Notes under the pieces: model-generated
What the model was told of the DNA's origin: nothing
The model's database searches: none
Seen by the model: only the letters and a program-made list of their open reading frames with translations
Origin: an uncultured Actinomycetes bacterium
GTDB taxonomy: Bacteria > Actinomycetota > Thermoleophilia > RBG-16-64-13
Direction of reading: 5' to 3'
Assembly: GCA_963775295.1 (NCBI GenBank)
Contig: CAVZIK010000006.1
Span: 762,218-826,217 of the forward strand
Length of the DNA: 64,000 nucleotides
Translations under genes and position numbers: made by a program
In this document: one piece after another, positions 1-64,000 of the stretch
How the letters are laid out: each line of letters starts with the position of its first letter
How positions within the stretch are numbered: position 1 is the first letter of the stretch

Positions 1-1484
1 CCGATGATGAGTCCGGTCGGACCTTCTTTGATGAACGTCTTTTCCTGCCACCCGTCTTCGCTCGGCACCAGCGTGGGGTACTTGATGTGACCTTCTGATA
101 TCAGCGAGCGAATTATGTAGGCCAGGAAGCCACCCTTCAGCCCCTGGATCTCGTAGATGATGATGATCCGATGAACAAACGACTCCGAGGTGTAGATGAG
201 GAACCGTTCGCTTGCCGAGGTGAGTAGGTAGGTGGCGGACTCCGGAAAGAACCTTCGCACCATGAGGGGCAGGTAGCTCTTGCCGGTACTCGACTCCCCC
301 TTCATGACCACCGGGACCGGCTTGGGAAACAGACGGCTGGTGAAGGCGAGGTACAGGAGCATGACCTCATCCTGCTCACCGGCCAGCCCCATCCCGGCAA
401 TAGTCTCGCCGAAATGCGCAAGGATGTCCGGCTCTGCCGCGAGTTCTCGGGAGAGACTTTCCGCAAGCGCCGCCTCCTCTTCGGCCGTCTTTTCCTCCAT
501 CTCCGCAACGACCTCGGCAGCCGCGAGCAGGGCCTCGACTCGTCCGATGAACCCGGCATGATCTTGCCGGTAGAGATGGGTGATGTCCTCGGCCAGATCT
601 CCCAGCGAGACCATGCGGAGTCGAGGTCGCACCGAACAGCCCATGAGCCGGTCCCGTAGCGTCTCGCCCGCCTTGCCTGCTGAAGCGACCACGTAGACGG
701 CTTCAAACGATTCGAGGTCCGACGCCCACTCATCCTTCCAGGCCGGCGAGGGTACGCCGAGCGCGGGAAAGCCTGCTGACCAGAGGGCGATGGCGTCGAG
801 TTCGTTATCGACGATGATCACGTACCCCCGATCGCGCATCTCATCCAAACGCCAGGGGCCGTAGAGGATGGGCTTGGAGTCCGATTTCCAGGAGTAGGAA
901 TTTGCCGCCGGAGATGTCCGGAAGCGAACCGCCTTAGCCTGCCCGGCGGCGTTGCGATAGGGGAAACGGACCACCTTGCGACTGGAGATGTGGATGGTGC
1001 CAACCCCAAACTCCTCCAAGGTGGCCATCGGCAGGCCGCTCATGGTTGCGAGCTGCTCCAGGCTGAAACCGGGCGATCCGTCCGTGGGCGTCTCCGCGGG
1101 TTTGGACACTGGCGCTCGTGATATGTGATCGGCGGGGTCTCCGTACTTGCTCTCAAGGATCGCGACCGCGGCGGTGTGGTCCACCCCGTCCATAAGCATG
1201 ACGAGGTCGATGACGTTACCGTGCTGGCCGCACCCGAGACACTTGAACGAGTTGTCCAGCGTGTTGGCACTGAACATAGAAAGCATGTCGTCGTGCCCCG
1301 GGAGGGGGCAGCGGAACAAGATCTGAGTCTGGCCGGGTGGCGTGGTGCCCGGGTTATGGCCGCGGTCCTTGAGAACGTCGAGTATCGAGACTTCGCTTAC
1401 CCATGCGCTGTGATCGGGGGAGGGGGACCCCCCTCCCTCCCCTCGGTTGGATTCGCCGCCGAAACCTGGTTGATGGCTCTGCAT
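1..1484 (-). CDS. DNA primase with CHC2 zinc finger, TOPRIM and C-terminal P-loop NTPase domain (phage/plasmid primase-helicase type); 3' end runs off the window
   Basis: Manual minus-strand translation from the ATG (complement of 1482-1484) reads one continuous frame: CPLPGHDDMLSMFSANTLDNSFKCLGCGQHGNVIDLVMLMDG (CHC2 Zn finger), GYVIIVDNELDAIALWSAGFPALGV (TOPRIM-like), VVMKGESSTGKSYL (Walker A). It is absent from the ORF track because it is open at the window edge. Confidence 0.7.
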   Translation of the reverse strand, partial: MQSHQPGFGGESNRGEGGGSPSPDHSAWVSEVSILDVLKDRGHNPGTTPPGQTQILFRCPLPGHDDMLSMFSANTLDNSFKCLGCGQHGNVIDLVMLMDGVDHTAAVAILESKYGDPADHISRAPVSKPAETPTDGSPGFSLEQLATMSGLPMATLEEFGVGTIHISSRKVVRFPYRNAAGQAKAVRFRTSPAANSYSWKSDSKPILYGPWRLDEMRDRGYVIIVDNELDAIALWSAGFPALGVPSPAWKDEWASDLESFEAVYVVASAGKAGETLRDRLMGCSVRPRLRMVSLGDLAEDITHLYRQDHAGFIGRVEALLAAAEVVAEMEEKTAEEEAALAESLSRELAAEPDILAHFGETIAGMGLAGEQDEVMLLYLAFTSRLFPKPVPVVMKGESSTGKSYLPLMVRRFFPESATYLLTSASERFLIYTSESFVHRIIIIYEIQGLKGGFLAYIIRSLISEGHIKYPTLVPSEDGWQEKTFIKEGPTGLII

Positions 1485-1541
1485 ACTTCTCGTTCCTTTC
1501 TTCGGTGAACCGGCATACCGGTCACGTAATGAGGTCGTGGA

Positions 1542-1874
1542 CTATTTGTTGTCTGTGCGAGCTTCCTCGCGTTCCTTCTCAACCCGGACTCTCTCCTTGC
1601 AGATCGCCTCGCAGGCCGACCTCAAGACCAGCTCCATATAGACAGAATCATCGAGGACAAGAACGTTTTTGGGCACCGGAATCCACTCCATGCCCATCCG
1701 ACGCCATTCGCCCAGGAGCCAGTACCTCTGACCTAGAAGCTGTATGGAGGAGAGTCTGACTGCTCGGTCTGCGGCTCCGAGGCACATCAGGTCACGATGG
1801 ATGAACTCAATGTTGTCGGAAAAGTAGGGACCTTCGTGTTCTTCCGCGAAATTGGGTGAACTACTGTTTATCAT
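1542..1874 (-). CDS. hypothetical protein (110 aa), upstream of primase in the same orientation
   Basis: ORF track; plausible composition; sits between the primase and the IS256 insertion. Confidence 0.4.
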   Translation of the reverse strand: MINSSSPNFAEEHEGPYFSDNIEFIHRDLMCLGAADRAVRLSSIQLLGQRYWLLGEWRRMGMEWIPVPKNVLVLDDSVYMELVLRSACEAICKERVRVEKEREEARTDNK

Positions 1875-1901
1875 TTCCCCTTTCGGGATTTGTGCTAGTT
1901 G

Positions 1902-3325
1902 GGTAGTGTCCCCGGACGTGGTGTAACAGGAAGCGGCTGATCATGCCGGTTTCTGCGAAAAGGAAAGCCATCGAGTGTTCTCGTAGGTATTGGTGACAAA
2001 GCCGTACCTATGAAGGAGGACACTACGATGGCCGATTCCATTGTCACCCCCGAAGAACTCCTCGGCAAGCTTCTTGCCGGCGGGGAAGTTGATCTGCTCC
2101 GTGAAGCTGCCCTTGCCATGCTTCGAGAGCTGATGGAGATCGACGTGCGGGGAAAGACCGGCGCCGCTCTTGGTGAACGCAGCCCCGATCGTCTGTGCTT
2201 GCGCAACGGATACCGGGAGCGGCGTCTTGATACCCGCGTGGGAACGCTCGAACTCCCCATCCCCAAGCTCCGAGAAGGCAGCTACTTCCCCAGCTTCCTT
2301 GAACCGCGCAGAAGAAGCGAGGAGGCGCTCTTTGCCGTCATTGCCGAGGCCTATGTGAAGGGCGTCTCCACCCGCAAGGTCGAAGAGCTTGCCCATGCTC
2401 TTGGCATCGATGGCATCTCGAAAAGCGAGGTCTCCCGCATCTGCGCCCGCCTGGACGCGCAGGTCGAAGCCTTTCGCGGCCGGCCGCTTGTTGGGCGCTA
2501 CCCGTATCTCTTCCTCGACGCCACCTACGAGAAGGTGAGAGACGAGACCGGCAGAGTGGTCTCCATGGCGCTCGTGGTGGCCTACGCGGTCTCCGAGACC
2601 GGCGAGAGGGAGGTACTCGGGCTTGAGGTGTGCAAGAGCGAGGATTACGCGTTCTGGAAGGGATTTCTCGCCGGTCTTGTCTCCCGGGGCCTTGCTGGAG
2701 TGCTTCTCGTTATCTCCGATGCGCACAAGGGTCTGAGAAAGGCTATCGATGAGGTCTTTCTGGGAGCGGGCTGGCAGAGATGCCGGGTGCACTTTCTGCG
2801 CAATCTGCTCTCCCTTGTGCCCAAGGACGGCCAGGGCATGGTCCTTGCCGCGGTGAGGCTCGTCTTCCAGCAACCCGATAAGGCCCGGGCCAGAGAGGAA
2901 CTGAGGGCTCTTGCCGGCCGCCTGCAGGAACGCCTGCCCCGGGTGACCGCGCTTCTTCTGGAGGCCGAGGAAGAGATCCTTGCCCACATGGACTTCCCCT
3001 CTGAACATTGGCGCCAGATCTCCTCCACCAATCCCCTGGAGCGCCTCAACAAAGAGATCAACCGGCGTACGCGGGTGGTCGGCCTCTTCCCGAATGAGGG
3101 AAGCCTCGTCCGACTGATCGGCGCTGTCCTTTGCGAACAGAACGACGAGTGGGCGGTCTGTCGCAAGTACATGAGCCGCCACTCCCTGGCTCGCATCTAC
3201 CAACAAACCACCCCGGAGATCGAAGGAGAGATCACCCACGCCGTTGCCATTCCCATCCACTGAAGGCTAAGCTTGAAGACCTACGAGAACACGATGGCTC
3301 TTACACCACATCGTGGGACGCTACC
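1902..3325 (+). mobile_element. IS256-family insertion sequence (1424 bp) with imperfect 25-bp terminal inverted repeats and a 9-bp target-site duplication
   Basis: IRL GGTAGTGTCCCCGGACGTGGTGTAA (1902-1926) versus the reverse complement of IRR GGTAGCGTCCCACGATGTGGTGTAA (3301-3325), 21/25 identical. Direct repeat TGCTAGTTG at 1893-1901 and 3326-3334. Confidence 0.85.
2028..3263 (+). CDS. IS256-family (Mutator-type) transposase
   Basis: 411-aa ORF with typical IS256 transposase sequence (…LPIPKLREGSYFPSFLEPRRRSE…WQRCRVHFLRN…). RBS GAAGGAGG lies 7 nt upstream of ATG 2028; the track ORF begins at 2010. Confidence 0.9.
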   Translation: MADSIVTPEELLGKLLAGGEVDLLREAALAMLRELMEIDVRGKTGAALGERSPDRLCLRNGYRERRLDTRVGTLELPIPKLREGSYFPSFLEPRRRSEEALFAVIAEAYVKGVSTRKVEELAHALGIDGISKSEVSRICARLDAQVEAFRGRPLVGRYPYLFLDATYEKVRDETGRVVSMALVVAYAVSETGEREVLGLEVCKSEDYAFWKGFLAGLVSRGLAGVLLVISDAHKGLRKAIDEVFLGAGWQRCRVHFLRNLLSLVPKDGQGMVLAAVRLVFQQPDKARAREELRALAGRLQERLPRVTALLLEAEEEILAHMDFPSEHWRQISSTNPLERLNKEINRRTRVVGLFPNEGSLVRLIGAVLCEQNDEWAVCRKYMSRHSLARIYQQTTPEIEGEITHAVAIPIH

Positions 3326-3327
3326 TG

Positions 3328-3540
3328 CTAGTTGGTTTGCTGCTCTATCCAAGCCAAGAGTTGATTCCTCGACACTCGGATTGCTCTGCCGATCCGCACA
3401 CAGGGAATGCCCCGTGGACTTCGCAGCGACTGGTACACAAACGAGCGGGAAAGCCCGGTCATCTGGCACACCTCGGAGACTCTGAACAGAATCGGACTCT
3501 CGGGGACATCGGTGGCCGGCGAGTGCGGCTTTGCATCCAT
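3328..3540 (-). CDS. AlpA/excisionase-like HTH DNA-binding protein (HTH_17 family)
   Basis: 70 aa: …ILFRVSEVCQMTGLSRSFVYQSL…IPCVRIGRAIRVSRNQLLAWIE matches the prophage AlpA/Xis helix-turn-helix. Its stop TAG (3328-3330) lies inside the IS256 target-site duplication. Confidence 0.7.
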   Translation of the reverse strand: MDAKPHSPATDVPESPILFRVSEVCQMTGLSRSFVYQSLRSPRGIPCVRIGRAIRVSRNQLLAWIEQQTN

Positions 3541-3674
3541 TGTTCACCCCCTTTCGTGATATTCTGGGCAACGACATAAGCTTGTCGGCGCCATTTGTGA
3601 GAACGCTTATTAAATATATTCCACCTCAGGCGAACGAACAACGGGCACTAAAGCGTTCGCAGAATGGAGAGGCA

Positions 3675-4739
3675 ATGACCGAGGCACTTCCTGCGATCCA
3701 GGGGAAATGGTGGAGAGCGGAAAGCTACGAACTGAGTGACGGATACATCCAGCCGGTTCCGGGTTCATCCATCCATGAATACGACCCCATGGAGACCTAC
3801 TGGCAGTCAACCCCGGAGAGATCTCCAAAGGGACAGAAAGTGAATGCTCCTTATATGGAGCTGTTTGACCTCAGCAACTCATGTCGGTGGGGACTGGGAC
3901 CGAGCGGCCACGTGCTCACGAAGGAGAGCGAGGAGTTGCTGCTGGGATGGGTGAACAAATACGGACTTCTCGGCATCCTGCCTCATCAAACCATCGAGAT
4001 ACTGGGTCAGTACACGACCAAGGATAAGAACAAGAAGTCGACTTCAACCCAGACGGAACTCTTTTGGCTCCGAGACACTGAAGATCCCGCTCGACCCAGT
4101 CCCGATGTTGGCCGGCTCGGCTACGGACAGCCCGACTCTCTTGAAGCCCTCGTCCTAGTCCAGGATCTACATACGGCAACCGTCAAGACCACTTCCTGGG
4201 AGTCGGTTGCCGCTCCCTACTTCATCCGGCCGCTAGAGCAACTCAATCACGCACTTCGGTACCCTTTTCCTGGCGAGCCCGGTTTCTGGGGTGTCTACCG
4301 TGAGCCAGTCGAATCGTTCCTTCAGGCCGCCGCTCTTCTCTATGCTGCTTTCAAGGAGCTAGGTGTGATGCAGCAACCTGAAGACCCGGACACCGATCTA
4401 CCGCTCGCTGAGCAAGGTATTCACGAGTGGAGCGGGCCAGCGTCCTTGAACCACTTTCTGTCGGCAGTCCGGCCTAGTCTTGTTCCCCCGAAGGATACCG
4501 GCAAGTATCAGGGATACTGGCGGTCAGCTTCGCTTCTCGGGACTCTTGCCTTCCAGATCTACTGGGACCTGACCTACGGCCGTAACTACAGGATTTGTGT
4601 GTGCCCGTACTGCTCCAAGGCTTTCTCATCACGTTCGCTTCGAGCCGAGTACTGTTCGAACTCCTGCCGACTGAAGGCGCATCGAGGCCGACAGAATGAA
4701 GGTGTGAAGGAGAAGAAGAAGAGGAAGGCCAAGGGCTGA
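3675..4739 (+). CDS. hypothetical protein with C-terminal Cys-rich zinc-ribbon (CVCPYC…CSNSC) and a basic tail
   Basis: ORF track (3531 frame); ATG 3675 is preceded by GGAGAGG; divergent from the xis-like gene across an AT-richer 135-bp region. Confidence 0.55.
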   Translation: MTEALPAIQGKWWRAESYELSDGYIQPVPGSSIHEYDPMETYWQSTPERSPKGQKVNAPYMELFDLSNSCRWGLGPSGHVLTKESEELLLGWVNKYGLLGILPHQTIEILGQYTTKDKNKKSTSTQTELFWLRDTEDPARPSPDVGRLGYGQPDSLEALVLVQDLHTATVKTTSWESVAAPYFIRPLEQLNHALRYPFPGEPGFWGVYREPVESFLQAAALLYAAFKELGVMQQPEDPDTDLPLAEQGIHEWSGPASLNHFLSAVRPSLVPPKDTGKYQGYWRSASLLGTLAFQIYWDLTYGRNYRICVCPYCSKAFSSRSLRAEYCSNSCRLKAHRGRQNEGVKEKKKRKAKG

Positions 4740-4797
4740 GGCGAGGCCGGTCCGGGGTGGCGGCAAATATCGATAGTAGATTTGAGTAATTACCCCA

Positions 4798-4872
4798 GGG
4801 GTCCCCTCCCCCCTCCCCGTCTCGGCAGTCAACTCTACGGCGCAACCCTAGGGGAAGGGGGGGAGGGGGGTC
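4798..4872 (+). terminator. GC-rich hairpin (G4TC4TC6TC4 … G4AAG7AG6TC) with a ~30-nt loop, probable transcription terminator after the 3675-4739 CDS
   Basis: Left arm 4798-4818 and right arm 4851-4872 are near-perfect reverse complements. Confidence 0.45.
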
Positions 4873-5136
4873 TTATGTCGCGCCCAACGACGGAATGCAG
4901 CTTTCCCGCGGCGAAGGAGAAAGGCATGACGCTACTCTCCCCAGACTAGACTCCGGCCAGTGAAAGCCTGACCTGCGCGGCAACGTTGAAACGTCCTGCT
5001 TCGCCCAAAGGCTGTTTTCGATTCTAAGGGTACTTGCTGTTTCAGGATTGACGCGGTTAGCAGGAGCTTTGGCTCTATCAAGTGACGTAACTCAAGGGTA
5101 CTTGACGTACATCCCTCGCGAGGTCCAGGCCCGCTG

Positions 5137-6192
5137 TTACTTCGCCAGCAAGGCCGTCAGTTCATCCCGGAGTTCCACAGGGGCCTGGGCCGGCTCGCTC
5201 TCGGATGGCAACTCGTTTGGAACACCGACCTCCTTCCACTTCCCCGTACTCTTGCGGAGCACCATGACGAATCTGCTCATCGCCGTCCCATCGACCTCGT
5301 TCGATGCTCGGCCGACCGCGATCGCCCAGTCATTAGACGGTCCATAGACATCGAGTCGATCGTTCTCCAGATATATGAAGCCCAGGCTCTTCCCCACGGC
5401 CTGGCTGACAGCAAATTGGAGAGCCCAGTCTTTGACCGAGGTGGTAGTTGTCGAGGAGGTAGCCGCTTGGACCCTCGCCGCGGTCTCCTTGGTCGCCGGC
5501 CTGGCCTCTTCTTGACTTACCGAGACCGACTGCTGGGTCTCGGGAGTCGCCCACGACGTGTCAGAGGGGCTTGACGAGGTCCCCGACTCCCGTTCATCCC
5601 TCTCGATCATTCTCATGCCGTAGTTCTTGGTCAGGGGCTCGCCCATAGCGGACTCGTAGGCATTCAGGCAAGACTGCGCGCTCTTTTCAGCGGCGTTCAT
5701 CGCGCTCTCGTTGACCGAGTTCATCAACTTTCCCCTGCCTTGCACGTACGCGATGGAGGAGCTGATCGAATTGGCAGCATAGCGTGCAAAGCTTTCCAGG
5801 GCTTCGTTGGCCTTCTTGTACTGCTTTGGGGGCTTGAGATCGTGCACTTCGTCCGCCAGCATCTCCAGGTAGGAGACTGAGTCGGGCTCAAACGGATTCT
5901 GCCCGGTGGAGTTGAGAGAGATGGTGTCCGCGAGATCATCCGCTTTCGCCTTGTACTCCGCAGGAGTCATCGACGAGTTGCTCGTGAGCAACGACAGAAC
6001 AACGATGAGAGCTATCCCCGCGATGAGCCCCAACGCGAGCAACGTCCATCCTCGCACCGTGCCCTTGCGTCGCTCGCCTTCCCCAGGTGTCTTGCCGGGT
6101 CCGGGTTGGCCGACAACATGGACGGGCGTCCCGCATAGCTCACAGTAGTTCTCGCGCCCCTGATTCTCCGTCCCACATCCACTGCACTTCAT
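5137..6192 (-). CDS. membrane-anchored protein with N-terminal zinc ribbon (CSGCG…CELCG) and one TM helix
   Basis: ORF track 5137-6234; preferred start MKCSGCG has an upstream GGGACCCGGGG SD-like run; hydrophobic stretch LLALGLIAGIALIVVLSLL. Confidence 0.5.
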   Translation of the reverse strand: MKCSGCGTENQGRENYCELCGTPVHVVGQPGPGKTPGEGERRKGTVRGWTLLALGLIAGIALIVVLSLLTSNSSMTPAEYKAKADDLADTISLNSTGQNPFEPDSVSYLEMLADEVHDLKPPKQYKKANEALESFARYAANSISSSIAYVQGRGKLMNSVNESAMNAAEKSAQSCLNAYESAMGEPLTKNYGMRMIERDERESGTSSSPSDTSWATPETQQSVSVSQEEARPATKETAARVQAATSSTTTTSVKDWALQFAVSQAVGKSLGFIYLENDRLDVYGPSNDWAIAVGRASNEVDGTAMSRFVMVLRKSTGKWKEVGVPNELPSESEPAQAPVELRDELTALLAK

Positions 6193-6288
6193 CCCCGGGT
6201 CCCTTTCGTGGTCGACGACTGGCAGGCGCTTCACTCTTGATAATTATCCTCTTTTGGGATGCTGTGACGGGGTCCTTATCGTCAGGGC

Positions 6289-6549
6289 ATGCAAAAGCTC
6301 TATTCACCCGGTGACCGGGACAAGCTGCTCTCCCTGCTTCGGCAGGCTAGGACCGAGGCCGGGCTGACTCAGGAGCAGGTGGCCAAGACCCTTGGTCGAC
6401 CGCAGAGCTTCATCGCAAAGTACGAACTGGGCGAGAGGCGCTTGGACGTCCTTGAGCTTCGCAGGGTCTGCGAGGCCCTCGGGATCACCCTCCCGGACTT
6501 CATCTCCCGACTGGAAGAGCAACTCAGTCGACCGGCCTCTTCGTCCTAG
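6289..6549 (+). CDS. XRE-family (Cro/C1-type) HTH transcriptional regulator
   Basis: LRQARTEAGLTQEQVAKTLGRPQSFIAKYELGERRLDVLEL is the canonical XRE HTH. Confidence 0.8.
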   Translation: MQKLYSPGDRDKLLSLLRQARTEAGLTQEQVAKTLGRPQSFIAKYELGERRLDVLELRRVCEALGITLPDFISRLEEQLSRPASSS

Positions 6550-6773
6550 ATCGCCAAAACGAAGTAGGCCGACGAAGGGCCCGGTTCTTGCGCTCCATTG
6601 CCTTTTTGGACCCTCTAGAGATGCATTCGGCCCACCCGCACTAGCAGGGTCCCGGCTGGTCACCGGCGCTAACGCCCCCACATTGCCTCCGCTGTTCCTG
6701 CGTCCAGTCAACTGCTCCGAAACGAGCGTTAATTCCCTTCCAGAAGTATTCATGCATGGAGGGAAGGCGGGGC

Positions 6774-7991
6774 ATGGCCGAGACCATCTACACGCGCCTG
6801 GAAGATAGGATCAGGAAGGCCCGCGACGACCTGGCGGGCAGGGGCAGTCTGTTCGGGGCAGACGAGCTAGACGCGGAGTACCGGACCTTCACAGCCCGGT
6901 TCGGTCCGCCCACCCTGGCAGCACTCTCCGATGCCGACCTACTCCAGGTAATGACACCGGGCGGCGACCACAGTCTCCCCGACTGGCTTGAGTCCGAGGG
7001 CAAAGAGCACCAGGCCTTCGGCTATCCGCGGATGTCACAACAGCACGGTCTCGGCCTGTGGTTCGATGAAGTCGAGCATTGCTGGTATCGCGTCGCCCGG
7101 GATTGGGAGTATCTCCGCGACGAAACCGGTCATAAGCGCGTCACTCAGTCGGAAGCCCTAGATGTTTCCCGGCGCTGGCGTGACCATCTGTCGAAAGCCG
7201 CGGAGCTGTTAGGGGCCCTTCCCGAGATCGCCGGAGACTCTGTCTATCTGAAGCTGCAGGACGAGCTTGAGGTTATCGCTCCGGCGGTAGTCCATGAACC
7301 CTGGGCTCACAAGTATCTGGCCATGTGTTTCCCCGATCGTCTGGATCAGTTCCATGATCCTCGGGAACAACGCTATCTCCTCCTCCGGTGTCTAGAGATG
7401 CCACCGCGGGCAGAGGACCCCCAACCCTTAGCCTACATCTGCGGCGGGAGGTTCTCTCGGATGGCCCGGGAGCTGCACATGCCCATGAACCATCTCTGTC
7501 TCTCGCTGCAGTTCCTCTTCGGTGGTCCCCATGCCTACTGGCTTCTGGAGACAAGCAAGCAGGAATGGCGCGAGTTCATAGGCCAAGGATTCATCGATCT
7601 GGGTTGGCCCCAGGTCGGCGAGCTTGAGGTGCGCACCGATGTCCCGAGCACTCTGTGGAAAGAGTCCTTGTGGTGCAAGCTGAGAGAGATCTACCCAGGC
7701 ACCGCTCTCGGTCAGCCCATGGCGGAGTTGTTCTGGATAGCACGGCAGGCTGCACCAAGAGACGTGATCCTTGCTCACCAGCAGGGACGCGTGCTTGGCC
7801 TTGCCGACATCACCGGCCCCTACCACTACGAACCCGATTCCGATCATCCCCACCAGCGGGCCTTGCGGGAGCTGCAGGTCGAGCTAGCGGGGATCAGTGT
7901 TCTTGGTCTTCCCCAGACTCCCATCCTTGACCTGCGCAAACATCCTCGGGTGATTCTCGCCGTCGAAGAGGCCTTGGCAGGCGCCCTATGA
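6774..7991 (+). CDS. hypothetical protein (405 aa), first gene of a 3-gene overlapping operon
   Basis: ORF track 6756; RBS GGAGGGAAGG lies before ATG 6774; no motif I can name. Confidence 0.55.
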   Translation: MAETIYTRLEDRIRKARDDLAGRGSLFGADELDAEYRTFTARFGPPTLAALSDADLLQVMTPGGDHSLPDWLESEGKEHQAFGYPRMSQQHGLGLWFDEVEHCWYRVARDWEYLRDETGHKRVTQSEALDVSRRWRDHLSKAAELLGALPEIAGDSVYLKLQDELEVIAPAVVHEPWAHKYLAMCFPDRLDQFHDPREQRYLLLRCLEMPPRAEDPQPLAYICGGRFSRMARELHMPMNHLCLSLQFLFGGPHAYWLLETSKQEWREFIGQGFIDLGWPQVGELEVRTDVPSTLWKESLWCKLREIYPGTALGQPMAELFWIARQAAPRDVILAHQQGRVLGLADITGPYHYEPDSDHPHQRALRELQVELAGISVLGLPQTPILDLRKHPRVILAVEEALAGAL

Positions 7992-8145
7992 GCAGTGACT
8001 CGCAAACTGGCCTCCTAGAGGGGCAAGAACAGACGGCGGTATTCACTCGGGCGCTTCGCCGCCTTCCTACTTCCGTCGCCTTTACGGGGCCTTCAAACAA
8101 CGATTTGACGGTTGAACAAATGGCGGACGCTGAAAGGTGGAATAC

Positions 8146-8703
8146 ATGAGCGCGTTCATCGTCGGCAAGGCTCATATCGATGCTCTGGTGATCGCCGCGG
8201 TCTATGAGGAACCGGGTGATTGTGGCCCACTCACTTGGTTTGCCCGGGAGCTAACCGACGATGAGAAGACCGGTGCCTATCACGCCGGTGAGCCCTGGGG
8301 ACCGGAGGCGCCGGAGATAGCTTGGGAGGTGACACGACAGGCCACCCTGGACCAGGCTGATCGTGTCGGGCAGATGCTCTTGCGAGAGAACCGGCTGAGC
8401 GTGAACCACCGCTACAACGAGAACGAGGTCGAAGACATCTACTTCTTCACTCCGATCAAGGGAACCGTTCGGATCAACCCGGTCATGATCCTAAAGGCCA
8501 TCGACTGCTACGAGTATCAAAGCTGTGAGCATCCCGGCTGGGACGAGAGCGAAGCCTATGCATTCTGCGAGGCACTTCGCCGGCGCATGATCCGTCGACT
8601 CCCGGGATATGACGAGGCGCCCTGGGAGGTCGGCCGCCCGGACGGAACTAGTTTCATCGCGTACATGAGGGTGACGAACGAGCCGGAGGATCAGGGATGC
8701 TGA
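8146..8703 (+). CDS. hypothetical protein (185 aa)
   Basis: RBS AAAGGTGG lies 5 nt before ATG 8146; the stop overlaps the next start (ATGCTGA). Confidence 0.5.
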   Translation: MSAFIVGKAHIDALVIAAVYEEPGDCGPLTWFARELTDDEKTGAYHAGEPWGPEAPEIAWEVTRQATLDQADRVGQMLLRENRLSVNHRYNENEVEDIYFFTPIKGTVRINPVMILKAIDCYEYQSCEHPGWDESEAYAFCEALRRRMIRRLPGYDEAPWEVGRPDGTSFIAYMRVTNEPEDQGC

Positions 8704-9038
8704 CCCCTCGGCAGATGGCTAGGACCCGCCGCACCCCCGACGGTCACCTGCTCTGGGAGGGTGGGCTTGCCAATGGATATCCGGCTGTCAAGGTCGAGGG
8801 GAAGACCGTCTATCTCAAGCGGATCATCTGGGGAGAGGTAAGCGGAGCCATCCCTGAGGGTGCGGTGGTCATCTCAACCTGCGGTGAGCGCGTCTGCATC
8901 GAGCCTTCCCACTTGGGCCTCAGCGCTCCCGGGCGACACGGAAGTACCAGAGACGCGCTCGGCAGGTTTGCGCAGCAAGCACGAACGCGTTCGGATCTGG
9001 TTGCTAGTGTTGCGCCTCAGTTCTCCTGCGGACCGTAA
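8697..9038 (+). CDS. HNH_3-like endonuclease-fold protein (the catalytic His appears replaced by Ser)
   Basis: GYPAVKVEGKTVYLKRIIWGEVSGAIPEGAVVISTCGERVCIEPSHL follows the phage HNH_3 pattern (GY…gk…HR…ip.g..vdH.C.n..C.NP.HL) but reads IS in place of DH. Confidence 0.5.
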   Translation: MLTPRQMARTRRTPDGHLLWEGGLANGYPAVKVEGKTVYLKRIIWGEVSGAIPEGAVVISTCGERVCIEPSHLGLSAPGRHGSTRDALGRFAQQARTRSDLVASVAPQFSCGP

Positions 9039-9508
9039 AGAGCTATCAGTTCCTTCAAAGTCTCGGGAAGGTACGTGTAAATCTCGTTTGCATCCGCGCA
9101 GAAGCCCGCTGCTGTGGCCTCACCCCAATAGAGCCTCGCCTCCTCGTAATATGGGAGGAAGAGTCGCCGACAGGTCTCCGTCCAGTTGCGAAAATCGCGG
9201 ACTCTCGGCCCGCTATAGTTCTCCTGTAGTCTTTCTCCTACATCGACGTAGCTCAACATTTCTATCAAGCCCCGAGGCCCGACGAATCTATCCAGCGACA
9301 GATCCTGGACGTCCGGGCTGAGTCGATATTCTTGACAATAAGCACTGCCTACTTGGCCTTTGGCCAGCGGGGAGAATGCGGGGCCGTGGCAGATCCGGAA
9401 GTCCCCGACCCTCCCGTCATCGTCGCGCAGCCACTCGACCCAACCTTCCTCGGGGCTTCGGATGATCTCCCCACAGGTGTCGCAGATCCACTCTTGGAGT
9501 GGCTTCAT
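9017..9508 (-). CDS. hypothetical protein with N-terminal CxxC…CH zinc-ribbon-like motif
   Basis: ORF track; WICDTCGE…FRICHGP. Confidence 0.45.
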   Translation of the reverse strand: MKPLQEWICDTCGEIIRSPEEGWVEWLRDDDGRVGDFRICHGPAFSPLAKGQVGSAYCQEYRLSPDVQDLSLDRFVGPRGLIEMLSYVDVGERLQENYSGPRVRDFRNWTETCRRLFLPYYEEARLYWGEATAAGFCADANEIYTYLPETLKELIALYGPQEN

Positions 9509-9622
9509 AAGGTCCTCCTGCTGCTCATAGGTGTAAGGGCCGAACTATGCGGATGTCGAGGGGCGTTCTGAACAATATCAGACCGGCAAAACGAGACCTG
9601 TGAAAAGTAGCTCTGGGTCGGA

Positions 9623-9901
9623 TTAGAGGCAGAGCCAGCGATCAAACTCAGCGTTGAGTCGGCTACGGAGGGCTTGGCAACGCTTCTCGTAGTGAGCCGG
9701 CTCTGTGAGCAATTCGTTGTGCCCAACAAACGTGTCAATCTTCTGACGAATGTGTTCGATATCACCGGGTTGCATGTCGCGCGCATCGTATGCTCCCAGC
9801 GTTGTCTGGAGCCAGGGCTCCCAAGTGTCCTCTACGCTGTCGAGCCTTTCCTTGGTTCCCCAGTCGCTGCTATCTTCCATACGATCGCGAACCTCCCTCA
9901 T
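9623..9901 (-). CDS. hypothetical small protein (92 aa)
   Basis: ORF track; acidic and helical composition. Confidence 0.35.
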   Translation of the reverse strand: MREVRDRMEDSSDWGTKERLDSVEDTWEPWLQTTLGAYDARDMQPGDIEHIRQKIDTFVGHNELLTEPAHYEKRCQALRSRLNAEFDRWLCL

Positions 9902-9909
9902 AGCGGTCC

Positions 9910-11298
9910 CTAGTAGGAATAGCTGAGCAGAATCTCGCCCTCTGGATCAAGCACCTTCACGGTGTCGCCGTTGTTGTTCCAGATCGCCGCTCCGGTGGCT
10001 CCCCAGTAGAGGTCGGTCTGGGTGTTCGTCCCCTCGCCCGTGTGCAGCTTGAAGACCTGCCCCTTCTGGAAGATGCGGTCGGGAAAGTCGTAGCGATGAC
10101 CAGTAGCGTCTTCGATGGCGTAGCCAACCAAGCTGCCCGAAACCAGCGCCCTGAACGTGACGTACTCTTCGTTCAGGTTGAAGTTGTCGTTGCCGGGGGC
10201 GTCGTAGTTGACCGAGACGATCTCAAGCGGGCATGTCCCGGTGGCTCCCCACATCCCGGCACTTTGCTGCTCGGCTAGGGCCTGGTCGTTCTGGAAGCTC
10301 TCCGTGTACTTGATGTTCGGGGGCACCGTGTAGAGGGTGGCAAGACCGACAAGAAGCATCGTTTCGTTAGCCATCTCCCAGACATCACCGTCCGTGAACC
10401 AAACGTAGGCCAGGGTGCGGCCATACTGATCGGTGTGGGTCACGCCATACTCCAGCCGTACCGTCTTGCCCCCGACGAGGCCCGTCAACTCGGCGGTGGC
10501 TTCTGCGGCGAACGGCTCACCCGTCTCCGGTGTATCTATCCCGATGAGGCGCACGGTGGTGTCAGCCCCCGCTACATCCACGTGGATGGTGTCACCATCG
10601 ACCACCCGGGTAACCGCGCCCGTGACGAGGGGCACTAGATAGTCGGTCAGGTTCCAGAGTATCTGGGCGCACTCTCCCCGAGTGGCGTATTGGGTGGCAT
10701 CCCAGTAGGCAAGCGGCCCCTGTAGTCCCTCAAGCAGACTGTTGAACTCGGCCTTGCGGATGTTCTCGCCATGGGTGGGGTCGGCATATGAAAAGAGGCC
10801 GACGAATCCCTCGGGTGGGTCCTCCAGTCTTGACCCTGCGGCCCGCACCGCCATGGTGATGACCTGTTGACGTGTGATCTTGTTGGCCGGGCGAAACGTG
10901 CCATCAGGATACCCGGTCGTAAGACCCCTTGAAGCGGCAAGCGCCACGTAGTGGAAGGGGTAGAGGTCGCCGGGGATATGTTCCACGTCGGCAAAAGAGC
11001 AGGTGTCATATTCGGTTGGGGTCAAGCCCATGACCAGCACCAACATCTTGGCGAACTGCTGGCGAAGGACCGGACTATCGGGCTTGAAGCTGCCGTCAAG
11101 GTAGCCGTCGATGACACCCCGCGAGGACAGGTCGCTGATGGCTGTGACATAGGGGTTGGCCCCGCCCACGTCGGTGAAGGCCAATGCCGCGCCCAGGGGC
11201 AAGAGCACGAACAGCGCCGCGCAGGCAACGCCGAGGGTTAGGCGGCGTTTGAAGGTTCCCACGATTGTTACCAGTGGGGCGGGTTGCAGACGCTGCAC
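9910..11298 (-). CDS. secreted SLH-domain protein fused to thermonuclease (SNase) and a lamin-tail domain (LTD)
   Basis: Signal peptide; two SLH repeats (FTDVGGANPYVTAISDL…, FADVEHIPGDLYPFHYVALAAS…); SNase motif VTRVVDGDTIHV…RLIGIDTPE; C-terminal LTD-like CPLEIVSVNYDAPGNDNFNLNEEYVTF. Confidence 0.85.
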   Translation of the reverse strand: MQRLQPAPLVTIVGTFKRRLTLGVACAALFVLLPLGAALAFTDVGGANPYVTAISDLSSRGVIDGYLDGSFKPDSPVLRQQFAKMLVLVMGLTPTEYDTCSFADVEHIPGDLYPFHYVALAASRGLTTGYPDGTFRPANKITRQQVITMAVRAAGSRLEDPPEGFVGLFSYADPTHGENIRKAEFNSLLEGLQGPLAYWDATQYATRGECAQILWNLTDYLVPLVTGAVTRVVDGDTIHVDVAGADTTVRLIGIDTPETGEPFAAEATAELTGLVGGKTVRLEYGVTHTDQYGRTLAYVWFTDGDVWEMANETMLLVGLATLYTVPPNIKYTESFQNDQALAEQQSAGMWGATGTCPLEIVSVNYDAPGNDNFNLNEEYVTFRALVSGSLVGYAIEDATGHRYDFPDRIFQKGQVFKLHTGEGTNTQTDLYWGATGAAIWNNNGDTVKVLDPEGEILLSYSY

Positions 11299-12122
11299 GG
11301 CTCCAAGCCCATGGCCTTAGCCTCGGCCAGAGTCACGGGGATTTTGCTGCTGGATAGGTAGCGGCACCCATCACGGTGGTACTTCGTGCCCGATGCAGTT
11401 CTGAAAAGCGCGACGCCGTAGGCAGTGGTTGTTGTTGTGCTGGGTCGGGTGGTTGTCGTTGTCACATGGGCCGTGGTGGATGTTGTGGAGGGTGCGCCCC
11501 CACCTTTGATGATCAGCAGGTTGTAGAGGATTTGGGCGCATTCGCCCCGTGTCGCGTTCTGAGTGGCGTCCGAGAACTGAACCCCGGCAAGTAGTCCGTT
11601 GTACTCAGCCTTGCGGATGTTGGGGCCGTGCGTGGCATCAGTGTAGGAGAACGCACCCGCCCAGCCCTCGGGCGGCGTCTCTAGGTCTGCTCCACCTGCC
11701 CTTACCGCCATGGTTATAACTTGCTGCCGGGTGATGGGGTTGGCCGGGCCGAACGTGCCGTCCTTGTATCCTGTGGTCAGCCCGGTGGAAGCGGCCACAG
11801 CCACGTAGTGGAAGGGGTATAAGTCGCCCGCCTTGTGCTCCACATCGGGGAAGGAGCACATGTCACTCTCGGTTGGTGTTATGCCCACGGTCAGCACTAT
11901 CATCTTGGCGAACTGCTGGCGCTTGACCAGATCGGCAGGGCCGAAGTTGCCGTTCCCGTAGCCGCCGATGATGCCACGGTTGGCTAAGTCCTCTATGGCG
12001 GTCACGTAGGGATGGTCTGCGGGAACGTCGGAGAAGAGACCGGAAGCCAATGCCGGGACGACTACGAGCAACATCGCGGCCAAGCCAATCAGGAGTCCTA
12101 CGAGCCAACGCCTCAAACCCAT
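11268..12122 (-). CDS. SLH-domain cell-wall protein, paralog of the N-terminal half of 9910-11298, with poly-Thr linker and C-terminal Cys motif (GTKYHRDGCRYL…PCSVCNP)
   Basis: Signal peptide plus SLH repeats about 70% identical to the neighbouring gene; overlaps the next gene by 31 nt. Confidence 0.8.
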   Translation of the reverse strand: MGLRRWLVGLLIGLAAMLLVVVPALASGLFSDVPADHPYVTAIEDLANRGIIGGYGNGNFGPADLVKRQQFAKMIVLTVGITPTESDMCSFPDVEHKAGDLYPFHYVAVAASTGLTTGYKDGTFGPANPITRQQVITMAVRAGGADLETPPEGWAGAFSYTDATHGPNIRKAEYNGLLAGVQFSDATQNATRGECAQILYNLLIIKGGGAPSTTSTTAHVTTTTTRPSTTTTTAYGVALFRTASGTKYHRDGCRYLSSSKIPVTLAEAKAMGLEPCSVCNPPHW

Positions 12123-12315
12123 CTTGCACCCCTCACTCTATCCCCGACACCGGTCCTAACACTGATCGTACTCCTCGGGTTTGTTGGTCGCTACTCTCGC
12201 GCCAAGGCGCACCCGTTTGGGACAAAGAGGTGAGGATGGGTTTTCACGTCAGCCCGGCGGACGAAGGATCGAGACCGGATGTCATTGGCGCGCCTGATCA
12301 CCCCCTCGCTTCGAC

Positions 12316-12364
12316 TTGCACCTCCAGGCGCACCGCAACCGAATGACACGTCACGATACAGGGT
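12316..12364 (+). promoter_or_regulatory. copy A of a recurring ~55-nt motif (…GCACCgcaACCGAATGACACGTCACGATACAGGGT), directly abutting the tandem repeat
   Basis: Aligns with copies at 14476, 16455, 16705 and 49071. Confidence 0.4.
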
Positions 12365-12675
12365 GATTGGCCGCAACTTTGCCTCGATTGTGCCTAGGTC
12401 AAACTCGGAATTCAACTCAGTCTCGCCTAGGGTTCCCCCTAGGTTCAAAGCCGAATTGAACTCATGTTCGCCTAGGATTGGCCGCAACTTTGCCTCGATT
12501 GTGCCTAGGTTAAACTCGGAATTCAACTCAGTCTCGCCTAGGATTCCCCCTAGGTTCAAAGCCGAATTGAACTCATGTTCGCCTAGGATTGGCCGCAACT
12601 TTGCCTCGATTGTGCCTAGGTCAAAAGCCGAAATCAATTCAAACGAGCCTAGGCTTGACCAACGACTCTAGGCTG
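12365..12675 (+). repeat. tandem repeat, 111-bp unit x about 2.8, each unit built of ~38-bp sub-repeats bounded by CCTAGG palindromes
   Basis: Units start at 12365, 12476 and 12587 (GATTGGCCGCAACTTTGCCTCGATTGTGCCTAGG…) and are nearly identical; there are 12 CCTAGG sites in about 310 bp; the third unit degenerates after 12625. Confidence 0.85.
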
Positions 12676-12709
12676 GTTATCAGGCCAATTGCTCAGGGAC
12701 AGACTCGCA

Positions 12710-14350
12710 CTACGAAACAGAAGCAGCAGTCGTGTCCGTTCCCGGATGCCAGCGTGCGCTCCACGTGCGGCCAGCAACGTGGATAGAACCCTCACGCTTG
12801 AGTTCAGCCAGTAGGCTCTGGATTTGACCACGGGAGAGCGAAGGCAGGACCTCTTGGAGCTCGCCAAGACTCGCGCCCCGTCGCTTGTTGTCGGTTATGT
12901 GCTTTAGCAGCAGAGCCTTGTTGGTTTCTCTGTCCAAGCCACGTCGGCGCGTATACGTCCCGCCGCGACCGAGGAACTGATGAAACTTCCGTCCCAGAAT
13001 GTACTTCGTTCCCTTACCGCGCCCAATTCGCTCGATGATTCCTAGATTGCATAGTCGAGGCAACCGATCTTGAAACTCGAGCGGGACCGGCTTCTCCTGG
13101 TAGACAAGAGACAGGACCAGAAGATCAATGGTACTGAAAGTGGACAGGGTCTGGGTCCCGACCTCCTCCAGGAAACGTAGAAAGCGGGCATCTTGGACCT
13201 CTCCGCTTATGGTCAGAAAGACCTGAAAGTCATCAGTACCGGAATAGTCCGGCAAAGGCTTGCTTTCCCTGAGGCTCTCCTCGTACATTCGATTAGCGCC
13301 TTGCCCGGATCGTTCCACTAGGCCGCACTTGGCCAGAACCTCTGCAATGCGCCGGTTCCGTGGTGACTGTTTCCACAGTATGTTCTTTGCATTGACTCCG
13401 GGAGGGAACCCGCCCGGGCTAACAACTTCGAGCTTGTTCGGCGACTGGCGAATGAAGATCGAATCCGGCAGCCGGTAGTCTCTGTGGCACACGGCGTTCA
13501 GAATGCCTTCTCGGACGACGCTCTCGTTGAATGTCGGGATTTCCCGCATGAAGAGACCTTCTTGGTACTGGTGGACCTCATTCCGCAGATTGACGGTCTC
13601 CCATAGATCTGACTGAAATGTAAAGAAACCCTGTCGGTATTCCTTACGCTGTTGATACGCCAAGGACTCTTCCCTGGAGCGATACTCAAAGACGATTTCC
13701 GCTTGTGCGAGGTGCCTGCCCAACGCCTGCTCGGTTCCTAGCAGAACCAACGCCGCGTAGGTCACCTTCCCGTTCACGAGCAAATCAAGGTCGCTGAGAA
13801 TCTGTTCATCGCTCAAGCCGGCGATACTATCGCTACCCGACTTGCGTCGCCAAGCCTCGCGCAGAAGCGAGATTGCCTCCAGGTCAAGGTCGGCTAGCGT
13901 GGCCGCGGGAGCAACTTGCGCGGAAAAGTCCGGCTGCGCCTCGTCAAGTATCCTCTTGATTTGGTCGGGAGTCATAGGAACGAGGGAATCGCCCGCGCGC
14001 ATCCAGAATGTGCCGCGATAGCCGATGGGGACGCCTACAGGGCGGCCTTGGACTGTGATTACGAGAACAGGACCCTGTGGGTGAACTACCCTTTCCACCT
14101 CCACCTTCAGGTGAAGGCGTTCCGTGATGCCGGCCGCTGTTCTCGCTGGCTCTTCGAACGCTGTCGTTCCGACCACCTGGCGGGGCTTGGTGTCGGTGAC
14201 TCCTAGGACTAGCTTGCCCCCGCCCTCGTTTGCCAGAGCGACGCAGTAATGAACGAGCTTCTCAAAGTCGAAATGGTTCCTCGCCTCTTTGAAATCGAGA
14301 TGCTCATCCTCGTTGTCGTCGAGAAGCCTTTCTAACTCCTGCAGTTCCAA
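12710..14350 (-). CDS. COG2865-type protein: AlbA_2 (Schlafen-like 'divergent AAA') DNA-binding domain + HATPase_c_4 + C-terminal wHTH
   Basis: N-terminus EDEHLDFKEARNHFDFEKLVHYCVALANEGGGKLVLGVTD (AlbA_2 signature); central NAVCHRDY (HATPase_c_4 signature). Confidence 0.8.
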   Translation of the reverse strand: MELQELERLLDDNEDEHLDFKEARNHFDFEKLVHYCVALANEGGGKLVLGVTDTKPRQVVGTTAFEEPARTAAGITERLHLKVEVERVVHPQGPVLVITVQGRPVGVPIGYRGTFWMRAGDSLVPMTPDQIKRILDEAQPDFSAQVAPAATLADLDLEAISLLREAWRRKSGSDSIAGLSDEQILSDLDLLVNGKVTYAALVLLGTEQALGRHLAQAEIVFEYRSREESLAYQQRKEYRQGFFTFQSDLWETVNLRNEVHQYQEGLFMREIPTFNESVVREGILNAVCHRDYRLPDSIFIRQSPNKLEVVSPGGFPPGVNAKNILWKQSPRNRRIAEVLAKCGLVERSGQGANRMYEESLRESKPLPDYSGTDDFQVFLTISGEVQDARFLRFLEEVGTQTLSTFSTIDLLVLSLVYQEKPVPLEFQDRLPRLCNLGIIERIGRGKGTKYILGRKFHQFLGRGGTYTRRRGLDRETNKALLLKHITDNKRRGASLGELQEVLPSLSRGQIQSLLAELKREGSIHVAGRTWSARWHPGTDTTAASVS

Positions 14351-14475
14351 CGGCGCCTCCGGGGTGACATCGCGAGTATCTAGCCGAGTCTACTACTCCG
14401 GTCTGCCCAATCAAACACGGAGCCGGAGCCCTCCGATGTGCCATACCTGCTCTGGGCCTGCGTCGACCCTTATCC

Positions 14476-14540
14476 TTGCACCCCTACCCGCACCCCTACC
14501 CAAATGACACGTCACGATACAGGGTAGACAAAATTGATGG
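14476..14540 (+). promoter_or_regulatory. copy B of the recurring ~55-nt motif (TTGCACCCCTACCCGCACCCCTACCCAAATGACACGTCACGATACAGGGTAGACAAAATTGATGG)
   Basis: Contains the internal direct repeat GCACCCCTACC twice; sits about 15 nt upstream of the putative ECF promoter. Confidence 0.45.
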
Positions 14541-14550
14541 GGACAGTAAA

Positions 14551-14576
14551 GGTAACAGCTGCCGCCATACGTCTAG
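14551..14576 (+). promoter_or_regulatory. putative ECF-type promoter GGTAAC-N13-CGTCTA, 40 nt upstream of the sigma gene start
   Basis: Same architecture, GGTAAT-N13-CGTCTG, at 16780-16804 before the paralogous sigma gene. Confidence 0.4.
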
Positions 14577-14616
14577 GATATAGAAGGGCAACCTCGGGGA
14601 AGGGGCAACAAGAAAG

Positions 14617-15156
14617 TTGACGAGAGCTGAGAGTTTGCCAGAACCCAGACGAGTAGCAGATATCAGTCGGGCTCAGAGCGGGAGCTTCGAAGCCTTTGTG
14701 AAACAGCACTCAACTCCTCTCGTTCAGACCCTGACGTTCGTTGCCCTTGATCGCCAACTGGCAGAGGACGCGGCTCAGGAGGCGTTCGTCCGGCTGTACT
14801 TGCGCTGGGACCAGGTCGAGAAGTTGCGGGACCCGGTGGCCTGGCTCTACCAGGTTGGGATCAACCAATGTAAGGACTACAGGCGCAAGCTTGGTCGGAT
14901 AGCCCGTCTCGTGGAACGTCTCGGTGCTGAAGCTCGCGAGCCCTCTGACGGCGAAACCTGGCTTCCTCAGCGTGAGTTCGTCGATGTTCTCAAGGCGCTT
15001 CCTCGTCGTCAGCGGACCGCGGTCGCCCTCTTCTACCTAGGCGACCTATCGGCGGTCGATGTTGCGTCGGTCATGCGCATTACTGAAGGGGCGGTGCACA
15101 GTCATCTTCACAAAGCCAGAGAGGCTCTGAAGGATGTGCTGGAGGTGAAGATATGA
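14617..15156 (+). CDS. ECF (extracytoplasmic function) sigma-70 family factor, copy 1
   Basis: TTG start; region 2 (…EDAAQEAFVRLYLRWDQV…WLYQVGINQCKDYRRK) and region 4 (…RTAVALFYLGDLSAVDVASVMRITEGAVHSHLHKAREAL). Confidence 0.9.
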   Translation: MTRAESLPEPRRVADISRAQSGSFEAFVKQHSTPLVQTLTFVALDRQLAEDAAQEAFVRLYLRWDQVEKLRDPVAWLYQVGINQCKDYRRKLGRIARLVERLGAEAREPSDGETWLPQREFVDVLKALPRRQRTAVALFYLGDLSAVDVASVMRITEGAVHSHLHKAREALKDVLEVKI

Positions 15157-16412
15157 GACCGGAAGAAAGAGACCAAGAGATACGCGAACTCTGTCGGAAG
15201 AACGCCCCCCATGTCGACCCGGCTGCCTTCTCCCGCAAGGTGAAGGCACGGACAGATCCAAGAAGAAGAGCGCGACGGAGAATGGGGCGAAAGGTTGGCG
15301 TCGCATTTGGGGTGGTGCTCCTGCTGGCCGGTGTCGGGATCGGCTCTCTGGAACTCGTCAACCATCTGACGCACGGGCAACGAGTAACCCTGATTCTGAA
15401 CGACGATTCCCCAAACGGAACAACAACGACTTCCCACCAACCAGTTCCGGGTGGGTTCTCCAGAGACAATACCTTCGGGTTCGACGTGCGCCAGCCCTTC
15501 ATCGATCATGACGCGACGCAGGCGCTTGGCGACCCCGCCTACAAGATCGTCACCACCTGGGTCGCCATCGGGAACCGCCAGAGTGTCCCGCTATCCTTCA
15601 AGCTCAGCGACCTGACCCTCATCGATGCCTATGACCAACTCGCCTACCGGGGCGTGCGGCCGGAGCAGTACAACTACACCGAGACCGTCACTCCCATCTG
15701 GACCCCCGCGCTCAAAGAGGGGACCATAGCTCCCGGCGCTATTGAAGGCGGGTACGTGTCCTGGAAGGTGCCTTGGTATGTCTGGCCGCAGGAAGTGTTC
15801 TACGCGTTCAAGGGCAAGGGTGGTGGAGGCGGTGGCCAGGGGTGGATGACGCCCATCTTCCCCGACCTCAACGCGGGCAATCGCTTCTATCTCTCAATCG
15901 GGAAGCTCCTGTATCGGGGTGTGGTCGATGTGCCCAAGGATGAGGACTTCAGGCCAGAAGCGGCGATCACCGTCGCCGACTTTGCCAAGATGGTTGTCAT
16001 TGCCGCGGCCCCGTATAACAGAGCCACATTCTCCTCTCCCGCCGGTTATATCGAGGAGGCGGCAAGGACAGGCTTTGCCACCTGGGGGTCAAAGACTGCC
16101 TCGTCCACACTGACACGACTGGAGGTCGCGCTGGCGGTAGCCGTACTGGCCAAAGAAACGTTGACTGCTCCTCCGGCAGGCTACAAGTTTCCGCTCACCG
16201 ATGTCCCGCAGAGCGCCGAGAGTGACCTTGCCTTGCTCACCTACAATGGCGTCGTCGCCGGGACCACCGCGATCAGCTTCAGTCCGGCGGACGCATGCTC
16301 ACGCGGTCAGGCCTGCAGGATGTTGGCCTTGGTACTCGATCCCAGATTCCGCGAGGAGGAGTCAAGGGCAACGACCTCTCTGCCGTCCGAGGCGACGACT
16401 ACCACTCGCTAG
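15153..16412 (+). CDS. anti-sigma factor, single TM, extracytoplasmic domain with poly-Gly stretch
   Basis: ATGA overlap with the sigma stop; N-terminus EERDQEIRELCRKNAPHVDPAAFSRKV then a TM helix VAFGVVLLLAGVGIGSL. Confidence 0.7.
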   Translation: MRPEERDQEIRELCRKNAPHVDPAAFSRKVKARTDPRRRARRRMGRKVGVAFGVVLLLAGVGIGSLELVNHLTHGQRVTLILNDDSPNGTTTTSHQPVPGGFSRDNTFGFDVRQPFIDHDATQALGDPAYKIVTTWVAIGNRQSVPLSFKLSDLTLIDAYDQLAYRGVRPEQYNYTETVTPIWTPALKEGTIAPGAIEGGYVSWKVPWYVWPQEVFYAFKGKGGGGGGQGWMTPIFPDLNAGNRFYLSIGKLLYRGVVDVPKDEDFRPEAAITVADFAKMVVIAAAPYNRATFSSPAGYIEEAARTGFATWGSKTASSTLTRLEVALAVAVLAKETLTAPPAGYKFPLTDVPQSAESDLALLTYNGVVAGTTAISFSPADACSRGQACRMLALVLDPRFREEESRATTSLPSEATTTTR

Positions 16413-16454
16413 GCGTTCGCAAGTCCCCGCCCTTGCCGAACTGCGACTCCAGTC

Positions 16455-16514
16455 GCACCCCTACGCGCACCCCTACCCAAATGACACCTGACGATACAGG
16501 GTGGACAGAATGGA
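16455..16514 (+). promoter_or_regulatory. copy C of the recurring ~55-nt motif
   Basis: GCACCCCTACGCGCACCCCTACCCAAATGACACCTGACGATACAGGGTGGACAGAATGGA. Confidence 0.4.
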
Positions 16515-16704
16515 CTGGCGGCTCAGGACTTTCAGAACGCAGTAGTACGCAGAAGTACCCCATGAACAGTCCGAGGGCGGTTTCCTAAACCTTGTGTCGC
16601 GCGTTCGATTCGCGCCGAGGGCACCTCGAAGATTCAGACTTATCCCTGCAAATGAGCCCTTTCCGGTTCCTCCGCTTGCGGCCTCAGACTGCCCAAAAGG
16701 CCGT

Positions 16705-16766
16705 TTGCACCCCTACGCGCACCCCTACCGGAATGATAAACGGTGATACACAATGGACAAAATGGA
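16705..16766 (+). promoter_or_regulatory. copy D of the recurring ~55-nt motif
   Basis: TTGCACCCCTACGCGCACCCCTACCGGAATGATAAACGGTGATACACAATGGACAAAATGGA; followed by CAGTAAAGGTAAT as in copy B. Confidence 0.45.
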
Positions 16767-16779
16767 CGACGGCAGTAAA

Positions 16780-16804
16780 GGTAATAGGCGTCGTCGCACG
16801 TCTG
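16780..16804 (+). promoter_or_regulatory. putative ECF-type promoter GGTAAT-N13-CGTCTG, 40 nt upstream of the sigma copy 2 start
   Basis: Parallel to 14551-14576. Confidence 0.4.
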
Positions 16805-16843
16805 AGAAGTAGGAAGGCGACGCAGGGAGGAGCAACGAGGGAC

Positions 16844-17383
16844 TTGACGATAGCCAAGGAGTCGCGAGACTCGACGCGGATAGCGGACAGCAATCGAGCG
16901 CAAAGTCTTAGTTTTGACGCCTTTGTCAGACGGTATTCGGTCCCCCTGATTCAGACACTCACCTTCGTTGCCCTGGACCGCCAACTAGCGGAAGATGCGG
17001 CGCAGGAGGCGTTCGTCCGACTGTACCTGCGTTGGGACCAGGTGGAGAAGCTGGAGGACCCAGTGGCCTGGGTCTATCGGGTCGGAATCAACCAATGCAA
17101 GGACTATCGGCGCAAGCTCACTCGGATAGCGCGGCTCGTCGAGCGTCTCGGCGCTGATGCTCACGAACCCTCTGACAGCGAGCCCTGGCTTCCTCGTCGT
17201 GAGTTCATCGATGCCCTCAAGATCCTTCCTCGCCGTCAGCGGACCGCGGTCGCCCTCTTCTACCTGGGCGACCTATCCGCGGCCGATGTGGCCTCGGTTA
17301 TGCTCATTACTGAAGGGGCGGTGCACAGTCACCTTCATAAGGCACGAGAGGTTCTGAAAGATGTGCTGGAGGTGAAGTCGTGA
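16844..17383 (+). CDS. ECF sigma factor, copy 2 (close paralog of 14617-15156)
   Basis: TTG start chosen by alignment with copy 1; the region 2 and region 4 blocks are nearly identical. The track ORF starts at 16592, but that stretch holds the regulatory motifs. Confidence 0.85.
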   Translation: MTIAKESRDSTRIADSNRAQSLSFDAFVRRYSVPLIQTLTFVALDRQLAEDAAQEAFVRLYLRWDQVEKLEDPVAWVYRVGINQCKDYRRKLTRIARLVERLGADAHEPSDSEPWLPRREFIDALKILPRRQRTAVALFYLGDLSAADVASVMLITEGAVHSHLHKAREVLKDVLEVKS

Positions 17384-18960
17384 AGATAGACGAAACGGAC
17401 GAGAGGCTGCAAGAACTCTGCCGCGAGAACGCCCCCCATGTTGACCCGGTCACCTTCTCTCGCAAAGTGGACGCAAGGGTGAACCCAAGAAGAAGGTCTC
17501 GGCGAAGGATGGCACGGAAGGTTATCCCGGTCTTCGTCGTCGTGGCCCTGCTTGCCGGCATCGGGATTGGCTCTCTTGAGCTGCTCAACTACCGAGCGCG
17601 ACAGCACCAGGTGGTAGTGATAAATGATGATTTCGGGACCGGCCCGACGGGTGGCACCGAAACGCCCTTGCCGCAGACTCGTGAGCTCAAGTACGGGGAG
17701 GTAGCCACAACCTACGAGGGGCTTGAGATTGTTGTGACCGTCGCTCCGACCTCGGGTACTTCCTACTCCGCGCGGCCTCCTGCTGTTGCCACCGGGGAGA
17801 AGCGTCTTCAAAGTCAGATAATCATCAAAAGCCCAAGCGGCAAGGCGCTCCCGTATGTCCCCTACGACCTGATTCTCCGGGATAAGGACGGGCGGTCTGT
17901 CAGACGCGAGGGGATTCAGAGCGCACAGGTAGAGGAAGTCGGCGGGACGCGATTGGAATCTGTGACCTGGGTAGTTCCTGCCGATTTCGAGGTGAGAAAT
18001 GTCGAGTACGGGATTGCCAGTGGACTGCACGGAGAGAACTTCATCTTCACCTGGGGTCCGGGTTCGCTTGAGCCCGGGCAGTCAGGATACGTGGTCCTGC
18101 AGTCGCTGCCCGAACTGCGCCCGAAGGAAGTGGCCTTTGTCGAGTTCCGCAAGGACGATGACCCTCCCCGAGTGCTCGATGCGGCTGCCAACCCGGAAGC
18201 GGTCAAGACTCTCGTCTCGGATTATGAGCAGACCGAGCTCCTACCTGGCGAGGGATACCCTGGAGTGCGGACTGACCTCGAACTCCTTTTCCACATGAAG
18301 GACGGCGCCTACTTAAGGGTCTGGGTCATGCAGGATGGTCACGACATAATCGAGGACCCTCGAACCGGCAACGTCGAGAACCCGCCAGAAGCCATGGGAT
18401 GGGCTCCGGAGCTTAATGCCACGGCCCGCGGGCTCTACGAGAGTCTGCCGCTCTTCTCGGGTGCCAAGGGCACCGATACCACCTCGACGACGACTGCCCC
18501 GTGGCAGGTCCAGCCAGTCTCTAGCCTCGATTGGGTGACTGAGGGGCTTTCACCCGAGGAGGTAGTGCAAAGGATTCAGAAGCAGCAAGGAAAGAACTCT
18601 GGTCCCATCTATCTTCCGAGGTCGTTTCCCTCGGGCTTCTATGCACCCGAGACCTACGCTTCTTCGCCCAATCCGGCACCGGGCGGTCACGGAGACAAGC
18701 CGGGATACAGCTTGTACCTGACCAACGGGAAAGATTACATCTCTCTCAACGTCAACTTTGCGGGCGACGTCGGCGACGTGACCTGGGTCGACTCTGGCGT
18801 TTCCTTTGAGGGCGGGTCCTTCAGGCGGGTGAATGACGTGGCCTTCCTCTCAGGTATCGGTGCTGATGATTCGACGGTCGACATCAACGGCTCCCTCACT
18901 GACCACAGCTATCAGGACGAGGTCTTCTTCATCGCAAAGTACCTGGTGAGGGTCCAATAG
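17380..18960 (+). CDS. anti-sigma factor copy 2 with a large (about 450 aa) extracytoplasmic domain
   Basis: GTGA overlap with the sigma stop; N-terminus DERLQELCRENAPHVDPVTFSRKVD is paralogous to 15153; TM helix IPVFVVVALLAGIGIGSL. Confidence 0.7.
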   Translation: MKIDETDERLQELCRENAPHVDPVTFSRKVDARVNPRRRSRRRMARKVIPVFVVVALLAGIGIGSLELLNYRARQHQVVVINDDFGTGPTGGTETPLPQTRELKYGEVATTYEGLEIVVTVAPTSGTSYSARPPAVATGEKRLQSQIIIKSPSGKALPYVPYDLILRDKDGRSVRREGIQSAQVEEVGGTRLESVTWVVPADFEVRNVEYGIASGLHGENFIFTWGPGSLEPGQSGYVVLQSLPELRPKEVAFVEFRKDDDPPRVLDAAANPEAVKTLVSDYEQTELLPGEGYPGVRTDLELLFHMKDGAYLRVWVMQDGHDIIEDPRTGNVENPPEAMGWAPELNATARGLYESLPLFSGAKGTDTTSTTTAPWQVQPVSSLDWVTEGLSPEEVVQRIQKQQGKNSGPIYLPRSFPSGFYAPETYASSPNPAPGGHGDKPGYSLYLTNGKDYISLNVNFAGDVGDVTWVDSGVSFEGGSFRRVNDVAFLSGIGADDSTVDINGSLTDHSYQDEVFFIAKYLVRVQ

Positions 18961-19044
18961 GCGGCGGATTGACGGTGCCTAAGCGTCTCGGACTTGTTTA
19001 AGGCCGATGAATTCGCAGGAGGCCAATCTCTTCTCGAGGGCGCC

Positions 19045-19077
19045 GGTAATGCTTTCCGGCCTGCCGGACATATGATG
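19045..19077 (+). promoter_or_regulatory. regulon promoter-like motif copy 1: GGTAATGCTTTCCGGCCTGCCGGACATATGATG
   Basis: One of 10 copies of the consensus AAGGTAATGCTTTCGGcccNGCCGGACATATGATGAG; 41 nt upstream of the 19116 start. Confidence 0.5.
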
Positions 19078-19115
19078 TATTGGAACGCATGACGGGGTCA
19101 GAAGGAGTGGGGGCT

Positions 19116-21455
19116 ATGCAAAGATATGTCGGACCAGCGCTCATCGCAGCCATCCTGGGCGCCTTGCTCCTGCTCGGTTCCCCTACCCTCGCCATGGCCA
19201 TCGTCGATGTGGGCGGCTGGAAGGTCACGCTTGCCTCGAGTGCTGAGGACTACGAACAACCGAGCGTAGACGCTGGCAGGTTTGTCTGGTCTGACTATCA
19301 AATGGGTCAGGGCGGAGTGATCAAGCAGTACGACGTTGCAAGCGGGCAGGTCGAAACGCTCCTGCAAACCGATCTTCAACCGGCGTTCCCGATTATCAGT
19401 GGAGACTACGTCGTCTTCGAGGGTTACGACAACAAGGGCGGGCAGTCCGACTCCGGGATCTACCTTCTTTCCCTGGCTTCGAAGCAATTGCGCAAGCTGA
19501 GCGCCGAGGGCTGGCAGGGCCGAGGGCCCCTAGTATCTGGGGATGTCATAGCTTGGACGGAATGGCAGGTGAGTGACCAAGGCCTTTCTCACACGCGGAT
19601 TGTCCTTCACAGGCTCTCGACCGATCAGACGACTACGATTACTCAGGCCGAGCCGGGAACCGACCAAGTGACGCTATCTCTTGTCAGTGATCGCTGGGTG
19701 CTGTGGCGGCAGTTCAACTCGCAAGCGGGAAAGAACACGGTCGGGTACTCGATCGCATCCGGCGAGGGAAGAACCTGGGAAGTTCTCAAGAACGCCAATC
19801 TGCAGACCATCGTTGGCGATACCCTCTACTACACGCTCCAGGAAGGTTCCCAGTGGACTCTTCGCGCCCGCAATCTGGCGAGCGGGAGCGACATCCCTGT
19901 ACTTAGCAACGATCAGCCGATCCAGTCGGTGTGCGTGGATGGTGGCCGCATCGCTTGGGCCTCCACCAGTTCTCAGGGATCTTTCGTGGCCATCTCCGAT
20001 CCGCTACGCGGCACCAGCACCGTGATTCGCTGTCCTGCCTATGAAGTGGGTGGCTTGTCGTTCAAAGGCGATCTTCTTCTCTGGCGAGCAGGTCGGCTCT
20101 TCAATTCTCCCACCACCCCCGGGACCCACGTATTTGTCTATGATGCCTCCGATGGCACGGCAACTAGAGTGTCCACCATCCAGTCCTACCCTCACGGCTT
20201 CTCGACCGACGGAAGCACTATCGCCGTCAGTGAGAGCAGCTACCGCCCAGGCTACTTTGCTACCTCACTCATGTTCGCGACCAGAGGCGCTCTCGATAAG
20301 ACCAAGCTCTTCTCTGACGTTCCCGGCACGGACCCCTACTGGACGGCGATCGAAGGACTGCGGGAGAAAGGGGCCATCGGCGGATATCCTGGGAGCAGCG
20401 GGCAAGTCGAGTTTCGTCCAGCAGGTGCGCTCACGCGCAGCCAGTTCGCCAAGATGTTGTGTCTGGCCCTGGGCGAAACTGAAAGCAGTGACTATCTGAC
20501 GACGCTCGTCAAACTCGGCGTCCTTCAAGGAACTACCTCCGGCAATCTCAATCCCTATGGGCAACTCACCCGGGCACAGATGATAAGCATGGTGGTCCGC
20601 GCAGCCGACAGGTTGCGTCCTGCCGTGCTCTTCGGGCCGATTCCCAGCGGACCAAGTAGCACGCTTGGACTCTTTGATAGGACTCATGGCCTCACGCTTC
20701 GCCGAGCGGAGTGGGGTGGGTTGCTCGATGGTCTGGTGGGTTTCGACAAGACCTGGGACCCCTGGCGACCGGCGTCCCGCGCGGAGACGGCAGAAGTGCT
20801 TTGGAACCTGGCGTCCGTGGGCTTCAGTGATGTCACTGACACGAGTCCGACAGATCCGTATGTGCCGGCCAGGACCCAAGACGGGATTCCATCGCCAGTC
20901 TGGGACTCGGCCGTAGATGGCTGGATCACGTACCGGGGTAACGGTGCATTCCTCTCTGAGTTCGACCGTGCATTCTTCTGGCATGACGGCCACTTCGTGA
21001 ATGCCGACGGCAGTCTCATGCAGATCCCCCCTTCGGCCAAAGCCCATCTCCACGATCTCGGGATCGACAAGCAACCTTCGGCAGACGTCACCTATTACTC
21101 CGCGCCTAGGCTCCAGACGACTCCCCGAGCGGGAGTGACCCTGACGGTGACAACCAGCCAATGGACCGAGGGGCGGCTGACCGCGACAGTTGCCATCCGC
21201 AACACCAGCGGTTCGCCCTTCTCATTTGCCAACAAGGACCTCGCCCTTTACATGAGCGGCACCAGCGTGCAGCAGACGAATCTGCAGCTACGACCTTTCG
21301 AGGTTGCCGCCGGAGCGAGCGCCGCATTCCGCACTGATGTCTACTTCATCGTTTCCCAGTTCGATTCAGCGGCGAGCGGCATTCTGTATGCCTCAAGTGA
21401 TCCCGAGAGCCTGGGCTTCATCGCGAGCGCTGGTCCGACTCAGAGTGGAGACTGA
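19116..21455 (+). CDS. secreted multidomain protein: N-terminal beta-propeller-like repeats, central SLH repeats, C-terminal domain shared with anti-sigma 26980
   Basis: RBS GGAG; signal peptide ALIAAILGALLLLGSPTLAMA; SLH-like FSDVPGTDPYWTAIEGLREKGAIGGY…; C-terminus …LYASSDPESLGFIASAG is similar to …FYASSDPGSAGFNKMV of 26980. Confidence 0.75.
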   Translation: MQRYVGPALIAAILGALLLLGSPTLAMAIVDVGGWKVTLASSAEDYEQPSVDAGRFVWSDYQMGQGGVIKQYDVASGQVETLLQTDLQPAFPIISGDYVVFEGYDNKGGQSDSGIYLLSLASKQLRKLSAEGWQGRGPLVSGDVIAWTEWQVSDQGLSHTRIVLHRLSTDQTTTITQAEPGTDQVTLSLVSDRWVLWRQFNSQAGKNTVGYSIASGEGRTWEVLKNANLQTIVGDTLYYTLQEGSQWTLRARNLASGSDIPVLSNDQPIQSVCVDGGRIAWASTSSQGSFVAISDPLRGTSTVIRCPAYEVGGLSFKGDLLLWRAGRLFNSPTTPGTHVFVYDASDGTATRVSTIQSYPHGFSTDGSTIAVSESSYRPGYFATSLMFATRGALDKTKLFSDVPGTDPYWTAIEGLREKGAIGGYPGSSGQVEFRPAGALTRSQFAKMLCLALGETESSDYLTTLVKLGVLQGTTSGNLNPYGQLTRAQMISMVVRAADRLRPAVLFGPIPSGPSSTLGLFDRTHGLTLRRAEWGGLLDGLVGFDKTWDPWRPASRAETAEVLWNLASVGFSDVTDTSPTDPYVPARTQDGIPSPVWDSAVDGWITYRGNGAFLSEFDRAFFWHDGHFVNADGSLMQIPPSAKAHLHDLGIDKQPSADVTYYSAPRLQTTPRAGVTLTVTTSQWTEGRLTATVAIRNTSGSPFSFANKDLALYMSGTSVQQTNLQLRPFEVAAGASAAFRTDVYFIVSQFDSAASGILYASSDPESLGFIASAGPTQSGD

Positions 21456-21507
21456 GGCGGCCGGCGGACGGGGGCAGTTCGCATCCACTAGCGTCTGTCC
21501 ACGCAAA

Positions 21508-21538
21508 CGTAATGCTTTCGCCCCCGCCGGACATGTGA
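21508..21538 (+). promoter_or_regulatory. regulon promoter-like motif copy 2: CGTAATGCTTTCGCCCCCGCCGGACATGTGAT
   Basis: Consensus match; 40 nt upstream of ATG 21577. Confidence 0.45.
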
Positions 21539-21576
21539 TTCACAGAGGTACAGACGAGGCGGGCACTGGAGAGACT

Positions 21577-22263
21577 ATGGAAACGCAGCGGCAGCCGGAG
21601 GACACCACGCCATTTCTCAATCGATCTCGATCGGTGCTGCTCGGCGTAATCGTCTTGGCCATTGTTGTTGTGGTCGTCCTCATGCTTATGGGTCGCCTGG
21701 TGGTCTGGACCGAGCAGGTGAGTCTTCCGGCGCCGGTAGCCTCCGCAGGGACGGGCGATGTCTTCTACATCTCACAATTTGACGGGCCGATCCGGAACGC
21801 CTCGCCGAGCGAAGCGAAGCAAGGGACCGCGCAGGTATCCCTGGCCGTCTGGAACCCTGGATCAAGGAAGAATCTCGAGATCTTCTTCCAGTTGTGGCAC
21901 GCCGAGAAAACGGGCATCAAGAACCTGCGCGTTACACTGACGACTCCGAATGATTGGGGCGGGCTGCTCTTCTCCTTGCCCGAGGGCGACGGCTGGGGTC
22001 CCATGTTGCACAAGGCGAGCGGGGGCACGGTGACGGTTCAGTTCGACAAACTGGGCTGGAGCGCCCAAGGATACGTTGGGACTCTTCAGCTGCGTTTCTA
22101 CCCCGAGTACTTGGAATACGTCCTTACTCATGCCCAGGGCGACACGATTCACGCCGAAGTTGATTTCGACGTGGCTCCGACCGATTTTCCGCGCTTTCGG
22201 CAGTGGCACGTTCACGGCACCTGGCAGATTCCCGCGCTTCCGAAACAGGTCTTGGCGGGGTAG
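21577..22263 (+). CDS. membrane-anchored hypothetical protein (N-terminal TM helix, extracytoplasmic domain)
   Basis: RBS GGAGAG before ATG 21577; TM helix LLGVIVLAIVVVVVLMLMG; the track ORF 21304 start would run through the promoter motif. Confidence 0.55.
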   Translation: METQRQPEDTTPFLNRSRSVLLGVIVLAIVVVVVLMLMGRLVVWTEQVSLPAPVASAGTGDVFYISQFDGPIRNASPSEAKQGTAQVSLAVWNPGSRKNLEIFFQLWHAEKTGIKNLRVTLTTPNDWGGLLFSLPEGDGWGPMLHKASGGTVTVQFDKLGWSAQGYVGTLQLRFYPEYLEYVLTHAQGDTIHAEVDFDVAPTDFPRFRQWHVHGTWQIPALPKQVLAG

Positions 22264-22271
22264 TGGGTGAA

Positions 22272-22303
22272 GGTAAGCTGTCGGCCCTGCCGGACATATG
22301 ATG
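22272..22303 (+). promoter_or_regulatory. regulon promoter-like motif copy 3: GGTAAGCTGTCGGCCCTGCCGGACATATGATG
   Basis: Consensus match. Confidence 0.45.
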
Positions 22304-22389
22304 AAGTGAAGGCGTATGGTGAGGAGCTGAGCAGGATCGGCCGCGAAACGACTCACGTGGGTTCCCCATCTCGGGAGGAGAGGCCTCTG

Positions 22390-23406
22390 ATGAAGGTGAA
22401 TCATGATCTGCCCGGCTGTTCTCTTAAGCTGCGGGACACATTCAGGAACCGGAGCAAGATCTGGAAGGCAACCACCTGGCTCTTCTTCCTCGCGTTGGCA
22501 GGGATGTTTCTCTTCATCGGGACGGCGTGCGGAACAACGGGCACCGCTGGCGGCCTGGCCGTCGCCGCCAAGGACGGAAAGGCTCAAGCCGAGGATGTGC
22601 GAGCCAAGGCTTTGGCCGCTCTGCAAACCGTTGCGGCCTGGCAGGTGAAGACCACCTCCTCTGATGGGTGGGTCGAGACCGAATGGTGGTCGGCCAATTC
22701 CGGCAACTACCGTTGGGACGAAACCGTGGCTGGCAAGAAGCGATCTTCTCTGGGGACAGATGGAAAGGTGCTCATTGCTCCGGGTCCCGATGGTGCGGTC
22801 GTTGACCAACCACTCGGCCCGGCTGCCGGACGGCTGCCTACCTCCACCGTCTTTACGACCTACTATTCATATCTCAAGCAAGGGAAGCCGGTCACCGTGG
22901 GACAGTCTTCTGACGGAACGCTCAGGCTCGTGCTCAAAGACGCGCCGTCTTCCCTCTCCGCCGTGTTGGACACGAACTCCTATTTGCCCAGTGAGTTTCT
23001 CGGCAAGAGCGAGGAGACGGGTGCTGCCGGAGGGCACTTCATCCAATTGTCGCCCATCAGCTCTGACGATCTCGCGGCGGCGATTTCTGAGCTTCGAAAC
23101 ACACCTTCTCCAACCCGCGCCGATGTGACCCCGAAGGACCACCTGGTCAATGCGCTGAGGGCGGCGGGCATCGACTGCTATCGCGCCGACACCTACACCA
23201 ATCCCGAGAAGGAACGAGGACTGGAACTAAGCATCCAAGCGCCGATAGGCGAGGCAGGCCATGCACTTGCTGAGAAAGCGGTCTCGCTGGTGCGGGAAAA
23301 CCGGACCATTCTCCCGGTCGATTCGGTCACGATCTACCTACTCACTGTGACAAACGAGTTCTACAGTGAAACCTTCACCCTGGACTCCGTATCGTCGGGA
23401 CCATGA
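22390..23406 (+). CDS. putative lipoprotein (lipobox LFIGTAC)
   Basis: RBS GGAGGAGAGG; signal and lipobox sequence. Confidence 0.55.
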   Translation: MKVNHDLPGCSLKLRDTFRNRSKIWKATTWLFFLALAGMFLFIGTACGTTGTAGGLAVAAKDGKAQAEDVRAKALAALQTVAAWQVKTTSSDGWVETEWWSANSGNYRWDETVAGKKRSSLGTDGKVLIAPGPDGAVVDQPLGPAAGRLPTSTVFTTYYSYLKQGKPVTVGQSSDGTLRLVLKDAPSSLSAVLDTNSYLPSEFLGKSEETGAAGGHFIQLSPISSDDLAAAISELRNTPSPTRADVTPKDHLVNALRAAGIDCYRADTYTNPEKERGLELSIQAPIGEAGHALAEKAVSLVRENRTILPVDSVTIYLLTVTNEFYSETFTLDSVSSGP

Positions 23407-23447
23407 CCGACATCTTTTCGACACCGCCAGTGCCTGCCATTGCCAAC

Positions 23448-23480
23448 GTAATGCCCTCAGCCCTGTGTGACATTTGATGA
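23448..23480 (+). promoter_or_regulatory. regulon promoter-like motif copy 4 (divergent): CGTAATGCCCTCAGCCCTGTGTGACATTTGATG
   Basis: Weaker consensus match that keeps the GTAATGC and CATtTGATGAG blocks. Confidence 0.35.
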
Positions 23481-23567
23481 GTGAGGATTTGGGAGCTCTC
23501 GGCACGGTTGCGGCGTCAGACTGTGAGCTGGGCCGTCCGGAACTCGCCGTCTAACTGGGGGGATGAG

Positions 23568-24695
23568 ATGAAGCGGAGATTGCGCGGGCCAGATCGCTTG
23601 TCGCCCTCCACCGTTGCGATCCTCGGGCTGACCCTCATGCTCGTCCTGTGCTTGGTCGGCGTCCTTGTCTTCGGCTGCGCGTCGCCCAACCAGGCGGCAA
23701 GCACAACCTCGCAGACCTACGCACTGGGAGGATTGGACCCGGCCCTGGCCCAGTTGATCGATGAGGCGAGGGCTGCCGGTCTTCGGATGGGTGCGGCCGC
23801 GACGAGCCAAGGCGAACTCACCCTTGACGTCCTGACCCAGCCGGACCAGCCTGTGGGCGATTACGAATCTATCGCCCAGAAACTGCTCCTTCTCGCCCAG
23901 AAGTTCAAGGATCGATTCACCCAGTTCTCACCCAAGGTCGATCTCCTGCACGTTCGCGTCGCCTGGGCCGACACTCCCCAGCACTCGACGGCTCTTTATG
24001 ATCGCTACTTCCAGCTAACCATGCCTGCCCGAGTGAACACTCCGGTCAACATCAGCCTGAGCCTCGTTGCGGCCAACACCATAAAGTTTGGGGAGATCTG
24101 GGTCCGCGTCGCCCAGGCCGGGGGATTCGCGGCTGAGAGTGCATATCCCGATGCCTACCCAACAGGCTTGGATCTGGACTTCACGCCGTCTGGCTCCCTG
24201 TTCCAGTTGGAGATTGTCGCCCGCACTCACGACCAAAGAACCATCAGTGTGGCCTGGAGCGGATCTGATGGAGCGGCAGACCAGAGAGTGCTCGTGACCG
24301 GAGTGGTGAAGACGGGATCGGCTACGGAACCGATCGTGACCTTGGATTCCGTGTCGAGAGTCGCTGCTGCTTTTGATGAGGTGGGCGTCAAGAGCATGAT
24401 CGCGCTGATGCCAACGGTCCACCTTGGTGGTTACTACGCCCTTAGGCCTGTCCTTCACGCGGGCAGCACCAGAGGCGGCTCGATTCCGGCAATGGTGACC
24501 GCCTACCTGTGGGACTCCACGAAACTCGTGCCCCTGGATGCCAACGACCCGATCCGCATCGGCAATGCTCCCTACCTCATGCTGGAACTATCTTGGGTCG
24601 GACCTGGCGTTCAGCCGCCTGGCACCGCGGTTGCACCTATGCCCCCTGCGCTTCCCAGTCCAGTCTTCTTTGCCATCCCAGTGCCGGTGCTGTGA
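23568..24695 (+). CDS. putative lipoprotein (lipobox LVFGCAS)
   Basis: RBS GGGGGATGAG; ATG 23568 is in frame with track ORF 23481. Confidence 0.55.
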   Translation: MKRRLRGPDRLSPSTVAILGLTLMLVLCLVGVLVFGCASPNQAASTTSQTYALGGLDPALAQLIDEARAAGLRMGAAATSQGELTLDVLTQPDQPVGDYESIAQKLLLLAQKFKDRFTQFSPKVDLLHVRVAWADTPQHSTALYDRYFQLTMPARVNTPVNISLSLVAANTIKFGEIWVRVAQAGGFAAESAYPDAYPTGLDLDFTPSGSLFQLEIVARTHDQRTISVAWSGSDGAADQRVLVTGVVKTGSATEPIVTLDSVSRVAAAFDEVGVKSMIALMPTVHLGGYYALRPVLHAGSTRGGSIPAMVTAYLWDSTKLVPLDANDPIRIGNAPYLMLELSWVGPGVQPPGTAVAPMPPALPSPVFFAIPVPVL

Positions 24696-24705
24696 GCGAC
24701 GCCAA

Positions 24706-24736
24706 GGTAATGCTTTCGGACCCGCCGGACATATAC
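24706..24736 (+). promoter_or_regulatory. regulon promoter-like motif copy 5: GGTAATGCTTTCGGACCCGCCGGACATATAC
   Basis: Consensus match. Confidence 0.45.
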
Positions 24737-24778
24737 TTGGCAGGTAGCTAGAGGGTGACGGCAGAAGGAGGTTCGCCC

Positions 24779-25306
24779 GTGCTACGTGCAAGACTCGGGC
24801 TGGGCGCAGCCCTGTTGGGGTTCTGGATAGTTCTGATGGAGTTGGGCTTCACCGCATACGGCTTCATCTGGATATACCGGTTGATTCACAACCCCGCCGT
24901 GTTCATCGGCCTCATTCCCACCGTCGCCCTATACCTCCCCGGCTTCATCTTGGCGTTGGGCTGCCTTCTTGGTGGGGTTGCTCTTTACCAGGCCGTCCGG
25001 GGCCGGTCGCATTGGAGTTGGTACGCCGCCGCCCTTGCGCCAGTCGTTGCCATCCTTGTCATCTACCGACCTGGGCTGGGCATCAGCGGCTTCGATGGCT
25101 TTCACGCCACGGTGCCATGGATGGCCCCCATGTACTGGGGCAGAGAGGGAAACATCGCCTTCTCCGTCGGCCTTCAGGTCGCCATGTACGTGGCGGCTGC
25201 CGCTTTAGGCTTGGCCGTCGTTCTCGCATTGCCATCTGGACACGCACGTGGAGAGGATGCGACGACTGCCCCCGTCGTCGGTCCCGTGAAAGCGAGCGCA
25301 GAATGA
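24779..25306 (+). CDS. polytopic membrane protein (4-5 TM helices)
   Basis: GTG 24779 sits 7 nt after GAAGGAGG (the track uses GTG 24755); strongly hydrophobic. Confidence 0.5.
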   Translation: MLRARLGLGAALLGFWIVLMELGFTAYGFIWIYRLIHNPAVFIGLIPTVALYLPGFILALGCLLGGVALYQAVRGRSHWSWYAAALAPVVAILVIYRPGLGISGFDGFHATVPWMAPMYWGREGNIAFSVGLQVAMYVAAAALGLAVVLALPSGHARGEDATTAPVVGPVKASAE

Positions 25307-25827
25307 CACTCGCCCAAGGAATGAGACTCGGCCAGTGGTGGTCCAGACTCAAGGCGCGTCCGACATGCCCGCATGAATGGGAGTTGGTCCGACGCTACGA
25401 AGTGCCCGACTCAGACGGCGGCTATCCTCCCGGCGTGAATTCACACATGCGGCCGGTGTACGTCTCCCGCGGCAGACTATCCGGCAAAAGGAAGACTGGG
25501 GACTCAAGAATGATGCCGCTGGGTTTCGTCAATGAGGCCAAGAAGAACTGCCGCCATGTCTGGAGGCTAATCGACACCTGGGAAGATAGCGATGAGTACA
25601 GAGACGTGGCCGCTAGCTTGGACGCTCGCGATGGGAAAGTGAGTTGGGGCCAATCGGGCTATGAATATCAGAAGAGCGTGCATCTCAATCTTCTCCGCAA
25701 GCGAACGTGCAGAGAGTATCGATGTGACATCTGTGGGGCGACCAAGACCGTCTGCGACCCTGGGGTTCTTGAGCCGAGATGGTTCTGGGCGAAGGCGGCC
25801 GCCTTGCTCAGAAGAATGAAGCGGTGA
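25303..25827 (+). CDS. hypothetical protein (174 aa) with Cys motif CDICGATKTVCDPG
   Basis: ATGA overlap with the upstream stop; in frame with the 3' part of track ORF 25012. Confidence 0.45.
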   Translation: MTLAQGMRLGQWWSRLKARPTCPHEWELVRRYEVPDSDGGYPPGVNSHMRPVYVSRGRLSGKRKTGDSRMMPLGFVNEAKKNCRHVWRLIDTWEDSDEYRDVAASLDARDGKVSWGQSGYEYQKSVHLNLLRKRTCREYRCDICGATKTVCDPGVLEPRWFWAKAAALLRRMKR

Positions 25828-26192
25828 CCGAACCGCATTCGGACAAACGCTTCTCGTTGCAAGGTGTGCGGCTTCTTGTCGTGGCTGCGATTGTCGTTCC
25901 GTTCTTTCTTGGAGTTGTACTGTTCGCTCAGTGGACACTGCCGGACGTCTTCAACTTTGTAGGTCAGGCGCCGCTGATCGGAGGATTCCTCATCGGTGTC
26001 GTCAAGGGCATAGACTGGATGTACACTCTGCACCTTTCCGCAGGCAGTGCAGGCGGCGAGGTTGTGCCTTTCGGTTTGTACCCGATCTTGGCTTTGGCGT
26101 TTGGCCTCAAGAAGCGGTACGTGGCCGCCGCCATCGTTCTATTCGTTCCGCTGATTCTTCTGTGGCTGCTCTCGGCCAGCCTGCAAGACTAG
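25779..26192 (+). CDS. small membrane protein (3-4 TM helices); start uncertain (alternatives TTG 25856 or GTG 25865)
   Basis: ORF track; hydrophobic helices. Confidence 0.35.
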   Translation: MVLGEGGRLAQKNEAVTEPHSDKRFSLQGVRLLVVAAIVVPFFLGVVLFAQWTLPDVFNFVGQAPLIGGFLIGVVKGIDWMYTLHLSAGSAGGEVVPFGLYPILALAFGLKKRYVAAAIVLFVPLILLWLLSASLQD

Positions 26193-26256
26193 GACCGATC
26201 GACTTGACCACGCTCTGTTTTTGAAATCCGCCTTTGTTCTTGCCTCACCCGCCCAA

Positions 26257-26285
26257 GGTAATGCTTTCGGCCCTTCCGGACATGC
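26257..26285 (+). promoter_or_regulatory. regulon promoter-like motif copy 6: GGTAATGCTTTCGGCCCTTCCGGACATGC, upstream of ECF sigma copy 3
   Basis: Consensus match about 205 nt upstream of the sigma-3 TTG start. Confidence 0.45.
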
Positions 26286-26491
26286 GCAGGGAATCTCTGG
26301 CTAGTCCAGTTCTGGCCCAGTTGCCAGAGCGCGTCACAAGCCCTGAACTGCCCCGCGACCACAAAGTAAAGAAAATCGCCCCGTCAGACGTCGTTCATGG
26401 TGGATGATTGAACACCGGGTAGGCGGTTGGAGGCGGAGCGACGGATCGGGTTGAGGTCATTGACGCACCACATGGCAAGAGGAGTTGGGCG

Positions 26492-26983
26492 TTGAGCCAC
26501 GAGGTAGAGTGGCCAAGCGCATTCGACGCTATCGTCCACGCACACACCGCCCGACTGGTGAAGAGCTTGAGCCTCATCACCCTTGACCGGGGACTGGCCG
26601 AGGATGCAGCTCAAGAGGCCTTCCTCCAACTGCATCTTCACTGGCATGATCCAGAAGTGAAGGACCCCGTTGCCTGGCTCTACCGGGTCGGCATCAATCG
26701 TTGCAAGGACTATCGCCGGGCCATGGGCAGAGCCACTCGTCTGAGGCAGCGTTTAGCCGGGAGCTTCGAGGAGTTCACGCCCCCAGCCTGGACGCCGGAC
26801 CCCGACCTTATGAGCATTCTTCGCCCCTTACCGAAGCGCCAACGCACCGCAGCCTCTCTCTTCTACCTGGCCGGTTTCTCCACCTCTGAGATCGCACGAG
26901 CCATGGACATCTCTGAGGGGGCCGTCGGCAGTCATCTCCACAAGGCCCGAGAAGCACTGCGCAAGATCTTGGAGGAACAGTGA
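26492..26983 (+). CDS. ECF sigma factor, copy 3
   Basis: TTG start 8 nt after AAGAGGAG; region 2 AEDAAQEAFLQLHLHW…WLYRVGINRCKDYRR; region 4 QRTAASLFYLAGFSTSEIARAMDISEGAVGSHLHKAREAL. Confidence 0.85.
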   Translation: MSHEVEWPSAFDAIVHAHTARLVKSLSLITLDRGLAEDAAQEAFLQLHLHWHDPEVKDPVAWLYRVGINRCKDYRRAMGRATRLRQRLAGSFEEFTPPAWTPDPDLMSILRPLPKRQRTAASLFYLAGFSTSEIARAMDISEGAVGSHLHKAREALRKILEEQ

Positions 26984-28842
26984 TGGACAGAGGCGATCTG
27001 GACGAGCGCCTGCGTGAGGTCTATGAATCTAATGCGCCGATGGTCGATGAGACCGAATTTGCTTCCCGGCTAAGAAGGAAGTCCAATGTTCACCGGACTC
27101 ATCTGGCCCACGACGCTCGCCCTCGGCGGACTCTGATCATCGCCCTTGCGTCCCTGGTCCTAGTCGCGGCGGTCGCCGTTGGCGCGTACGAAGCAGTACT
27201 TCACCTGGAGCAGGGCAAGAGGGTGGTGGTCATCAACGACGACAGCATGAGCCCCAACGGTTCGGCTGCAGGCGCAAATCAGGTGCTACTCGAAAAGGCA
27301 CTCACCTGGATCGAGGCGGCCCCGACCAAAGTCACATTTGGTCCCTACACGATTGCCTACGGAGCGCAGGCTAAGGTGGCCGAGGTGACGGTCGATCCTC
27401 ACCCTAGCGGCGAGCCGCTCCTCTCTGGCCCGGTCTGGTGGTCGTCGGACACCGACTACTACATTCAGGACGGTACAGGTGGCCCTCCCCAGCACGTCAC
27501 CCCGAGTATGGCGCAAGAGATGAGCACGCAGACCTACCCGGGTGCCTCATCAGGGGCCAGTCTCTTGGCCATCTTGAGGATGGTCTTCGATCCTCATCGG
27601 CTTCTACAAAAGTCGCTGGTCACAAAAGCAGCGAAGGAAGCAGACGGCACGTGGGACCTCGAGGCCACGATCACCGCCAGGGATCTCATCGGGCTGGACA
27701 TTCCCGATCAGATTCTCTTGGCGGGCACCGGGATATCTCCCTCGAAGGTTCTTCGGACCACTCTCAAGCTGGGCGCAGACGGTGGCATCCACGCTATGTC
27801 GACGCTATTCAGCGATTCGGCCTCAGATGCGACAAACTATGTCTGGGCAAGGAGCTCGACTGAGCCTTCTCTCCCGAGTGCGTCGGTCGAAATGGACCAG
27901 ACCCTCCGACAGAGCGCTTTTCTCGGGGGCTGGCGGGCAAGCCTTGCAGATGCGGCCAAAGACATCGGCTTCCCCGTCTACTCGCTGGGCGAGACCTATC
28001 TCGGCTTGAGTCTGCGGCTTATACACGTCGAACTCACCTACAAACCGACGATTGCACTCTTGCTCGAATACGACCCGGGCCAGAAGGCGGCTCCTCTCGG
28101 GACCGCGACCACTGTAGCCGCTGGGGAGACGACCACTAGCGGAGCTAGCGGGGAATCCCTCGCCCCTGGGGGGTTCGTGCTCTTCGAGTATCCCGACTCC
28201 AACGTGCCCGATGGCGAGAAGTCGTTCGTGGCCAAGAAGATCTTGCTGAAGACGGTTTCGCACGGTGGCGAGACGTACTCCATCTACACCACGCCGAAAG
28301 GGAAGCCTGGCCGCTCGATCCTCGTGAAGGCAGGTACGACCTACGTCTCCATCGAGCGCTCCGGAGGCGGGACGGGGGATGCCACGGATGAGTTAGTCGC
28401 CGCAGCCGAGGCGCTTCAAAGAGTCGGTACCTCCGACGATCAGTCGTCGTCCACAAGCCAGTCTGATTCGCGCACTCTGGCTGGTCTGAACGCTGTTCGC
28501 CTGGACATGGCTCCACGCGTGGGAGTCCATCTGCAGGCACACCTAGGCCAGGCCTCCGGTTCGGACAGTGTGTCGCTCCGGCTCATGGTCAAGAACAACA
28601 GCGACTCCGCCTTCTCTTTCAGCGTGGATGACTTCACCCTCTACATTGACGGCTCCCCGCTAAAAGCAAAGGCCCAGGTTCACCAGCCGGACACGGTGCT
28701 AGTCCAGCCCGGCGACACGGCCGTCGTGGAGGGAGGCTACTTCTGGCTTCTGTCGAGTCCGACTTCAAAGAGCAGTGGTCTGTTCTACGCTTCGAGCGAC
28801 CCAGGGAGCGCCGGTTTCAACAAGATGGTGAGCGCACAATGA
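26980..28842 (+). CDS. anti-sigma factor copy 3 with a large (about 540 aa) extracytoplasmic domain; C-terminal domain shared with 19116-21455
   Basis: Overlaps the sigma stop; N-terminus DERLREVYESNAPMVDETEFASRLRRK then a TM helix LIIALASLVLVAAVAVGAY. Confidence 0.7.
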   Translation: MMDRGDLDERLREVYESNAPMVDETEFASRLRRKSNVHRTHLAHDARPRRTLIIALASLVLVAAVAVGAYEAVLHLEQGKRVVVINDDSMSPNGSAAGANQVLLEKALTWIEAAPTKVTFGPYTIAYGAQAKVAEVTVDPHPSGEPLLSGPVWWSSDTDYYIQDGTGGPPQHVTPSMAQEMSTQTYPGASSGASLLAILRMVFDPHRLLQKSLVTKAAKEADGTWDLEATITARDLIGLDIPDQILLAGTGISPSKVLRTTLKLGADGGIHAMSTLFSDSASDATNYVWARSSTEPSLPSASVEMDQTLRQSAFLGGWRASLADAAKDIGFPVYSLGETYLGLSLRLIHVELTYKPTIALLLEYDPGQKAAPLGTATTVAAGETTTSGASGESLAPGGFVLFEYPDSNVPDGEKSFVAKKILLKTVSHGGETYSIYTTPKGKPGRSILVKAGTTYVSIERSGGGTGDATDELVAAAEALQRVGTSDDQSSSTSQSDSRTLAGLNAVRLDMAPRVGVHLQAHLGQASGSDSVSLRLMVKNNSDSAFSFSVDDFTLYIDGSPLKAKAQVHQPDTVLVQPGDTAVVEGGYFWLLSSPTSKSSGLFYASSDPGSAGFNKMVSAQ

Positions 28843-29381
28843 GGACCATTCAAGAACAGGGCATCGATTCCGAGCGCCGTTCTCAGGCTCGCAGCGGGAC
28901 CATGTGGCTTCGCTATCTCGGGATCATACAGGAGTGTGGCATGGTGCGAAGCACAAGACTTGGACAACGTCAAGCGATGCTAACTGCCGTGGCTATCCTC
29001 GCCTGGGCTTTGATCGTCGCTGTGGTTTTCGGCGTCCTTGATATCACACTTCCTGGGGGGAGCGGAGCTGCACTTAGTTTGGTACTCATCCCCGTCTATC
29101 TGGCTGCGCCTCTGGCGGCACTACTATTTGCCGCAATTTCGCGGACGACTGATGAGCGACGGGTTGAGAATCGGGCCACTCTTCTCTCCGTGATACTCCC
29201 GATAGTCCCAACGGTGCTTGTGGCACTGTGGGGAGAGAGTCACTACAATCTATCTGTCGGCGACGCGGTCATTGGAGCAGTTGGAATCATTGCCGCTGGA
29301 TCTATATTCGAGGTGCTCATCGGCTACTGGTTTGCCGGGTTTGGCCTTCGATTCGCGAAAACTCGGCACCTTCGCATGTGA
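28839..29381 (+). CDS. small polytopic membrane protein (paralog of 41779-42072; shared WLRYLGII motif)
   Basis: ATGA overlap with the anti-sigma stop; four hydrophobic helices. Confidence 0.5.
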   Translation: MRTIQEQGIDSERRSQARSGTMWLRYLGIIQECGMVRSTRLGQRQAMLTAVAILAWALIVAVVFGVLDITLPGGSGAALSLVLIPVYLAAPLAALLFAAISRTTDERRVENRATLLSVILPIVPTVLVALWGESHYNLSVGDAVIGAVGIIAAGSIFEVLIGYWFAGFGLRFAKTRHLRM

Positions 29382-30231
29382 CCCTATTGGATCTTGGCGT
29401 CGTGCGCAGAGCACATGCTTGTTGAGGTCAACCCGCCTGATACTTGGGCGGGCTGACCTCGCAAAACTGAGGCTTTCAAAAACTCCAGATTACTCAGGTT
29501 GTCGGCGAATACCATTGAATCAACGTATGGATCTTGGGTTCCATCAAGGTTCCTCTGCTATGCGGTGGACTTGCAGGAGCACGGCTGGGTGGGTATGTCG
29601 CCTCACTAGACCAGATGGGATCGATGCACTCCCGCCGAGTGACCTATCTAATCGATCAGCCGTCAGGCTCCGGTGGCGTTTCGTCCGAAAAGGTTGACAC
29701 GGTCCGAATAACAGCAACCGATGCAAACGGTAATGAGGGCTGTCATACATTGAAACCATGATTGCTCATTTGCAGGCAACGCTGAAGCGATAGGACATGC
29801 CTTCGGGTCAATTCGAACCGACACAAGGATTAGGAATTCCCGAGATTAACGTCCGCTGTGTGCCACAGAGGCCCGTGTGCTCGTATAACGTGCCCGCCGC
29901 GCATCGGGATGTATCGCCCCCATTCGCGGGTTTGGCTGTCAGTTTGGCTGTCAACCTGACCGTTCGTTACTCAAAACCCTGTTCGTCTGAGCAATGGCGC
30001 GGCTTGTCCCAACGCAGGGCGTCCTTTGCAGCGAGGCGAGGGACTGGGGGCTTCCGGAAACTCCGCGGAATCGCTCAACCATGCTCTTGGCCGGCGCTTG
30101 TGTTCGATAACCTAAAAGTTGACCACTTGGAGGCCGTTCGTTCATCGAAAAGTTGACCACCTTCAATACAAGTCCTGTACCGTCTTCCCCTCTTGGGAAC
30201 TGGCGGGACAGGGGGAAGGCATGTGCTGAAG

Positions 30232-31683
30232 ATGGTCGACGTGGAGTTCATCAAGAAGAAGCGCGAAAACGAGGGCTGGCCGATCCGCAAGATCGCCCGG
30301 CAGCTCGAAGTGTCCAGGCAGACAGTGCGAAAGGTGCTGGCCTCCCCGGCCGAGCCGTTTCGTTATCAACAGAGAGTTTCCCGTCCCCGTCCGGTCATGG
30401 GACCCTATCTCCCCGTGATCGAACGCTGGCTCACCGAGGATGAGACCGCTCCTCGCAAACAGCGTCACACGGCCAAGCGCGTCTATGACCGTCTGGTCGC
30501 GGAATACGACTTCCCCGGTTCAGAGGTGACCGTGCGCCGGGCGGTGCGCAGCCTTCGGGGTCGGCGCACCCAGGTCTTCGTGCCCCTGGAGGCGGTGCCG
30601 GGCAAAGTGGCTCAAGCTGACTTCGGCCAAGCTCACGTGATGATCGCCGGGGCGGTGCAGAAGGTCTTCGTCTTCTGTCTGCGGGCCAAACACTCCAAGG
30701 TGTCATTTGCCGTGGCTTATCCCACCGAGAAGCTGGAAGCCTTCCTGGATGGTCACGTCAGGGGTCTTGAGTTCTTCGGCGGGATCTTCCGTGAGATTTG
30801 GTATGACAACCCCAAGACCGCCGTCAGCAAGATCCTTTCCGGCCCGTATCGCATCGAGCACGAGCACTTCAGTCGCCTGCGCGCCCACTACCTCTTTGAC
30901 AGCTCCTTCTGCACTCCGGGAGAGGCCCACGAGAAAGGCTCGGTGGAGAACCTGGTGGGATACGTGCGCCGGAATGCCCTCGTGCCGGCGTCGAAGCCCT
31001 TTGCTTCGCTGGAGGCGCTGAACCTCCACCTACGCGCCTTCTGCGAGCGGGAACGGGTTCGGCATGCCGGCGGGTGGGCTCTGGAGGAGACGGCACTGAA
31101 ACCGCTTCCTCTCCACGCTTTCCGGGCCGCCACCTCGCGGCCGGTTTCGGTCTCCAAGACCGCTCTTGTGCGCATCGACCACAATCGCTACTCGGTGCCG
31201 GCCGTTCACGCCGGCCGCCTGCTTCGGGCCGAGGTCTACGTGGACAAAGTGGAGATCTACGTCGCCGACGCCCTCATCGCTGCCCACCCCCGCAGCTACC
31301 AGCGCGGGGAGACCTTCCTTGAGCTCTCCCACTATCTCCCCGTCTTTGCCCGCAAGCCCCGGGCGGCCGGATGCTGCGCCGCTCTTTCCCAGGCCGATCC
31401 GGTGTTCATTCGCACCCGGGACCTGCTGCTGCGTGAACCGGGCGGATACCGGGTCTTCGCCGAGATCCTCATGTTGGGGATGCGATTCGATCTGGATGTT
31501 CTGGCCCAAGCCCTCGAAGAGTGCCTGAGCTCAGGGAGACTATCGGTCGAGGGTGTCCACCAGCGCTGCCTTAACCTGATGCATGTGCCCCCGGGCCCAG
31601 TGATGGTGCCTGAGCTGTTGGCTCTGCGCCTTCCCCGGCCGGATCTTAGCCGCTATGACGCCCTTACGGCGGTGGCCCGATGA
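30232..31683 (+). CDS. istA: IS21 transposase IstA
   Basis: HTH N-terminus plus DDE core (…WYDNPKTAV…); alternative start GTG 30223 (track 30193); the stop overlaps the istB start. Confidence 0.9.
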   Translation: MVDVEFIKKKRENEGWPIRKIARQLEVSRQTVRKVLASPAEPFRYQQRVSRPRPVMGPYLPVIERWLTEDETAPRKQRHTAKRVYDRLVAEYDFPGSEVTVRRAVRSLRGRRTQVFVPLEAVPGKVAQADFGQAHVMIAGAVQKVFVFCLRAKHSKVSFAVAYPTEKLEAFLDGHVRGLEFFGGIFREIWYDNPKTAVSKILSGPYRIEHEHFSRLRAHYLFDSSFCTPGEAHEKGSVENLVGYVRRNALVPASKPFASLEALNLHLRAFCERERVRHAGGWALEETALKPLPLHAFRAATSRPVSVSKTALVRIDHNRYSVPAVHAGRLLRAEVYVDKVEIYVADALIAAHPRSYQRGETFLELSHYLPVFARKPRAAGCCAALSQADPVFIRTRDLLLREPGGYRVFAEILMLGMRFDLDVLAQALEECLSSGRLSVEGVHQRCLNLMHVPPGPVMVPELLALRLPRPDLSRYDALTAVAR

Positions 31684-32438
31684 ACGCGGAAGTGGTCGCA
31701 GCCCAGGTCAAGCTCTACGCGCAGGAACTCAAGATGCCGGGATTGCGCGTCCACTTCGAGGAGATCGCCCGGGAGGCACGAGGCACCGGGGAATCCCACG
31801 AGGCGTATCTCGTTGCCTGTCTGCGCGCCGAGATCGAGTCCCGGCGGGAGCATCGGCTCCAAGATCGCTTAAAACAAGCCCGCTTTCCTCACCGCAAGAC
31901 CCTGGATGAGTTCGACTTCGCGTTGGTCCCGTCCGTGCCCAAAGAGGAAATCCTAAGCCTGGCCCAAGGTGAGTTTGTCCGCACCCGAGAGAACGTCATC
32001 CTTCTGGGGGCAAGCGGCACCGGCAAGACCCACCTGGCGCAAGCCATTGGACACGCCGCCATCTACGCCGGCGCTCGGGTGCGATTTACGAGCGCCGTTG
32101 CACTGGCGCAGGAGCTGCTCGCGGCTCAGGATGAGCATCGTCTGCCTCGGTATCTCAAGAGCTGGCAGAAGACCGACCTGGCCATCGTGGATGAGCTCGG
32201 ATATCTGGGTCTGGGGCCGGGAGGCCCCTTGCTCTTTCAGTTCTTCGCCGAGCGTTACGAGAAAGGATCTGTGCTCGTGACCTCCAACCTGGAGTTCTCC
32301 CGCTGGAGCGAGGTCTTCGGCGATCCGGTGCTGACCGCCGCCCTTCTTGATCGCCTCACCCACCACAGCCACATCCTGGTGTTCGAGGGAGAGTCCTACA
32401 GGTTCAGGGAGAGCCAGAAGCAGAAGACGAGATCTTAA
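31680..32438 (+). CDS. istB: IS21 ATP-binding helper IstB
   Basis: Walker A ILLGASGTGKTHLAQAIG; Walker B DLAIVDELGY. Confidence 0.9.
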   Translation: MNAEVVAAQVKLYAQELKMPGLRVHFEEIAREARGTGESHEAYLVACLRAEIESRREHRLQDRLKQARFPHRKTLDEFDFALVPSVPKEEILSLAQGEFVRTRENVILLGASGTGKTHLAQAIGHAAIYAGARVRFTSAVALAQELLAAQDEHRLPRYLKSWQKTDLAIVDELGYLGLGPGGPLLFQFFAERYEKGSVLVTSNLEFSRWSEVFGDPVLTAALLDRLTHHSHILVFEGESYRFRESQKQKTRS

Positions 32439-32860
32439 GAAGTGACTGGGGTGGTCAACTTTTCGATGATCGAGGTGGTCAAGTTTTCGGTTGACGAACA
32501 CAGCGCTGTTATGAATTTGGGCAACGGTGCGGTCGTGAACGTCGGAAAGAAAATGTCGCAATTTGCGAACTTTGTCGCGGTCTCCGCCCCCATCGAGTAA
32601 GAAATGCAGCCGTGCCGTACACCTCGTGCATGGACGGACTCCGGACCGTCAAGCCGCCACCAGGCATATGCAACCGACTGAGAAAGGGGGTCAGCTGTCA
32701 ACAAACCAAGGAGCAAGCACGAGGGCACCAAGTCACAATGAGAAAGGCCGTAGGCAGGGTGTCCAAGGGAAAGAGGCCTGGCAGGAGCCCTGGAAGCGGT
32801 CTGGCCTCGGGCTTGCGCGATTCCACCACGTTGGTGTCGATAGATCCGAAGGAGGGATAA

Positions 32861-33649
32861 GTGAAACGCAGATACGTCTTACTCGTGCTATTGTGCGCGT
32901 TCGTCGTGGTGTTTGTGACGGCAAATGGGGCAGTAGCATTTGCCCAGCCTGGGTCTGAAGTAGTTGCCGCGACCGCGCTCGGTACTGTCGAACGCTTGGC
33001 CCCAAGTGACGGCATGGTCCGCTATCGCGCCATTCTGAACGACGGCTGCTGTGCGTTTTTGTTGATGACCGACGCAAATGGATCGCTAGCGGTGAGGTTT
33101 TTTGCCACGCCCGAGGCCTTTGAGGCCGCGAAGATCGCTGCGGGCATCGACAGCGCTCAGAAACCAGCGGGCGAGAGAGACTCAGCCTCTTCGATGGTAT
33201 CGGATGGCGGATCGACGAGTATTTCAAGTCCGACGGGGCTATCTCCGCTCTCGATGGGTCCCGGATGGCATACCGTCAGGGCAGAAGGACTAATAGGCTC
33301 TGGCATCTACCCGGCCAACGACCTCCAATCCATGCTGACTTATTACTCTGACAGCGGGGTTTCGCAGGGCTCCTGGTGGGCGAACGCAATTTGGTGGCCG
33401 TACTGGACCTACGATGGTAGTTCCAGCAACTCGCTGTATAAAGCGCCTGATAGCTCTTACTACAGATACGACTGTACCCAGCATTTCAAAGTGACGAGTG
33501 GCGGAACGACGTACCATAACTCTATACAGAACACTATCCGTGGGTATTCGGGTGGCAGTTGGGGCGTGTGGTTCGTGATAAACATTGATTCGCGACTCAC
33601 CAACTACTGGTCCTACGGCTACTCAAACAACAACGGCTGGATGTACTAG
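32861..33649 (+). CDS. secreted Tyr/Trp/Ser-rich hypothetical protein (lower-GC island cargo)
   Basis: RBS AAGGAGGGA plus GTG; signal peptide LLVLLCAFVVVFVTANGAVAFA; local GC clearly lower than the flanks. Confidence 0.55.
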   Translation: MKRRYVLLVLLCAFVVVFVTANGAVAFAQPGSEVVAATALGTVERLAPSDGMVRYRAILNDGCCAFLLMTDANGSLAVRFFATPEAFEAAKIAAGIDSAQKPAGERDSASSMVSDGGSTSISSPTGLSPLSMGPGWHTVRAEGLIGSGIYPANDLQSMLTYYSDSGVSQGSWWANAIWWPYWTYDGSSSNSLYKAPDSSYYRYDCTQHFKVTSGGTTYHNSIQNTIRGYSGGSWGVWFVINIDSRLTNYWSYGYSNNNGWMY

Positions 33650-33848
33650 GCCTGTGTCCGCAGGTTCTGCCAGGCCACGGCCAGGTCGGGCTGGTTGTCA
33701 CTCACGGTTGATGTTGGCATAGTAGGGCCAGCGTTTGAGTGACTGAATCGCGCATGCGTGTCGTCGGGCTGCTCGAGATCCGGCGACACACATGCATCTG
33801 CTTGAGTGATGTGCTGAAAGAGACCATGCACGGATGCTTGGAGGGAAT

Positions 33849-34253
33849 ATGAGGCTGCGACCTGTTGCGTTTCTCGCCCTTGTAGTTTGCTTAACCCTGT
33901 TCGCTATCGTTTTACTCAGCGCCTGCGGCTCAGCCAATCCGCTTCAGGCTCAGATTGAGACTAAGGTATCTGTCGATGAGGCCACTAACCACGCGACCAT
34001 CCAGATCAAATCGACCGGCGGCTGGATCGACATAGCCTTGTTTATGACCGATCCGGAGGGCAAGCGCCAGCCTCTCCTTACTGGTAACGTCGGCGCGGCC
34101 GGCGGGACCATTGACACCGGCGAACTCTCCCCCGGCATCTACACCTATATGGTCTACGCCAAGCCCCAGGAGCCCGGAGGCAGTGCCATACTGCCCGATA
34201 GCGAAATCAGCCCAGAAAACCTCGCGGCCACCGGGACGTTCACCATCCCGTAA
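33849..34253 (+). CDS. putative lipoprotein (lipobox LLSAC)
   Basis: ORF track 33834; ATG 33849 followed by a signal peptide and lipobox. Confidence 0.5.
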   Translation: MRLRPVAFLALVVCLTLFAIVLLSACGSANPLQAQIETKVSVDEATNHATIQIKSTGGWIDIALFMTDPEGKRQPLLTGNVGAAGGTIDTGELSPGIYTYMVYAKPQEPGGSAILPDSEISPENLAATGTFTIP

Positions 34254-34339
34254 GGGGAAACGCGTGATTGGTCCGGCCCCCAGAATGAGTACTGTCTGAA
34301 GTGTTAGGGTTTCCACGAACGCAAAGGAGACCCAGGAAC

Positions 34340-34483
34340 ATGAAACAGTCGAGATTCACCGAGGCTCAGATCGTCGCCATCCTCCAGGAAGCAGATGCCC
34401 AAGGGGCGTCGGCAAGAGAGGTGTGCAACCGTCACGGAGTCTGCGAGCAGACCTTCTATCGGTGGCGCAGACACGACTCCTGA
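34340..34483 (+). pseudogene. remnant of an IS3-family transposase OrfA (HTH N-terminus only, 47 codons)
   Basis: MKQSRFTEAQIVAILQEADAQGASAREVCNRHGVCEQTFYRWRR matches the IS3/IS407-group OrfA N-terminus; no orfB follows. Confidence 0.6.
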
Positions 34484-34552
34484 TCTCGCCGAAGTGGTGC
34501 GGGGGGAAAGGCGCATTGTGTCATTAAGCTTGGGGTCAAGCTGAAACTGTGG

Positions 34553-34813
34553 GTGAAGGCTGGGCATGTTGCCGACGTTGGGACGGTCGACATCTGGTTT
34601 CGCGACACCCATGACTACGGGACCGCACCTGGCAAGCGGGTCGACATATCAGACAGGTGGTTTGTTTGGAAGATCAACGAGCCTTTTCAAGAGGTCGGCA
34701 AGTTGCGGGGGGCGCTACGAGACGCGGAGATCGGCGTGGTGAAGAACCCCTACGCCATAGTCAATCGAATGAAGACTGGGGAGTACGGGGGCTTTTATCC
34801 GCGGTTTGAATAG
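34553..34813 (+). CDS. hypothetical small protein
   Basis: ORF track only. Confidence 0.3.
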   Translation: MKAGHVADVGTVDIWFRDTHDYGTAPGKRVDISDRWFVWKINEPFQEVGKLRGALRDAEIGVVKNPYAIVNRMKTGEYGGFYPRFE

Positions 34814-34869
34814 TGAATCTCGTACCCATGATGCAACCCCGTGACGCCTGGCGGAACGTCCTGCGACGC

Positions 34870-35778
34870 CTACCCAGCGCCGAGTAGTGCGTCCATCCGC
34901 GCGGCCGTCTCACCCCGTTGCTCAGGAAGAACATGGCTGTAGACATTCAAGGTCGTCCCGATCTCTGAGTGCCCGAGAAACTCCTGCACCAGTTTGGGGT
35001 CGAGCCCCTGGGCTAGGAGCAGTGTCGCGCAGGTATGCCGGAGGTCATGGAAGCGCATGATGCGAAGCCCAGCGTCCTTCAGGATCTGCTTGAACCGATG
35101 GCTAAGGACCGATCCGTTGAGGGGTTGCCCCTTGTCGGTCGTGAAGACCAGTCCACCCCACTCGTTCCACTCCGGCCCGGCTGCAAGTCTCTCTGCTGCT
35201 TGACGGGCACGGTGAGCCTTGAGTGCTGTTACAGCTATCTTGGGGATCATGATGGTGCGCCGACTCTGCTTGGTCTTAGGTTCGGCGAGCGCATACTCTC
35301 CGTCCAGCCGGTTGAGAGCATGATGCACTGAGAGGGTGGCATGCTCCAGGTCGAGGTCCTGCCAGCGAAGACCAAGGATCTCCCCTTTGCGCAGCCCAGA
35401 GGATAGGGCGAGGATGAAGAGGGCCTCCAGACGATCGCCAGCTGCCGTCTCCAAGAACGTTCTTGCCTCCTCGGGAGCAAGCGGAGTCACCTGCTTCTGG
35501 GCTCCCCGGGGTGGACGAACGAGCTGAGCGGCGTTGCGGGCCACAGAGCCCATGCGTAGACCCTCGTTCAAGGCCGCCCGCGAGGTGGCATGGATGATCT
35601 GGACCGACTGGCCCGAGAGGCCTTCCTTCTGCTTCTTGTTGAGCAGCGCCTGGACCTCCCGGGTGTGAGCTTCGCCAGCTTGATCTTGCCCAGGTGCGGT
35701 TTCAGATGGAGCCGGACTGCCTGCTCGCTTCTCATATAGGTAGAAGGCCGGACATATGATGAGGTAGAGGCGTAGCAT
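34870..35778 (-). pseudogene. tyrosine recombinase (phage-integrase family), 5'-truncated: catalytic and core-binding domains are present, the N-terminal arm-binding domain is absent, and the first ~17 codons are read from the regulon motif sequence
   Basis: Catalytic motifs …RRTIMIP…, HDLRHTCATLLLAQG, …LGHSEIGTTLNVYSH; the N-terminus MLRLYLIICPAFYL is the complement of CCGGACATATGATGAGGTAGAGGCG. Confidence 0.7.
35746..35770 (+). promoter_or_regulatory. regulon motif copy 7, downstream half only (GGCCGGACATATGATGAGGTAGAGG); the -35-like half is missing at the island junction
   Basis: Matches copies 3, 8 and 9 from CCGGACAT onward; the upstream GGTAATGCTTTCGG part is absent. Confidence 0.4.
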
Positions 35779-35832
35779 GAAACAGGCGCGCGGCAGTGAT
35801 GACCCTGTTTCGCCCGAGAGGAGCTTCAGAGG

Positions 35833-36012
35833 ATGAAGATCATCTTCCTGGCCCTCGCCATCTCGATGATGATGGCTGGGTTTGCACCGCTTGCTGCGGA
35901 CAAGGAGTCAGCGATAGCAGTCCTTTTGGCCGGCGCAACATCAGCCGTCCTGGGCCTAGAGGCGGCACAAGAGGAGAATCATCGGGAAATGATCGAACTG
36001 ATGGAGCCGTGA
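35833..36012 (+). CDS. possible small membrane protein (59 aa; MKIIFLALAISMMMAGFAPLAA…)
   Basis: Not in the track (below 60 aa); RBS AGAGG 4 nt upstream; ends 2 nt before the next gene. Confidence 0.3.
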   Translation: MKIIFLALAISMMMAGFAPLAADKESAIAVLLAGATSAVLGLEAAQEENHREMIELMEP

Positions 36013-36014
36013 CC

Positions 36015-37073
36015 ATGTGGTGTGAGAGCATGACAAGTGCCGAACGGATGGACGCCCTGTGGGAGGGTGAACGGCCCGACCGGGTGCCGGTTACGCCGCT
36101 CCTGCTGGGCCACGCCGCTGTTGTCTGTGGCGAGCCTCTCGCCCGCATCTACGACGATGCTGAGCAGAGCTTTCGCTGCCAGACGCTGACACTCGACATG
36201 TATGGCTTTGACGGGATTGTTTTCTGTCCAATCAGCGCGGCCAGCGTCTCGGCATTCGGCGGGGACATGGCGTTCCCGCTCAAGAAATACCAGGGAGCTC
36301 CGTTCGTGACGCGCACTCCTGTTCAGATCGAGGATGACGTCTACTCACTCCAAGTGCCTGAAGACATCACCAAGGTAGACGCCCTAGCCATTGCCCTAGG
36401 CTTGGCCCGCAGACAGGCTGAACGTGGTCTGAGGGTCAGCATGGCTATCCCTGGTCCCCTCGAACTAGCGGGTCAGCTCTTGGGCACAGACCGCCTGATG
36501 ACGTGGCTTCTGAAAAAGCCCGAGCTGGTACACCACGTGTTGGAGAAGGCTTTGGCCTTCGACATCAGAGTCGCTGAGCATTACGTGAAGGAGTTCGGAG
36601 CAGAGAGGTTGGTGGGCTTCCTGGCGACTCCCACATCTTCCAACGCGCTCATTTCTCCCAAGCAGTTTGAAACCTTCGCGCTCCCTTATTTGCAGAAGGT
36701 GTTCGCCCGGATATTGGAACTCGGCGTGAAGCCTTTCCTCGTCCATATCTGCGGCGAGCACAACAAGAACCTCAAGTACTGGCAGCAGGTTCCCATGACC
36801 AAGCAGACCATACTTAGCTTCGGTCGGGAGGTTAGCTTGGCGACGGTCATGGACATGTTCCCCGATCAGATCATCGCCGGCAACGTCGATCCCACGCTCA
36901 TCCAGGAGGGGAAGGCGGAGGAGGTGCTCGAGCAGTCTCGCGAGTGCATCGAGACGGCGAAGGATCACACGGCCCGCTTCATTCTCATGGCAGGATGCGA
37001 CGTGCCCCCGCAAGCGCCTCCGGTCAACGTGTTCCAGTTGGTCAAGGCCGCTAGGGAGTATGGGAGGTATTAG
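36015..37073 (+). CDS. uroporphyrinogen-decarboxylase (URO-D) family protein / MtaA-CmuA-like methyltransferase
   Basis: 352 aa from ATG 36015; overall URO-D fold pattern (…RPDRVPV…, …FDGIVF…, C-terminus …ILMAGCDVPP…); the family call is tentative. Confidence 0.6.
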   Translation: MWCESMTSAERMDALWEGERPDRVPVTPLLLGHAAVVCGEPLARIYDDAEQSFRCQTLTLDMYGFDGIVFCPISAASVSAFGGDMAFPLKKYQGAPFVTRTPVQIEDDVYSLQVPEDITKVDALAIALGLARRQAERGLRVSMAIPGPLELAGQLLGTDRLMTWLLKKPELVHHVLEKALAFDIRVAEHYVKEFGAERLVGFLATPTSSNALISPKQFETFALPYLQKVFARILELGVKPFLVHICGEHNKNLKYWQQVPMTKQTILSFGREVSLATVMDMFPDQIIAGNVDPTLIQEGKAEEVLEQSRECIETAKDHTARFILMAGCDVPPQAPPVNVFQLVKAAREYGRY

Positions 37074-37411
37074 CCCGTCGTGGTCGGTGGTCTTAGATAC
37101 TGAAGACAGACCGAGAAAGGTACAAGTAGACCGCGCATGGGTCGTCCAAGCTGGCGACCATGCCTATTAAGGCGTCTTCCTCGAGGGCGGCGGTGTCGAC
37201 TGCTTGATAGTAGGAGTCCTCGAGATGTCACGAGCGTGGCCAAGACACGGACCGGCAAATGATCTGACCTCGGCAATCCCTTCTGGAGTTAAGGGGTTCA
37301 AAGTTGCCGATTCGGTCCTCATAAGCGCCTGGGGGTCCTCTTGACCGAGAAGGCAGAGATAGGTGACAATGACCTGCCAATGCTTCTGTCCTAGGACTCG
37401 CTGGGGGGCAA

Positions 37412-37714
37412 ATGGAGGTTCTCGAGTCTTCCCTCTCCGGTGTTCCCTTGATTCGAGTGGTCGGTGACGTCGATCACTACACCTCGCGTGCCCTCGATGG
37501 GGCCGCCCGAGAGGCGCTCACTCATGACAGTGGCCGCCTCCTTCTCGATTTCAGCCGCTGCCTCTATGTTGACAGCAGTGGGGTGGGTGTCCTCGGGGCA
37601 AGCGTGAACCTTTTACGGGTCTTTGAGATCGTGGGCCTTCTGAATGAGCCCTGCTTTCGGGTCTTCGCCGATGAAATGGAGGCGTCCGCTGCTCTTTTGG
37701 ATGCCGCCCGTTGA
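37412..37714 (+). CDS. STAS-domain anti-sigma-factor antagonist (SpoIIAA/RsbV-like)
   Basis: 100 aa; …LLLDFSRCLYVDSSGVGVLGASVNLLRVFEIVGL…. Confidence 0.7.
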   Translation: MEVLESSLSGVPLIRVVGDVDHYTSRALDGAAREALTHDSGRLLLDFSRCLYVDSSGVGVLGASVNLLRVFEIVGLLNEPCFRVFADEMEASAALLDAAR

Positions 37715-40700
37715 ACGCCGCCTCCCCGCGTCCGAGCGGAAGCCCTCTTCGCCTCACCATCCCGGCCGATCTTGCCCGCCTACCCGAGGCCCGCGCCTGG
37801 ATAGGGGAGATCGCTTGTAGCGCTTGCATTAATGACTCGCGCAGATTTGATTTGCAGGTGGCCGTCTCTGAGGCCACCGCCAACGCCATAGAGCACGCCG
37901 CAAGCGGGGTCGGGCTCACCGCCTATCTTCTGCCCGATCGCCTCATCGTCGAGATCGTCAACGATGGAGTGTTCCAACCGGGGCTTTTCAAGGATGACGA
38001 GCACAGGCGTCGGGGCTTGGGCCTACCTCTCATGGTGTCGCTCGCCGACCAGGTGCACGTCTCCCGGATTGCCGACAACAAGACCAAGGTTTCGCTGACC
38101 TTCTTCCTGGAGGCGGGCGACCAACGTGACGTGCCGCTTTCCGGTGCTGCGGAGGGCGTCGAACCCCACGCCGAGAGTGCATCTGCCGACTTCGGCATGC
38201 AAGAGGTCGAGAACCGCTATCGTAACCTGCTCGATCTCAGCCCGGACGCGATTCTCGTCCATCTTGACGGCAGGTATGTATTTGCAAATCCAGCAGCGGC
38301 CAGGCTATTTGGTGCCCGTTCGGCCGGCGAACTAATTGGCAAGAGCGCAGTTGAGCGCATGCATCCCGATGATCGCGAGTTCATGGTCCACCGTCTGAGC
38401 CAGGTGCTGGCCGGGGCCGTCGCTCCCCCGGCTGAGGGTCGGATGCTTCGGCTGGACGGGACCCTGGTTGCCGTTGAGGCTGCCGGCTCCCGGGTGGAGT
38501 TCGGGGGTAGGCTGGCCGTTCAGACGATCATTCGGGACATCACCGAGCGCAAGCAAGCTGAATTAGCCCTGCGGGAGAGCGAGCGGACAATCCGCGAGTC
38601 CGAAGAGCGCTATCGGAACCTGTTCAACACGCTCATCGAGGGATTCTGCATCATCGAGGTGTTGTTTGACGCCGCCGACATGCCCGTCGACTTTCGCTTC
38701 TTGGAGACTAATCCCATGTTCGAGGAGCAGACTGGGTTGCATGACGTTCAGGGAAAGCTCATGCGCGAACTCGCCCCCGATCACGAAGAGCATTGGTTCC
38801 AGATCTACGGGAGGGTCGCCCTGACGGGTGAACCGGCCCGTTTCCAAGCTCCCGCCTCGGCCCTGGGTCGTTTCCTTGACGTTTCCGCCTTCCGAGTCGG
38901 TGGATCCGAAAGCCGACAGGTCGGCATTCTGTTCAGTGACATCACCGCTCGCAAACGGACGGAAGATGCTCTGCAGGAAACCCTGGAGCGCTACTCTCTG
39001 CTGGCGGGGGTCATTGAGAACGCCTCCCAGCCGGTTGGAGTCGGCTTCTCCGACGGCAGGCTTGGTGTCTTCAATCGTGCCTACGTCGACCTGCTCGGCT
39101 ACTCGGAGGAAGAGTTCAGGTCGCTCAACTGGTCCACGGACCTCACGCCGCCCGAGTGGCAAGAGTTCGAGGCCGCAAGGTTGGCGGAACTCGAGATGAC
39201 TGGGGAGTCGATCACCTATGAGAAGGAGTACGTCTGCAAGGACGGCTCCCGAATACCGGTGGAACTCCTCGTACATTTGGCTCGCGACGCAAACGGGGCC
39301 CCCTTGTACTACTACTCTTTCATTAGTGACCTCACTGAGCGACGGCGGGCCGAGGAAACGCTCCGCGAAAGCGAGCAGCGTTTTCGTTCCGTGCTCGATA
39401 GCTCTCTCGACGGCCTTTACCGAGTCAATCTCCAGACCGGCCGCTACGATTACATGAGCCCGGCGTTCGGACCGACTGTCGGACGCTCAAACGAAGAGTT
39501 CACACGTCTCTCCCCGGAGTCTGCCATCCGCCTGGTCCACCCCGACGATCTGCCGCGGGTCCTTGCCTCCCTCGGTCAGCAAGAGGTGGCTGTTACCGGA
39601 GAGGTCGATTACCGGATATTGGGCTCTGACGGCGAATATCGCTGGATCTCCAATCACTTTTCCCAGGTGACGGACGCGAAAGGCAAGCCCCTCTACCGCC
39701 ATGGCGTGGTCCGGGACATCTCGGAGCAGCAACGAGCCGCGGAAGAACTCAGGCGGAGCGAAGCGACCCTGGCCGCGATTTTCGATGCGACAACAGAGTC
39801 CATCTGGCTCTTTAGCCCGGACGGCATGATCCTCGCAGGCAATTCGATCGCAGTGAATCGAATAGGGAGACCATCTGAGGAGATCATCGGTAAGCATATA
39901 AGCGAGGTGCTGACCGCCGAACTGGCTGGGACGCGCCTCGAGCGTCTGAGGCAGGTGGTGGAATCCGGTCAACCTCTGGAATTCGAGGACGCCCGGGCCG
40001 GCAGAGCCTTTCTGCACACGTTCTACCCCGAGCTGGACGATCAGGGTCACGTCACGCGCGTTGCCTCGTTCAGCCGAGACGTCACGGAGGCTAAGCAAGC
40101 GGAAGTGGAGCGGGAGCAACTGCTTCAGGAAGAGCAGGAGCTGTCCGAGGGACTCGCAGCCGCCAACGAAGAGCTTGAGACGCAATATGAAGAGATCTCC
40201 GCCCAGGCTGAGGAACTTCAGGCTCAGAGGGAGGAGCTCGCCGTTCAGAATGAGGAGATCCGGGTAGCCCACGAGGAACTGGCCGTGCTCTACGAGCACG
40301 AGCGTGAAAACGCTCGGCTCAAGGATGCTCTGACTCGGGTCGACCAAACCCTCATTGCTTCGCTCGAGCCTACCGAGATTCTTGATCGGGCACTGGAGAA
40401 CGGCGCCCGCGCGCTCGGGGCGGAGAGAGCGGTTCTTGAAGTGCGGTCGCCGATCGGATGGGAAGTGCGATCCGTCTATCGGTTGCCGGTGGAGCTAGTG
40501 GGCACGCTTCTATCTTCAGAAGAGGCCTCAGTTGCCAACGCGATGGAAGAGGCGGGTAGCGTCCTGATCATCGGAGATGCGACCGGAGATCTGCGGGTGA
40601 ACGCGAGCACCGTGGCAAGATACGGTACCGCCGCCGCCCTTGCCCTGCCCATTTCCTACCAGAACCGGATTATGGGCTCTCTGCAGTTCCTCTACGCGTC

Positions 40701-41532
40701 TGGTCCCCACCGCTTCTCGGCCGCTGAGATTGATTTTGGCCAGAAGCTGGCGGTCTCGGTAGCGCTTGCCTTGGAGAACGCCCGCTTATTCGAGCAGCAG
40801 CGTAGTATCGCGGCGGCGTTGCAGCAAACTATCCTTGAGATGCCGGCCGCCATCCCTCATCTGCGTTTTAGCCACCTCTATCGCTCGGCCACGGAGCACG
40901 CGCTGGTGGGCGGCGACTTCTATGACGTCTTTGAGATGGAAGACGGATCTATCGCCCTGCTTGTGGGCGACGTCTCCGGTCATGACATCAACGCCGCTCG
41001 GATAGCCACCATGGTAAAGGCGAGTCTCGTCGCCTTCGCCCAAGGCGGCCACGATCCGAGCAACGTTCTTGCTCTGGTCAATCGGCTGCTGCTGAGGAAA
41101 TCAGTCCCTGGATTCACAAGTCTCCTGTTTGCCGTGTTCCAGCCCGAGTCTGGGATGCTCACCTATTGTTCCGCCGGCCATCCCGAGCTTCTGGTTGGTC
41201 GTGCCGGCAAGGTGGAAAGCTTGGCCGCACCGCGCCACGCTCCTCTGGGAGTCTTTTCCGAATGGTCGTGCGCTTCGGATAGCGTCCAACTCGAAGCGGG
41301 AGACACCCTTCTCTTCTACACCGACGGACTGACGGAAGCACGCCGGGACGAAGAGCTTTTCGGCGAGGAGCGCCTGATGGAGGCATTTGAAGGTAAGCTC
41401 CGTCTCCCCCTTGAAGAGTTGCCCCAGATGCTTCTTGACGAGGTCCTTGAGTTCACTGGTGGGAGACTGCAGGATGACGTGGCCATCCTAGCCGTTCAGC
41501 CCTTGCTTCAAAGCTCGGCGATCAGGAGCTAG
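37711..41532 (+). CDS. 1273-aa signalling fusion: N-terminal RsbW-like HATPase Ser-kinase domain + about 5 PAS/PAC domains + coiled coil + GAF + C-terminal PP2C (SpoIIE/RsbU-like) phosphatase
   Basis: ATGA overlap with the STAS gene; N-terminus …VAVSEATANAIEHA…; repeated PAS blocks; C-terminus GDVSGHDINAARIATMVKASL…LFYTDGLTEAR. Confidence 0.85.
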   Translation: MNAASPRPSGSPLRLTIPADLARLPEARAWIGEIACSACINDSRRFDLQVAVSEATANAIEHAASGVGLTAYLLPDRLIVEIVNDGVFQPGLFKDDEHRRRGLGLPLMVSLADQVHVSRIADNKTKVSLTFFLEAGDQRDVPLSGAAEGVEPHAESASADFGMQEVENRYRNLLDLSPDAILVHLDGRYVFANPAAARLFGARSAGELIGKSAVERMHPDDREFMVHRLSQVLAGAVAPPAEGRMLRLDGTLVAVEAAGSRVEFGGRLAVQTIIRDITERKQAELALRESERTIRESEERYRNLFNTLIEGFCIIEVLFDAADMPVDFRFLETNPMFEEQTGLHDVQGKLMRELAPDHEEHWFQIYGRVALTGEPARFQAPASALGRFLDVSAFRVGGSESRQVGILFSDITARKRTEDALQETLERYSLLAGVIENASQPVGVGFSDGRLGVFNRAYVDLLGYSEEEFRSLNWSTDLTPPEWQEFEAARLAELEMTGESITYEKEYVCKDGSRIPVELLVHLARDANGAPLYYYSFISDLTERRRAEETLRESEQRFRSVLDSSLDGLYRVNLQTGRYDYMSPAFGPTVGRSNEEFTRLSPESAIRLVHPDDLPRVLASLGQQEVAVTGEVDYRILGSDGEYRWISNHFSQVTDAKGKPLYRHGVVRDISEQQRAAEELRRSEATLAAIFDATTESIWLFSPDGMILAGNSIAVNRIGRPSEEIIGKHISEVLTAELAGTRLERLRQVVESGQPLEFEDARAGRAFLHTFYPELDDQGHVTRVASFSRDVTEAKQAEVEREQLLQEEQELSEGLAAANEELETQYEEISAQAEELQAQREELAVQNEEIRVAHEELAVLYEHERENARLKDALTRVDQTLIASLEPTEILDRALENGARALGAERAVLEVRSPIGWEVRSVYRLPVELVGTLLSSEEASVANAMEEAGSVLIIGDATGDLRVNASTVARYGTAAALALPISYQNRIMGSLQFLYASGPHRFSAAEIDFGQKLAVSVALALENARLFEQQRSIAAALQQTILEMPAAIPHLRFSHLYRSATEHALVGGDFYDVFEMEDGSIALLVGDVSGHDINAARIATMVKASLVAFAQGGHDPSNVLALVNRLLLRKSVPGFTSLLFAVFQPESGMLTYCSAGHPELLVGRAGKVESLAAPRHAPLGVFSEWSCASDSVQLEAGDTLLFYTDGLTEARRDEELFGEERLMEAFEGKLRLPLEELPQMLLDEVLEFTGGRLQDDVAILAVQPLLQSSAIRS

Positions 41533-41778
41533 GTGATTCGACTCGGCACGGGGTTTTGTCGAACCCGGCCCGCAGCGTGGCCGCGGAGTCCGCTTTCTTG
41601 CATCTCCGGGGGGGAGGCCGGGCACAATTCCGGGGCAAACTGGCTCAGCCGATGTTGCGCTGGGATTTGCGCTCGCAGACCACAGGAGCAACGGGACCGG
41701 GTCGCCCGCGGCTGATGGGGACTACACTTACTTCATCATTCCGGCGCAATAAGAGGCTCAAAGGGTGGACCGGGCAAT

Positions 41779-42072
41779 ATGAATGATGGTTTCAGACAAT
41801 CGAGACGCGAAACCGCCAACGGCTTTTCGCATATCTGGCTCCGTTACCTGGGAATCATCTTGCCTGCGGTTGTCAACTACGGGTTCTTCATTGTGCACGG
41901 TGACCGGCCGCACTGGGCAGCGTTGGGCGCAAGCGCGGGCGTGATGGCGGTCTCGGCGCTGATCCTGGGGTTGTGGCGAGATTGGCGCGGCGGCGTCTCG
42001 GTGATCGTCTTGTTCTTTCCCCTGAATGCATGGCCGATCGTTCTCACTACCATGGGGGGTCTTCACGATTGA
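41779..42072 (+). CDS. small membrane protein, paralog of the 28839 N-terminal region (IWLRYLGIILP)
   Basis: ORF track; two TM helices. Confidence 0.4.
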   Translation: MNDGFRQSRRETANGFSHIWLRYLGIILPAVVNYGFFIVHGDRPHWAALGASAGVMAVSALILGLWRDWRGGVSVIVLFFPLNAWPIVLTTMGGLHD

Positions 42073-42098
42073 GGGTTCGAGGCCTGCGGGGGGTCCTG

Positions 42099-42485
42099 AT
42101 GCGTCGTAAGGCCAGACTGCTTGCGGTTGTTGGGTTGCTGGCACTCGTGGGTTCCGCCTTATTAGTCATTTCGGGTTGCGCGGGTGGAGTGAAAGCGAGC
42201 AGGGACGTGTGGCGCGGTGTCCAGCAAGATCTTTCGGTGTCCGCAGTATCTAAGGTCCACTTCTGGGGGCCGGGAGACTCGGGTGGCAGCCCTGTCGCCG
42301 AATCAGTCGCCGCCATCGTAGCTGCGGTTGCTTCAGGCACATTTTCCGAAGACAATCCCAACCACAACGGTCCCACGCCCGAGGTCGGCGTAACGTTAAC
42401 CTTGAAGCAAGGTGACGACTTGAACCTAGCCCAGTGGCCTGATGGTCGCTTTGAGATACTCGGGGAGGAAGGCAGTTCTTGGTAA
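42099..42485 (+). CDS. putative lipoprotein (lipobox LVISGCA)
   Basis: ATG 42099 within track ORF 41973; signal plus lipobox. Confidence 0.5.
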   Translation: MRRKARLLAVVGLLALVGSALLVISGCAGGVKASRDVWRGVQQDLSVSAVSKVHFWGPGDSGGSPVAESVAAIVAAVASGTFSEDNPNHNGPTPEVGVTLTLKQGDDLNLAQWPDGRFEILGEEGSSW

Positions 42486-42610
42486 CGGCTCCCGTACTTG
42501 CGGCCATGCTCGCGGAGATGGGGTTGACCTACAAGTGAGGCGTTTCTCTCACTCTCATGACTGGTGCATGAAGAAGGTTTCGATTCCTCCTGTGTGCGTG
42601 CTCGGTCAAA

Positions 42611-42650
42611 GGTAATCCTTTGCGGCTTGCCGGACATATGATGAGGCAGA
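42611..42650 (+). promoter_or_regulatory. regulon promoter-like motif copy 8: GGTAATCCTTTGCGGCTTGCCGGACATATGATGAGGCAGA
   Basis: Consensus match. Confidence 0.45.
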
Positions 42651-42917
42651 AGCTTGGGATGCGGCCCTTGGAGCCAGCAGTGACGAGGAGATGCGCAAAT
42701 GGGGGATAGATCACGCGGAGAACATCGATCCTTCTCAGGGCGCGGCTACTCGTTGTTCCGCTTGGTCTGTCGGGATGTGGGAGTGATGACCCTATGTCTC
42801 GCGCAATTGACCCGATGCCTCGAAGCATGCGACCGCCTAGAACAACCAGCCGAACGGTGTTAGACGACATGAATAGATTCCGGAAACGGAGCAAGCCATG
42901 AGGCACAAGCGGGAAAA

Positions 42918-45308
42918 GTGGCCGCCGCCCTCATCTTGGGGGCCCTGTTCGCATTCATACTGACTGGAGTTGCCCTGGCCGCGCCTCCTTGGTCAGATGC
43001 GACGAACGACTTCTGGTCGTCCGCCTATGGCGTCAGCGACGTTCAGGTGGGAACCGTGGCTGGGGGATATGCCGACGGCACCTTTCTCCCCAACCAGCCC
43101 GTCACTCGGGCCGAGTTTGTGAAAATGGCTATCTCCGGACTCGCAGTCGCCACGAAGAACCCGGCCACGCCGACGTTCATGGACGTCCTACCCGACTCCA
43201 CCTTCTACACCTACGTGGAGGCTGCCTACGCCGCCGGCCTGGTCAAAGGTGAGACCACGCCTGCCGGTCTTCTCTTCGGACCGAACGCCGAGATCTCCCG
43301 GCAACAGGCCAATAGCATTCTCGGGCGTTACCTCTCGGGACAGGAGATCGGGGCCACTGGCGCCATTACCGGCGGACCTGGCAATCAGGAAAGCTCCCGA
43401 TATCCTTCGCTCGACGCCTGGTATGCGGGCGGGGGGGACTACTACCTCGGTTGGTTTAGGGATCGTGGCCAGGTCTTGCCCGACCACGCTGTCAGCACCG
43501 CCTATTTGGTTTCTCTACGAGTGATCAAAGGCTCCGATGGAAAACTGAGTCCAGAAGCCAAGCTCCGCCGGGCCCAGGCCGCCACAATGGTTCTCCGAGT
43601 CAAGGACGTGAGCTTTGCCCCCACCGTCGTCTACCTTCAGCCGACCTCCGGACCGGTGGCCGGCGGCACCACCGTCATCATGGCCGGTAACCGCCTCACC
43701 GGCGCCACAGCCGTCACCTTCGGGGGCACGAACGCGACCAGTTTCCGTGTTGACACTGACAACCAGATCACAGCCGTCGCCCCGGCTCACGCAGCCGAAA
43801 CGGTAGATGTGCAGGTAACGACGCCCGCCGGTTCGAGTGCCACCGCCGGGGCAGGCGACGACTACGCCTACACCGCGGCCCTTCCCAGCATCACCCTTCT
43901 TAGTCCGACGAACGGCTCCACAACTGGAGGCACTGAGGGCTCCGCGGTGATCATAAAGGGCTCGGACCTGATCGGCACCACCTCCGTCATGTTCGGCACC
44001 ACGGCCGCGACCAGCTTCAGGGTCAACTCCAGTAGCGAGATCTGCGCTGTCGCCCCGGCCCACGCCGCCGGCACGGTGGATGTGATCGTCACCACCTCGA
44101 ACGGCGCCAGCGTCCCCACCGCCGCCAGCGTGTACGAGTATGTAGACCTGTTCCCCTCGTTGCCGCTCGACACGCCGGTCGACGTGGTGCGACGCACGGC
44201 GTCGCCTTGGATCTGGAGCGCCGCGGTGGCGGGACGAACGGTCGCCTACGAAGAAAGTCCCACCTGGACCTTGTGGCCGCCGGGTGCGGAAATGGCTCCA
44301 CAAACCGCAGTGGCAAAGACGCTTGACCTGGCAACAGGGGAAGAGTCCACCGTTCCGGGGAGCGAGACCGCCCCTCCGCACTTCACGAACTTCTCCACCT
44401 GGCCTTGGTGGTTCCTATCCGCCCTTCCCAATCCTAAGGACAACGGCGCCGGAGCCTCGCTTGTCTGGGGAGTCGTGAACAACCAGTACATAGGCGGCGG
44501 CATCCCCCGCTACCAGAACGTCTCGGGCGCGGCCGACGGTGGAATAGCCAGGGCGCTTCTTGACCCTGCCACCATGACCCTCCCGCCCATCCGTACCGGC
44601 GACGTTCTCGTGCTTCCCCGCACCACCCCGGCCTACGAGAACGCGCACCTCGGCAACGTGGGCACCACCCTCGGCTACCAACTCCTCATCCTCACCGGGA
44701 GTCTGGAGAAGCCGGTTGTGGTTGATCCCACAGGCCCGCGGCTACCCGCGGTCGCTCTTGTCGGGATAAGCCCATACGTCTCCTGGTTCGGCTTCTTCAC
44801 GCAGGACGCGAGCCAGTTCCGCAGTGATCTTCCCGGCCGCCCGCCCCGGGTGTTTGATCTGCGGACCGGGAAGCTCGTTGATATTGCTGTTGCCGACCCG
44901 CGCACTCCGGATCGTGCGACGGCCTGTGTGGTTGCTGGTCACTGGGCGGCCTGGGTAGCGGTCGATGGCAGTCCCCAAAGAAACAGCCTCTATTTGGCCA
45001 ACCTTGCGACCGGCCAGGCCCGCAGACTCGCCGACGGGAATGGCCCGAGCGGGGACATAACGCTTTCGGATGACTGGCTGCTTTGGACCGACGCCACGGG
45101 AACCCTCGCCGGCTTTCACCTTCCGGACATGACGCCGGTCAAGGTGCCGGGGGTACTTGCCTCCGGCGAGAACGCCAGGAAGCTCCAAGTATCGGGCGAT
45201 CTTGCCGTCCTTATGGTGGTCGCTCCTGGCGGTGACCCGGAATACAACAGCATCAACTTCGAACCACCGCCGCGGTGGACCGCCATCCGGGTGGTGAGGC
45301 TGCGCTGA
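42918..45308 (+). CDS. secreted SLH-domain protein with two IPT/TIG domains and a C-terminal beta-propeller-like region
   Basis: GTG start; signal peptide LILGALFAFILTGVALAA; SLH repeats; IPT/TIG blocks PTVVYLQPTSGPVAGGTTVIMAGNRLTGATAVTFGG…. Confidence 0.75.
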   Translation: MAAALILGALFAFILTGVALAAPPWSDATNDFWSSAYGVSDVQVGTVAGGYADGTFLPNQPVTRAEFVKMAISGLAVATKNPATPTFMDVLPDSTFYTYVEAAYAAGLVKGETTPAGLLFGPNAEISRQQANSILGRYLSGQEIGATGAITGGPGNQESSRYPSLDAWYAGGGDYYLGWFRDRGQVLPDHAVSTAYLVSLRVIKGSDGKLSPEAKLRRAQAATMVLRVKDVSFAPTVVYLQPTSGPVAGGTTVIMAGNRLTGATAVTFGGTNATSFRVDTDNQITAVAPAHAAETVDVQVTTPAGSSATAGAGDDYAYTAALPSITLLSPTNGSTTGGTEGSAVIIKGSDLIGTTSVMFGTTAATSFRVNSSSEICAVAPAHAAGTVDVIVTTSNGASVPTAASVYEYVDLFPSLPLDTPVDVVRRTASPWIWSAAVAGRTVAYEESPTWTLWPPGAEMAPQTAVAKTLDLATGEESTVPGSETAPPHFTNFSTWPWWFLSALPNPKDNGAGASLVWGVVNNQYIGGGIPRYQNVSGAADGGIARALLDPATMTLPPIRTGDVLVLPRTTPAYENAHLGNVGTTLGYQLLILTGSLEKPVVVDPTGPRLPAVALVGISPYVSWFGFFTQDASQFRSDLPGRPPRVFDLRTGKLVDIAVADPRTPDRATACVVAGHWAAWVAVDGSPQRNSLYLANLATGQARRLADGNGPSGDITLSDDWLLWTDATGTLAGFHLPDMTPVKVPGVLASGENARKLQVSGDLAVLMVVAPGGDPEYNSINFEPPPRWTAIRVVRLR

Positions 45309-45551
45309 GACCCGGTTGCGTGAATCTCCACCAGCGTCTCCGAAATGAGTTTGCGGGCAGTGAGCGGTGGGCAGCCGGCCGAAGGGCAGTAGGTGGTGAG
45401 CATGCGACCAAAGCCATACGCAAGGATTGGCCGATTGGTGACGGCGGTAGCCAGAGTTTGTGGGAGGCTTCTGACATCAGCACCATGAGCCAATTGTGTG
45501 CACATACGTTCCCCGCAGTCACGTAAATTCGATCCGCGTCGCACGCGCCAA

Positions 45552-45590
45552 GGTAACGCTTTCGGGGCAGCCGGACATATCATGAGTGAG
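45552..45590 (+). promoter_or_regulatory. regulon promoter-like motif copy 9: GGTAACGCTTTCGGGGCAGCCGGACATATCATGAGTGAG
   Basis: Consensus match. Confidence 0.45.
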
Positions 45591-45675
45591 GGCGCAGGAT
45601 GAAAATCGGGAGCGTCTGGCGTCGTGCCCGCGTCAAACCAGGCGAGGGTGCACCGAAAGCCGGAGGGGGCAGCAA

Positions 45676-46965
45676 GTGCGGGTAAGAACGAGTTGGGCAA
45701 CTCTAATCTGCTTCAGCATGCTTCTTGTCGTGATCGGTCTCTCGGCATCAGCCTGCGGGACGTCTCCTAACCCTGAGACACAGGTATCGGGCGACTCTGC
45801 GTCTGCCGTCCTAGCGGGTGAGCCCCAGGTCGATCCATCTACCCAGGCACAGAAGGATATGCATGCGGTTGCGGCAGACAACAACGCCTTCTCTTTTGAC
45901 CTCTTCCGGGTCATCCGGTCGAAGAGTGACAACCTGGTCATCTCTCCCTACGGTCTCTCGGTCGTGCTTTCCATGACCATGGCCGGGGCCAAGGGAGAGA
46001 CTCGCCAAGAGATGGCAGACGTACTGCATCTCAGCCTTGCCGAGGGCCAACTCTACCCGGCCCTCGGTGCACTTGCCTCCTCGCTTGCCGACATCGAGGA
46101 CTTCACCTCTGCCTCCGCGCTCTGGGACCAGACCGGACTGAACTACAAGTCCGATTTCATCGACCTGCTGGGATCGACCTATGGCGCGCCTCTGAGACTG
46201 GTCGACTTTGACAACTACGGGGAAGCGGCAAAGACCATAAACGACTGGGTGAGCAAGAACACCAACGGTCGCATACCGGAGTTGGTCGACGTGAACGCTC
46301 CTCGGCCGGACACTATCATCATGATGCTGACAAATGCCGTCTACCTGAAGGCTACGTGGCAGAATCCCTTCTCGTCGCAGGCAACGAGCAACCGGACGTT
46401 CCATTTGCTGGGTGGAACCACTGCCGAGGTTCCCACTATGAGCAGCACCGGCAGCTTCAACTACCTCAGCGACTCAGGCTTTGATGCGGTCGAGCTTCCC
46501 TACAAGGACGGACGACTCTCGCTCGTCGTCCTTGCTCCGAAGACGGGGGACTTCGAGAGCTACCTGGGAGAGATGACCACCGAGGTCCTCGAAGCAACTC
46601 TTTCTCAAATGAAGCAGGGACAGGTGGAGCTGCGACTTCCCCGGTTCACCTTCACCTCATCGCCGGATGTCACAAGGACACTGAAGGCCATGGGAATGAG
46701 GACCCCGTTTGCTTCGCAGGCGGACTTTTCCGGCATAACTGCAATGCAGGCCGAGATATCGGCCGTGGTCCAGAAGGCATTCATCGTCGTCAATGAGGAA
46801 GGCACCGAAGCTGCGGCTGCATCCGGGGTGACCGTGGCAGCTGAAGCTACCACGACGTCAGAACCAATCCCCGTCCTTAGCATCGACCGTCCTTTCTACT
46901 ACCTCGTCCGGGACCACGAGACGGGCACTATCATCTTCCTTGGTCAGGTGACGGACCCGCGATGA
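45676..46965 (+). CDS. serpin (serine protease inhibitor) lipoprotein
   Basis: GTG 45676 sits 7 nt after GGAGGGGG; lipobox LSASACG; serpin core FSFDLFRVIRSKSDNLVISPYGLSVVLSMTMAGAKGETRQEM…; C-terminus FLGQVTDP. Confidence 0.9.
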   Translation: MRVRTSWATLICFSMLLVVIGLSASACGTSPNPETQVSGDSASAVLAGEPQVDPSTQAQKDMHAVAADNNAFSFDLFRVIRSKSDNLVISPYGLSVVLSMTMAGAKGETRQEMADVLHLSLAEGQLYPALGALASSLADIEDFTSASALWDQTGLNYKSDFIDLLGSTYGAPLRLVDFDNYGEAAKTINDWVSKNTNGRIPELVDVNAPRPDTIIMMLTNAVYLKATWQNPFSSQATSNRTFHLLGGTTAEVPTMSSTGSFNYLSDSGFDAVELPYKDGRLSLVVLAPKTGDFESYLGEMTTEVLEATLSQMKQGQVELRLPRFTFTSSPDVTRTLKAMGMRTPFASQADFSGITAMQAEISAVVQKAFIVVNEEGTEAAAASGVTVAAEATTTSEPIPVLSIDRPFYYLVRDHETGTIIFLGQVTDPR

Positions 46966-48293
46966 GGTCTTGCTGGCTTGCCTGGATATCAGTGAAACCT
47001 GGGCCACGGGCAGCGGGATCGGCAGTGCTCTGCGGACTGCTGCTGGTCGCACTGGCTCTTGTCCTAGCGTCGTGCGGCTCTGCCCCTTCTCCTCCTGGTC
47101 CTGCTGCGACCGTGTCGACAACGTCGAGTTCTTACACCACCGGGGCAGTCCCGTCCACAACAACGAGCGCTTTCACCGGCGGTCCTTCTGCCTCTGATCT
47201 TCCGGGCGCTTTTCCCACAAGCCTGAATGTGGGCGATCGGGTGCTGCACATGCGTAGGTCGTTTACCGCGCTCGCCGCCCCAGGCGTCGAGACCGATGAC
47301 TACTGGCAGCAGCCTTCGACAGGGAAGTTCCATGAGGAAGCGGTACGACCGGCGTGGTTTCAGGAGTTCAAAGTGTTCACCGGAGATCGAGTGCAGGGCT
47401 ACCGCCTGGAGAAGCTGAGCAACGGAGCCAACCAGGCATACGACTTTTCCTACAACGCGTACATGGCCTCGATCCTTGAAAACAAGACGGATCCCAAATC
47501 CTTCGACCAAGGAGAGATCGGGAACCGGGTGACGGAGATCAAACAGGCGGTGGCATCGGGTGACCTTCAGGAGGTCGGTTCGGAGACCAGGGACGGGCGC
47601 ATCCTTGTCCAATACGAGGGCGTTGTTTCGACGACCGCGTTGCGCAGAGCAGTTCTGGTCGACCAGGCCACGGGCTTTCCCCTTGAGGACAAGGACTATC
47701 GCGCTGATGGGGTTCTCTACGACTCTCAAACGTTTGATCTCGAGGTTCTTGATGACGCGGACGTAGTCGACTTGTTTGCCCCTCTGGCGTTTCCCGAGGG
47801 TGTGAAGGTGATGAAGGATGAGGATCTGCCCGTGTCGCCGGTTACCGGGACGGAGGCATCGTTGCAGCTTCTGAAGGAGGCGGCGGCGCGAGTATCCTTC
47901 CCGCTCTTCTACCTCGGCTGGTCCTATCAGCAACTTCCACTTGAGCTCGTCAACGGCGGGCAGGCTCTGCGAACGTCTGCGCCACTTGAATCTGTGAGCC
48001 TGTCGTACAGGGGAACCGACGCAGGTGGGCTTGTAGATGTGGGAGTGCTTGAGTTTGATCCCGCCGTCACAGAAAGGCTGCACAAACCGTTCTCGGGCTG
48101 GACCGTGGTCGAGAAGGTCAAGGTCGGAAATCAGATCGATGTGATCTACCGGGCGAGTGACGCGGGACATTACCTCTTCTACGTAACTTTGCGCGGCAAC
48201 ACCGAGATCGATATCTATGGCATGACGAAGACCGGAGGCGCAACTGCGTCCGAGCTTACAGAGATCGCCAAGTCGCTGGTGCCGTTCCCGTAG
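46962..48293 (+). CDS. putative lipoprotein (lipobox LVLASCG), co-transcribed with the serpin
   Basis: ATGA overlap with the serpin stop; Ser/Thr-rich linker. Confidence 0.6.
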   Translation: MRSCWLAWISVKPGPRAAGSAVLCGLLLVALALVLASCGSAPSPPGPAATVSTTSSSYTTGAVPSTTTSAFTGGPSASDLPGAFPTSLNVGDRVLHMRRSFTALAAPGVETDDYWQQPSTGKFHEEAVRPAWFQEFKVFTGDRVQGYRLEKLSNGANQAYDFSYNAYMASILENKTDPKSFDQGEIGNRVTEIKQAVASGDLQEVGSETRDGRILVQYEGVVSTTALRRAVLVDQATGFPLEDKDYRADGVLYDSQTFDLEVLDDADVVDLFAPLAFPEGVKVMKDEDLPVSPVTGTEASLQLLKEAAARVSFPLFYLGWSYQQLPLELVNGGQALRTSAPLESVSLSYRGTDAGGLVDVGVLEFDPAVTERLHKPFSGWTVVEKVKVGNQIDVIYRASDAGHYLFYVTLRGNTEIDIYGMTKTGGATASELTEIAKSLVPFP

Positions 48294-48338
48294 GGACGCC
48301 CCATCGGCAACGGCTCTCAGAGTATCTAGACCGCGTTG

Positions 48339-48375
48339 ATAACCATTTCAGGCCTACCGGAAATATGATGAGCGA
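48339..48375 (+). promoter_or_regulatory. regulon promoter-like motif copy 10 (degenerate): GATAACCATTTCAGGCCTACCGGAAATATGATGAGCG
   Basis: Keeps the TAAC…TTTC…CCGGAaATATGATGAG blocks. Confidence 0.3.
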
Positions 48376-48446
48376 GACGAGTCCCGATCGGGGAGGGTGC
48401 GAAGCATTGTGCCGATCTATCCTGCCGAACCCGGGAGAGACGGGAG

Positions 48447-48785
48447 ATGGCATCTAGGAAGCTAAAGATGGGACCGACGCCGATGCCGGTGGTGCTCGCC
48501 TTTGCGCTCCTTCCCGCGCCTGCTATTGCCGCAGCGGGTCGTGGGACCGCCCCATTGTCGAGGAACGCTTCGGCGAGAATCATCGCACGGCCCTTGACCA
48601 GCGCGGCTTCGCTTCCTTCAACAACCCTCTCCACCCCGGCGGAGTCGTCCATTGCCTATCGGGAGATCCTGCGAAGTCGCCGATATCGAGTCCTATGGTG
48701 GCCTGACGGCCAGCGAGCGGGTCGGGTAGAGCAACGGTATCGAGTACTCAAATGGGAGGTCTCTGAGGGTGAGGGGTTTCAATAG
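48447..48785 (+). CDS. small secreted hypothetical protein (signal peptide)
   Basis: ORF track; VVLAFALLPAPAIAAAG. Confidence 0.35.
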   Translation: MASRKLKMGPTPMPVVLAFALLPAPAIAAAGRGTAPLSRNASARIIARPLTSAASLPSTTLSTPAESSIAYREILRSRRYRVLWWPDGQRAGRVEQRYRVLKWEVSEGEGFQ

Positions 48786-49070
48786 GTCGATAAGGCTATT
48801 GGGAGGGCCATCGTCATCGTCGGCCTGAAAGACATGCGATTTGCCCCTCGCATTCCGGAGTCACATCATCCATGAGGCGGGATGTCGGGATGCAGCCCGT
48901 GTACTACACTCACATTCGGCGCATTTACCGTCATCAGGTTGCGTCGCGGCCCAAGGCAATGCCTCGTCACGTCCAGCGCGCAGTCCCCGGTCTTGGCAGC
49001 CAAGCGTCGGCTGACCCGTACTTTTCGGGCAACTATCGTATCCCTGGCTATGGGGTGAAAGCCGACATAA

Positions 49071-49120
49071 GTACGCCCCTACCGAAATGCCAAACGGTGA
49101 TATAGGGTGGACAAAATTGC
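49071..49120 (+). promoter_or_regulatory. copy E of the recurring ~55-nt motif (GTACGCCCCTACCGAAATGCCAAACGGTGATATAGGGTGGACAAAATTGC), upstream of the CaCA gene
   Basis: Aligns best with copy D. Confidence 0.4.
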
Positions 49121-49188
49121 CCGTTGATTGGCTTCCAAACGAGGCTTGTCCTTTACTTCGGTCGGACGGGAACATTGAGGGAGGGTGA

Positions 49189-50157
49189 ATGTCTCTGGCT
49201 CTGTGGATTGTCGTCCTGGTTGTTTCGCTCCTTGCCCTCGTCAAGTCGGCGGACTTGTTCACCGAGGGTGCTGAAGAACTGGGGGTCGTGCTGGGCGTGC
49301 CTTCGTTTGTGGTGGGTGTAACCATCGTTGCGATCGGCACTTCTCTGCCGGAGTTGGTGAGTTCAATATTCGCCGTGGTCGAGGGTTCGCCCGAGATCGT
49401 GGTGGGCAATGCGGTGGGGTCGAATGTCACCAACATCTTCTTGGTCCTGGGCTTCGCTGCCATTCTTGGCGGCCGCCTATTCGTCCGTCGGGAGATCGTG
49501 AAGATCGATCTGCCCATGCTCGCAAGCTCCGCAGCTCTTCTGGGACTCACTGCTCTAGATGGCACGATATCGCGAGTCGACGGACTCCTTCTTCTGGCAG
49601 GGGCCTTTATCTACGCGGTGTACGGCTTTCGCATATCCCGTCCCAGTCCGGAAACCAGGGCGGACATCGAGGAATCGGTCGCCGAGGACATCAAGCTCGA
49701 ACGTGGCCGCCTGCGCCCCCTGGCGGTACTCAAGCTCATCGGCGGAGTCGTGGTTCTCTACTTCGCGGCCGAGTACACCATCAAGTCGGTGATCGAGCTG
49801 TCGGCTTTGCTCAACGTGGGCTCCGACGTCATCGCGATCTCCGCTGTGGCTCTCGGTACCTCGCTGCCTGAATTGGTCGTCAGCGTGGTCGCGGCCCGTC
49901 GAGGGAAGCTGGAGATCGCCATTGGCAACGTTCTTGGGTCCAACGTCTTCAACGCGTTTGCGGTTGTCGGCATACCCGCGCTGATCGCGCCGCTTCCTGT
50001 GACGCACACCGTTCTTACCGTCGGTCTCCCGTTCATGGGTGTCGCGACGGTCCTCTATTTCTTCATGGCGCAGGATCGCGAGGTGACGAGGTGGGAGGGA
50101 ATGCCGCTCGTCCTCTTCTATATCTTGTTCTTGGGGAGGTTGTTCAAGCTGTTCTAG
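49189..50157 (+). CDS. Ca2+/cation antiporter (CaCA family, YrbG-like Na+/Ca2+ exchanger)
   Basis: Two alpha-repeats: GTSLPELVSSIFAV…GNAVGSNVTNIF and GTSLPELVVSVVAA…GNVLGSNVFNAF. Confidence 0.9.
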   Translation: MSLALWIVVLVVSLLALVKSADLFTEGAEELGVVLGVPSFVVGVTIVAIGTSLPELVSSIFAVVEGSPEIVVGNAVGSNVTNIFLVLGFAAILGGRLFVRREIVKIDLPMLASSAALLGLTALDGTISRVDGLLLLAGAFIYAVYGFRISRPSPETRADIEESVAEDIKLERGRLRPLAVLKLIGGVVVLYFAAEYTIKSVIELSALLNVGSDVIAISAVALGTSLPELVVSVVAARRGKLEIAIGNVLGSNVFNAFAVVGIPALIAPLPVTHTVLTVGLPFMGVATVLYFFMAQDREVTRWEGMPLVLFYILFLGRLFKLF

Positions 50158-50865
50158 GAGGGGCCGGCAGACGCCATCAACGATGGTCGGGGATCCGAAG
50201 CGTGGAGCCCCGACTAGAAGATACGTCGATTGACTTCGCTTCGCGCTTAGCGCCGCGCTGCTCCAGTCGCTGATATCCGTCATCATCTGATCCATATCAC
50301 CGGCGCATGCTTGTTTCTGTTCCGTGTGCGCGTCGGCGGATAGCAGAGCTTGCGCCTCATTGAGCCGACCATCGTTCGCCAGCCCTAAAACCTGACGTTC
50401 CATGTTCGCCAGCACGGAGTTGGCGGCGGCCATGGGCGCAGACATCGTCAGCGCCTTGTCCAGCCGCGTCCTTTCTCCGTGGAGTCGTTGGACGCTCATG
50501 GCTCGTTGCCGGGTGCGCTCGGCGAAACCCATCCCTTCGTGGACCTGTTATCCCAGTCCAGCGCATGGCGCGACAGTGGCGGCCATCGCCTCAACGGCCG
50601 AAGATCGAGAGCACCTTTATCGTCGCGTCGAGCCCGATTCATCAATCTGCTCCAGCTTTCTTCGGTTCATCTTTTCAGTATTATCGACAAGGTGCTCGTG
50701 GATGGTGAGGGGCGCGCACCATCCGACGAGGGTATGTAGTCGGCACGGGCCTCAATCGAACTCCGTTAACCTCGGGGAAAGCGGGTGTTCGGTTGTTACG
50801 CGTGCTGACGAAGTACCCCTGTATCCGCGGGCGTCTCGCGCGAGGTCTTTCACCCCTCGAAGCCT

Positions 50866-52809
50866 ATGGCGGCAGCGTGGGAGATACAACGGCCACGTCT
50901 GCCCCTGCGGGGAGGGGGTGAACAGAGTCGACGCATTGCCTTTCCTCAAGTTTCCGACCTTGGTTCAAGGAGGCTGACGTCTGAGTCGATAGTAGGAGCA
51001 GTGACTCGAATCGTGGGGGCGGCAGGCGTGGCAGACAGAAATTGTGACGAGCAGAGCCTGCGGAATCATCAGACCATCTTCGCCGGTGAACGAATCGTGC
51101 CGATCACCGCCTTCGCGGAGGGGTGTGATTGCTCTGTGCTGCTTAAAACCGCGATAGACGGTTTCGCCTACTGCCAGATGATCTACGACGCAGCGGGGCA
51201 ACCGCTTGACTGGATCTATCTTGCGGTCAATCCGGCGTTCGTCCACCTGACAGGTCTCACGGAGATCGTGGGCAAGACCGCAACGGAGGCGATCCCAGGG
51301 ATCAAGGACTTCTCCCCCGAGCTATTCGAGGTCTATGGGAGAGTAGCCTCCGGCAACGGGCCGGAAGCCTTGGAGATCGACTTTCGTCCCCTTTCCATGT
51401 GGCTTCGCATCGCCGTGTCGAGTCCCTCCCCGAGATATTTCTTCACATTCTTTGAGGACATTACCGAGCAGAAGAAGATGCAAGCCACAAATCGGCTGTC
51501 GCAGCTGTCTCTGGATCGCTCCGCCGACATGATTCACTGGCTCAGGCCGGACGGCCGCATCACCTACACGAGCGAGTCAGCCCTCCGGCGAATCGGTCGA
51601 TCAGAAGAAGAGGTTCCTGGTCTCACGGTGTTCGATCTCGATCCGGCCATGAGCCCCGAGCTCTGGGCGGCCCAATGGCGCGATCTCAAGGCAGCCGGTT
51701 CCCTCTCGTTTGAGACGGTGCACGTCACCAAGGAAGGCGAGATCTTCCCTGTGGAAGTGACAGCAAACTACCTTGACCTCGATGGGGAGGAATACAGCTT
51801 CGCTTTCACCCGGGATATCAGTGACCGTCGCAAGCTGGAAGGGTCGCTTCGCTTGACCCAGCTCTCCGTTGACCGAGCCGCGGATCTCATCCACTGGATG
51901 GATCCAGACGGCCGCCTTCTGTACGTAAGCGATTCAACCTGCCTTCGACACGGATATTCCCGCGAAGAATTGCTTCAGATGACCATATTCGATCTCGACC
52001 CGCTCCAGACCCGCACGACCTGGGGCGAACACTGGAAAGACCTGCAGCAAGGCGAGTCCCGGAGCTTCGAGTCCGTGCACGTTACGAAAGAGGGGGAGGT
52101 CTTCCCAGTCGAAGTGGTGGCCAACTATGTGCGTCAAGGTGACAAGGAGTTCAACTTCGGCTTTGCGAGGGATATCACTCGACGCAAGCGGGCAGAGCAG
52201 GAGCTCAGTAAGGCAAAGGCCGCGCTTCAATCCCAAAATCGCGAACTCGAGGAGGCGGGGCGCCGTCTGATGGAGGCAAACCGCGAGTTGGTCAGAACCC
52301 GAGATGCGCTTGCTGTGCAGGCCCGCACGGATCCTTTGACAGGTTGCCTCAATCGGGGCGCCGTCCTGGCGAGACTGGATGAGGAGGTGGCGCGCGCCGA
52401 CCGAGAACGAAGTTCGGTTGCCGTGGCCATGCTCGACATAGACCACTTCAAGGACGTCAATGACACCTTTGGGCACCCGGCAGGCGATCGTGTTCTTTGC
52501 GAGGTCGTGGCGCGATCTCTTGGCGCCTTGCGGCCGTACGACGTCTTCGGCCGGATCGGAGGGGAAGAATTCCTCTTGGTGGTTCTAGGCGTGCAGCGAG
52601 ATGGGGCCCAAGAGATCGCGGAGAGGGTACGGCACGCCATCGAAGCCGAACCTGTGCTCGTCGACGGAACGTTGATTCCAGTGACTGCGAGCATGGGTGC
52701 AGCGGTGCGAGACGCGGAGTCCTCGGACGCTCTCATACGTTTGGCGGACGGAGCCTTGTACGAAGCCAAGGCCCACGGCCGCAACCGTGTTGAGATGGCC
52801 ATACAGTGA
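50866..52809 (+). CDS. multi-PAS sensor diguanylate cyclase (GGDEF; active-site motif GGEEF)
   Basis: About 3 PAS/PAC blocks, coiled coil, then DPLTGCLNRGAVL…HFKDVNDTFGHPAGD…RIGGEEFLLV; exact start uncertain. Confidence 0.8.
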   Translation: MAAAWEIQRPRLPLRGGGEQSRRIAFPQVSDLGSRRLTSESIVGAVTRIVGAAGVADRNCDEQSLRNHQTIFAGERIVPITAFAEGCDCSVLLKTAIDGFAYCQMIYDAAGQPLDWIYLAVNPAFVHLTGLTEIVGKTATEAIPGIKDFSPELFEVYGRVASGNGPEALEIDFRPLSMWLRIAVSSPSPRYFFTFFEDITEQKKMQATNRLSQLSLDRSADMIHWLRPDGRITYTSESALRRIGRSEEEVPGLTVFDLDPAMSPELWAAQWRDLKAAGSLSFETVHVTKEGEIFPVEVTANYLDLDGEEYSFAFTRDISDRRKLEGSLRLTQLSVDRAADLIHWMDPDGRLLYVSDSTCLRHGYSREELLQMTIFDLDPLQTRTTWGEHWKDLQQGESRSFESVHVTKEGEVFPVEVVANYVRQGDKEFNFGFARDITRRKRAEQELSKAKAALQSQNRELEEAGRRLMEANRELVRTRDALAVQARTDPLTGCLNRGAVLARLDEEVARADRERSSVAVAMLDIDHFKDVNDTFGHPAGDRVLCEVVARSLGALRPYDVFGRIGGEEFLLVVLGVQRDGAQEIAERVRHAIEAEPVLVDGTLIPVTASMGAAVRDAESSDALIRLADGALYEAKAHGRNRVEMAIQ

Positions 52810-52974
52810 GAAGTCGGAGAAACTCGCTGTCCGACCCGGAGGGCTCATTGATGACATGAGCGGACCCACAGCGCACTCGTCCTCCGCCACGTCTCGAGGT
52901 GTTCTCCCTTCAAGTTTGCGCTACTGTGAAGCCCAAGCCTTCGAGGGTGCTGTTTGCCACAAGGGGAGGATGAG

Positions 52975-53616
52975 GTGGGATTTGGAAGGACAGCGGCGTG
53001 CTTCGGCATCGGGTTCGTGGTTCTTGAGGTTGCCGGTTTCGTCTTGTGGGGGTCTCCTCCCGCCACCGGGGCTTCGGCAAGCGAGATCATCAGGTATTTC
53101 GCCGAGGCAGGAAGTTCGCCCAAGATCGGAACAGTCTTGAACGCGTTGGCATACACCCTTGCGATGCCGTTCATTGTCGGCTTCGTACTCCCGTTCTTGA
53201 AGAAGGATCGGGAATACGGTGAGGGCTACGGATGGCTGGTGTTCGGCGGTTTCCTCGTAACGGGAGCCACGGCGCTGGTCGGTCTCAGCGCCTCGTTCGC
53301 CCAGGTCCTGCGTGGGGGTGCCCAGTTGGACGCAGCAACCATCCGCGCTCTGTCGGATCTGTCGAACATGGCATACGGACTGGCGATTCTCTTCATGGTT
53401 GTCTGGGCGGGAGCCGCCGCCGTGGCCGTCTTCAGGCGGCGAGTGATGCCCCGGTGGTTTGGGATCTTCAGCGTACTTGCGGCTCTGGGCGGGTTCACAG
53501 GCATCGTCAGCGTTGCGAGCACGCGCCTGGGAATGGTCATCGACGTAGGCTTCGTCTTGCTAGTGTTGTGGGTTCTCGGGGCCAGCGTCGCCATGCTGCG
53601 GGAGGTGCCCTCATGA
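52975..53616 (+). CDS. polytopic membrane protein (about 6 TM helices)
   Basis: GTG after GGGGAGGA (the track uses TTG 52954); strongly hydrophobic. Confidence 0.45.
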   Translation: MGFGRTAACFGIGFVVLEVAGFVLWGSPPATGASASEIIRYFAEAGSSPKIGTVLNALAYTLAMPFIVGFVLPFLKKDREYGEGYGWLVFGGFLVTGATALVGLSASFAQVLRGGAQLDAATIRALSDLSNMAYGLAILFMVVWAGAAAVAVFRRRVMPRWFGIFSVLAALGGFTGIVSVASTRLGMVIDVGFVLLVLWVLGASVAMLREVPS

Positions 53617-54527
53617 GTGTCCATTGGTCAAGCGATATGGCGGGCGAGACGAAGTCTGGCGCGAAAGAAGGCGTCGCGACCCCCAGCGAACCCCGGAACG
53701 AGCGGATGAACGCCGCTCTCTGTCGTTCTGCGTTGGAAGCAGTCGAGCTGGATTATCCTGTTGTGGCAGTCAAGTTCTCGGCCACCGAACCGGCGGACCT
53801 TCCACGGCTTGGCAAGAGAATCGCGTTTTGTGCCATGCTCAAGGAAGCTCAGGACGCCGGTGCGTTCTATGCTTCGCAGGATGAGCACGGCTGTATGGCC
53901 GGTTCCTTCGTGCTTGGGCAGATAGGACACGACCCGGTTTTGGAGAGCGGTCGGCTGGGACCCGCCATCGGCGTGTACGAGAGCGCCGAGGCGAACAGGC
54001 GTGTCTACGCCGAGCTGATCCGGTTTCCCGAGGGCAGCGCTCCGTATACTCTCTTTGCGCGTCTGGAGGACCTGAGCTTCGACCCGGATCTACTCATCAT
54101 CGTCGCAAAACCCTCACAGGCGGAGGTCATCCTTCGCGCCCACGGCTACAAGACCGGCGCCGCTTGGGAGATGCGAGGGACTACGGTGATCGGCTGCGCC
54201 TGCTTGTACGCTCAGCCGCATCTCACGGGGAAGATGAACATCCTGATCTCTGGGCTCCACCATGGCATGAGAGCGCGCAATCTGTTTCCGGAGGGTCTGC
54301 TGCTCATGGCGATTCCCTCCCCCCTCATTCCGGATATTCTTGAGAGCCTCGTCGCCATGGATGCCAAGGGTCTCATCGATCTGCCCCAGTACCATTGGGG
54401 GAAGGATGTCCACGAGAGCTACATGCGTAAGCTTGCCGAGAGTCTGGCGCAGCAGCAAGAGCTTCCGGACGCGGATGCACGAAAGGTCGACCCGACGACT
54501 GGGTCCAGGAGACCGGGACTTCGCTAG
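53613..54527 (+). CDS. DUF169-like (COG2043) protein, tentative
   Basis: ATGA overlap with the upstream gene; …AFCAMLKEAQDAGAFYASQDEHGCMAGSFVLGQ… resembles DUF169 proteins; recalled from memory, not searched. Confidence 0.5.
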   Translation: MSVHWSSDMAGETKSGAKEGVATPSEPRNERMNAALCRSALEAVELDYPVVAVKFSATEPADLPRLGKRIAFCAMLKEAQDAGAFYASQDEHGCMAGSFVLGQIGHDPVLESGRLGPAIGVYESAEANRRVYAELIRFPEGSAPYTLFARLEDLSFDPDLLIIVAKPSQAEVILRAHGYKTGAAWEMRGTTVIGCACLYAQPHLTGKMNILISGLHHGMRARNLFPEGLLLMAIPSPLIPDILESLVAMDAKGLIDLPQYHWGKDVHESYMRKLAESLAQQQELPDADARKVDPTTGSRRPGLR

Positions 54528-55004
54528 AGATGGCTGCTGAAAAGCGTAACCACGGCTGCCAAGACGCGCAGGCTGGCACGACGGAGCGTCCTCGGTCGCG
54601 CAAATAGCGCGGCTATTCGCCCTCCCCGCGTTCTCTCCTCGTCCGCGGTCATCGTGTCTTGACAGCGCACGGCCATTCTTCGGCCGCCTACTAGCTGCAC
54701 TTGACCCGAGCTGGCGGTACGACGTCTAGGGCGTCACGTTAATCTTGCGAAGGCGTTTGCCCAAGAATCCCTTCCCATCACCGCGATGCCCGAGAGCACC
54801 ACAAGCTGGAGTCGGAGGGAAACCTGGCCGGAGTCGCGATTCGCTGTTTGAGAAGGTGCAGAGTCCACTTAACTGGTGTCAACATCTAGATGGTAGTACA
54901 GTTGCGCCACGCGGGAATCTCCGTCGCCCGACCCTTGAGAAACGGAGATCGAACGTGACAAGAATGGTCTTAGCGCGACGTGCGCATAACGCGGGAGGGC
55001 TGAC

Positions 55005-56705
55005 ATGGCAGGTAGGAAGAAGGTCGTGGTTATCGGCGGTTCCGCGGCGGGACCGAAAGCCGCCGCGAAAGCGCGGCGCATCGACGAGCACGCCGAGATC
55101 ACCATCATCCAGAGAATACCCGAGCTCTCGATGGCCTCGTGCGGATATCCTTACTATGTAGGGGGTTTCTTCGACGATCGCAACATGCTGCTTTCGAGTC
55201 CCACAGGGGTGGTGCGCGACCCCATCTACTATATGAACGCCAAGCACATCGTGGCCCGCACGGAAACCGAGGCCATATCCATCGACCGCGCCAACAAGAT
55301 TGTGCTCTGCCGAAATCTGGGAACCGGAGAGAACGACGAGATTCCCTACGATTCGCTGGTCTTGGCAACGGGCGCCCTGCCCAACATGCCGCCAGTCCCA
55401 GGCTGCGAACTGGAGGGTATTACCACCCTTCAGAGCATCAGGGACGCGGATTATCTACGCAGGATTCGGGACGAACACAGGATTCAGAAGGCCGTCGTCG
55501 TTGGTGGCGGCTTAATCGGCATGGAGACCTGCGAGGCGCTGAACCTGGCCGGTATCGAGATTACAGTGGTCGAACTGCTCCCCCAATTGCTTACCTTCCT
55601 CGACTGGGAGATGGCCCGTTTGGTGGAGAATCATCTGCGTAGCAAGGCGGTCAACGTTTTTACTGGTAATGGCCTGGCGTCGTTCCTCGGGGAGAACGGC
55701 CGGCTGGTGGGTGTCAAGCTCGCCAACGGCACCGAGCTTCCCTGCGAGTTGGCGGTGATCGCCATCGGAGTGAAGCCCAACAGTCTACTTGCCAAGAAGG
55801 CCGGGCTGGATGTGGGCACCACGGGGGGGATCGTCGTCAACGAGTACATGCAGACCTCCGACCCCGACATCTACGCGGCCGGCGACTGCGTGGAAATCGA
55901 GCATCGCATTACCGGTAAGAAGGTCCACGCACCCTATGGTGACCTCGCCAACCTCGAAGGAAGGGTCGCGGGCGAAAACGCTGTCCTCGGAAACACGGTC
56001 ACATTCCCCGGGACCATCGGCACTGGCATCTGCAAGATATTCGACTTCGCCGTTGGGATCACCGGCCTGAGCGGGTACGGCGCGCTTGCCAACGGCTTCG
56101 ACGACTTCCTCACGGTGATCAATGCCAGCCCTGACAAACCCGGCTTTATGGAGGCGAAGCTCCTCGTGACCAAGCTCGTCGCAGAGCGTTCGACAGGCCG
56201 GATCCTCGGCGCGCAGTGCGTTGGTCCGGGCGCGGTGTCCAAACAAATCGCCCAGTGGTCAATGGCGATCCAGGGCAAACTCACGGTGGACGACGTCGTC
56301 AACGCCGATCTCCCTTATGCGCCGCCGTTCTCTCTTGCCATCGATCACGGCATAGCAACCGCCCATCTCATGCAGAACAAGATGAAGGGGCGCCTCAAGG
56401 GGATCTCCGCCCAGGAAGTGAAAAGAATGACCGAGTCCACGTCGCCCCCGTTCATACTTGACGTGCGCGGGCCGGATGAATTCGAGACGATGAGGCTGGG
56501 GATCGGTGAGACTCTGATCCCGGCTGGCGCCTTGCGCAAGAGGCTTCACGAACTGCCGGTCGACAAGGACAGGGAGATCATCTGTTATTGCAAAATATCG
56601 CTACGAGGGTATGAAGCGGCCCTGATCCTGGAAGCGAACGGTTGGAGGAATGTGCGCGTGATGGAAGGCGGCATCATGGCCTGGCCGTTTGCTCGCGAGA
56701 AGTAG
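55005..56705 (+). CDS. CoA-disulfide reductase / NADH oxidase-family pyridine-nucleotide disulfide oxidoreductase with C-terminal rhodanese domain (CoADR-RHD)
   Basis: FAD motif KKVVVIGGSAAGPKAA; redox Cys in SMASCGYPYYVGG; NAD motif VVVGGGLIGME; C-terminal rhodanese with active Cys (…EIICYCKISLRG…). Confidence 0.9.
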   Translation: MAGRKKVVVIGGSAAGPKAAAKARRIDEHAEITIIQRIPELSMASCGYPYYVGGFFDDRNMLLSSPTGVVRDPIYYMNAKHIVARTETEAISIDRANKIVLCRNLGTGENDEIPYDSLVLATGALPNMPPVPGCELEGITTLQSIRDADYLRRIRDEHRIQKAVVVGGGLIGMETCEALNLAGIEITVVELLPQLLTFLDWEMARLVENHLRSKAVNVFTGNGLASFLGENGRLVGVKLANGTELPCELAVIAIGVKPNSLLAKKAGLDVGTTGGIVVNEYMQTSDPDIYAAGDCVEIEHRITGKKVHAPYGDLANLEGRVAGENAVLGNTVTFPGTIGTGICKIFDFAVGITGLSGYGALANGFDDFLTVINASPDKPGFMEAKLLVTKLVAERSTGRILGAQCVGPGAVSKQIAQWSMAIQGKLTVDDVVNADLPYAPPFSLAIDHGIATAHLMQNKMKGRLKGISAQEVKRMTESTSPPFILDVRGPDEFETMRLGIGETLIPAGALRKRLHELPVDKDREIICYCKISLRGYEAALILEANGWRNVRVMEGGIMAWPFAREK

Positions 56706-57114
56706 TGCGAAGAGAAAGACAGTTATGACACTGGAGCCTGAGACGGGGCGTCAAGCACAGAATTGACGCCCAGTCCCGACTCCCGCGAGAACGTTAACGA
56801 CGATTTCTTGCGCTTCCGTTAGCCTGCATGGCATCGTCCTGCTCCCGCACCGACGCGACACCGTGAGACTCTTGAGGGAAGACGGGCTTGAAGGGAAGAG
56901 GAGTACCTGCGGGTCTTTCTACGCCTGGGGCGTGCTTTCCAAGCCGATGATGCAGATGCATGGGTGGACCTCTGCGGACGTCTCCCCGGCCTTCACCTTG
57001 GCTGTCGCCGTTCCCGCGGTCTGCACTCCTCTCGCGGGGAAGCTGAAGCGATATGTGCGACCGCCAACGTTGCTGCTCGTCCACCATCGCGTTCTCTCCA
57101 AAATCGTCCTCCGC

Positions 57115-57747
57115 CTACCCGGTTGAGCGGTCAACCAGGTCGCCACTGGTTGGAGGTTGACAGGCATCCGGAGCGATTCCCTGAAGGATCGACTCCAACA
57201 GCCTCGACGAGACTCTCGGATGCCAGAGCGGTCTCACCCCCATCAGGTGCGCGATATCTCCGCTCCACGCCCAGCCTCCGATCATCCAGGCCACATCCTC
57301 CGAATCGATGTCTTCGGCGATGGTTCCCTGGCGCTTGCCCTCGTCGACAATGAGAGCCATGTCCTTCACTGCTGCCAACTGCTTCTCTCGGAGGGATTCT
57401 CTTAGGTCGTCTTCAGCTGCGGCGGCTACGAATTCAAGGAACAGGTGGGCGTGACCGGAGGTCCCCTCAGTCGCGATCAGTTCAGCATGGTATCTGCAAA
57501 TGTCGCGCAGCTGTTGCAGGGCGTCCTTGCTCGGGGAAGAGCGGTGAAGCGCAAAGGTTTCTTCATAAACCGCATCCAGCGCCGCGAGGAGAATTGCCTG
57601 ACGGTTCTCGAAGTGAACGTAGAGAGCGGCCGTCGTGGTGCCTGCACCTTTGGCGATCCGCGCCATGGTCGTTCCCTGAACTCCGTACTTTCCGATCGTC
57701 TCGAGAGCGACGTGGACTATCTGGCGCTTCCGTGCCTCAGCGGTCAT
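57115..57747 (-). CDS. TetR-family transcriptional regulator
   Basis: N-terminal HTH RKRQIVHVALETIGKYGVQGTTMARIAKGAGTTTAALYVHFENRQAIL; start at the second Met of track ORF 57115-57807. Confidence 0.8.
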   Translation of the reverse strand: MTAEARKRQIVHVALETIGKYGVQGTTMARIAKGAGTTTAALYVHFENRQAILLAALDAVYEETFALHRSSPSKDALQQLRDICRYHAELIATEGTSGHAHLFLEFVAAAAEDDLRESLREKQLAAVKDMALIVDEGKRQGTIAEDIDSEDVAWMIGGWAWSGDIAHLMGVRPLWHPRVSSRLLESILQGIAPDACQPPTSGDLVDRSTG

Positions 57748-57832
57748 TCTCCTGGTCCCCGCGCCCACAAATCTCCCTTCGCCACTCACCCAAACAGTTC
57801 TTGACATGTTAATGGAGATCCAGTAATTTGGC

Positions 57833-57870
57833 CACCATAAATTAATGGACGTCCATTAATTTATGGTGGG
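57833..57870 (+). promoter_or_regulatory. 38-bp perfect palindrome CCACCATAAATTAATGGACGTCCATTAATTTATGGTGG, probable TetR operator in the TetR/MFS divergent promoter region
   Basis: The left half reverse-complements exactly to the right half; a partial extra half-site TTAATGGAGATCCAGTAATTTGGCCACC lies at 57809-57836. Confidence 0.6.
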
Positions 57871-57933
57871 GCGAGGCCGACGCTCACGGACCATTGGCGA
57901 AGGCTTATCCTGATCGAATCGAGGCGGGTGTGA

Positions 57934-59280
57934 TTGGGGGGATCCTTGGCACGATCGTCACAGCCTGTGAGCACGGGCGGGCGGTTCCGGCCCAAGTACT
58001 TTTACGGCTACCTCAATAGCCTCTTCGCGGGCATCGCTCTGTTTCTTGTTGGCGGGGCGAACTACGTTCTACCTGCGATGTCTGGCTTCATGAGGAACGA
58101 GCTGGGGTGGAGCGCTACAGCTACCGGGGGAGCGTTCTCGGTCTATTACGTGGTCTTCGGAGCCTTCGTGATGGGTGCGGGCGCTCTGGTGGTTCGCTTC
58201 GGACCGCGACTGCTAATCGGAGCAGGCGCCTTAGTCATTGTCGTGGCCAGTGTGCTCTTGTCCGTGACGCACCAACTCTGGCAGTTCTATCTGTTGGCCG
58301 GACTCTATGCGGCAGGCATGTCCAGCGGTGGGGTTGTCACAGGGCCTCAGCTGGCCAGCAACTGGCTGCACAAATGGCGCGGGCTTGTGATCGGCCTTCT
58401 TTTTGCGGTAGCCGGTCTGGGCGGCAGCGTCCTGGTTATAGTCGGCGAAAGGGTTATGGGCGTCTACGGCTCCTGGCGACCGAGCTGGCTGGTCATGGCC
58501 GCGATCATGCTGCTCCCCGTTATCCTGGCGGTGGTGTTCATCCGCAACCGCCCTGAGGACCTTGGCCAAAATGTCGACGGGGTCGAGGATCCAGCGCAGC
58601 TCGCAGCGAGGCCTGACAAGCGTTCGGACAGAGCCTATAAGTGCCTGGAAGGCTGGAGCGTACGCGAAGCTGCGCGGACGCCCTCTTTGTGGCTGCTAGT
58701 GCTGACGTTCGGTTTCAGTGACTACGTGATGCTGGGCATGCTGTCACACCAGGTCACGTATCTGACGAAGGAGGTCGGCATCTCAGCAGGCGTAGCAGCC
58801 GGAGCGCTCGCTCTCATGGTGGCTTTCATGGCTGTGGGCAAGGCCGGCGGCGGATGGCTGGCAGATAGGATCGAGCCCAGAAAGACTCTAGGGTTGATGT
58901 CACTCATGTTGGCCGCGGGCCTACTGGTCCTCCTTTTCTGGCACGCAGAGATCGCCCTCTACTTTTACGTCATCCTGCTGGGAGTGGGATTCGGGGGAAG
59001 CATGACACAAACCTCGGCGACCCTCGCCAACTATTATGGGCGGAAGAACCTCGCCGCGATCATGGGGCTCGTCCACGGGACCGCGGCGCTGCTCGGCGCG
59101 CTGAGCACAACGATGACCGGGGTCATTCGGGATTACGCGGGGACCTACGTGCCGGCGTTCGTCGTCATGCTAGTGTTGGCTGTCATGGGAGCCGGCTGTG
59201 CCTTCCTTGCGCCGATCCCTCAGCGCAAAGTCGAAACCCTTGACGTGCCGGCCCCTGATACGCTCATGGAGAGAGCCTAA
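57934..59280 (+). CDS. MFS transporter (12 TM helices)
   Basis: TTG start; typical MFS hydrophobic periodicity. Confidence 0.8.
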   Translation: MGGSLARSSQPVSTGGRFRPKYFYGYLNSLFAGIALFLVGGANYVLPAMSGFMRNELGWSATATGGAFSVYYVVFGAFVMGAGALVVRFGPRLLIGAGALVIVVASVLLSVTHQLWQFYLLAGLYAAGMSSGGVVTGPQLASNWLHKWRGLVIGLLFAVAGLGGSVLVIVGERVMGVYGSWRPSWLVMAAIMLLPVILAVVFIRNRPEDLGQNVDGVEDPAQLAARPDKRSDRAYKCLEGWSVREAARTPSLWLLVLTFGFSDYVMLGMLSHQVTYLTKEVGISAGVAAGALALMVAFMAVGKAGGGWLADRIEPRKTLGLMSLMLAAGLLVLLFWHAEIALYFYVILLGVGFGGSMTQTSATLANYYGRKNLAAIMGLVHGTAALLGALSTTMTGVIRDYAGTYVPAFVVMLVLAVMGAGCAFLAPIPQRKVETLDVPAPDTLMERA

Positions 59281-59406
59281 CCTACGCGATATCTTGGCAG
59301 GCGTAAACTTAGGGGAACGCCCTTCGTTCGTGACGGTGGGCATACACTTGGTTCACGGATTGGGCATGGTACCGCACATGCGGGGGACTTCTGGGAGGAA
59401 TGAAGC

Positions 59407-60249
59407 ATGACGCAGGCCATTCGTGTCGCCGGAGTGCAGATGAATCCGAAACTGGCGGATGTTGCCGGCAACCTTGCGCGCTGCCTGGGGCTCATGAAGA
59501 CCGCCGCCGAAGGGGGAGCGCAGCTTATAGTTTTCCCCGAAGCAGCCTTGAGCGGCTATGTCTTTCGCAGTTTGGAGGAGGCAATCCCGGCGGCCGAGGC
59601 CATTCCCGGCCCGAGTACCGATGTTGTCGCCGATGTCTGCCGCCGACTGAACGTGCATGCGGTCGTGGGTCTGCTGGAGAGGGACGGAGAAGACTACTTC
59701 AACGCTTCGGCCCTGATCGGACCGGAGGGTCTGATAGGAAAGTATCGCAAGCTACACCTGCCCTATTTGGGAGTGGACCGATTTCTCCGCCCGGGGAATC
59801 TCGCCCCGAGCGTGCATGAGACCCCGCTCGGGAGGATCGGACTAAGCATTTGCTACGACCTCGATTTTCCAGAGTACCCTCGAGTGCTGGCTCTGATGGG
59901 GGCTCAACTCATCGTAACGATCACCAATTGGCCTGATGACATCGAGTTCGTCCCCGACCACGTCGTGCAGACCAGAGCCCGGGAGAACGTCGTTAACCAT
60001 ATCGCGGTCAATCGGGCCGGGGAGGAGCGAGGCGTAAGGTTCATAGGACGGAGCATGGCGGTCGACCCGAGGGGGGTCATCCTGGTCGAAGGCAAGCATT
60101 TTACGGAGGACTTGATCTTCGCGAATATCGATCCGGCCGCGACAGACCAGAAACATAGAGTTGTCATACCTGGCGAGCTGGAGACAGACATGCTTGAGGA
60201 CCGTCGACCGGAGTTTTACGGTCTGCTTGCTGCGAAGCGAGGGAACTAG
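59407..60249 (+). CDS. carbon-nitrogen hydrolase (nitrilase superfamily) protein
   Basis: RBS GGGAGGAATGAAGC; catalytic triad context …QLIVFPEAALSGY…, …YRKLHL…, …GLSICYDLDFPE. Confidence 0.9.
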   Translation: MTQAIRVAGVQMNPKLADVAGNLARCLGLMKTAAEGGAQLIVFPEAALSGYVFRSLEEAIPAAEAIPGPSTDVVADVCRRLNVHAVVGLLERDGEDYFNASALIGPEGLIGKYRKLHLPYLGVDRFLRPGNLAPSVHETPLGRIGLSICYDLDFPEYPRVLALMGAQLIVTITNWPDDIEFVPDHVVQTRARENVVNHIAVNRAGEERGVRFIGRSMAVDPRGVILVEGKHFTEDLIFANIDPAATDQKHRVVIPGELETDMLEDRRPEFYGLLAAKRGN

Positions 60250-60429
60250 GTCGGCTGAACCCCCGGTCTCCGCGATCGAGGACGCCGGGCAACGGCTGAG
60301 GGGGGACCGATGAAGACCAAAGGGCGCCTGTCGGCAGTGATGGTGCTGGGTTTCGCGGTTTTCGTGCTTGTCGTTGGGATGGGTCTATCGGTCAGCCTGC
60401 GGGACCGTGCCTGCTGCTGAGCCAGAGGC

Positions 60430-60880
60430 AGGAGTCGATTTCACGCCTGCCGTCCTTGAGGACGAGTCCAAGCTCCCGTCATCAACCCCAGACAAAGACG
60501 GATGTACCCGCGGTCGTGGCTGGCGACTACGCCTTCGCCTTCGATCTTTTCCGGACCATCCGTCCCAAGCGTGAGAACCTCGTTCTTTCCCCTACCGTCT
60601 CTGCGCCGTGCTCTCCATGACCATGGCCGGCGCCAGGGGGGAGACTCAGCAAGAGATGGCGAAGGTTCTTCACCTCGTTCTCGTCGAGAACCGACTCTAC
60701 CCGGCCCTGGGCTCTCTTGGCGACTCGCTCGCCGACATCACCGATTTCACTTCTGTCCCCGCGGTCTGGGGCCAGGATGGCTTTGTCTATGAGGCGCCCT
60801 TCCTCAACCTCGTGAAGAATACGTACGGGGCGCCTCTGCGTACGGTGGACTTCGGCGGCTACCAAGTCGCAGCAGACTGA
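60430..60880 (+). pseudogene. truncated, frameshifted serpin fragment (paralog of 45676-46965)
   Basis: …YAFAFDLFRTIRPKRENLVLSP… then a frameshift, …LSMTMAGARGETQQEMAKVLHLVLVENRLYPALGSLGDSLADITDFTS…NTYGAPLRTVDFGG, stop; only about 135 of about 430 aa. Confidence 0.6.
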
Positions 60881-61613
60881 CGGCCGCGACTCGTTCACTG
60901 AACGGCGGAGCCCCCGGAGGTGAGAAGGGGGTTGTCCGCCGTACTGACACGAGGGTCACAGTTCGAAGGGGGTGTTGGAACTTGCGACCAAACTATATGT
61001 TAACAGCATCTAGATGAAGAATACCTGAACGTATGGCAGTCGGCCGTTCGAAGGCGGGAAATGGCGGCGCCGCGCGGCCCGGAGTGCAGTGAACGCACAG
61101 GTAAAGGTTTCCACTCTCCCGGACGTGTTTTGAAGTAAGCACGCGGGATGAAGGCATGGGCGTCGGGCGGAGCGTGAGGACAGTCATGAAACATTACCGC
61201 TTGGCGGCGGTTCTGGTTGCCCTCCCGGTAACGAGTCTCTTCATCGCTGGCTGTGGGACTGTCGATCCGATGACAGAGACACCAAGATGGGCGAGACGAT
61301 CGATCTCGGTCCACGTGGCATGTGGCCCAGCATCGACGGCGGCCTACTAGTCCGGCTTTTTGCACGCCTTTCCCATCCCCCCGGGGGGGAAGCCCTGATG
61401 GTCCAGGATCTCGCCAGTGGTCGGACGACGCAACTAACTGACAGCCAGTGGTCTGATCAGCTGCTCCTCTTCTAATGACCAGGGCTCAACCGCCCGTCTG
61501 GAGGGCGACCCCGCGAATCTCGCGCATCATACTGAATATGCCGACCGGTTTCCGTGTTCGGCGTGGCAGGAAGCAGTGAAGCCGCTCACCGCAACGTTCG
61601 ACAAGGGGTCGAG

Positions 61614-62360
61614 ATGCGAACAGGTCTACTCATAGGAGTCATCGTCGTTGCCGTGCTCGTGGTTATAGGGGCCGCCGGGGTCGGTGTGGGCTACGTCTTA
61701 ACACGCGGGGCGGGGCCGGTGGTGAGTGAAACCCGCGAAATTTCGTCGTTCACACGGGTGGATTTGAGCGGCAAAGGCGTTCTGATACTAAGCCAGGGGG
61801 CGACACCCACCCTCCGCATCGAGGCCCAACGGAACGTCCTCGATCGATTGGAGACCACCGTGAACGGTGACACCCTCCGCATTCACCAGCGCTGGCGCTG
61901 GTTCGACTACGGCGTGTCCTGGGGTCACGAGCCCATCACGTACCACCTTACGGTTCCAGACCTGCGGGCCGTCAAGCTGAGTGGCGCAGTGTCCGTGCAA
62001 GGCGAAAGCCATTTCACTGCCGGGGAGTTCGTGATCGAGTGCAGCGGCTCCAGCGAAGTGAGCCTAGACATGCGGGCAGATAACTTGCGGGTGAACACGT
62101 CTGGCTCCTCGGATATTACCCTAACCGGAAAGGCCGACACCGTGTCCTTCAACAGCAGCGGCTCTACCAAAATCTCGGCCCGCGGCTTGGCGAGCCGAAT
62201 AGCGACGATAGATTGCAGCGGTTCCTCCAACATCGAGGTGAACGCCCGCGAGCAATTGAATGTCGATGCCTCCGGGAGCTCCACGGTCTCTCACCTGGGG
62301 GATCCCGTTCTGAATACCAACATTTCTGGATCGGGAGAAGTGCGGCGGCTGGTGCAATGA
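61614..62360 (+). CDS. DUF2807/DUF4097-like protein (putative adhesin head GIN domain), membrane-anchored
   Basis: ATG 61614 after GGGG; TM helix LLIGVIVVAVLVVIGAAGVGVG; repeated beta-strand blocks …SGSSEVSLDMRADNLRVNTSGSSDITLTGKADTVSFNSSGSTKISARG…. Confidence 0.55.
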   Translation: MRTGLLIGVIVVAVLVVIGAAGVGVGYVLTRGAGPVVSETREISSFTRVDLSGKGVLILSQGATPTLRIEAQRNVLDRLETTVNGDTLRIHQRWRWFDYGVSWGHEPITYHLTVPDLRAVKLSGAVSVQGESHFTAGEFVIECSGSSEVSLDMRADNLRVNTSGSSDITLTGKADTVSFNSSGSTKISARGLASRIATIDCSGSSNIEVNAREQLNVDASGSSTVSHLGDPVLNTNISGSGEVRRLVQ

Positions 62361-62405
62361 GACGCCGACCACAAGCGACGACGGCCAGCGAAAGACGACG
62401 TCGCT

Positions 62406-63797
62406 CTAGTCTTCCGACGACGGGTAGCGCTTGCCCAGTGGGCCCACGTAGACCGCGCGCGGGCGGAAAATCCGGTTGTTCTCTAGGTACTCCTGTACTC
62501 TCGCCGTCCAGCCGGCGACGCGGCTCACGGCGAAGATGGGCGTGAAGAGTTCGGGAGCGATGCCGAGGCCCGCATAAACGATCCCCGAGTAGAAGTCGAC
62601 ATTTGGGAAGACGTGCTTGTCCGCGCCCAGGTCGGCGATCACGGTCTTCTCAAGCGCATCGGCGATGGCAAACAAGCGGGCGGTCTCCTCACTGCCCTCC
62701 GCGAGAATGCGCGCAAGGGGGCCGAGAACTCGCGCGCGCGGATCGTACGCCTTGTACACGCGATGGCCAAATCCCGGGATCTTGCGTTTTTCTGCGCGGG
62801 CGCTTCGATACCAGGATTCTACGTTGGTCGGATGATCGATCTCTCTGAGCATGTGCAACACCAGTTCGTTAGCCCCTCCATGGAGCGGTCCGCTCAAAGC
62901 GCTGATGCCGGCTCCGACCGAGAAGTACATGTCCGCCTGCGTGGACGCGACGACCATGGCCGCGAAGGTGCTCGCATTCATACCATGATCGGCGTGGAGT
63001 ATGAGGCACACGTCCATCAGCCGCTCCTCCACGGGCGAGGGCCTGCGACCTGTCAGCATGTACAGGAAGTTGGCTGCATGGCCCAGTCCTGGGTCCGGGT
63101 CCAAGGGCATGAGCCCCTGGTGAACTCGGCCTATGGCCGCAGTAATGGTGGCAGTTCCCGCGATCAGACGGTACGCGGCTTCGAAGCCTGAGGGCCCACC
63201 ATTTCTGCTCGCTCCGGCCGCATCTCCCGCGTTACTCCTGGTGAACTCGTAGACGGCGTGCTCGTGACCTGTGGGCCGCGTTTCCATCGCGATGGAGTCC
63301 TCATCGGAGGCGATCACCATCTGTGGCACCATCCTGGTCCACTCCTGGTCTGTGGTGCTGGACTCCTGGTGGGAAAGGTTGGTGCCGAGTCGCAGAGCGC
63401 GCATGGGCTTCATCGTTTCGATGGGGAAGCTCAACATGCGGCGAAGAGTCTTTGGAAGATACCGGTATCCGGCGAGGGTAGACTTGAAAGTCTCGAGCGT
63501 CGATGGAGACGGAAGCTCGCCGTACACAAGCAGATACGCCACCTCCTCGAAGCTCGAATGCGCGCACAGGTCGAAGACGTCATAGCCACGATATACGAGC
63601 CAGCCCTTGGAACCATTGACATATCCGACCTTGCTCTCGCAGGCGATGGCTCCCTCCAGCCCGGGGCCGACAGTGCAATCGACGGGCCAATCGACGGGTT
63701 GAGTCAGAGCGGGTTCAGGCTCGTCGCTCGTCTCGTCACGTGCTGTTGCGGCTGCCGCCTGGATCAGCTCGGTTATCCCATCCCTGGCTGTGTGCAT
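62406..63797 (-). CDS. citrate synthase (or 2-methylcitrate synthase)
   Basis: …GFGHRVYKAYDPRA…, …HGGANE…, C-terminus …FRPRAVYVGP. Confidence 0.9.
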   Translation of the reverse strand: MHTARDGITELIQAAAATARDETSDEPEPALTQPVDWPVDCTVGPGLEGAIACESKVGYVNGSKGWLVYRGYDVFDLCAHSSFEEVAYLLVYGELPSPSTLETFKSTLAGYRYLPKTLRRMLSFPIETMKPMRALRLGTNLSHQESSTTDQEWTRMVPQMVIASDEDSIAMETRPTGHEHAVYEFTRSNAGDAAGASRNGGPSGFEAAYRLIAGTATITAAIGRVHQGLMPLDPDPGLGHAANFLYMLTGRRPSPVEERLMDVCLILHADHGMNASTFAAMVVASTQADMYFSVGAGISALSGPLHGGANELVLHMLREIDHPTNVESWYRSARAEKRKIPGFGHRVYKAYDPRARVLGPLARILAEGSEETARLFAIADALEKTVIADLGADKHVFPNVDFYSGIVYAGLGIAPELFTPIFAVSRVAGWTARVQEYLENNRIFRPRAVYVGPLGKRYPSSED

Positions 63798-64000
63798 GTC
63801 GATCGCCTCCGATCCTCCCAGCGCTGTCCGCGCCCCGCACCATATCAGTCTACTGCACCGGCCCGCTGCGGAGGAGCGATGGATCTCGCTAGGTGCTTGG
63901 CCGCCGTCTTCTTCTTGGAGGGCGTCAGGTGGCTGGAGGATTGATGCTACTGTGGGCGGGCAGACGGGACGCCGGGAGGGCCTTGCGACTGCCCCGTCGG

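Follow-up and report, generated by a model that had tools for sequence, protein, structure and literature searches.

A helically phased tandem array beyond the stop codon of a Schlafen-type (COG2865) gene in an uncultured actinomycete, and box tracts behind homologous genes

The DNA that we analysed is a 64,000-nucleotide stretch, hereafter the window, of contig CAVZIK010000006.1 (assembly GCA_963775295.1), which comes from an uncultured Actinomycetes bacterium. A gene on its minus strand (12710-14350, stop codon at 12710-12712) codes for a COG2865 protein of 546 residues. It is separated from an SLH gene, which starts at 12122 on the same strand, by a gap of 587 bp, in agreement with the ~590 bp of non-coding DNA announced in the original prediction. 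The gap harbours a tandem array (12365-12653, minus strand), which is thus flanked by the SLH gene and, beyond the COG2865 gene, by an ECF sigma gene (14617-15156). On the gene strand, the array begins 57 nt 3' of the COG2865 stop codon. The 56 intervening nucleotides (12654-12709) are not repeated, and GAGCAAT occurs in them once, as an isolated box (12688-12694), together with a CTAGG. A promoter and terminator scan of positions 11900-14800 found the gap (12123-12709, both strands) free of sigma-70-like promoters and of terminators. As first proposed, the array does not code for a plausible protein: the minus-strand ORF that runs across it (12191-12637, 148 aa) is spurious and has no homologue among 5.8 billion proteins.

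Tandem Repeats Finder recovered the expected 111-bp unit (12365-12625, period 111, 2.4 copies, 98% matches, score 508), and the number of copies is 2.4-2.6 rather than ~2.8. By self-comparison, we delineated a first copy (12365-12475, in the order A1-B1-linker-C1), a second copy 98% identical to it (12476-12586) and a partial, gene-proximal third copy (12587-12653), all on the minus strand. Copies 1 and 2 differ at two positions alone, 12400 (C/T) and 12432 (G/A). In copy 3, module A is retained exactly (12588-12614), and module B is swapped for a divergent module D (12621-12647) flanked by CCTAGG; taken in register to its full length (12587-12697), this copy is at 68% identity. The array is edged on its left by a truncated copy of a motif described below and on its right by the last CCTAGG. 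We counted ten CCTAGG sites (12393, 12426, 12438, 12471, 12504, 12537, 12549, 12582, 12615 and 12648) within 261 bp, instead of the ~12 sites in ~310 bp initially reported. Their spacings in the unit are 33/12/33/33 bp. The two ~38-bp sub-repeats described at first give way to three 27-nt modules, A (ATTGGCCGCAACTTTGCCTCGATTGTG), B (TYAAACTCGGAATTCAACTCAGTCTCG) and C (TTCAAAGCCGAATTGAACTCATGTTCG), each ending in CCTAGG (33 bp), and a 12-bp linker composed of 6 nt, RTTCCC, and its own CCTAGG (33+33+12+33 = 111). The GC content within the array drops only to about 0.50. A CRISPR array had already been discounted, and we reject it as well: the constant element is the 6-bp CCTAGG alone, where a CRISPR array would have identical repeats of about 23-47 bp, the 27-nt 'spacers' recur (A three times, B and C twice each) and no Cas family was found in a Pfam scan of 27 window proteins.

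Read on the gene strand, the array is a series of ~28 consecutive degenerate 11-mers (GGCnAAt...), with one 12-mer per unit. This 11-base register runs GGCACAATCGA GGCAAAGTTGC GGCCAATCCTA GGCGAACATGA GTTCAATTCGG CTTTGAACCTA and so on, and the autocorrelation of the first 150 nt 3' of the COG2865 stop codon gives 33, 11 and 44 as the top lags. Modules B and C together form an imperfect palindrome of 84 nt (CCTAGG-B-CCTAGG-linker-CCTAGG-C-CCTAGG), found on the minus strand at 12393-12476 and, for the second B/C pair, at 12504-12587. The 11-bp sub-periodicity and the B/C palindrome go beyond the original prediction, which also assigned the array to the gap in general and not, as we do, to the COG2865 gene.

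The two palindromes are predicted to fold very differently on the two strands. As gene-strand RNA, hairpin 1 has 35 bp including 6 G.U pairs (-45.1 kcal/mol, z -7.3) and hairpin 2 has 34 bp including 7 G.U pairs (-37.8 kcal/mol, z -5.8), compared with -29.9 and -27.3 kcal/mol, respectively, on the opposite strand. All 6-7 wobble pairs fall on the gene strand, and they would be A.C mismatches on the other one. Furthermore, one of the two changes between copies, at 12432, replaces a G-C pair by G.U. This strong bias towards the gene strand makes a structured 3'-UTR RNA the main rival to the protein-docking tract that we favour below, although we consider it rather unlikely. The tract would be transcribed with the Schlafen gene, and its boxes and hairpins would act as RNA, either by stabilising the message against 3' exonucleases or ending it, as REP elements do, or as a ligand or decoy that restrains the Schlafen RNase, in the manner of type III toxin-antitoxin systems, in which a repeat RNA is the antitoxin. 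The passage from stop codon to array without a terminator is compatible with this reading. Nevertheless, no Rfam family was matched at gathering thresholds in the whole window, nor at E<=1 in positions 12000-17000 and in the closest orthologous locus (L063), and ARAGORN detected no tRNA or tmRNA. An intrinsic terminator, a GC-rich hairpin with a U tract after it, was rejected, as the scan of the gap detected no terminator-like site and the hairpins run into module A, not into a T run.

The left edge of the array coincides with the end of a motif that is present in five copies in the window. The shortened copy A (12319-12364, plus strand) and a full copy upstream of the ECF sigma gene (14478-14537, plus strand) share an identical 23-nt sequence, AATGACACGTCACGATACAGGGT (12342-12364 and 14503-14525), and 25 of 26 positions over 12339-12364 and 14500-14525. 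Their identity ends abruptly at 12364/12365, so that the array does start exactly where copy A stops, as stated at the outset. Plus-strand transcription from copy A was judged unlikely because this copy is devoid of the part of the motif that comes after ATACAGGGT (AGACAAAAT in the full copies). The two copies bracket the array together with the COG2865 gene (12365-14502, 2138 bp), and in L063 the bracket consists of a pair of 143-bp direct repeats. Such brackets could be the scars of recombination or insertion, in which case the Schlafen cassette would move via the tract, as an attC-like or other att site, and the array would be a by-product of repeated recombination. Gene neighbourhoods that differ at each locus examined and DNA homology that stops at the borders of the coding sequence, both described below, are in line with this scenario, and the ATTCAAC/GTTGAAT of module B fits the integron core consensus. 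However, the partner core site is missing, since the ATTGAAC/GTTCAAT of module C violates that consensus (RYYYAAC/GTTRRRY), and attC sites are not made of 11-bp-phased direct repeats. We found no integron integrase or cassette array nearby; the sole tyrosine recombinase gene identified by Pfam (Phage_integrase, 27 window proteins scanned) is at 34870-35778, ~22 kb from the array. Moreover, the motif occurs in tandem without any insertion at 16455 and 16707, so that the bracket may be something other than a target duplication, and no flanking repeats were found at the second closest orthologous locus (L065). An integron attC site or cassette was thus rejected, and we regard the wider recombination scenario as improbable.

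We also searched for the array elsewhere. Its units have no other occurrence in the 64 kb of the window: neither module A nor modules B/C have a further copy at up to 3 mismatches, and no other repeat family overlaps the array. The pattern CCTAGG-N27-CCTAGG-N27-CCTAGG was found at 46 loci of 185,579 species-representative genomes, and a unit-pattern probe revealed no related array among them; this negative is weak, as the probe also missed a fragment derived from the window itself (L001). The one locus of the 46 that was read (L002) is an unrelated AT-rich sequence. In the JGI metagenomes, CCTAGG-N6-CCTAGG-N27-CCTAGG-N27-CCTAGG matched four loci, and the 3-4 that were read are 11-12-bp microsatellites. 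A shorter CCTAGG pattern gave 11 matches in viral contigs.

These searches bear on the possibility that the array is unconnected with the gene and expanded in the gap by chance, as a satellite, REP/BIME-like element or MITE cluster of a neutral or selfish nature, or that its copy number was inflated by the assembly. The 98% identity of the 111-bp blocks indicates that the last duplication is recent, and it may be neutral. As to the assembly, the Logan assembly of run ERR11571143 is the only other one with the exact gene: it matches 12596-15036 at 100% identity, and its 2.4-kb contig ends inside the array, as expected since the repeat exceeds the assembler's k. That run may be the source sample of the genome in the window, and its match may then not be independent evidence. 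Against a neutral origin, the units are found nowhere else in the 64 kb, and no related array was present among the checked matches of the genome and metagenome scans. Of the three readings initially offered, the satellite-like MITE cluster is not supported, for the first of these reasons, the evidence speaks neither for nor against a recombination hotspot, and the array of regulator binding sites is favoured by the box tracts and winged-helix domains presented below. As regards MITEs, the array is a single locus without terminal inverted repeats and target duplications, bordered on the left by the shortened copy of a host motif and grading on the right into sequence that is not repeated. REP elements are present in hundreds of dispersed copies and are moved by RAYT transposases. 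Like the REP/BIME of enterobacteria, the array has imperfect palindromes that alternate in orientation (the 84-nt B/C palindromes, with module A between them), short linkers and an amplified, 3' intergenic position between co-directional genes, here downstream of the COG2865 gene, and it would stabilise the upstream mRNA. Unlike them, it is unique in the 64 kb, and its boxes are shared with the tracts of orthologues in other genomes. We therefore reject REP/BIME and MITE identities for lack of dispersed copies in the 64 kb and, as to MITEs, of the appropriate ends, and give a neutral or artefactual array in general only a slim chance.

The COG2865 protein begins with a Schlafen/AlbA_2 nuclease-type domain, continues with an HATPase_c_4 (GHKL-like) domain and ends in two winged-helix units. 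Pfam identified PF04326 (E=4e-12), a Schlafen domain whose acidic residues close to the N terminus are conserved, and PF13749 (E=1e-13), and no other family; no NCBIfam model covers the protein. Profile searches yielded weak matches to SLFN8, SLFN14 and SLFN11, and PADLOC returned weak matches only, to pAgo-associated Schlafen-domain proteins. Foldseek analyses of the structural model retrieved the N-terminal domains of SLFN13 and SLFN5, tandem winged-helix proteins and ArsR/HlyU/PadR regulators. In this model, two H-H-H-beta-beta units are predicted at residues 388-452 and 474-536, with pLDDT values of roughly 60-90. With its PF04326, GHKL/HisKinase-like and HTH domains, the protein has the architecture of the HisKinase-HTH class of prokaryotic Schlafens (pSlfns), which represents 19.2% of 5,930 pSlfns (PMC13056530). 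The pSlfn genes are found in defence and restriction-modification (R-M) islands, a setting in which the COG2865 gene resembles them, and the two systems that gave defence are DUF262 and Ig-like fusions, with none shown for a HisKinase fusion (PMC13056530). That study treats proteins only, its candidates having been cloned with 100-150 bp of upstream sequence, and no mention of a 3' repeat tract was found on searching its text (PMC13056530).

A tandem repeat beside a gene whose product is a predicted RNase, linked to defence against phage, calls to mind type III toxin-antitoxin systems, and the resemblance extends to the size of the modules (33 nt, vs 36 nt for ToxI) and to the highly structured gene-strand RNA. 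In such systems (ToxIN, CptIN, TenpIN), a tandem-repeat RNA neutralises the neighbouring endoRNase, and the repeats are identical, 34-45 nt long and placed upstream of the toxin gene, with a terminator between. In contrast, the repeats of the array are downstream and non-identical, with no terminator-like site in between, and the unit in homologues is mostly of ~11 nt. The nuclease is also outside the ToxN/AbiQ family, since the protein matches PF04326 and PF13749 only, which led us to reject a ToxN/AbiQ/CptN/TenpN toxin. A ToxIN-like system was rejected on the grounds of position, differing modules and missing terminator, and the first two of these traits count against an antitoxin-like version of the 3'-UTR RNA.

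We then looked behind homologous genes. Nineteen loci (24-81% protein identity) were read by hand, with boxes called by eye in the AT-rich ones, as an automatic 'most repeated 7-mer' caller performs well in GC-rich loci and is swamped by A/T words in AT-rich ones. In ~16 of the 19, short boxes spaced by 10-12 bp start 2-100 nt 3' of the stop codon, with a recurring core NNG[C/T]AAT or CGCAA and spacings of 11, 22 and 33 bp. Their genetic environments are unrelated, being different at each locus examined, and include type I R-M operons, plasmids and viral contigs. AGCCAAT occurs five times in L063 (81% identity) and GCAATCC seven times in L065 (73%; spacings 22, 22, 33, 11, 11, 11); these two closest orthologues and the window have the box CTAGGCAA(T) in common in their 3' tracts, and the window and L065 additionally share CCTAGGGG(G)AA. 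L079 (63%) has three GGCGCAATATC from 2 nt past the stop codon and an inverted copy. ACGTAAT/ACATAAT is found three times in L077, L078 and L071, ATTGCGT/ACGCAAT with a perfect 12-bp hairpin in L072, and ACGCAA in L073. In the viral loci L067 and L068, AATTGCTTAT and ACTTGGTAC, respectively, occur four times each. The plasmid loci harbour GSCAAW seven times (L075), GATAG seven times (L076), CGCAAAC three times (L080), ...AACGCAAA twice (L081), and CCAAT twice with TTGCGT (L083, a weak case). L070 is also weak, with two boxes only. No clear tract was seen near the stop codon in three of the 19 loci (L074, L082 and L069). We found no published description of a gene-linked 3' box tract of this kind. 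Searches of plasmids with tblastn provided distant homologues only (<33% identity), useful as an outgroup.

The phasing was evaluated as the recurrence of 6-mers at lags 10-12, 21-23 and 32-34 over the 150 nt 3' of the stop codon. Against a background of 2541 windows drawn from these very loci, seven of the first ten loci scored in the top 3%, and three of them surpassed every background window. In contrast with the 3' flanks, of which 7/10 reached p<=0.016, the 5' flanks are mostly devoid of enrichment (2/10), and no box tract matching the 3' ones was found in them. When the array and its flanks were compared with the two closest orthologous loci by blastn, homology was confined to the coding sequence: the DNA similarity stops at its ends and the boxes persist, which suggests that they are retained while the sequence around them turns over. 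In winged helix 1, 'IER.GRGKGTKY' accompanies GCAAT-type boxes and 'IVR.GKG---KY' accompanies those of the GTAAT/ATAAT type. The type of box thus appears to track the protein clade, an association that is confounded by phylogeny and host GC content. That orthologue tracts in unrelated contexts have their box content in common, and that tracts lie behind ~16 of the 19 homologues, also argues against a neutral repeat.

The CCTAGG sites themselves find an explanation here, because CCTAGG is part of the subclade box CTAGGCAA(T). The link to an R-M system that was envisaged at first, with the cluster as a decoy or a regulated target, is unnecessary and in our view very improbable. Ten CCTAGG sites in 261 bp form a striking cluster, and homologues of the adjacent gene are often within type I R-M operons; nevertheless, the orthologues' box accounts for the sites, the tracts of distant homologues are entirely without CCTAGG and the 27 window proteins scanned with Pfam include no R-M gene product. 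Nor is there a marked depletion of CCTAGG in the rest of the window, with seven sites in the remaining 63.7 kb and ~12 expected for the whole window. Type I enzymes, besides, recognise bipartite sites and not CCTAGG.

Starting from the established anatomy and 11-bp phasing of the array, from the tracts found again behind homologous genes and from the winged-helix domains predicted in the protein, we propose to read the array as an iteron tract that is linked to the gene, has expanded locally and would be bound by the winged-helix domains of the neighbouring protein, a proposal with about equal chances of being right and wrong. A cis element made of boxes one helical turn apart (10-12 bp), right after the stop codon of Schlafen-GHKL-winged-helix (COG2865) genes, would travel with the gene family. 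In the window, the tract would have drifted into 33-bp modules of three boxes each, one of which kept CCTAGG, then gained the inverted module pair B/C, and the 111-bp block would have been duplicated last, probably by unequal recombination or slippage. The boxes would be docking sites for the two C-terminal winged-helix domains, several protein molecules being aligned on one face of the DNA beside their own gene, and docking may hold or regulate a potentially toxic RNase. We favour this reading because the array sits 57 nt past the stop codon with no terminator-like site between, because an 11-base register, recurrent tracts and lag statistics point to the same phasing, because the boxes are kept despite the turnover of the flanks in the 81% and 73% orthologues, and because two winged-helix units are predicted and the box type seems to follow the protein clade.

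Several observations do not fit docking on DNA so well. A site 3' of the gene is unusual for an operator, and the 5' flanks offer no matching tract; the three loci without a clear tract and the two weak ones also weigh on the docking reading. The preference of the hairpins for the gene strand, the lower folding z-score of the sense strand in 3' flanks (8/10 loci) and the sense orientation of the first box cluster in most loci, as judged by eye, are no less compatible with a role at the level of RNA. RNA can also be a ligand of winged-helix domains: the tandem winged helices of SelB, which is among the Foldseek matches of the protein, bind an RNA hairpin. The Schlafen domain, moreover, is an RNase/RNA-binding fold (PMC13056530). 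However, among ten loci, strongly structured 3' flanks were found in the window and L072 only, the remaining sense-strand z-scores being -0.8 to -1.7, and the boxes are largely on the antisense strand in L067 and L072. The feature common to most loci is direct repeats 10-12 nt apart, which corresponds to a turn of the DNA helix and has no obvious meaning for RNA.

The docking tract has its closest parallels in iterons and centromere-like sites. Plasmid Rep proteins bind iterons with 22-bp phasing, the parC site of R1 has 11-bp repeats bound by ParR, and the sopC site of F has 43-bp repeats, each containing an inverted repeat. The array and the homologous tracts are similarly phased by whole turns, with the 11-mer register and 33-bp CCTAGG spacing of the former and the 11, 22 or 33 bp of the latter; they form clusters with some inverted copies, they adjoin a gene for a protein with predicted winged-helix DNA-binding domains, and their box sequence varies by lineage with the layout kept. 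In contrast with those systems, the array has no replication initiator, no ParA/ParM partner and no plasmid context, its putative ligand is a Schlafen-GHKL fusion linked to phage defence, and the tracts lie just past the stop codon whether the gene is in a chromosome, an R-M operon, a plasmid or a viral contig. A replication origin or partition site was rejected, as we saw neither Rep nor Par genes in the vicinity and the GC content, which falls only to about 0.50, does not suggest an AT-rich unwinding element.

Phage defence by bacterial Schlafen nucleases was shown only recently, and for the commonest pSlfn architectures, the HisKinase and HisKinase-HTH fusions, neither a trigger nor a mechanism of control is known (PMC13056530). 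A conserved, helically phased box tract past the stop codon is a concrete candidate target for the HTH domains. We tentatively suggest, as something possible rather than probable, that Schlafen-GHKL-winged-helix defence genes may be two-part systems, in which a protein and its cognate phased box tract past the stop codon, acting as DNA or as 3'-UTR RNA, would load, restrain or tune the nuclease, with conservation from Actinobacteria to Proteobacteria, plasmids and viral contigs. If so, no tract in our survey would be more elaborate than the 111-bp array, and constructs without the 3' flank would lack part of the system. This might be one reason why defence was reported for no HisKinase-class gene cloned with upstream sequence only. 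More generally, an orphan-looking tandem repeat can be the amplified form of a small element belonging to the neighbouring gene, and inspecting the sequence 3' of homologous genes may reveal such gene-linked elements at little cost.

Lastly, GTAGTAGACTC (14386-14396, minus strand), 36-46 nt 5' of the start codon and common to the 81% and 73% orthologues, contains TAGACT and resembles a promoter of the COG2865 gene itself.

The CCTAGG-studded array (12365-12653) is a genuine tandem repeat of high identity. Tandem Repeats Finder, proposed as a check along with the original prediction, recovered a repeat of period 111 at 12365-12625 (2.4 copies, 98% matches, score 508), and an ungapped family search found three copies in register, at 100, 98 and 68%. 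Copies 1 and 2 differ at only two positions, 12400 (C/T) and 12432 (G/A). The 111-bp unit is composed of three 27-nt modules, A (ATTGGCCGCAACTTTGCCTCGATTGTG), B (TYAAACTCGGAATTCAACTCAGTCTCG) and C (TTCAAAGCCGAATTGAACTCATGTTCG), each followed by CCTAGG, and of a 6-nt linker, RTTCCC, with its own CCTAGG (33+33+12+33). In the gene-proximal copy, module A is exact and module B is replaced by a divergent module, D. Ten CCTAGG sites are present in 12393-12653, with spacings of 33, 12, 33, 33, 33, 12, 33, 33 and 33 bp, and seven in the other 63.7 kb of the window. The original prediction was therefore right in substance about the array, but it counted about 12 such sites rather than 10 and two modules per unit rather than three. 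It also missed two layers, an 11-nt register and a palindrome formed by modules B and C. Read on the minus strand, the array runs as GGCACAATCGA GGCAAAGTTGC GGCCAATCCTA GGCGAACATGA GTTCAATTCGG CTTTGAACCTA GGGGGAATCCTA etc.; each 111 bp holds ten sub-units, of which one has 12 nt. An assembly artefact is an unlikely source of the array sequence itself, as distinct from its copy number, because the stretch 12596-15036 is the same in a Logan assembly, which breaks off within the repeat.

Several known types of element were considered and rejected. As originally argued, the array is not a CRISPR array: it has no long constant repeat, its 'spacers' recur, and cas genes were not found among the 27 window proteins scanned against Pfam. 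It is also non-coding, the minus-strand ORF across it having no homologue. REP/BIME and MITE readings, including the satellite-like MITE cluster put forward earlier, do not fit an array present at a single locus in the 64 kb. Only one of the two core sites fits attC, but an integron integrase is absent. No intrinsic terminator was found, and searches for known RNA families gave no match, even at E<=1.

Both genes flanking the array are on the minus strand. Upstream on that strand is the gene of a 546-residue COG2865 protein (12710-14350), whose stop codon is 57 nt from the array start, and downstream is that of an SLH-domain protein (11268-12122); a search of the gap between them for terminator-like sites gave none. 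The COG2865 protein harbours PF04326 (Schlafen/AlbA_2) and PF13749 (HATPase_c_4) domains. Profile searches match it weakly to eukaryotic SLFN8, SLFN14 and SLFN11, and over its full length to 3lmm, an uncharacterised structure. Its AlphaFold2 model has two C-terminal helix-helix-helix-hairpin units (residues 388-452 and 474-536), and Foldseek matches these units to ArsR/HlyU/PadR regulators and to proteins with winged helices in tandem. This architecture is that of the 'pSlfn-HisKinase-HTH' class of prokaryotic Schlafens (pSlfns) of a 2026 study (PMC13056530). That study showed prokaryotic Schlafens to be antiphage tRNases, gives this class as 19.2% of 5,930 pSlfns, and reports cloning of candidates with 100-150 bp of upstream sequence; term searches of its text returned no mention of a non-coding partner. 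No account of 3' repeat tracts at COG2865 or pSlfn genes came up when PMC and bioRxiv were searched in full text.

The COG2865 protein family is very conserved, with 58-81% identity across Actinobacteria, Chloroflexi, Desulfobacter, Bryobacteraceae and others. The homologues are phylogenetically scattered, their neighbourhoods differ at every locus examined, and they are often found in type I R-M operons (hsdS/hsdR interval) or in toxin-antitoxin/defence islands. We read by hand the 3' flanks of 19 independent homologous loci. In ~16 of them, a tract of short repeats ('boxes') with 10-12-bp spacing starts 2-100 nt past the stop codon; in many cases an inverted copy comes after it. The closest orthologues carry five AGCCAAT (L063, 81% identity) and seven GCAATCC (L065, 73%; spacings 22, 22, 33, 11, 11, 11). 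Further loci harbour three perfect copies of GGCGCAATATC, an inverted copy and two more (L079), three copies of ACGTAAT, ACATAAT or ACACAAT (L071, L077, L078), ATTGCGT/ACGCAAT together with a perfect 12-bp hairpin (L072), or ACGCAA pairs (L073). Tracts were also present on viral contigs, with four AATTGCTTAT and an inverted TAAGCAAT (L067) or four ACTTGGTAC (L068), and on plasmids, with seven GSCAAW (L075), seven GATAG (L076), three CGCAAAC (L080) or two ...AACGCAAA (L081). The tracts are weak in L070 (two boxes only) and on plasmid L083 (two CCAAT and TTGCGT). Hand reading revealed no convincing tract in the 3' flanks of L074 and L082, and none near the stop codon of L069, where a GTACCACC cluster occurs only ~270 nt downstream.

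To score recurrence, we used 6-mers repeated at lags 10-12, 21-23 or 32-34 in the 150 nt past the stop codon. Against a background of 2541 windows taken from these loci, seven of the first 10 loci scored within the highest 3%, and three of the seven surpassed every background window. The 5' flanks of these 10 loci were mostly unenriched (p<=0.016 in 2/10, vs 7/10 for the 3' flanks). In the window, the top autocorrelation lags over the 150 nt 3' of the COG2865 stop codon are 33, 11 and 44.

Between the window and the two closest orthologous loci, the DNA aligns inside the coding sequence only, with the exception of GTAGTAGACTC. This short sequence, which contains TAGACT and is located ~35-50 nt 5' of the start codon (36-46 nt in the window, at 14386-14396, minus strand), is the sole 5'-side non-coding sequence common to the three loci, and it has the look of a promoter belonging to the gene itself. 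The boxes are kept while the DNA around them turns over: CTAGGCAA is present in all three tracts (CCTAGGCACAAT in the window, CCTAGGCAATCCCTAGGCAATT in L065, CCCTAGGCAAGCC in L063), and CCTAGGGG(G)AA is common to those of the window and L065. Based on this sequence conservation, the CCTAGG palindromes are the conserved 5' part of the box of this subclade, not a restriction-site phenomenon, and a cluster of R-M targets is thus an unnecessary explanation. Across the family, the box core drifts (GCAAT, CCAAT, GTAAT, CGCAA). GCAAT-type boxes go with 'IER.GRGKGTKY' in winged helix 1 and GTAAT/ATAAT-type boxes with 'IVR.GKG---KY'; box type follows protein clade, a correlation confounded by phylogeny and host GC content.

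A tract with 11-bp phasing accompanies the Schlafen (COG2865) gene family, and the array is very probably an expanded member of these gene-linked tracts, amplified first as 33-bp modules and then as 111-bp blocks. The finding stands, and it is of greater interest than a stray satellite would be. The chances are roughly even that the boxes are DNA docking sites for the two winged-helix domains of the COG2865 protein. Several molecules would line up on one DNA face beside their own gene, as proteins assemble on iterons or parC/sopC-type sites. Sites right after the stop codon would favour in-cis loading during coupled transcription/translation, and docking could hold back or control an RNase that may be toxic. 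We infer for the array the function of a binding-site array beside the gene of its binding protein, here a Schlafen defence gene.

The main rival places the action of the tract at the RNA level, in the 3' UTR of the Schlafen gene. There it would resemble a type III antitoxin or a stabiliser of the REP type, but by membership tests the tract belongs to neither type. Modules B and C are alike as direct repeats and also complementary to each other, such that CCTAGG-B-CCTAGG-linker-CCTAGG-C-CCTAGG forms an imperfect palindrome of 84 nt. As minus-strand RNA, these palindromes have 34-35 base pairs and -45.1 and -37.8 kcal/mol (z -7.3 and -5.8), against only -29.9 and -27.3 kcal/mol as plus-strand RNA, because 6-7 G.U pairs become A.C mismatches. 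This marked strand asymmetry and a G-C pair of one copy that is G.U in another favour an RNA, as does the lower folding z-score of the sense strand in 8 of 10 loci, although structure is strong in two loci only. The first box clusters are by eye predominantly sense-oriented, but the L067 and L072 tracts are mainly antisense. Schlafen domains are RNA-binding and RNases by nature, and winged helices of the SelB type bind RNA; nevertheless, the feature common to the tracts is a spacing of one DNA helical turn.

On its left, the array adjoins copy A (12319-12364), a truncated member of a five-member plus-strand motif family (GCACCCCTACNCGCACCCCTACC-AAATGACAC...GATACAGGGTGGACAAAATKGA; full copies at 14478-14537, 16455-16514, 16707-16766 and 49061-49120) with no Rfam match. 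Copy A is identical to 14500-14525 at 25 of 26 positions and diverges exactly at 12365, in agreement with the predicted start of the array where copy A ends. The four full copies precede genes on the plus strand by 80-130 nt (those of two ECF sigma factors and of a Na/Ca exchanger), and the motif may be a promoter or 5'-leader element. With copy A to the left and the 14478 copy to the right, array plus gene (2138 bp) are thus bracketed by motif copies. Similarly, in L063 (Actinobacteria MAG JAMDEO010000234.1), 143-bp direct repeats (2407-2549 and 4736-4878, 81% identical), different in sequence from the window motif, bracket the orthologous Schlafen gene and its 3' box tract. This shared arrangement may be a trace of insertion as one unit made up of promoter, coding sequence and tract, but with tandem motif copies also present where nothing is inserted (16455 and 16707), the bracket need not be such a trace.

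Homologues in L070, L071, L076, L078, L079, L080 and L081 are in or beside type I R-M operons. Their commonest placement has hsdR on one side and hsdS or a gene with an FRG domain on the other, and the box tract is therefore directly 5' of hsdR. On the Runella plasmid pSP2_2 (L083), four TAATCTCC repeats of 10-bp period (2296-2335), between the Schlafen-family gene and a divergent replication initiator gene, are probably the plasmid's own iterons; repeats near Schlafen-family genes need not all belong to them.

Elsewhere in the window, a 45-nt GGTAATGCTTTCGGCCCTGCCGGACATATGATG-like sequence occurs in at least nine copies (19038, 21501, 22264, 23440, 24699, 26250, 42604, 45545, 61093), with related copies at 35747 and 48356. 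Those of the GGTAATGCTTTCGGCCCTGCCGGACATATGATG-like copies that were set against the ORF list are directly 5' of plus-strand ORF starts. The sequence resembles a common promoter or translation-start element, and it may be what the window's own ECF sigma factors recognise. Two tandem paralogous cassettes (14598-14897 vs 16825-17124 and 14476-14592 vs 16705-16821, 72-75% DNA identity) each pair an ECF sigma gene with a gene downstream of it, and this downstream gene matches SLH weakly in the first cassette and has no Pfam match in the second; a third related sigma gene is found at 26492-26983. Two genes downstream of the array, 9910-11298 (minus strand) codes for a secreted fusion of SLH, staphylococcal-nuclease and lamin-tail domains, a putative cell-wall-anchored nuclease. 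Lastly, the genes of a Mutator/IS256-family transposase, a Mu C-terminal-domain transposase and a tyrosine integrase (2010-3263, 30193-31683, 34870-35778) suggest that the region is plastic.

What the first reader, a model, noticed from the sequence alone, without database searches (positions are those of the whole stretch)
14476..18960. Three paralogous ECF sigma / giant anti-sigma pairs with translational coupling; two sit as a tandem duplicate with duplicated upstream leaders
Sigma and anti-sigma pairs at 14617/15153, 16844/17380 and 26492/26980 all share 4-nt start-stop overlaps. The anti-sigmas carry 350-540-aa extracytoplasmic domains. The anti-sigma at 26980 ends in a domain also found at the C-terminus of the SLH protein 19116-21455 (…YASSDP[E/G]S.GF…). 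That link suggests the anti-sigma sensor domain is homologous to a cell-surface protein of its own regulon. Copies 1 and 2 are near-identical in the sigma but have divergent anti-sigma ectodomains. This points to recent duplication followed by sensor diversification.
Basis: partly seen in the sequence, partly recalled or inferred. Interest (0 to 1): 0.55.

Follow-up and report, generated by a model that had tools for sequence, protein, structure and literature searches.

The report
Three ECF sigma/anti-sigma sensor pairs
An uncultured actinobacterium carries three related stress-sensor gene pairs (a small sigma factor plus a large membrane protein that probably holds it in check) whose outward-facing sensor parts are built from the same protein modules as neighbouring cell-surface proteins; this is a new variant of a well-known signalling scheme, not a new kind.

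Summary
The window has exactly three ECF sigma genes (14617, 16844, 26492). Each overlaps by 4 nt a gene for a single-pass membrane protein of 419, 526 or 620 aa. These proteins share a ~85-aa N-terminal module and nothing else. The 0.93-kb promoter–sigma–anti-sigma-N-terminus unit is tandemly duplicated.

The anti3 C-terminus is homologous to the C-terminus of SLH protein 19116 (33% over 110 aa). It defines a rare family (51 representatives in 1.84 billion) that AlphaFold models as an Ig-like sandwich (pLDDT 95) closest to DUF4352/MPT63 folds.

The interpretation needs three corrections:
- The duplication is old (dS 0.76, 81% aa identity), not recent.
- The ectodomains are unrelated. Similarity ends abruptly after the membrane helix, so they were swapped rather than diverged.
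- Membership of its "own regulon" is not shown.

A conserved ECF-type promoter (GTAAAG-N17/18-CGTC) occurs only upstream of the three sigma genes, and upstream of the sigma gene in four of five related loci. The SLH gene instead carries a different 35-nt box. That box has eight copies in the window, before envelope genes and before the sig3 operon, and is conserved in relatives.

Anti1 carries SLH repeats, and its relatives' ectodomains reuse modules of box-preceded proteins. I class it as a new variant of a known kind.

The parts
14476..14616 (+). Leader 1. It holds the dispersed element TTGCACCCCTACC/GCACCCCTACC + AATGACACGTCACGATACAGGGT (14476-14537), then the candidate autoregulatory ECF promoter GTAAAG-N18-CGTCT (14546-14574).
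   Evidence: (D5, D6)
14617..15156 (+). sig1, an ECF sigma factor of 179 aa with a TTG start
15153..16412 (+). anti1, a putative anti-sigma of 419 aa. The N-terminal ~45 aa are cytoplasmic, there is one TM (about aa 45-72), and the ectodomain ends in SLH repeats (Pfam SLH at 348-388; a second SLH-like stretch at 233-284).
16455..16514 (+). Orphan third copy of the 60-nt leader element (90% identical to 14478-14537). It has no ECF promoter or sigma gene behind it.
   Evidence: (D5)
16705..16843 (+). Leader 2. It holds the same element (75%) plus the candidate ECF promoter GTAAAG-N18-CGTCT (16775-16803).
16844..17383 (+). sig2, an ECF sigma factor of 179 aa, 81% identical to sig1
17380..18960 (+). 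anti2, a putative anti-sigma of 526 aa. The N-terminal module is 59% identical to anti1. The ~455-aa ectodomain has no homologue found.
19046..19071 (+). Copy of the 8-copy upstream box GGTAATGCTTTCGGCCCTGCCGGACAT, 45 nt before the SLH/propeller gene
   Evidence: (D3)
19116..21455 (+). Secreted beta-propeller-like + SLH protein (779 aa). Its C-terminal ~110 aa (nt ~21099-21419) are the sandwich domain shared with anti3.
   Evidence: orthologue P0013
26258..26283 (+). Box copy ~100 nt upstream of the sig3 ECF-type promoter
26366..26392 (+). Candidate autoregulatory ECF promoter of the sig3 operon, GTAAAG-N17-CGTC
   Evidence: same motif in L004, L005, L085, L087
26492..26983 (+). sig3, an ECF sigma factor of 163 aa
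26980..28842 (+). anti3, a putative anti-sigma of 620 aa. It comprises the N-terminal module + TM (1-95), module A (97-470, 50% identical to the free-standing membrane protein P0002), and the C-terminal Ig-like sandwich (504-613, nt ~28489-28818).
28839..29381 (+). Third gene of the sig3 operon, a 180-aa polytopic membrane protein with an ATGA overlap with anti3 and no Pfam match
21509..21534 (+). Box copy before the membrane-anchored protein gene (~21574-22263)
22273..22297 (+). Box copy (1 nt shorter) before the lipoprotein gene ~22390-23406
23448..23473 (+). Box copy before the lipoprotein gene ~23568-24695. Its module aa 164-323 recurs inside the anti-sigma P0007 of another organism.
24707..24732 (+). 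Box copy before the membrane protein gene 24755-25306
42612..42637 (+). Box copy before the SLH + IPT/TIG protein gene 42918-45308
45553..45578 (+). Box copy before the serpin gene 45586-46965 and the coupled lipoprotein gene 46962-48293

Best explanation
These are three paralogous ECF sigma / membrane anti-sigma signalling modules of a rare family restricted to an uncultured Actinomycetota lineage.

Proposed mechanism. Every step here is inferred from what is known of ECF systems; none is shown.
1. The ~45-residue cytoplasmic N-terminus of each membrane protein (two short helices followed by the TM helix) binds and sequesters its translationally coupled sigma.
2. A change sensed by the large extracytoplasmic part leads to removal of the anti-sigma, most probably by regulated proteolysis.
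3. The freed sigma then transcribes its own operon from the conserved GTAAAG-N17/18-CGTC promoter, plus targets outside this window.

Input specificity. The constant promoter-sigma-N-terminus-TM cassette is joined to unrelated ectodomain modules:
- anti1: an unknown domain plus SLH wall-binding repeats.
- anti2: an orphan ectodomain.
- anti3: a module also found free-standing, plus a DUF4352/MPT63-like Ig sandwich.

These modules come from the same lineage-specific pool that builds the neighbouring secreted, SLH and lipoproteins. The sensors therefore probably monitor the state of the cell envelope or surface layer.

The envelope genes, and the sig3 operon itself, share a second conserved upstream box (GGTAATGC-N13-CGGACAT). 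It most likely marks a separate promoter or operator that puts them under one further regulator.
For: Sigma identity:
- Pfam r2 + r4_2 only, TIGR02937 passed, and nearest solved relatives are ECFs (SigW, SigH, SigE).

Anti-sigma anatomy:
- Stop/start overlap in all three window pairs. The same order sigma then anti-sigma N-terminal homologue is seen in L004, L005, L084, L085 and L164.
- The N-terminus plus one TM is conserved while ectodomains are unrelated.
- N-terminus identity tracks sigma identity: 81%/59% for pair 1 vs 2, and 52%/34% vs pair 3.
- The AF2 single-sequence model gives helices 3-17, 23-33 and 36-73 at pLDDT 67-85.

Promoter:
- GTAAWG-N16-19-ACGTC occurs three times in 64 kb against 0.07 expected, each time upstream of a sigma gene.
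- The relaxed pattern gives only two further hits, both intragenic.
- The motif recurs upstream of the sigma in L004, L005, L085 and L087.
- Between sig1 and sig2 the hexamers are conserved while the spacer is not.

Modularity:
- P0002 equals anti3 97-470 without an anti-sigma N-terminus.
- The sandwich family has 51 representatives, among them the anti-sigmas P0007, P0033 and P0031, and SLH, lipoprotein and serpin-linked proteins.
- The module of window lipoprotein 23568 is found inside anti-sigma P0007 (E 9e-14).
- The L004 anti-sigma has a different, BNR-like propeller ectodomain (read by eye).

Fold:

Box:
- Eight + strand copies before + strand envelope genes against 0.18 expected.
- Conserved in L085 (same position relative to the sigma promoter), L003 and L165.
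Against: - No binding or inhibition has been shown. The N-terminal module matches no Pfam or NCBIfam anti-sigma family, has no HxxxCxxC zinc motif, and at ~45 aa is shorter than a class I anti-sigma domain.
- No target promoter other than the autoregulatory ones was found in 64 kb, so the output of the three sigmas is unknown.
- All three promoters look alike, so specificity between paralogues is unexplained.
- The regulated-proteolysis step is assumed by analogy, and no protease gene is linked.
- The box could be the true sigma target rather than a separate element. L084 lacks a recognisable copy of the ECF motif.
Confidence: 0.72

Rival explanations
1. The 8-copy box is the sig3-dependent promoter. 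The SLH/propeller protein, the lipoproteins, the serpin and the sig3 operon would then form the sig3 regulon, and anti3 would sense through a domain homologous to one of its own regulon's surface proteins, in the manner of RsgI/cellulosome.
For: - The box precedes both the sig3 operon and the SLH gene, and the same layout is found in L085.
- Its upstream hexamer GTAATG differs by one base from the GTAAAG of the sigma promoters. At 17 nt downstream it reads CATAT where the others read CGTCT (read), so it has the architecture of a related ECF promoter.
- Modules of box-preceded proteins recur in anti-sigma ectodomains of relatives.
Against: - sig3 already has the family-wide GTAAAG-N17-CGTC motif closer to its start. 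The closest sig3 relatives, L004 and L087, have that motif but no box.
- Regions 2 and 4 of sig3 are very similar to those of sig1 and sig2, which predicts the same CGTC-type promoter.
- The box's spacer is conserved, which is unusual for a plain promoter.
Confidence: 0.18
2. The downstream membrane proteins are not anti-sigmas. They are co-transcribed envelope proteins, that is, products of the regulon, and the sigmas are controlled in another way, for example only transcriptionally through the upstream repeat element or the box.
For: - No match to any known anti-sigma domain family.
- The cytoplasmic part is very short.
- A public gene call starts anti2 at Met44 and drops that part.
- 11-nt direct repeats upstream of sig1 and sig2 could be a transcription-factor site.
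Against: - The only part conserved across eight loci with otherwise unrelated ectodomains is precisely the cytoplasmic N-terminus plus the TM. It co-varies in identity with the sigma and is under purifying selection (dN/dS ~0.25).
- Stop/start overlap with the sigma gene is kept in all the pairs examined.
Confidence: 0.08

Closest known systems
Canonical ECF sigma / single-pass membrane anti-sigma pairs (e.g. B. subtilis SigW-RsiW, M. tuberculosis SigD-RsdA, SigK-RskA, E. coli RpoE-RseA)
   Same: - Two-domain sigma (regions 2 and 4).
- The anti-sigma gene lies immediately downstream and is translationally coupled.
- Cytoplasmic N-terminus, one TM and an extracytoplasmic sensor.
- A conserved autoregulatory promoter with an AA-rich -35 and a CGTC -10.
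- The nearest solved sigma is SigW, 5wuq, E 8e-13.
   Different: - The N-terminal module has no sequence match to zf-HC2, RskA, RsdA or any other Pfam anti-sigma family, is only ~45 aa long and has no zinc motif.
- The ectodomains are unusually large (350-545 aa) and completely different between paralogues.
- The sigma scores below the cutoff of every NCBIfam subfamily. The best is TIGR02983 SigE-fam_strep, 107 bits against 141.55.
Clostridium thermocellum SigI/RsgI biomass-sensing pairs (PMC10328401, PMC4711584, PMC6582324)
   Same: - Several paralogous sigma/anti-sigma pairs in one genome.
- A constant N-terminal anti-sigma part is joined to different extracellular modules.
- Those modules are homologous to modules of the secreted or surface proteins being regulated.
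   Different: - The sigmas here are ECF-type, not SigI.
- There is no RsgI N-terminal domain hit.
- The modules are SLH repeats, an Ig-like sandwich and lineage-specific domains, not CBMs, PA14 or glycoside hydrolases.
- The regulatory link to the surface-protein genes is not shown here.
DUF4352 / MPT63-type Ig-like sandwiches of Gram-positive lipoproteins (YcdA 4r4g, Lmo1068 4eae, YjhA 3cfu, MPT63 1lmi)
   Same: - An extracytoplasmic location.
   Different: - Sequence identity is 7-15%.
- Pfam DUF4352, DUF5001 and LEA_2 are hit only weakly and by a minority of members.
- The family has its own near-C-terminal Y-x-S-S-D-P-x-S-x-G-F motif.
- None of these folds has a function that could be transferred.

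Membership tests
ECF (group 4) sigma-70 factors | Only sigma regions 2 and 4, about 160-200 aa | tested here: met
   Pfam Sigma70_r2 and Sigma70_r4_2 are above cutoff in all three, with no r3 or r1. Lengths are 179, 179 and 163 aa.
ECF (group 4) sigma-70 factors | Passes the curated ECF superfamily model | tested here: met
   TIGR02937 sigma70-ECF scores 64.7, 62.0 and 62.1 bits against a cutoff of 42.9.
ECF (group 4) sigma-70 factors | Conserved promoter motif upstream of its own operon (autoregulation) | tested here: met
   GTAAWG-N16-19-ACGTC occurs 3 times against 0.07 expected, only upstream of the sigma genes. It is also upstream of the sigma in L004, L005, L085 and L087. Actual use as a promoter was not tested.
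ECF (group 4) sigma-70 factors | Assignment to a named ECF group (Staron 2009 / Casas-Pastor 2021 HMMs) | not testable with these tools
   The group HMMs are not available here. The best NCBIfam subfamily, TIGR02983, is below its cutoff. Only about 7 close relatives (>=49% identity) were found in the genome and metagenome scans.
Class I anti-sigma domain, zinc-binding (ZAS) type | H-x3-C-x2-C zinc motif in the N-terminal domain | tested here: not met
   Read directly from the sequence. anti1 and anti2 have a single Cys (ELCRxNAPH), and anti3 has none in residues 1-50.
Class I anti-sigma domain (any) | A cytoplasmic bundle of about 80-90 aa with four helices, or a match to the Pfam families zf-HC2, RskA, RsdA_SigD_bd or DUF4179 | tested here: not met
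   No such Pfam hit even at E<=5. The cytoplasmic part is ~45 aa with two predicted helices before the TM helix. A minimal or class II-like domain is not excluded.
Membrane anti-sigma factor (functional class) | Binds and inhibits the cognate sigma | not testable with these tools
   Inferred only from gene order, translational coupling, a conserved N-terminus plus TM, and co-variation with the sigma.
SLH-domain cell-wall-anchored proteins (anti1 C-terminus) | Pfam SLH above the gathering score | tested here: met
   PF00395 scores 33.1 bits against 20.8 at aa 348-388. A second SLH-like stretch, 233-284, aligns to the SLH region of protein 19116 (E 0.001-0.003).
SLH-domain cell-wall-anchored proteins (anti1 C-terminus) | Three tandem SLH repeats forming the wall-polymer-binding unit | tested here: inconclusive
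   Three repeat-like segments are seen by eye and in alignment A9, but only one passes Pfam. The AF2 single-sequence model is too poor to judge (pLDDT <50 beyond aa 64).
DUF4352 (PF11611) / MPT63-like sandwich | Sequence match above the Pfam threshold | tested here: not met
   The window copies show only DUF4232 at E 0.045 and LEA_2 at 0.036. Among 40 members, 6 touch DUF4352 (best 0.007) and 9 touch DUF5001 (best 5.7e-5).
DUF4352 (PF11611) / MPT63-like sandwich | Same fold | tested here: met
   [not shown]
SigI/RsgI system | SigI-type sigma and an RsgI N-terminal domain | tested here: not met
   The sigmas classify as ECF, and the partners have no RsgI_N hit. The resemblance is in logic only.

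The most novel reading that the evidence does not exclude
Sentinel sensing of the surface layer. In this reading the anti-sigma ectodomains are deliberate copies of the modules that make up the cell's own wall-anchored and lipid-anchored surface proteins: SLH repeats in anti1, the Ig-like sandwich in anti3, and the lipoprotein-23568 module in relatives. Whatever detaches, degrades or titrates those surface proteins, for example an external protease or loss of the pyruvylated wall polymer, would hit the sensor at the same time. That would trigger its proteolysis and switch on replacement surface proteins and a serpin protease inhibitor through the sigma / box cascade. An SLH-anchored anti-sigma that bridges membrane and wall would be a new type of wall-integrity sensor.
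Probability: 0.15. Interest if true: 0.75.

Novelty: new variant of a known kind. Interest (0 to 1): 0.45.

Why it matters
ECF sigma/anti-sigma pairs are among the commonest bacterial signalling devices, yet the input signal is unknown for most groups. This locus shows what looks like sensor evolution by cassette exchange. An old, conserved promoter-sigma-anchor unit has been re-fitted with unrelated extracellular modules taken from the organism's own surface-protein repertoire. One of those modules is a set of SLH wall-binding repeats, for which I found no report on an ECF anti-sigma in the searched literature.

The work also yields three reusable items:
- a previously unnamed Ig-like domain family with a confident model;
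- a predicted promoter for this ECF family;
- a second conserved box defining a compact envelope regulon that includes a bacterial serpin.

Together these give concrete, cheap experiments (reporter fusions, two-hybrid, start-site mapping) in a poorly known actinobacterial lineage. If the sensor-mimics-target idea held, it would extend the RsgI principle from polysaccharide sensing to surveillance of the cell's own surface.

Tried and rejected
- Homologue searches in the 5.8e9 database gave almost nothing. anti3 returned self plus one partial hit. The anti-sigma N-terminal profile returned three short hits. anti2 returned self only. Family-wide statistics on ectodomain diversity were therefore not possible.
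- The full-length anti1 structure from a single sequence was unusable beyond residue ~64 (pLDDT 38.9). The SLH triple repeat and the membrane-proximal domain could not be confirmed structurally.
- A membrane-proximal sandwich in all three anti-sigmas is not supported. The local HMM gave E 0.11 and 1.1. hhalign gave E 0.008 and 0.08 with probabilities of 5% or less.
- The leaders are not a known RNA element or tRNA remnant. ARAGORN found none, and Rfam found nothing credible in 12-30 kb.
- The box is not an RNA hairpin. The TCCGG/CCGGA dyad is perfect in only one copy (read).
- The sigma-70 and terminator consensus scans were uninformative.
- The afdb50 fold library was not available.
- The organism could not be named. 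Cluster look-ups carry no names, and the genome is not among the species representatives scanned. The nearest sigma relatives are MAGs labelled Actinomycetes and Gaiellales.
- Reading of Casas-Pastor 2021 (PMC7826278) gave no way to assign an ECF group without its HMMs.


Full report
**1. What is there**

ORF listing and translation show three gene pairs on the + strand:
- sig1 14617-15156 and anti1 15153-16412.
- sig2 16844-17383 and anti2 17380-18960.
- sig3 26492-26983 and anti3 26980-28842.

The junctions read ATGA, GTGA and GTGA. At the third junction an ATG one codon later gives TGATG instead. A fourth gene, 28839-29381, is coupled to anti3 by ATGA and encodes a 180-aa polytopic membrane protein with no Pfam match. 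HMMs built from the family find exactly three sigmas and three anti-sigma N-termini in the six-frame translation of the whole window. Each partner has a single hydrophobic segment at about residues 45-75.

**2. The sigmas**

All three carry Pfam Sigma70_r2 and Sigma70_r4_2 only, and pass NCBIfam TIGR02937 (sigma70-ECF). Their best subfamily, TIGR02983 (SigE family of actinomycetes), scores 88-107 bits, below its cutoff of 141.55. The nearest solved structures are ECFs (SigW 5wuq at E 8e-13, then SigH, SigE and SigL). The refutation condition 'sigma genes fail to classify as ECF' is therefore not met. Assignment to a numbered ECF group could not be tested.

**3. The partners**

The three proteins align only over their first ~85 residues (59% for 1 vs 2, 34% vs 3). 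That stretch has three parts:
- a short conserved cytoplasmic segment (D-x-x-L-x-E-L/V-x-x-x-N-A-P-x-V-D);
- an Arg-rich stretch and one TM helix;
- a small N-D-D motif just outside the membrane.

There is no HxxxCxxC motif and no hit to any Pfam or NCBIfam anti-sigma family, even at E<=5. A single-sequence AlphaFold model is confident only for this part, giving helices 3-17, 23-33 and 36-73.

The label 'anti-sigma' is thus an inference. It rests on:
- gene order and stop/start overlap;
- conservation of precisely this part across loci whose ectodomains are unrelated;
- identity that tracks that of the sigma;
- purifying selection (dN/dS 0.25).

**4. The duplication**

The repeated DNA runs from 14476 to about 15400 and from 16705 to about 17627. 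It covers the leader, the sigma and the first ~85 codons of the partner. Identity is 62-88% per 60-nt window, then drops abruptly to the ~40% background. Synonymous divergence is 0.76 for the sigma and about 1.1 for the partner's N-terminus, with dN/dS 0.15 and 0.25. So the duplication is old, both copies are maintained, and the ectodomain-coding parts were replaced rather than diverged.

The ectodomains differ as follows:
- anti1 ends in SLH repeats. Pfam SLH scores 33.1 bits at 348-388, and a second SLH-like stretch at 233-284 aligns to the SLH region of protein 19116.
- anti2's ectodomain has no homologue other than itself in 5.8e9 proteins.
- anti3 has a module (97-470) that is 50% identical to a free-standing membrane-anchored protein, P0002. 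P0002 has neither the anti-sigma N-terminus nor a sigma upstream. The shared C-terminal domain follows this module.

**5. The shared C-terminal domain**

anti3 504-613 and SLH protein 662-768 are 33% identical (E 1e-10). A profile of the two, searched against 1.84e9 representatives, finds 51 proteins at E<=1e-3 and 36 at E<=1e-10. The domain is nearly always at the extreme C-terminus.

Members include:
- an orthologue of the SLH/propeller protein (P0013, 63% identical);
- small lipoproteins;
- lipoproteins resembling window protein 23568;
- a serpin-linked fragment (P0021);
- three further proteins with the anti-sigma N-terminus or its TM region (P0007, P0033, P0031).

It is therefore a distinct, rare family of the Ig-like DUF4352/MPT63 fold class, with a characteristic Y-x-S-S-D-P-x-S-x-G-F motif. 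It splits into an anti3-type and an SLH-type subfamily, 29% identical across and 40-60% within. The two window copies are therefore not a recent intragenomic exchange.

**6. Promoters**

Between the sig1 and sig2 leaders the best-conserved short blocks are AGTAAAGGTAA and ACGTCT, separated by a non-conserved spacer. The pattern GTAAWG-N16-19-ACGTC occurs three times in 64 kb against 0.07 expected, at 14546, 16775 and 26366. Each copy lies upstream of a sigma gene. Relaxing to GTAA[ACT]-N17-20-CGTC adds only two hits, both intragenic.

The same motif lies upstream of the sigma in related loci:
- L004 (59% identical; a MAG labelled Actinomycetes);
- L005 (50%; Gaiellales);
- L085, with a spacer two to three bases shorter;
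- L087, as GTGAAG...CGTT.

L084 has no clear copy. This is the expected signature of an autoregulated ECF promoter.

It is not found before the SLH gene or any other gene in the window. The targets of the three sigmas are therefore unknown, and the claim that the SLH protein belongs to anti3's 'own regulon' is not supported by this motif.

**7. A second conserved element**

A ~35-nt box, consensus CCAAGGTAATGCTTTCGGCCCTGCCGGACATATGATGA, occurs eight times against 0.18 expected. All copies are on the + strand, 10-300 nt upstream of + strand genes:
- the SLH/propeller protein (19046);
- a membrane-anchored protein (21509);
- two lipoproteins (22273, 23448);
- a membrane protein (24707);
- the sig3 operon (26258, ~100 nt upstream of its ECF motif);
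- an SLH + IPT/TIG protein (42612);
- a serpin plus lipoprotein operon (45553).

It is conserved in relatives:
- In L085 it sits ~110 nt upstream of the sigma's ECF motif, the same layout as at sig3.
- In L003 it precedes a lipoprotein gene next to P0002.
- In L165 it precedes the operon holding the SLH/propeller orthologue.

Its hexamer GTAATG is one base from GTAAAG. At 17 nt downstream it reads CATAT where the sigma promoters read CGTCT. It may therefore be the promoter of a related sigma, possibly one of these three. The conserved spacer could also mean an operator. The dyad in it is not conserved, so a hairpin is unlikely. I consider a separate regulator most likely and sig3 control possible (about 0.18).

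**8. Module sharing**

Residues 164-323 of window lipoprotein 23568, a box-preceded gene, are homologous to the middle of anti-sigma P0007 (33%, E 9e-14) and to P0047, which ends in the sandwich (E 2e-32). The C-terminal region of the SLH/IPT protein matches P0041, which also ends in the sandwich (E 3e-15).

Add anti1's SLH repeats and anti3's sandwich. The sensor parts of this ECF family are then drawn from the same pool of modules as the box-preceded surface proteins. It parallels the logic of SigI/RsgI in Clostridium thermocellum (PMC10328401, PMC4711584) without membership of that family.

**9. Verdict**

It is wrong on 'recent' and 'near-identical', imprecise on 'divergent', and unproven on 'own regulon'.
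- The system is a new variant of a known kind. Its distinctive features are a rare, lineage-restricted ECF family with an uncatalogued short anti-sigma module, cassette-like exchange of large ectodomains (including an SLH-bearing one), a new Ig-like domain family, and two conserved regulatory motifs.
- Interest is moderate.

Noticed in passing
window 19046, 21509, 22273, 23448, 24707, 26258, 42612, 45553 (+ strand); L085:1166, L003:11352, L165:6752: A conserved ~35-nt box (GGTAATGCTTTCGGCCCTGCCGGACATATGATGA) lies upstream of eight envelope, secreted or sigma operons. It is conserved upstream of related genes in three other organisms. It is a candidate promoter for an unidentified sigma, or an operator, and it defines a compact envelope regulon.
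   Followed up: partly
window 12316-12365, 14476-14537, 16453-16514, 16705-16766: A dispersed intergenic element: two 11-nt direct repeats GCACCCCTACC followed by AATGACACGTCACGATACAGGGT. There are four copies, two in the sig1 and sig2 leaders, one orphan after anti1, and one diverged copy just before a 111-nt tandem array. Its function is unknown. A transcription-factor site with 11-bp phasing or a promoter are possibilities.
   Followed up: partly
window 12365-12697: A tandem array of a 111-nt unit (2.4-3 copies, 98% identical) in an intergenic region. It is rich in CCTAGG palindromes, has a 45-nt sub-period, and has no Rfam match.
   Followed up: no
window 45586-46965 and 46962-48293; P0021: A bacterial serpin (Pfam Serpin, E 2e-99) with a signal or lipoprotein-like N-terminus is translationally coupled to a lipoprotein gene and preceded by the box. 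In another organism a serpin C-terminus is followed by the same Ig-like sandwich domain (P0021).
   Followed up: partly
window 30193-32438 and 34873-35778 (-): An IS21-type transposase pair lies directly after the sig3 operon. The first gene has a Mu-transposase C-terminal domain hit and an HTH. The second was identified by position only. A tyrosine recombinase (Phage_integrase) gene lies 2.4 kb further on. This suggests a recombination-prone neighbourhood.
   Followed up: no
window 17380-17508; P0056: The only other entry for anti2 in the protein collection (P0056, listed under NCBI/ENA sources) starts at Met44 and so lacks the conserved cytoplasmic N-terminal module. Annotation alone would hide its anti-sigma character.
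   Followed up: yes
window 16592-16843: The sig2 reading frame stays open for 84 codons upstream of the homology-supported TTG start. The alignment with the sig1 leader has a 2-nt gap there, so this extension is probably not coding.
   Followed up: partly
window 37711-41532: A 1273-aa protein that, by eye, combines an N-terminal HATPase-like (anti-sigma kinase-like) region, several PAS domains, a GAF domain and a C-terminal PP2C/SpoIIE phosphatase. It is a partner-switching-type regulator. It sits between the two groups of box-preceded genes. It was not scanned with Pfam.
   Followed up: no
L004:6465-7706: The anti-sigma of the closest sig3 relative carries BNR/Ycf48-like propeller repeats (S/T-x-D-G-G-x-T-W) in its ectodomain. 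This is yet another unrelated sensor module on the same N-terminal cassette. The reading frame appears interrupted in the MAG.
   Followed up: no

Follow-up and report, generated by a model that had tools for sequence, protein, structure and literature searches.

A recurrent promoter-type motif ahead of envelope genes, beside three ECF sigma/anti-sigma pairs

A motif of about 40 nt recurs upstream of genes that are not paralogues of one another, within a 64-kb stretch of DNA (the window) that also carries three paralogous ECF sigma/anti-sigma pairs. The locus raises the question of what reads this motif, here termed class B, and of why it is conserved over such a length. Class B is most likely a regulon signal of an ordinary kind; what sets it apart is its atypical −10 core and the unusual length over which it is conserved. 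With it come a candidate envelope regulon and the corresponding promoter from a little-known lineage. This lineage is probably deep-branching Actinomycetota, as suggested indirectly by an IS21 IstB protein and a sigma homologue that also occur in the MAG 'Actinobacteria bacterium RBG_16_64_13'.

Motif copies and their downstream genes

The window contains nine full copies of class B, one half copy (35746) and one hybrid (61100), all on the + strand. The ten sites listed in the original prediction are all present, each within 1 nt of where they had been placed. Each of the two halves of the consensus has six matches at three or fewer mismatches, against 0.32 and 0.12 expected. A 38-nt position weight matrix (PWM), built as that prediction had proposed, gives the nine full copies 40–49 bits, clearly above the best shuffled-sequence score of 16.5. 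Its scan of the window also recovered the 61100 site (about 21 bits), which lies beyond the range covered earlier (19045–48375).

All class B sites are intergenic and begin past the stop codon of the preceding + strand gene, at a distance of 8–244 nt for the nine full copies and 851 nt for 61100. Assuming 20% non-coding DNA, ten intergenic placements out of ten have a chance probability of approximately 1e-7. The orientation is that of the next gene in all cases, and the distance from the CAT of the motif to the likely start codon of that gene is 32–283 nt, close to the 40–280 nt first proposed. Strictly intergenic, co-oriented and followed by unrelated genes, the motif behaves as a promoter-type signal.

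The first copy, GTAATG-N17-CATATGATG (19043–19079; PWM 46.9 bits), precedes an SLH/beta-propeller gene with a likely start at 19116, an SLH Pfam match and a signal peptide. The copy at 21506–21542 (44.8 bits) lies before a membrane-anchored protein gene that starts at 21577 with an SD sequence, and those at 22269–22305 (40.5 bits; spacer 1 nt shorter) and 23445–23481 (40.3 bits) lie before lipoprotein genes at 22390 and 23568, each with a lipobox. The next copy (24704–24740; 47.1 bits), upstream of a polytopic membrane protein gene at 24779, does not possess the ATGATGAG extension and has TATACT instead; the extension is likewise missing from the copy at 26255–26291 (43.5 bits), a distal site whose end is 201 nt before the start codon of the third ECF sigma gene, sigma3. 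Further along, the copy at 42609–42645 (49.3 bits) ends 273 nt before a gene with SLH and IPT/TIG domains (42918–45308; Pfam). The copy at 45550–45586 (47.8 bits) precedes a serpin lipoprotein gene at 45676 (Pfam Serpin, 1.8e-99) and then a lipoprotein gene (46962–48293), with lipoboxes, and that at 48336–48372 (39.8 bits), with ATAACC as −35 and AAT as −10, precedes a small secreted protein gene (48447–48785). The half copy (35746–35775) consists of an intact GCCGGACATATGATGAGGTAGAGGCG, with no GTAAY at the proper distance, and precedes an MtaA/URO-D-like gene; it adjoins the 5′ end of a tyrosine integrase gene (34870–35778, minus strand). The hybrid (61098–61134; 21.1 bits) is an intermediate, GTAAAG-N17-CGTG with class-B-like TTTC and CCCGGA, before a 64-aa lipoprotein ORF (61156–61350).

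The earlier view that the products are mostly exported holds: exported or membrane proteins are encoded by 10 of the 12 downstream genes. Signal peptides, lipoboxes or TM anchors, judged by eye at the N-termini and without a predictor, are present in the products of 19116, 21577, 22390, 23568, 24779, 42918, 45676 (the serpin), 48447 and 61156. The non-exported exceptions are sigma3 (26492) and the product of the MtaA/URO-D-like gene downstream of the half copy.

A conserved leader RNA had also been suggested, that is, a cis-regulatory element in the 5′ leader (a hairpin, a K-turn/C-box-like element or a mini-ORF) with the promoter further upstream. The consensus can indeed be drawn as a UUCGGC-CCU-GCCGGA hairpin, ATGATGAG is C-box-like, and short ATG-initiated ORFs begin inside the motif. 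However, the hairpin shows no covariation, its left arm varies uncompensated and its pairing equals that of the shuffled control. Predicted leaders are not more stable than shuffles (mean MFE z = −0.04) and share no common fold; no Rfam family is matched at the gathering score, the sub-threshold match to sR32 (21.9 bits against a gathering score of 40, E = 0.13) being at chance level, and the mini-ORFs, judged by eye, vary in length and sequence. Several copies start 8–11 nt past the previous stop codon, too close for another promoter to fit between, although read-through from upstream could occur. A structured leader is an extremely improbable explanation.

Promoters of the ECF sigma genes

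The three ECF sigma genes of the window are sigma1 (14617–15156), sigma2 (about 16859–17383) and sigma3 (26492–26983). The sigma3 pair (26492–28842, + strand; Pfam Sigma70_r2/r4_2) comprises the sigma gene and an overlapping single-pass anti-sigma-like gene (26980–28842), whose product has an N-terminal domain common to the products of 15153 and 17380. SigE-fam_strep is the closest NCBIfam match of the window sigma factors but scores below its cut-off; among solved structures the nearest is SigL.

All three sigma genes are preceded by a second motif, class A, of the form GTAAAG-N17/18-(C)GT(C/T). It reads GTAAAG-N18-CGTC upstream of sigma1 (14546–14573) and sigma2 (16775–16802), and GTAAAG-N17-CGTC at the site proximal to sigma3 (26366–26392), on the + strand throughout. 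The sequence GGTAAY-N13-CGTC, originally proposed as the promoter of the first two genes in the form GGTAAY-N13-CGTCT, is present before both but was mis-registered, and the comparative data correct its register to that of class A. Three of the four matches to the class A pattern in the window are at sigma genes, against 0.84 expected, and the motif also lies before sigma homologues in eight other organisms (L013, L014/15, L016, L017, L018, L025, L031 and L032). Its recurrence suggests that class A is the conserved promoter of this ECF sigma family, presumably autoregulatory.

The class B copy predicted before sigma3 is present, but as an additional, distal site that lies 109 nt upstream of the conserved class A, and to call it the autoregulatory promoter of that gene would be too simple. 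A diverged counterpart of this copy (26257), GTAACG-N17-CGTG, is kept in L017, where the orthologue is 88% identical. Neither sigma1 nor sigma2 has a class B copy, and at no sigma gene among those examined is class B the sole promoter; the proximal promoter is class A throughout. Zero class B copies were detected in approximately 106 kb around the sigma3 homologues of seven other organisms.

Architecture of class B

Alignment to the sigma-gene promoters sets the register of class B as GTAAYG-N17-CAT(A), with N16 in copy 22272. The two classes align base for base, GTAAYG-N17-CAT with GTAAAG-N17-CGT and CGGACAT with CAGACGT. The −35 is of the ECF type (AAC-like core), with GTAAT or GTAAC in 13 of 15 sites and an invariant A in GTAA, and the spacing falls within the 16–18 nt typical of ECF promoters, in the same register as class A at the three local and eight foreign sigma genes. 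The ECF-typical −10 core CG/GTC is missing in 12 of the 15 sites; the triplet is CAT in 11 and AAT in one, CAC occurs in L012c, and CGT only in the hybrid 61100 and in L017B, the site orthologous in position to copy 26257. The ECF-like layout put forward originally is retained, while the −10 is CAT(A), 17 nt past GTAAYG, and not CGGAC or CATATG.

The two sites with CGT are intermediates, in which class B flanks accompany CGTG. The spacers are related as well: class A spacers score above background on the class B spacer matrix (Fisher combined p = 2.6e-5, eight sites), as illustrated by the L014 spacer ACGGCCTGCCCGG against CCGGCCTGCCGGA (p = 1.4e-3). Because it has the same geometry as class A and is linked to it by two intermediates having CGTG, class B is most likely an ECF-type promoter related to those of the sigma genes, with a CAT −10 core.

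The ATGATGAG extension follows the −10 in about 10 of the 15 sites. In its absence, four sites (26257, 24706, 61100 and L017B) still have the −35 and GGAC(A/G)T, so the core works without the extension. ATGATGAG would be an accessory element outside the core; our best guess is an overlapping TANNNT (TATGAT) housekeeping −10, or an operator or discriminator contact.

The same hexamer is the basis of a housekeeping (sigmaA-type) reading, in which TATGAT (TANNNT) would be the −10 and the block GTAATGCTTTC...CCGGACA a dedicated transcription factor site that defines the regulon. Such a site would explain the conserved 'spacer', TATGAT or another TANNNT hexamer occupies the same place in about 10–11 of the 15 sites, and sigmaA promoters of actinobacteria often need TANNNT alone (PMC13537577). 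However, a TTGACA-like −35 is missing, with zero sites in a sigma-70 consensus scan of 18900–26600, and the upstream block is conserved with no TANNNT in the pair 26257/L017B and at 61100. That block is moreover in register with the promoters before the ECF sigma genes of many organisms, and its weak spacer dyad is not maintained (71% paired against 70.6% in shuffles) and is lost in L012. We consider this reading unlikely.

A group-3 promoter of the SigB/SigF type, with its sigma factor controlled by a partner-switching module encoded in the cluster, is less likely still. The mycobacterial SigF consensus is GGWWT-N16-17-GGGTAY, which GGTAA-N16-GGACAT loosely resembles, and partner-switching genes are present in the window: one for a STAS protein (37412–37714) and one for a 1273-aa RsbW-like kinase/PAS/GAF/PP2C protein (37711–41532). 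The hallmark −10 GGGTA(T/C) is, however, absent from class B, whose invariant bases are G-A-C-A-T; the partner-switching genes have no motif copy, and the window holds no group-3 sigma gene. Nor would this reading account for the intermediates or for the register that class B shares with the ECF sigma-gene promoters.

Conservation in other organisms

Class B is found upstream of genes outside the window, with three copies in L012 and one in L008. The L012 copies precede a homologue of the ectodomain of the sigma3-linked anti-sigma (50% identity) and a lipoprotein. The block, especially CCYTGCCGGACATATGATGAG, is kept there even though the flanks cannot be aligned and the only homologous protein is about 50% identical.

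These copies bear on a reading of class B as a recently spread 'mobile promoter' or dispersed repeat, in which its length would reflect common descent and not function. Similar sequence before unrelated genes is known from mobile promoters (PMC3488235), mobile elements (IS256, IS21, integrase) abound in the region, and the class B spacer is more uniform within one genome than between genomes. Against this, L012 and L008 have the same core between unrelated flanks, conservation breaks off sharply at its edges, and terminal repeats and target duplications are absent. The L012 and L008 copies, with protein identity of only about 50% in L012, exclude the recent paralogous expansion of upstream regions that had been offered as one explanation; the mobile-promoter reading is largely refuted and very unlikely. 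The comparison indicates that the whole class B block is under selection, consistent with functional constraint and not recent copying.

Proposed mechanism

Class B is probably read by RNA polymerase with an ECF (group 4) sigma factor and would mark an envelope regulon that includes SLH proteins, lipoproteins, membrane proteins and a serpin. In this model GTAAYG would serve as the −35 and CAT(A) as the −10 core, separated by a GC-rich 17-nt spacer. Transcription would start approximately 8–10 nt past CAT(A), within or just after GATGAG, and give most genes predicted 5′ UTRs of about 25–90 nt. The likeliest reader would be an ECF paralogue of the sigma1–3 family with an altered or relaxed −10 preference (A instead of G before the invariant T); alternatively, an unlinked paralogue encoded elsewhere in the genome may fill this role. 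The distal copy would make sigma3 itself a target, which could set up a cascade or a feed-forward circuit.

Conservation of the spacer and of the 8–20 nt past the −10 exceeds the usual reach of sigma contacts. There is a small chance that selection on the whole polymerase footprint (about −38 to +10) in distant organisms reflects either unusually extensive ECF sigma contacts or a dedicated co-factor over the −10/+1 region. The former would entail a CAT −10 that lacks the canonical CG, sequence-specific recognition of the spacer and a conserved ATGATGAG discriminator. If this were true, ECF promoters would be recognized here in a mechanistically distinct way, amounting to a sub-type of its own; two paralogous sigmas might then use a common −35 and spacing, with the −10 triplet and its flanks as their only insulation. 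New sigma–DNA contacts or a co-factor would be of interest for the engineering of orthogonal ECF promoters; otherwise class B would be a normal regulon signal.

Comparison with known promoter systems

Among known systems close to class B are autoregulatory ECF operon promoters with an 'AAC' −35 and a 'CGT/GTC' −10, of which class A would be the local representative. Geometry and −35 are identical in the two classes, the −10 flanks are alike (GA before, T in the middle), the spacers have a similar flavour and intermediates lie between them. Class B differs in having A for G in the −10 triplet, TTTC after the −35 and the ATGATGAG extension, and it precedes envelope genes whereas class A precedes sigma genes, the distal site at sigma3 being the exception. 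With two promoter classes that share a −35 and spacing but differ in the −10, beside three paralogous sigma/anti-sigma pairs, the window is a compact natural test case of how related ECF sigmas stay distinct or are permitted to overlap.

Mobile promoters likewise place highly similar upstream sequence before non-homologous genes of one genome (PMC3488235). In class B, by contrast, the likeness extends over only about 45 nt and persists between distantly related organisms.

In actinobacteria, sigmaD promoters have the form GTAAC(A/G)-N16-18-(C)GAT and drive envelope genes (PMC6338062, PMC13537577); they read GTAAC(A/G)-N17-18-GAT in Corynebacterium glutamicum and GTAACA/G-N16-CGAT in Mycobacterium abscessus (PMC6338062, PMC13537577). 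ECF sigma specificities can overlap at the middle base of the −10 triplet (PMC6338062), and an overlapping TANNNT is frequent in sigmaD promoters (PMC13537577). Assignment of class B as a sigmaD-type promoter was rejected, as the triplet is CAT and the window sigma factors are not assignable to sigmaD. Class B differs from these promoters in having CAT in place of GAT and in its conservation over the spacer and the 8–20 nt past the −10, and resembles them in a near-identical −35 (GTAAYG), 17 nt to the triplet, an xAT −10, a frequent overlapping TANNNT and a regulon of cell-envelope, secreted and lipoprotein genes.

Copies of the motif and the genes that follow them

The ten sites of a promoter-like motif that the original prediction placed at 19045, 21508, 22272, 23448, 24706, 26257, 42611, 45552 and 48339 (full copies) and at 35746 (half copy) are real, with coordinates that are right within 1 nt. 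Each half of the predicted consensus has six matches at three or fewer mismatches in the 64-kb window, compared with 0.32 and 0.12 expected. A 38-nt matrix derived from the nine full copies gives these 40–49 bits, against a shuffled-sequence maximum of 16.5 bits, and a scan with this matrix identified an extra site at 61100 (21 bits), beyond the range originally described. The motif, referred to here as class B (GTAAYG-N17-CAT(A)), is on the + strand at all sites. The distance from the stop of the preceding + strand gene is 8–244 nt for the nine full copies and 851 nt for 61100, and the CAT is followed within 32–283 nt, mostly 45–100 nt, by the likeliest start codon of the next gene. Placement is intergenic in 10 of 10 cases (chance approximately 1e-7, for a non-coding share of about 20% or less in the window).

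The half copy at 35746 has GCCGGACATATGATGAGGTAGAGGCG intact and lacks GTAAY at the proper distance. It lies against the 5′ end of a minus-strand tyrosine-integrase gene, and its −35 half was probably lost through insertion or recombination; no match to this half, at three or fewer mismatches, was detected at the far end of the integrase-borne element. Mobile elements in the window comprise an IS256/Mutator-family transposase (2010–3263), IS21 istA/istB (30193–32438) and the tyrosine integrase (34870–35778). The IstB protein shares at least 90% identity with one from 'Actinobacteria bacterium RBG_16_64_13'.

N-termini, judged by eye without a predictor, carry signal peptides, lipoboxes or membrane anchors in the products of the genes starting at 19116, 21577, 22390, 23568, 24779, 42918, 45676 and 48447, in agreement with the earlier claim that the motif genes mostly encode exported proteins, and likewise in those of 46962 and 61156. 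Pfam domains were found in the products of 19116 (SLH), 42918 (SLH and IPT/TIG) and 45676 (serpin), with most others giving no match. All-against-all BLASTP revealed no paralogy among the motif-gene products, so duplication of genes does not account for the similarity of the upstream regions. The open reading frame at 61156–61350, which follows the intermediate site (position 61098) and lies upstream of a DUF2807 gene at 61554, encodes 64 amino acids with the lipobox LFIAGCG.

Two further SLH-domain proteins, one of them fused to staphylococcal-nuclease and lamin-tail domains, are encoded on the minus strand at 9910–12122. No motif copy precedes these two genes, so the motif set does not take in all SLH genes. 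A partner-switching module at 37412–41532 comprises a STAS anti-sigma-antagonist-like open reading frame and an overlapping gene for a 1,273-residue protein with an RsbW-like kinase, several PAS domains, a GAF domain and a PP2C (SpoIIE) phosphatase; no motif copy was found upstream of it.

Conservation of the motif in other organisms

A scan of genome and metagenome contig collections for GTAATGCTTTC-N7-CCGGACAT returned only chance matches and one true copy, a perfect, intergenic motif on a 1-kb metagenome contig (L008). The protein encoded after sigma3, one of the three ECF sigma genes of the window, has a single distant homologue (50% identity), on a 12-kb contig (L012) that carries three motif copies, each directly before a gene; these genes include that of the homologue itself and a lipoprotein gene. 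The L012 copies read GGTAAC-N13-CCGGACATATGATGAGGTAAGGGCG, the most conserved stretch of the motif is CCYTGCCGGACATATGATGAG, and the alignment between L012 and the window DNA is confined to the motif. In a sample of only four foreign copies, the motif block thus persists at a divergence at which neutral DNA is randomized. This excludes recent paralogous expansion of whole upstream regions, which had been offered as a reason for the length of the motif. Seven lineage-specific downstream proteins, concatenated as one query, led to no further motif-bearing contigs.

A conserved element of approximately 90 nt, GAGTTCGGGGGCAACTCGGGGGCAAACTCG...ACACCG.ATA.CAGA, is located just 5′ of a class B copy in both L008 (595–680) and L012 (9775–9860), where it comes after tRNA-Ser(CGA). 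The window lacks this element, and Rfam has no match to it; it could be either a small RNA or what is left of an integration site.

Conservation downstream of the −10

The conservation that extends past the −10 had also been tentatively attributed to a conserved leader RNA, a reading that found no support at the level of an Rfam family, hairpin covariation or a shared stable leader fold. A strict Rfam scan gave no match to the motif. The permissive scan gave one, to the archaeal C/D-box sRNA sR32 at 48361–48417 (21.9 bits, below the gathering score of 40; E = 0.13), judged a chance match that arises because ATGATGAG resembles a C box. A possible spacer hairpin, TTCGGC-CCT-GCCGGA, shows no covariation, is paired no more than in shuffled controls and varies in its left arm without compensation, and the predicted 5′ leaders show no unusual stability and no resemblance to one another. 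Mini-ORFs starting from ATGATG within the motif, read by eye, are conserved in neither length nor sequence.

Copies 24706 and 26257, the hybrid site 61100 and the counterpart of copy 26257 on contig L017 keep the −35, the spacer and GGAC(A/G)T and are without ATGATGAG, which identifies the extension as an accessory element. At approximately 10–11 of 15 sites, the extension holds TATGAT (TANNNT) in a fixed place. Many sigmaD promoters are reported with overlapping sigmaA/B −10 motifs (PMC13537577), and an overlapping TANNNT −10 is the preferred, though unproven, explanation of part of it, the alternative for the extension being an operator or a discriminator contact. No canonical sigma-70 promoter was detected in the motif region.

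Sigma genes and the class A promoter

The window encodes three ECF-type sigma factors, sigma1 (14617–15156), sigma2 (approximately 16859–17383) and sigma3 (26492–26983). Sigma1 and sigma2 are 85% identical (BLASTP local alignment), and sigma3 is approximately 53% identical to both. Each sigma gene is followed by one for a single-pass protein (15153, 17380 and 26980), and a short N-terminal domain common to all three of these proteins fits a putative role as anti-sigma factors.

GTAAAG-N17/18-CGTC precedes all three sigma genes, which account for three of its four matches in the window (0.84 expected). Homologues of sigma3 are numerous, at 60–88% identity, and GTAAAG-N17-(C)GT(C/T) is located approximately 50–180 nt before the sigma gene in every listed homologue contig (L013, L014/L015, L016, which belongs to 'Actinobacteria bacterium RBG_16_64_13', L017, L018 and L025 with their duplicates, L031 and L032), the only −35 variant being GTAAAC in L031. 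No close orthologue of sigma1 or sigma2 was present among the 120 matches listed (best, 60% identity). Being common to these contigs, the element, class A, is a conserved promoter of this sigma family, and it is presumably autoregulatory. The GGTAAY-N13-CGTCT promoter originally described before two sigma genes comes from reading this DNA in a register 5 nt off, and GGTAAY is missing from the homologues. Class A resembles classical ECF promoters in its AA-rich −35 and GTC-type −10 (PDB 4LUP and 2H27, as cited in PMC6338062).

A 60-nt direct repeat, beginning with tandem GCACCCCTAC(C/G)C GCACCCCTACC, occurs at 14478–14537, 16455–16514 and 16707–16766. Two copies directly adjoin, on the 5′ side, the GTAAAG-N18-CGTC of sigma1 and that of sigma2, which leaves one orphan copy between the 15153 gene and sigma2; a binding site for a regulator or duplication of a region upstream of a promoter could account for the repeat. 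In sigma3, the long 5′ leader (26278–26491) corresponds to L017 1658–1785, inside an 82%-identical stretch (a 743-nt alignment spanning leader and gene). Its conserved pieces are CTCTGGCTAGTCCAGTTCTGG, in which a short hairpin is possible, and GGTGGATGATTGA, after the class A −10, and the leader is better conserved than would be expected of DNA that only separates two promoters.

Relationship of class B to class A and candidate sigma factors

The two classes share one register, GTAAYG-N17-CAT(A) in class B and GTAAAG-N17-CGT(C) in class A, with CGGA and CAGA, respectively, preceding the −10 triplet. Two sites are intermediate: 61100 has GTAAAG-N17-CGTG with class-B-like TTTC and CCCGGA, and the L017 site orthologous to copy 26257 (on a contig with a sigma that is 88% identical) has GTAACG-N17-CGTG. 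Class A spacers score above background under the class B spacer matrix, as in L014 (ACGGCCTGCCCGG versus CCGGCCTGCCGGA in copy 19045, p = 1.4e-3), with a Fisher combined p over eight sites of 2.6e-5, to which base composition contributes. Register, intermediates and spacer similarity together mark the motif as closely related to the promoters of the ECF sigma genes. The sequences thus support the predicted ECF-type regulon promoter in kind, with a different register, with CAT as the putative −10, with class A before the sigma genes and with the link to sigma3 as a possibility.

A locally encoded sigma as the reader of class B is favoured by the position of motif genes between the sigma2 and sigma3 operons, and by an L012 motif gene homologous to the ectodomain of the sigma3-linked anti-sigma, the C-terminal domain of which is shared with 19116. 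The predicted copy before sigma3, which is present in a distal position and has its counterpart in L017, points the same way. Against a local reader, class A heads each of the sigma genes examined, and no class B site was found in approximately 106 kb around sigma3 homologues from seven other organisms. As a further point for a local reader, the putative −35 recognition helix is common to sigma1, sigma2 and sigma3, and the loop before DPVAWLY differs; by the example of E. coli sigmaE, this loop may bear on −10 choice. ECF sigmas can overlap at the same −10 position (sigmaD GAT versus sigmaH GTT; PMC6338062), so a single sigma could read both classes, possibly at different strength. It is also possible that the reader of class B is an unlinked paralogue that also drives sigma3.

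Comparison with known promoter classes

By eye, the motif is mismatched in spacing or core bases with sigma-54 (GG-N10-GC), sigma-28 (TAAA-N15-GCCGATAA) and Bacillus sigmaH/E/K promoters. Class B shares its −35 and geometry with class A, and has as its own the flanks and, just before the invariant −10 T, an A in place of G. Two features merit work at the bench, the non-canonical CAT core and the conservation along the whole polymerase footprint. Among described promoters, those of actinobacterial sigmaD, which likewise drive envelope genes, come closest, with GTAAC(A/G)-N17-18-GAT in C. glutamicum (PMC6338062) and GTAACA/G-N16-CGAT in M. abscessus (PMC13537577).
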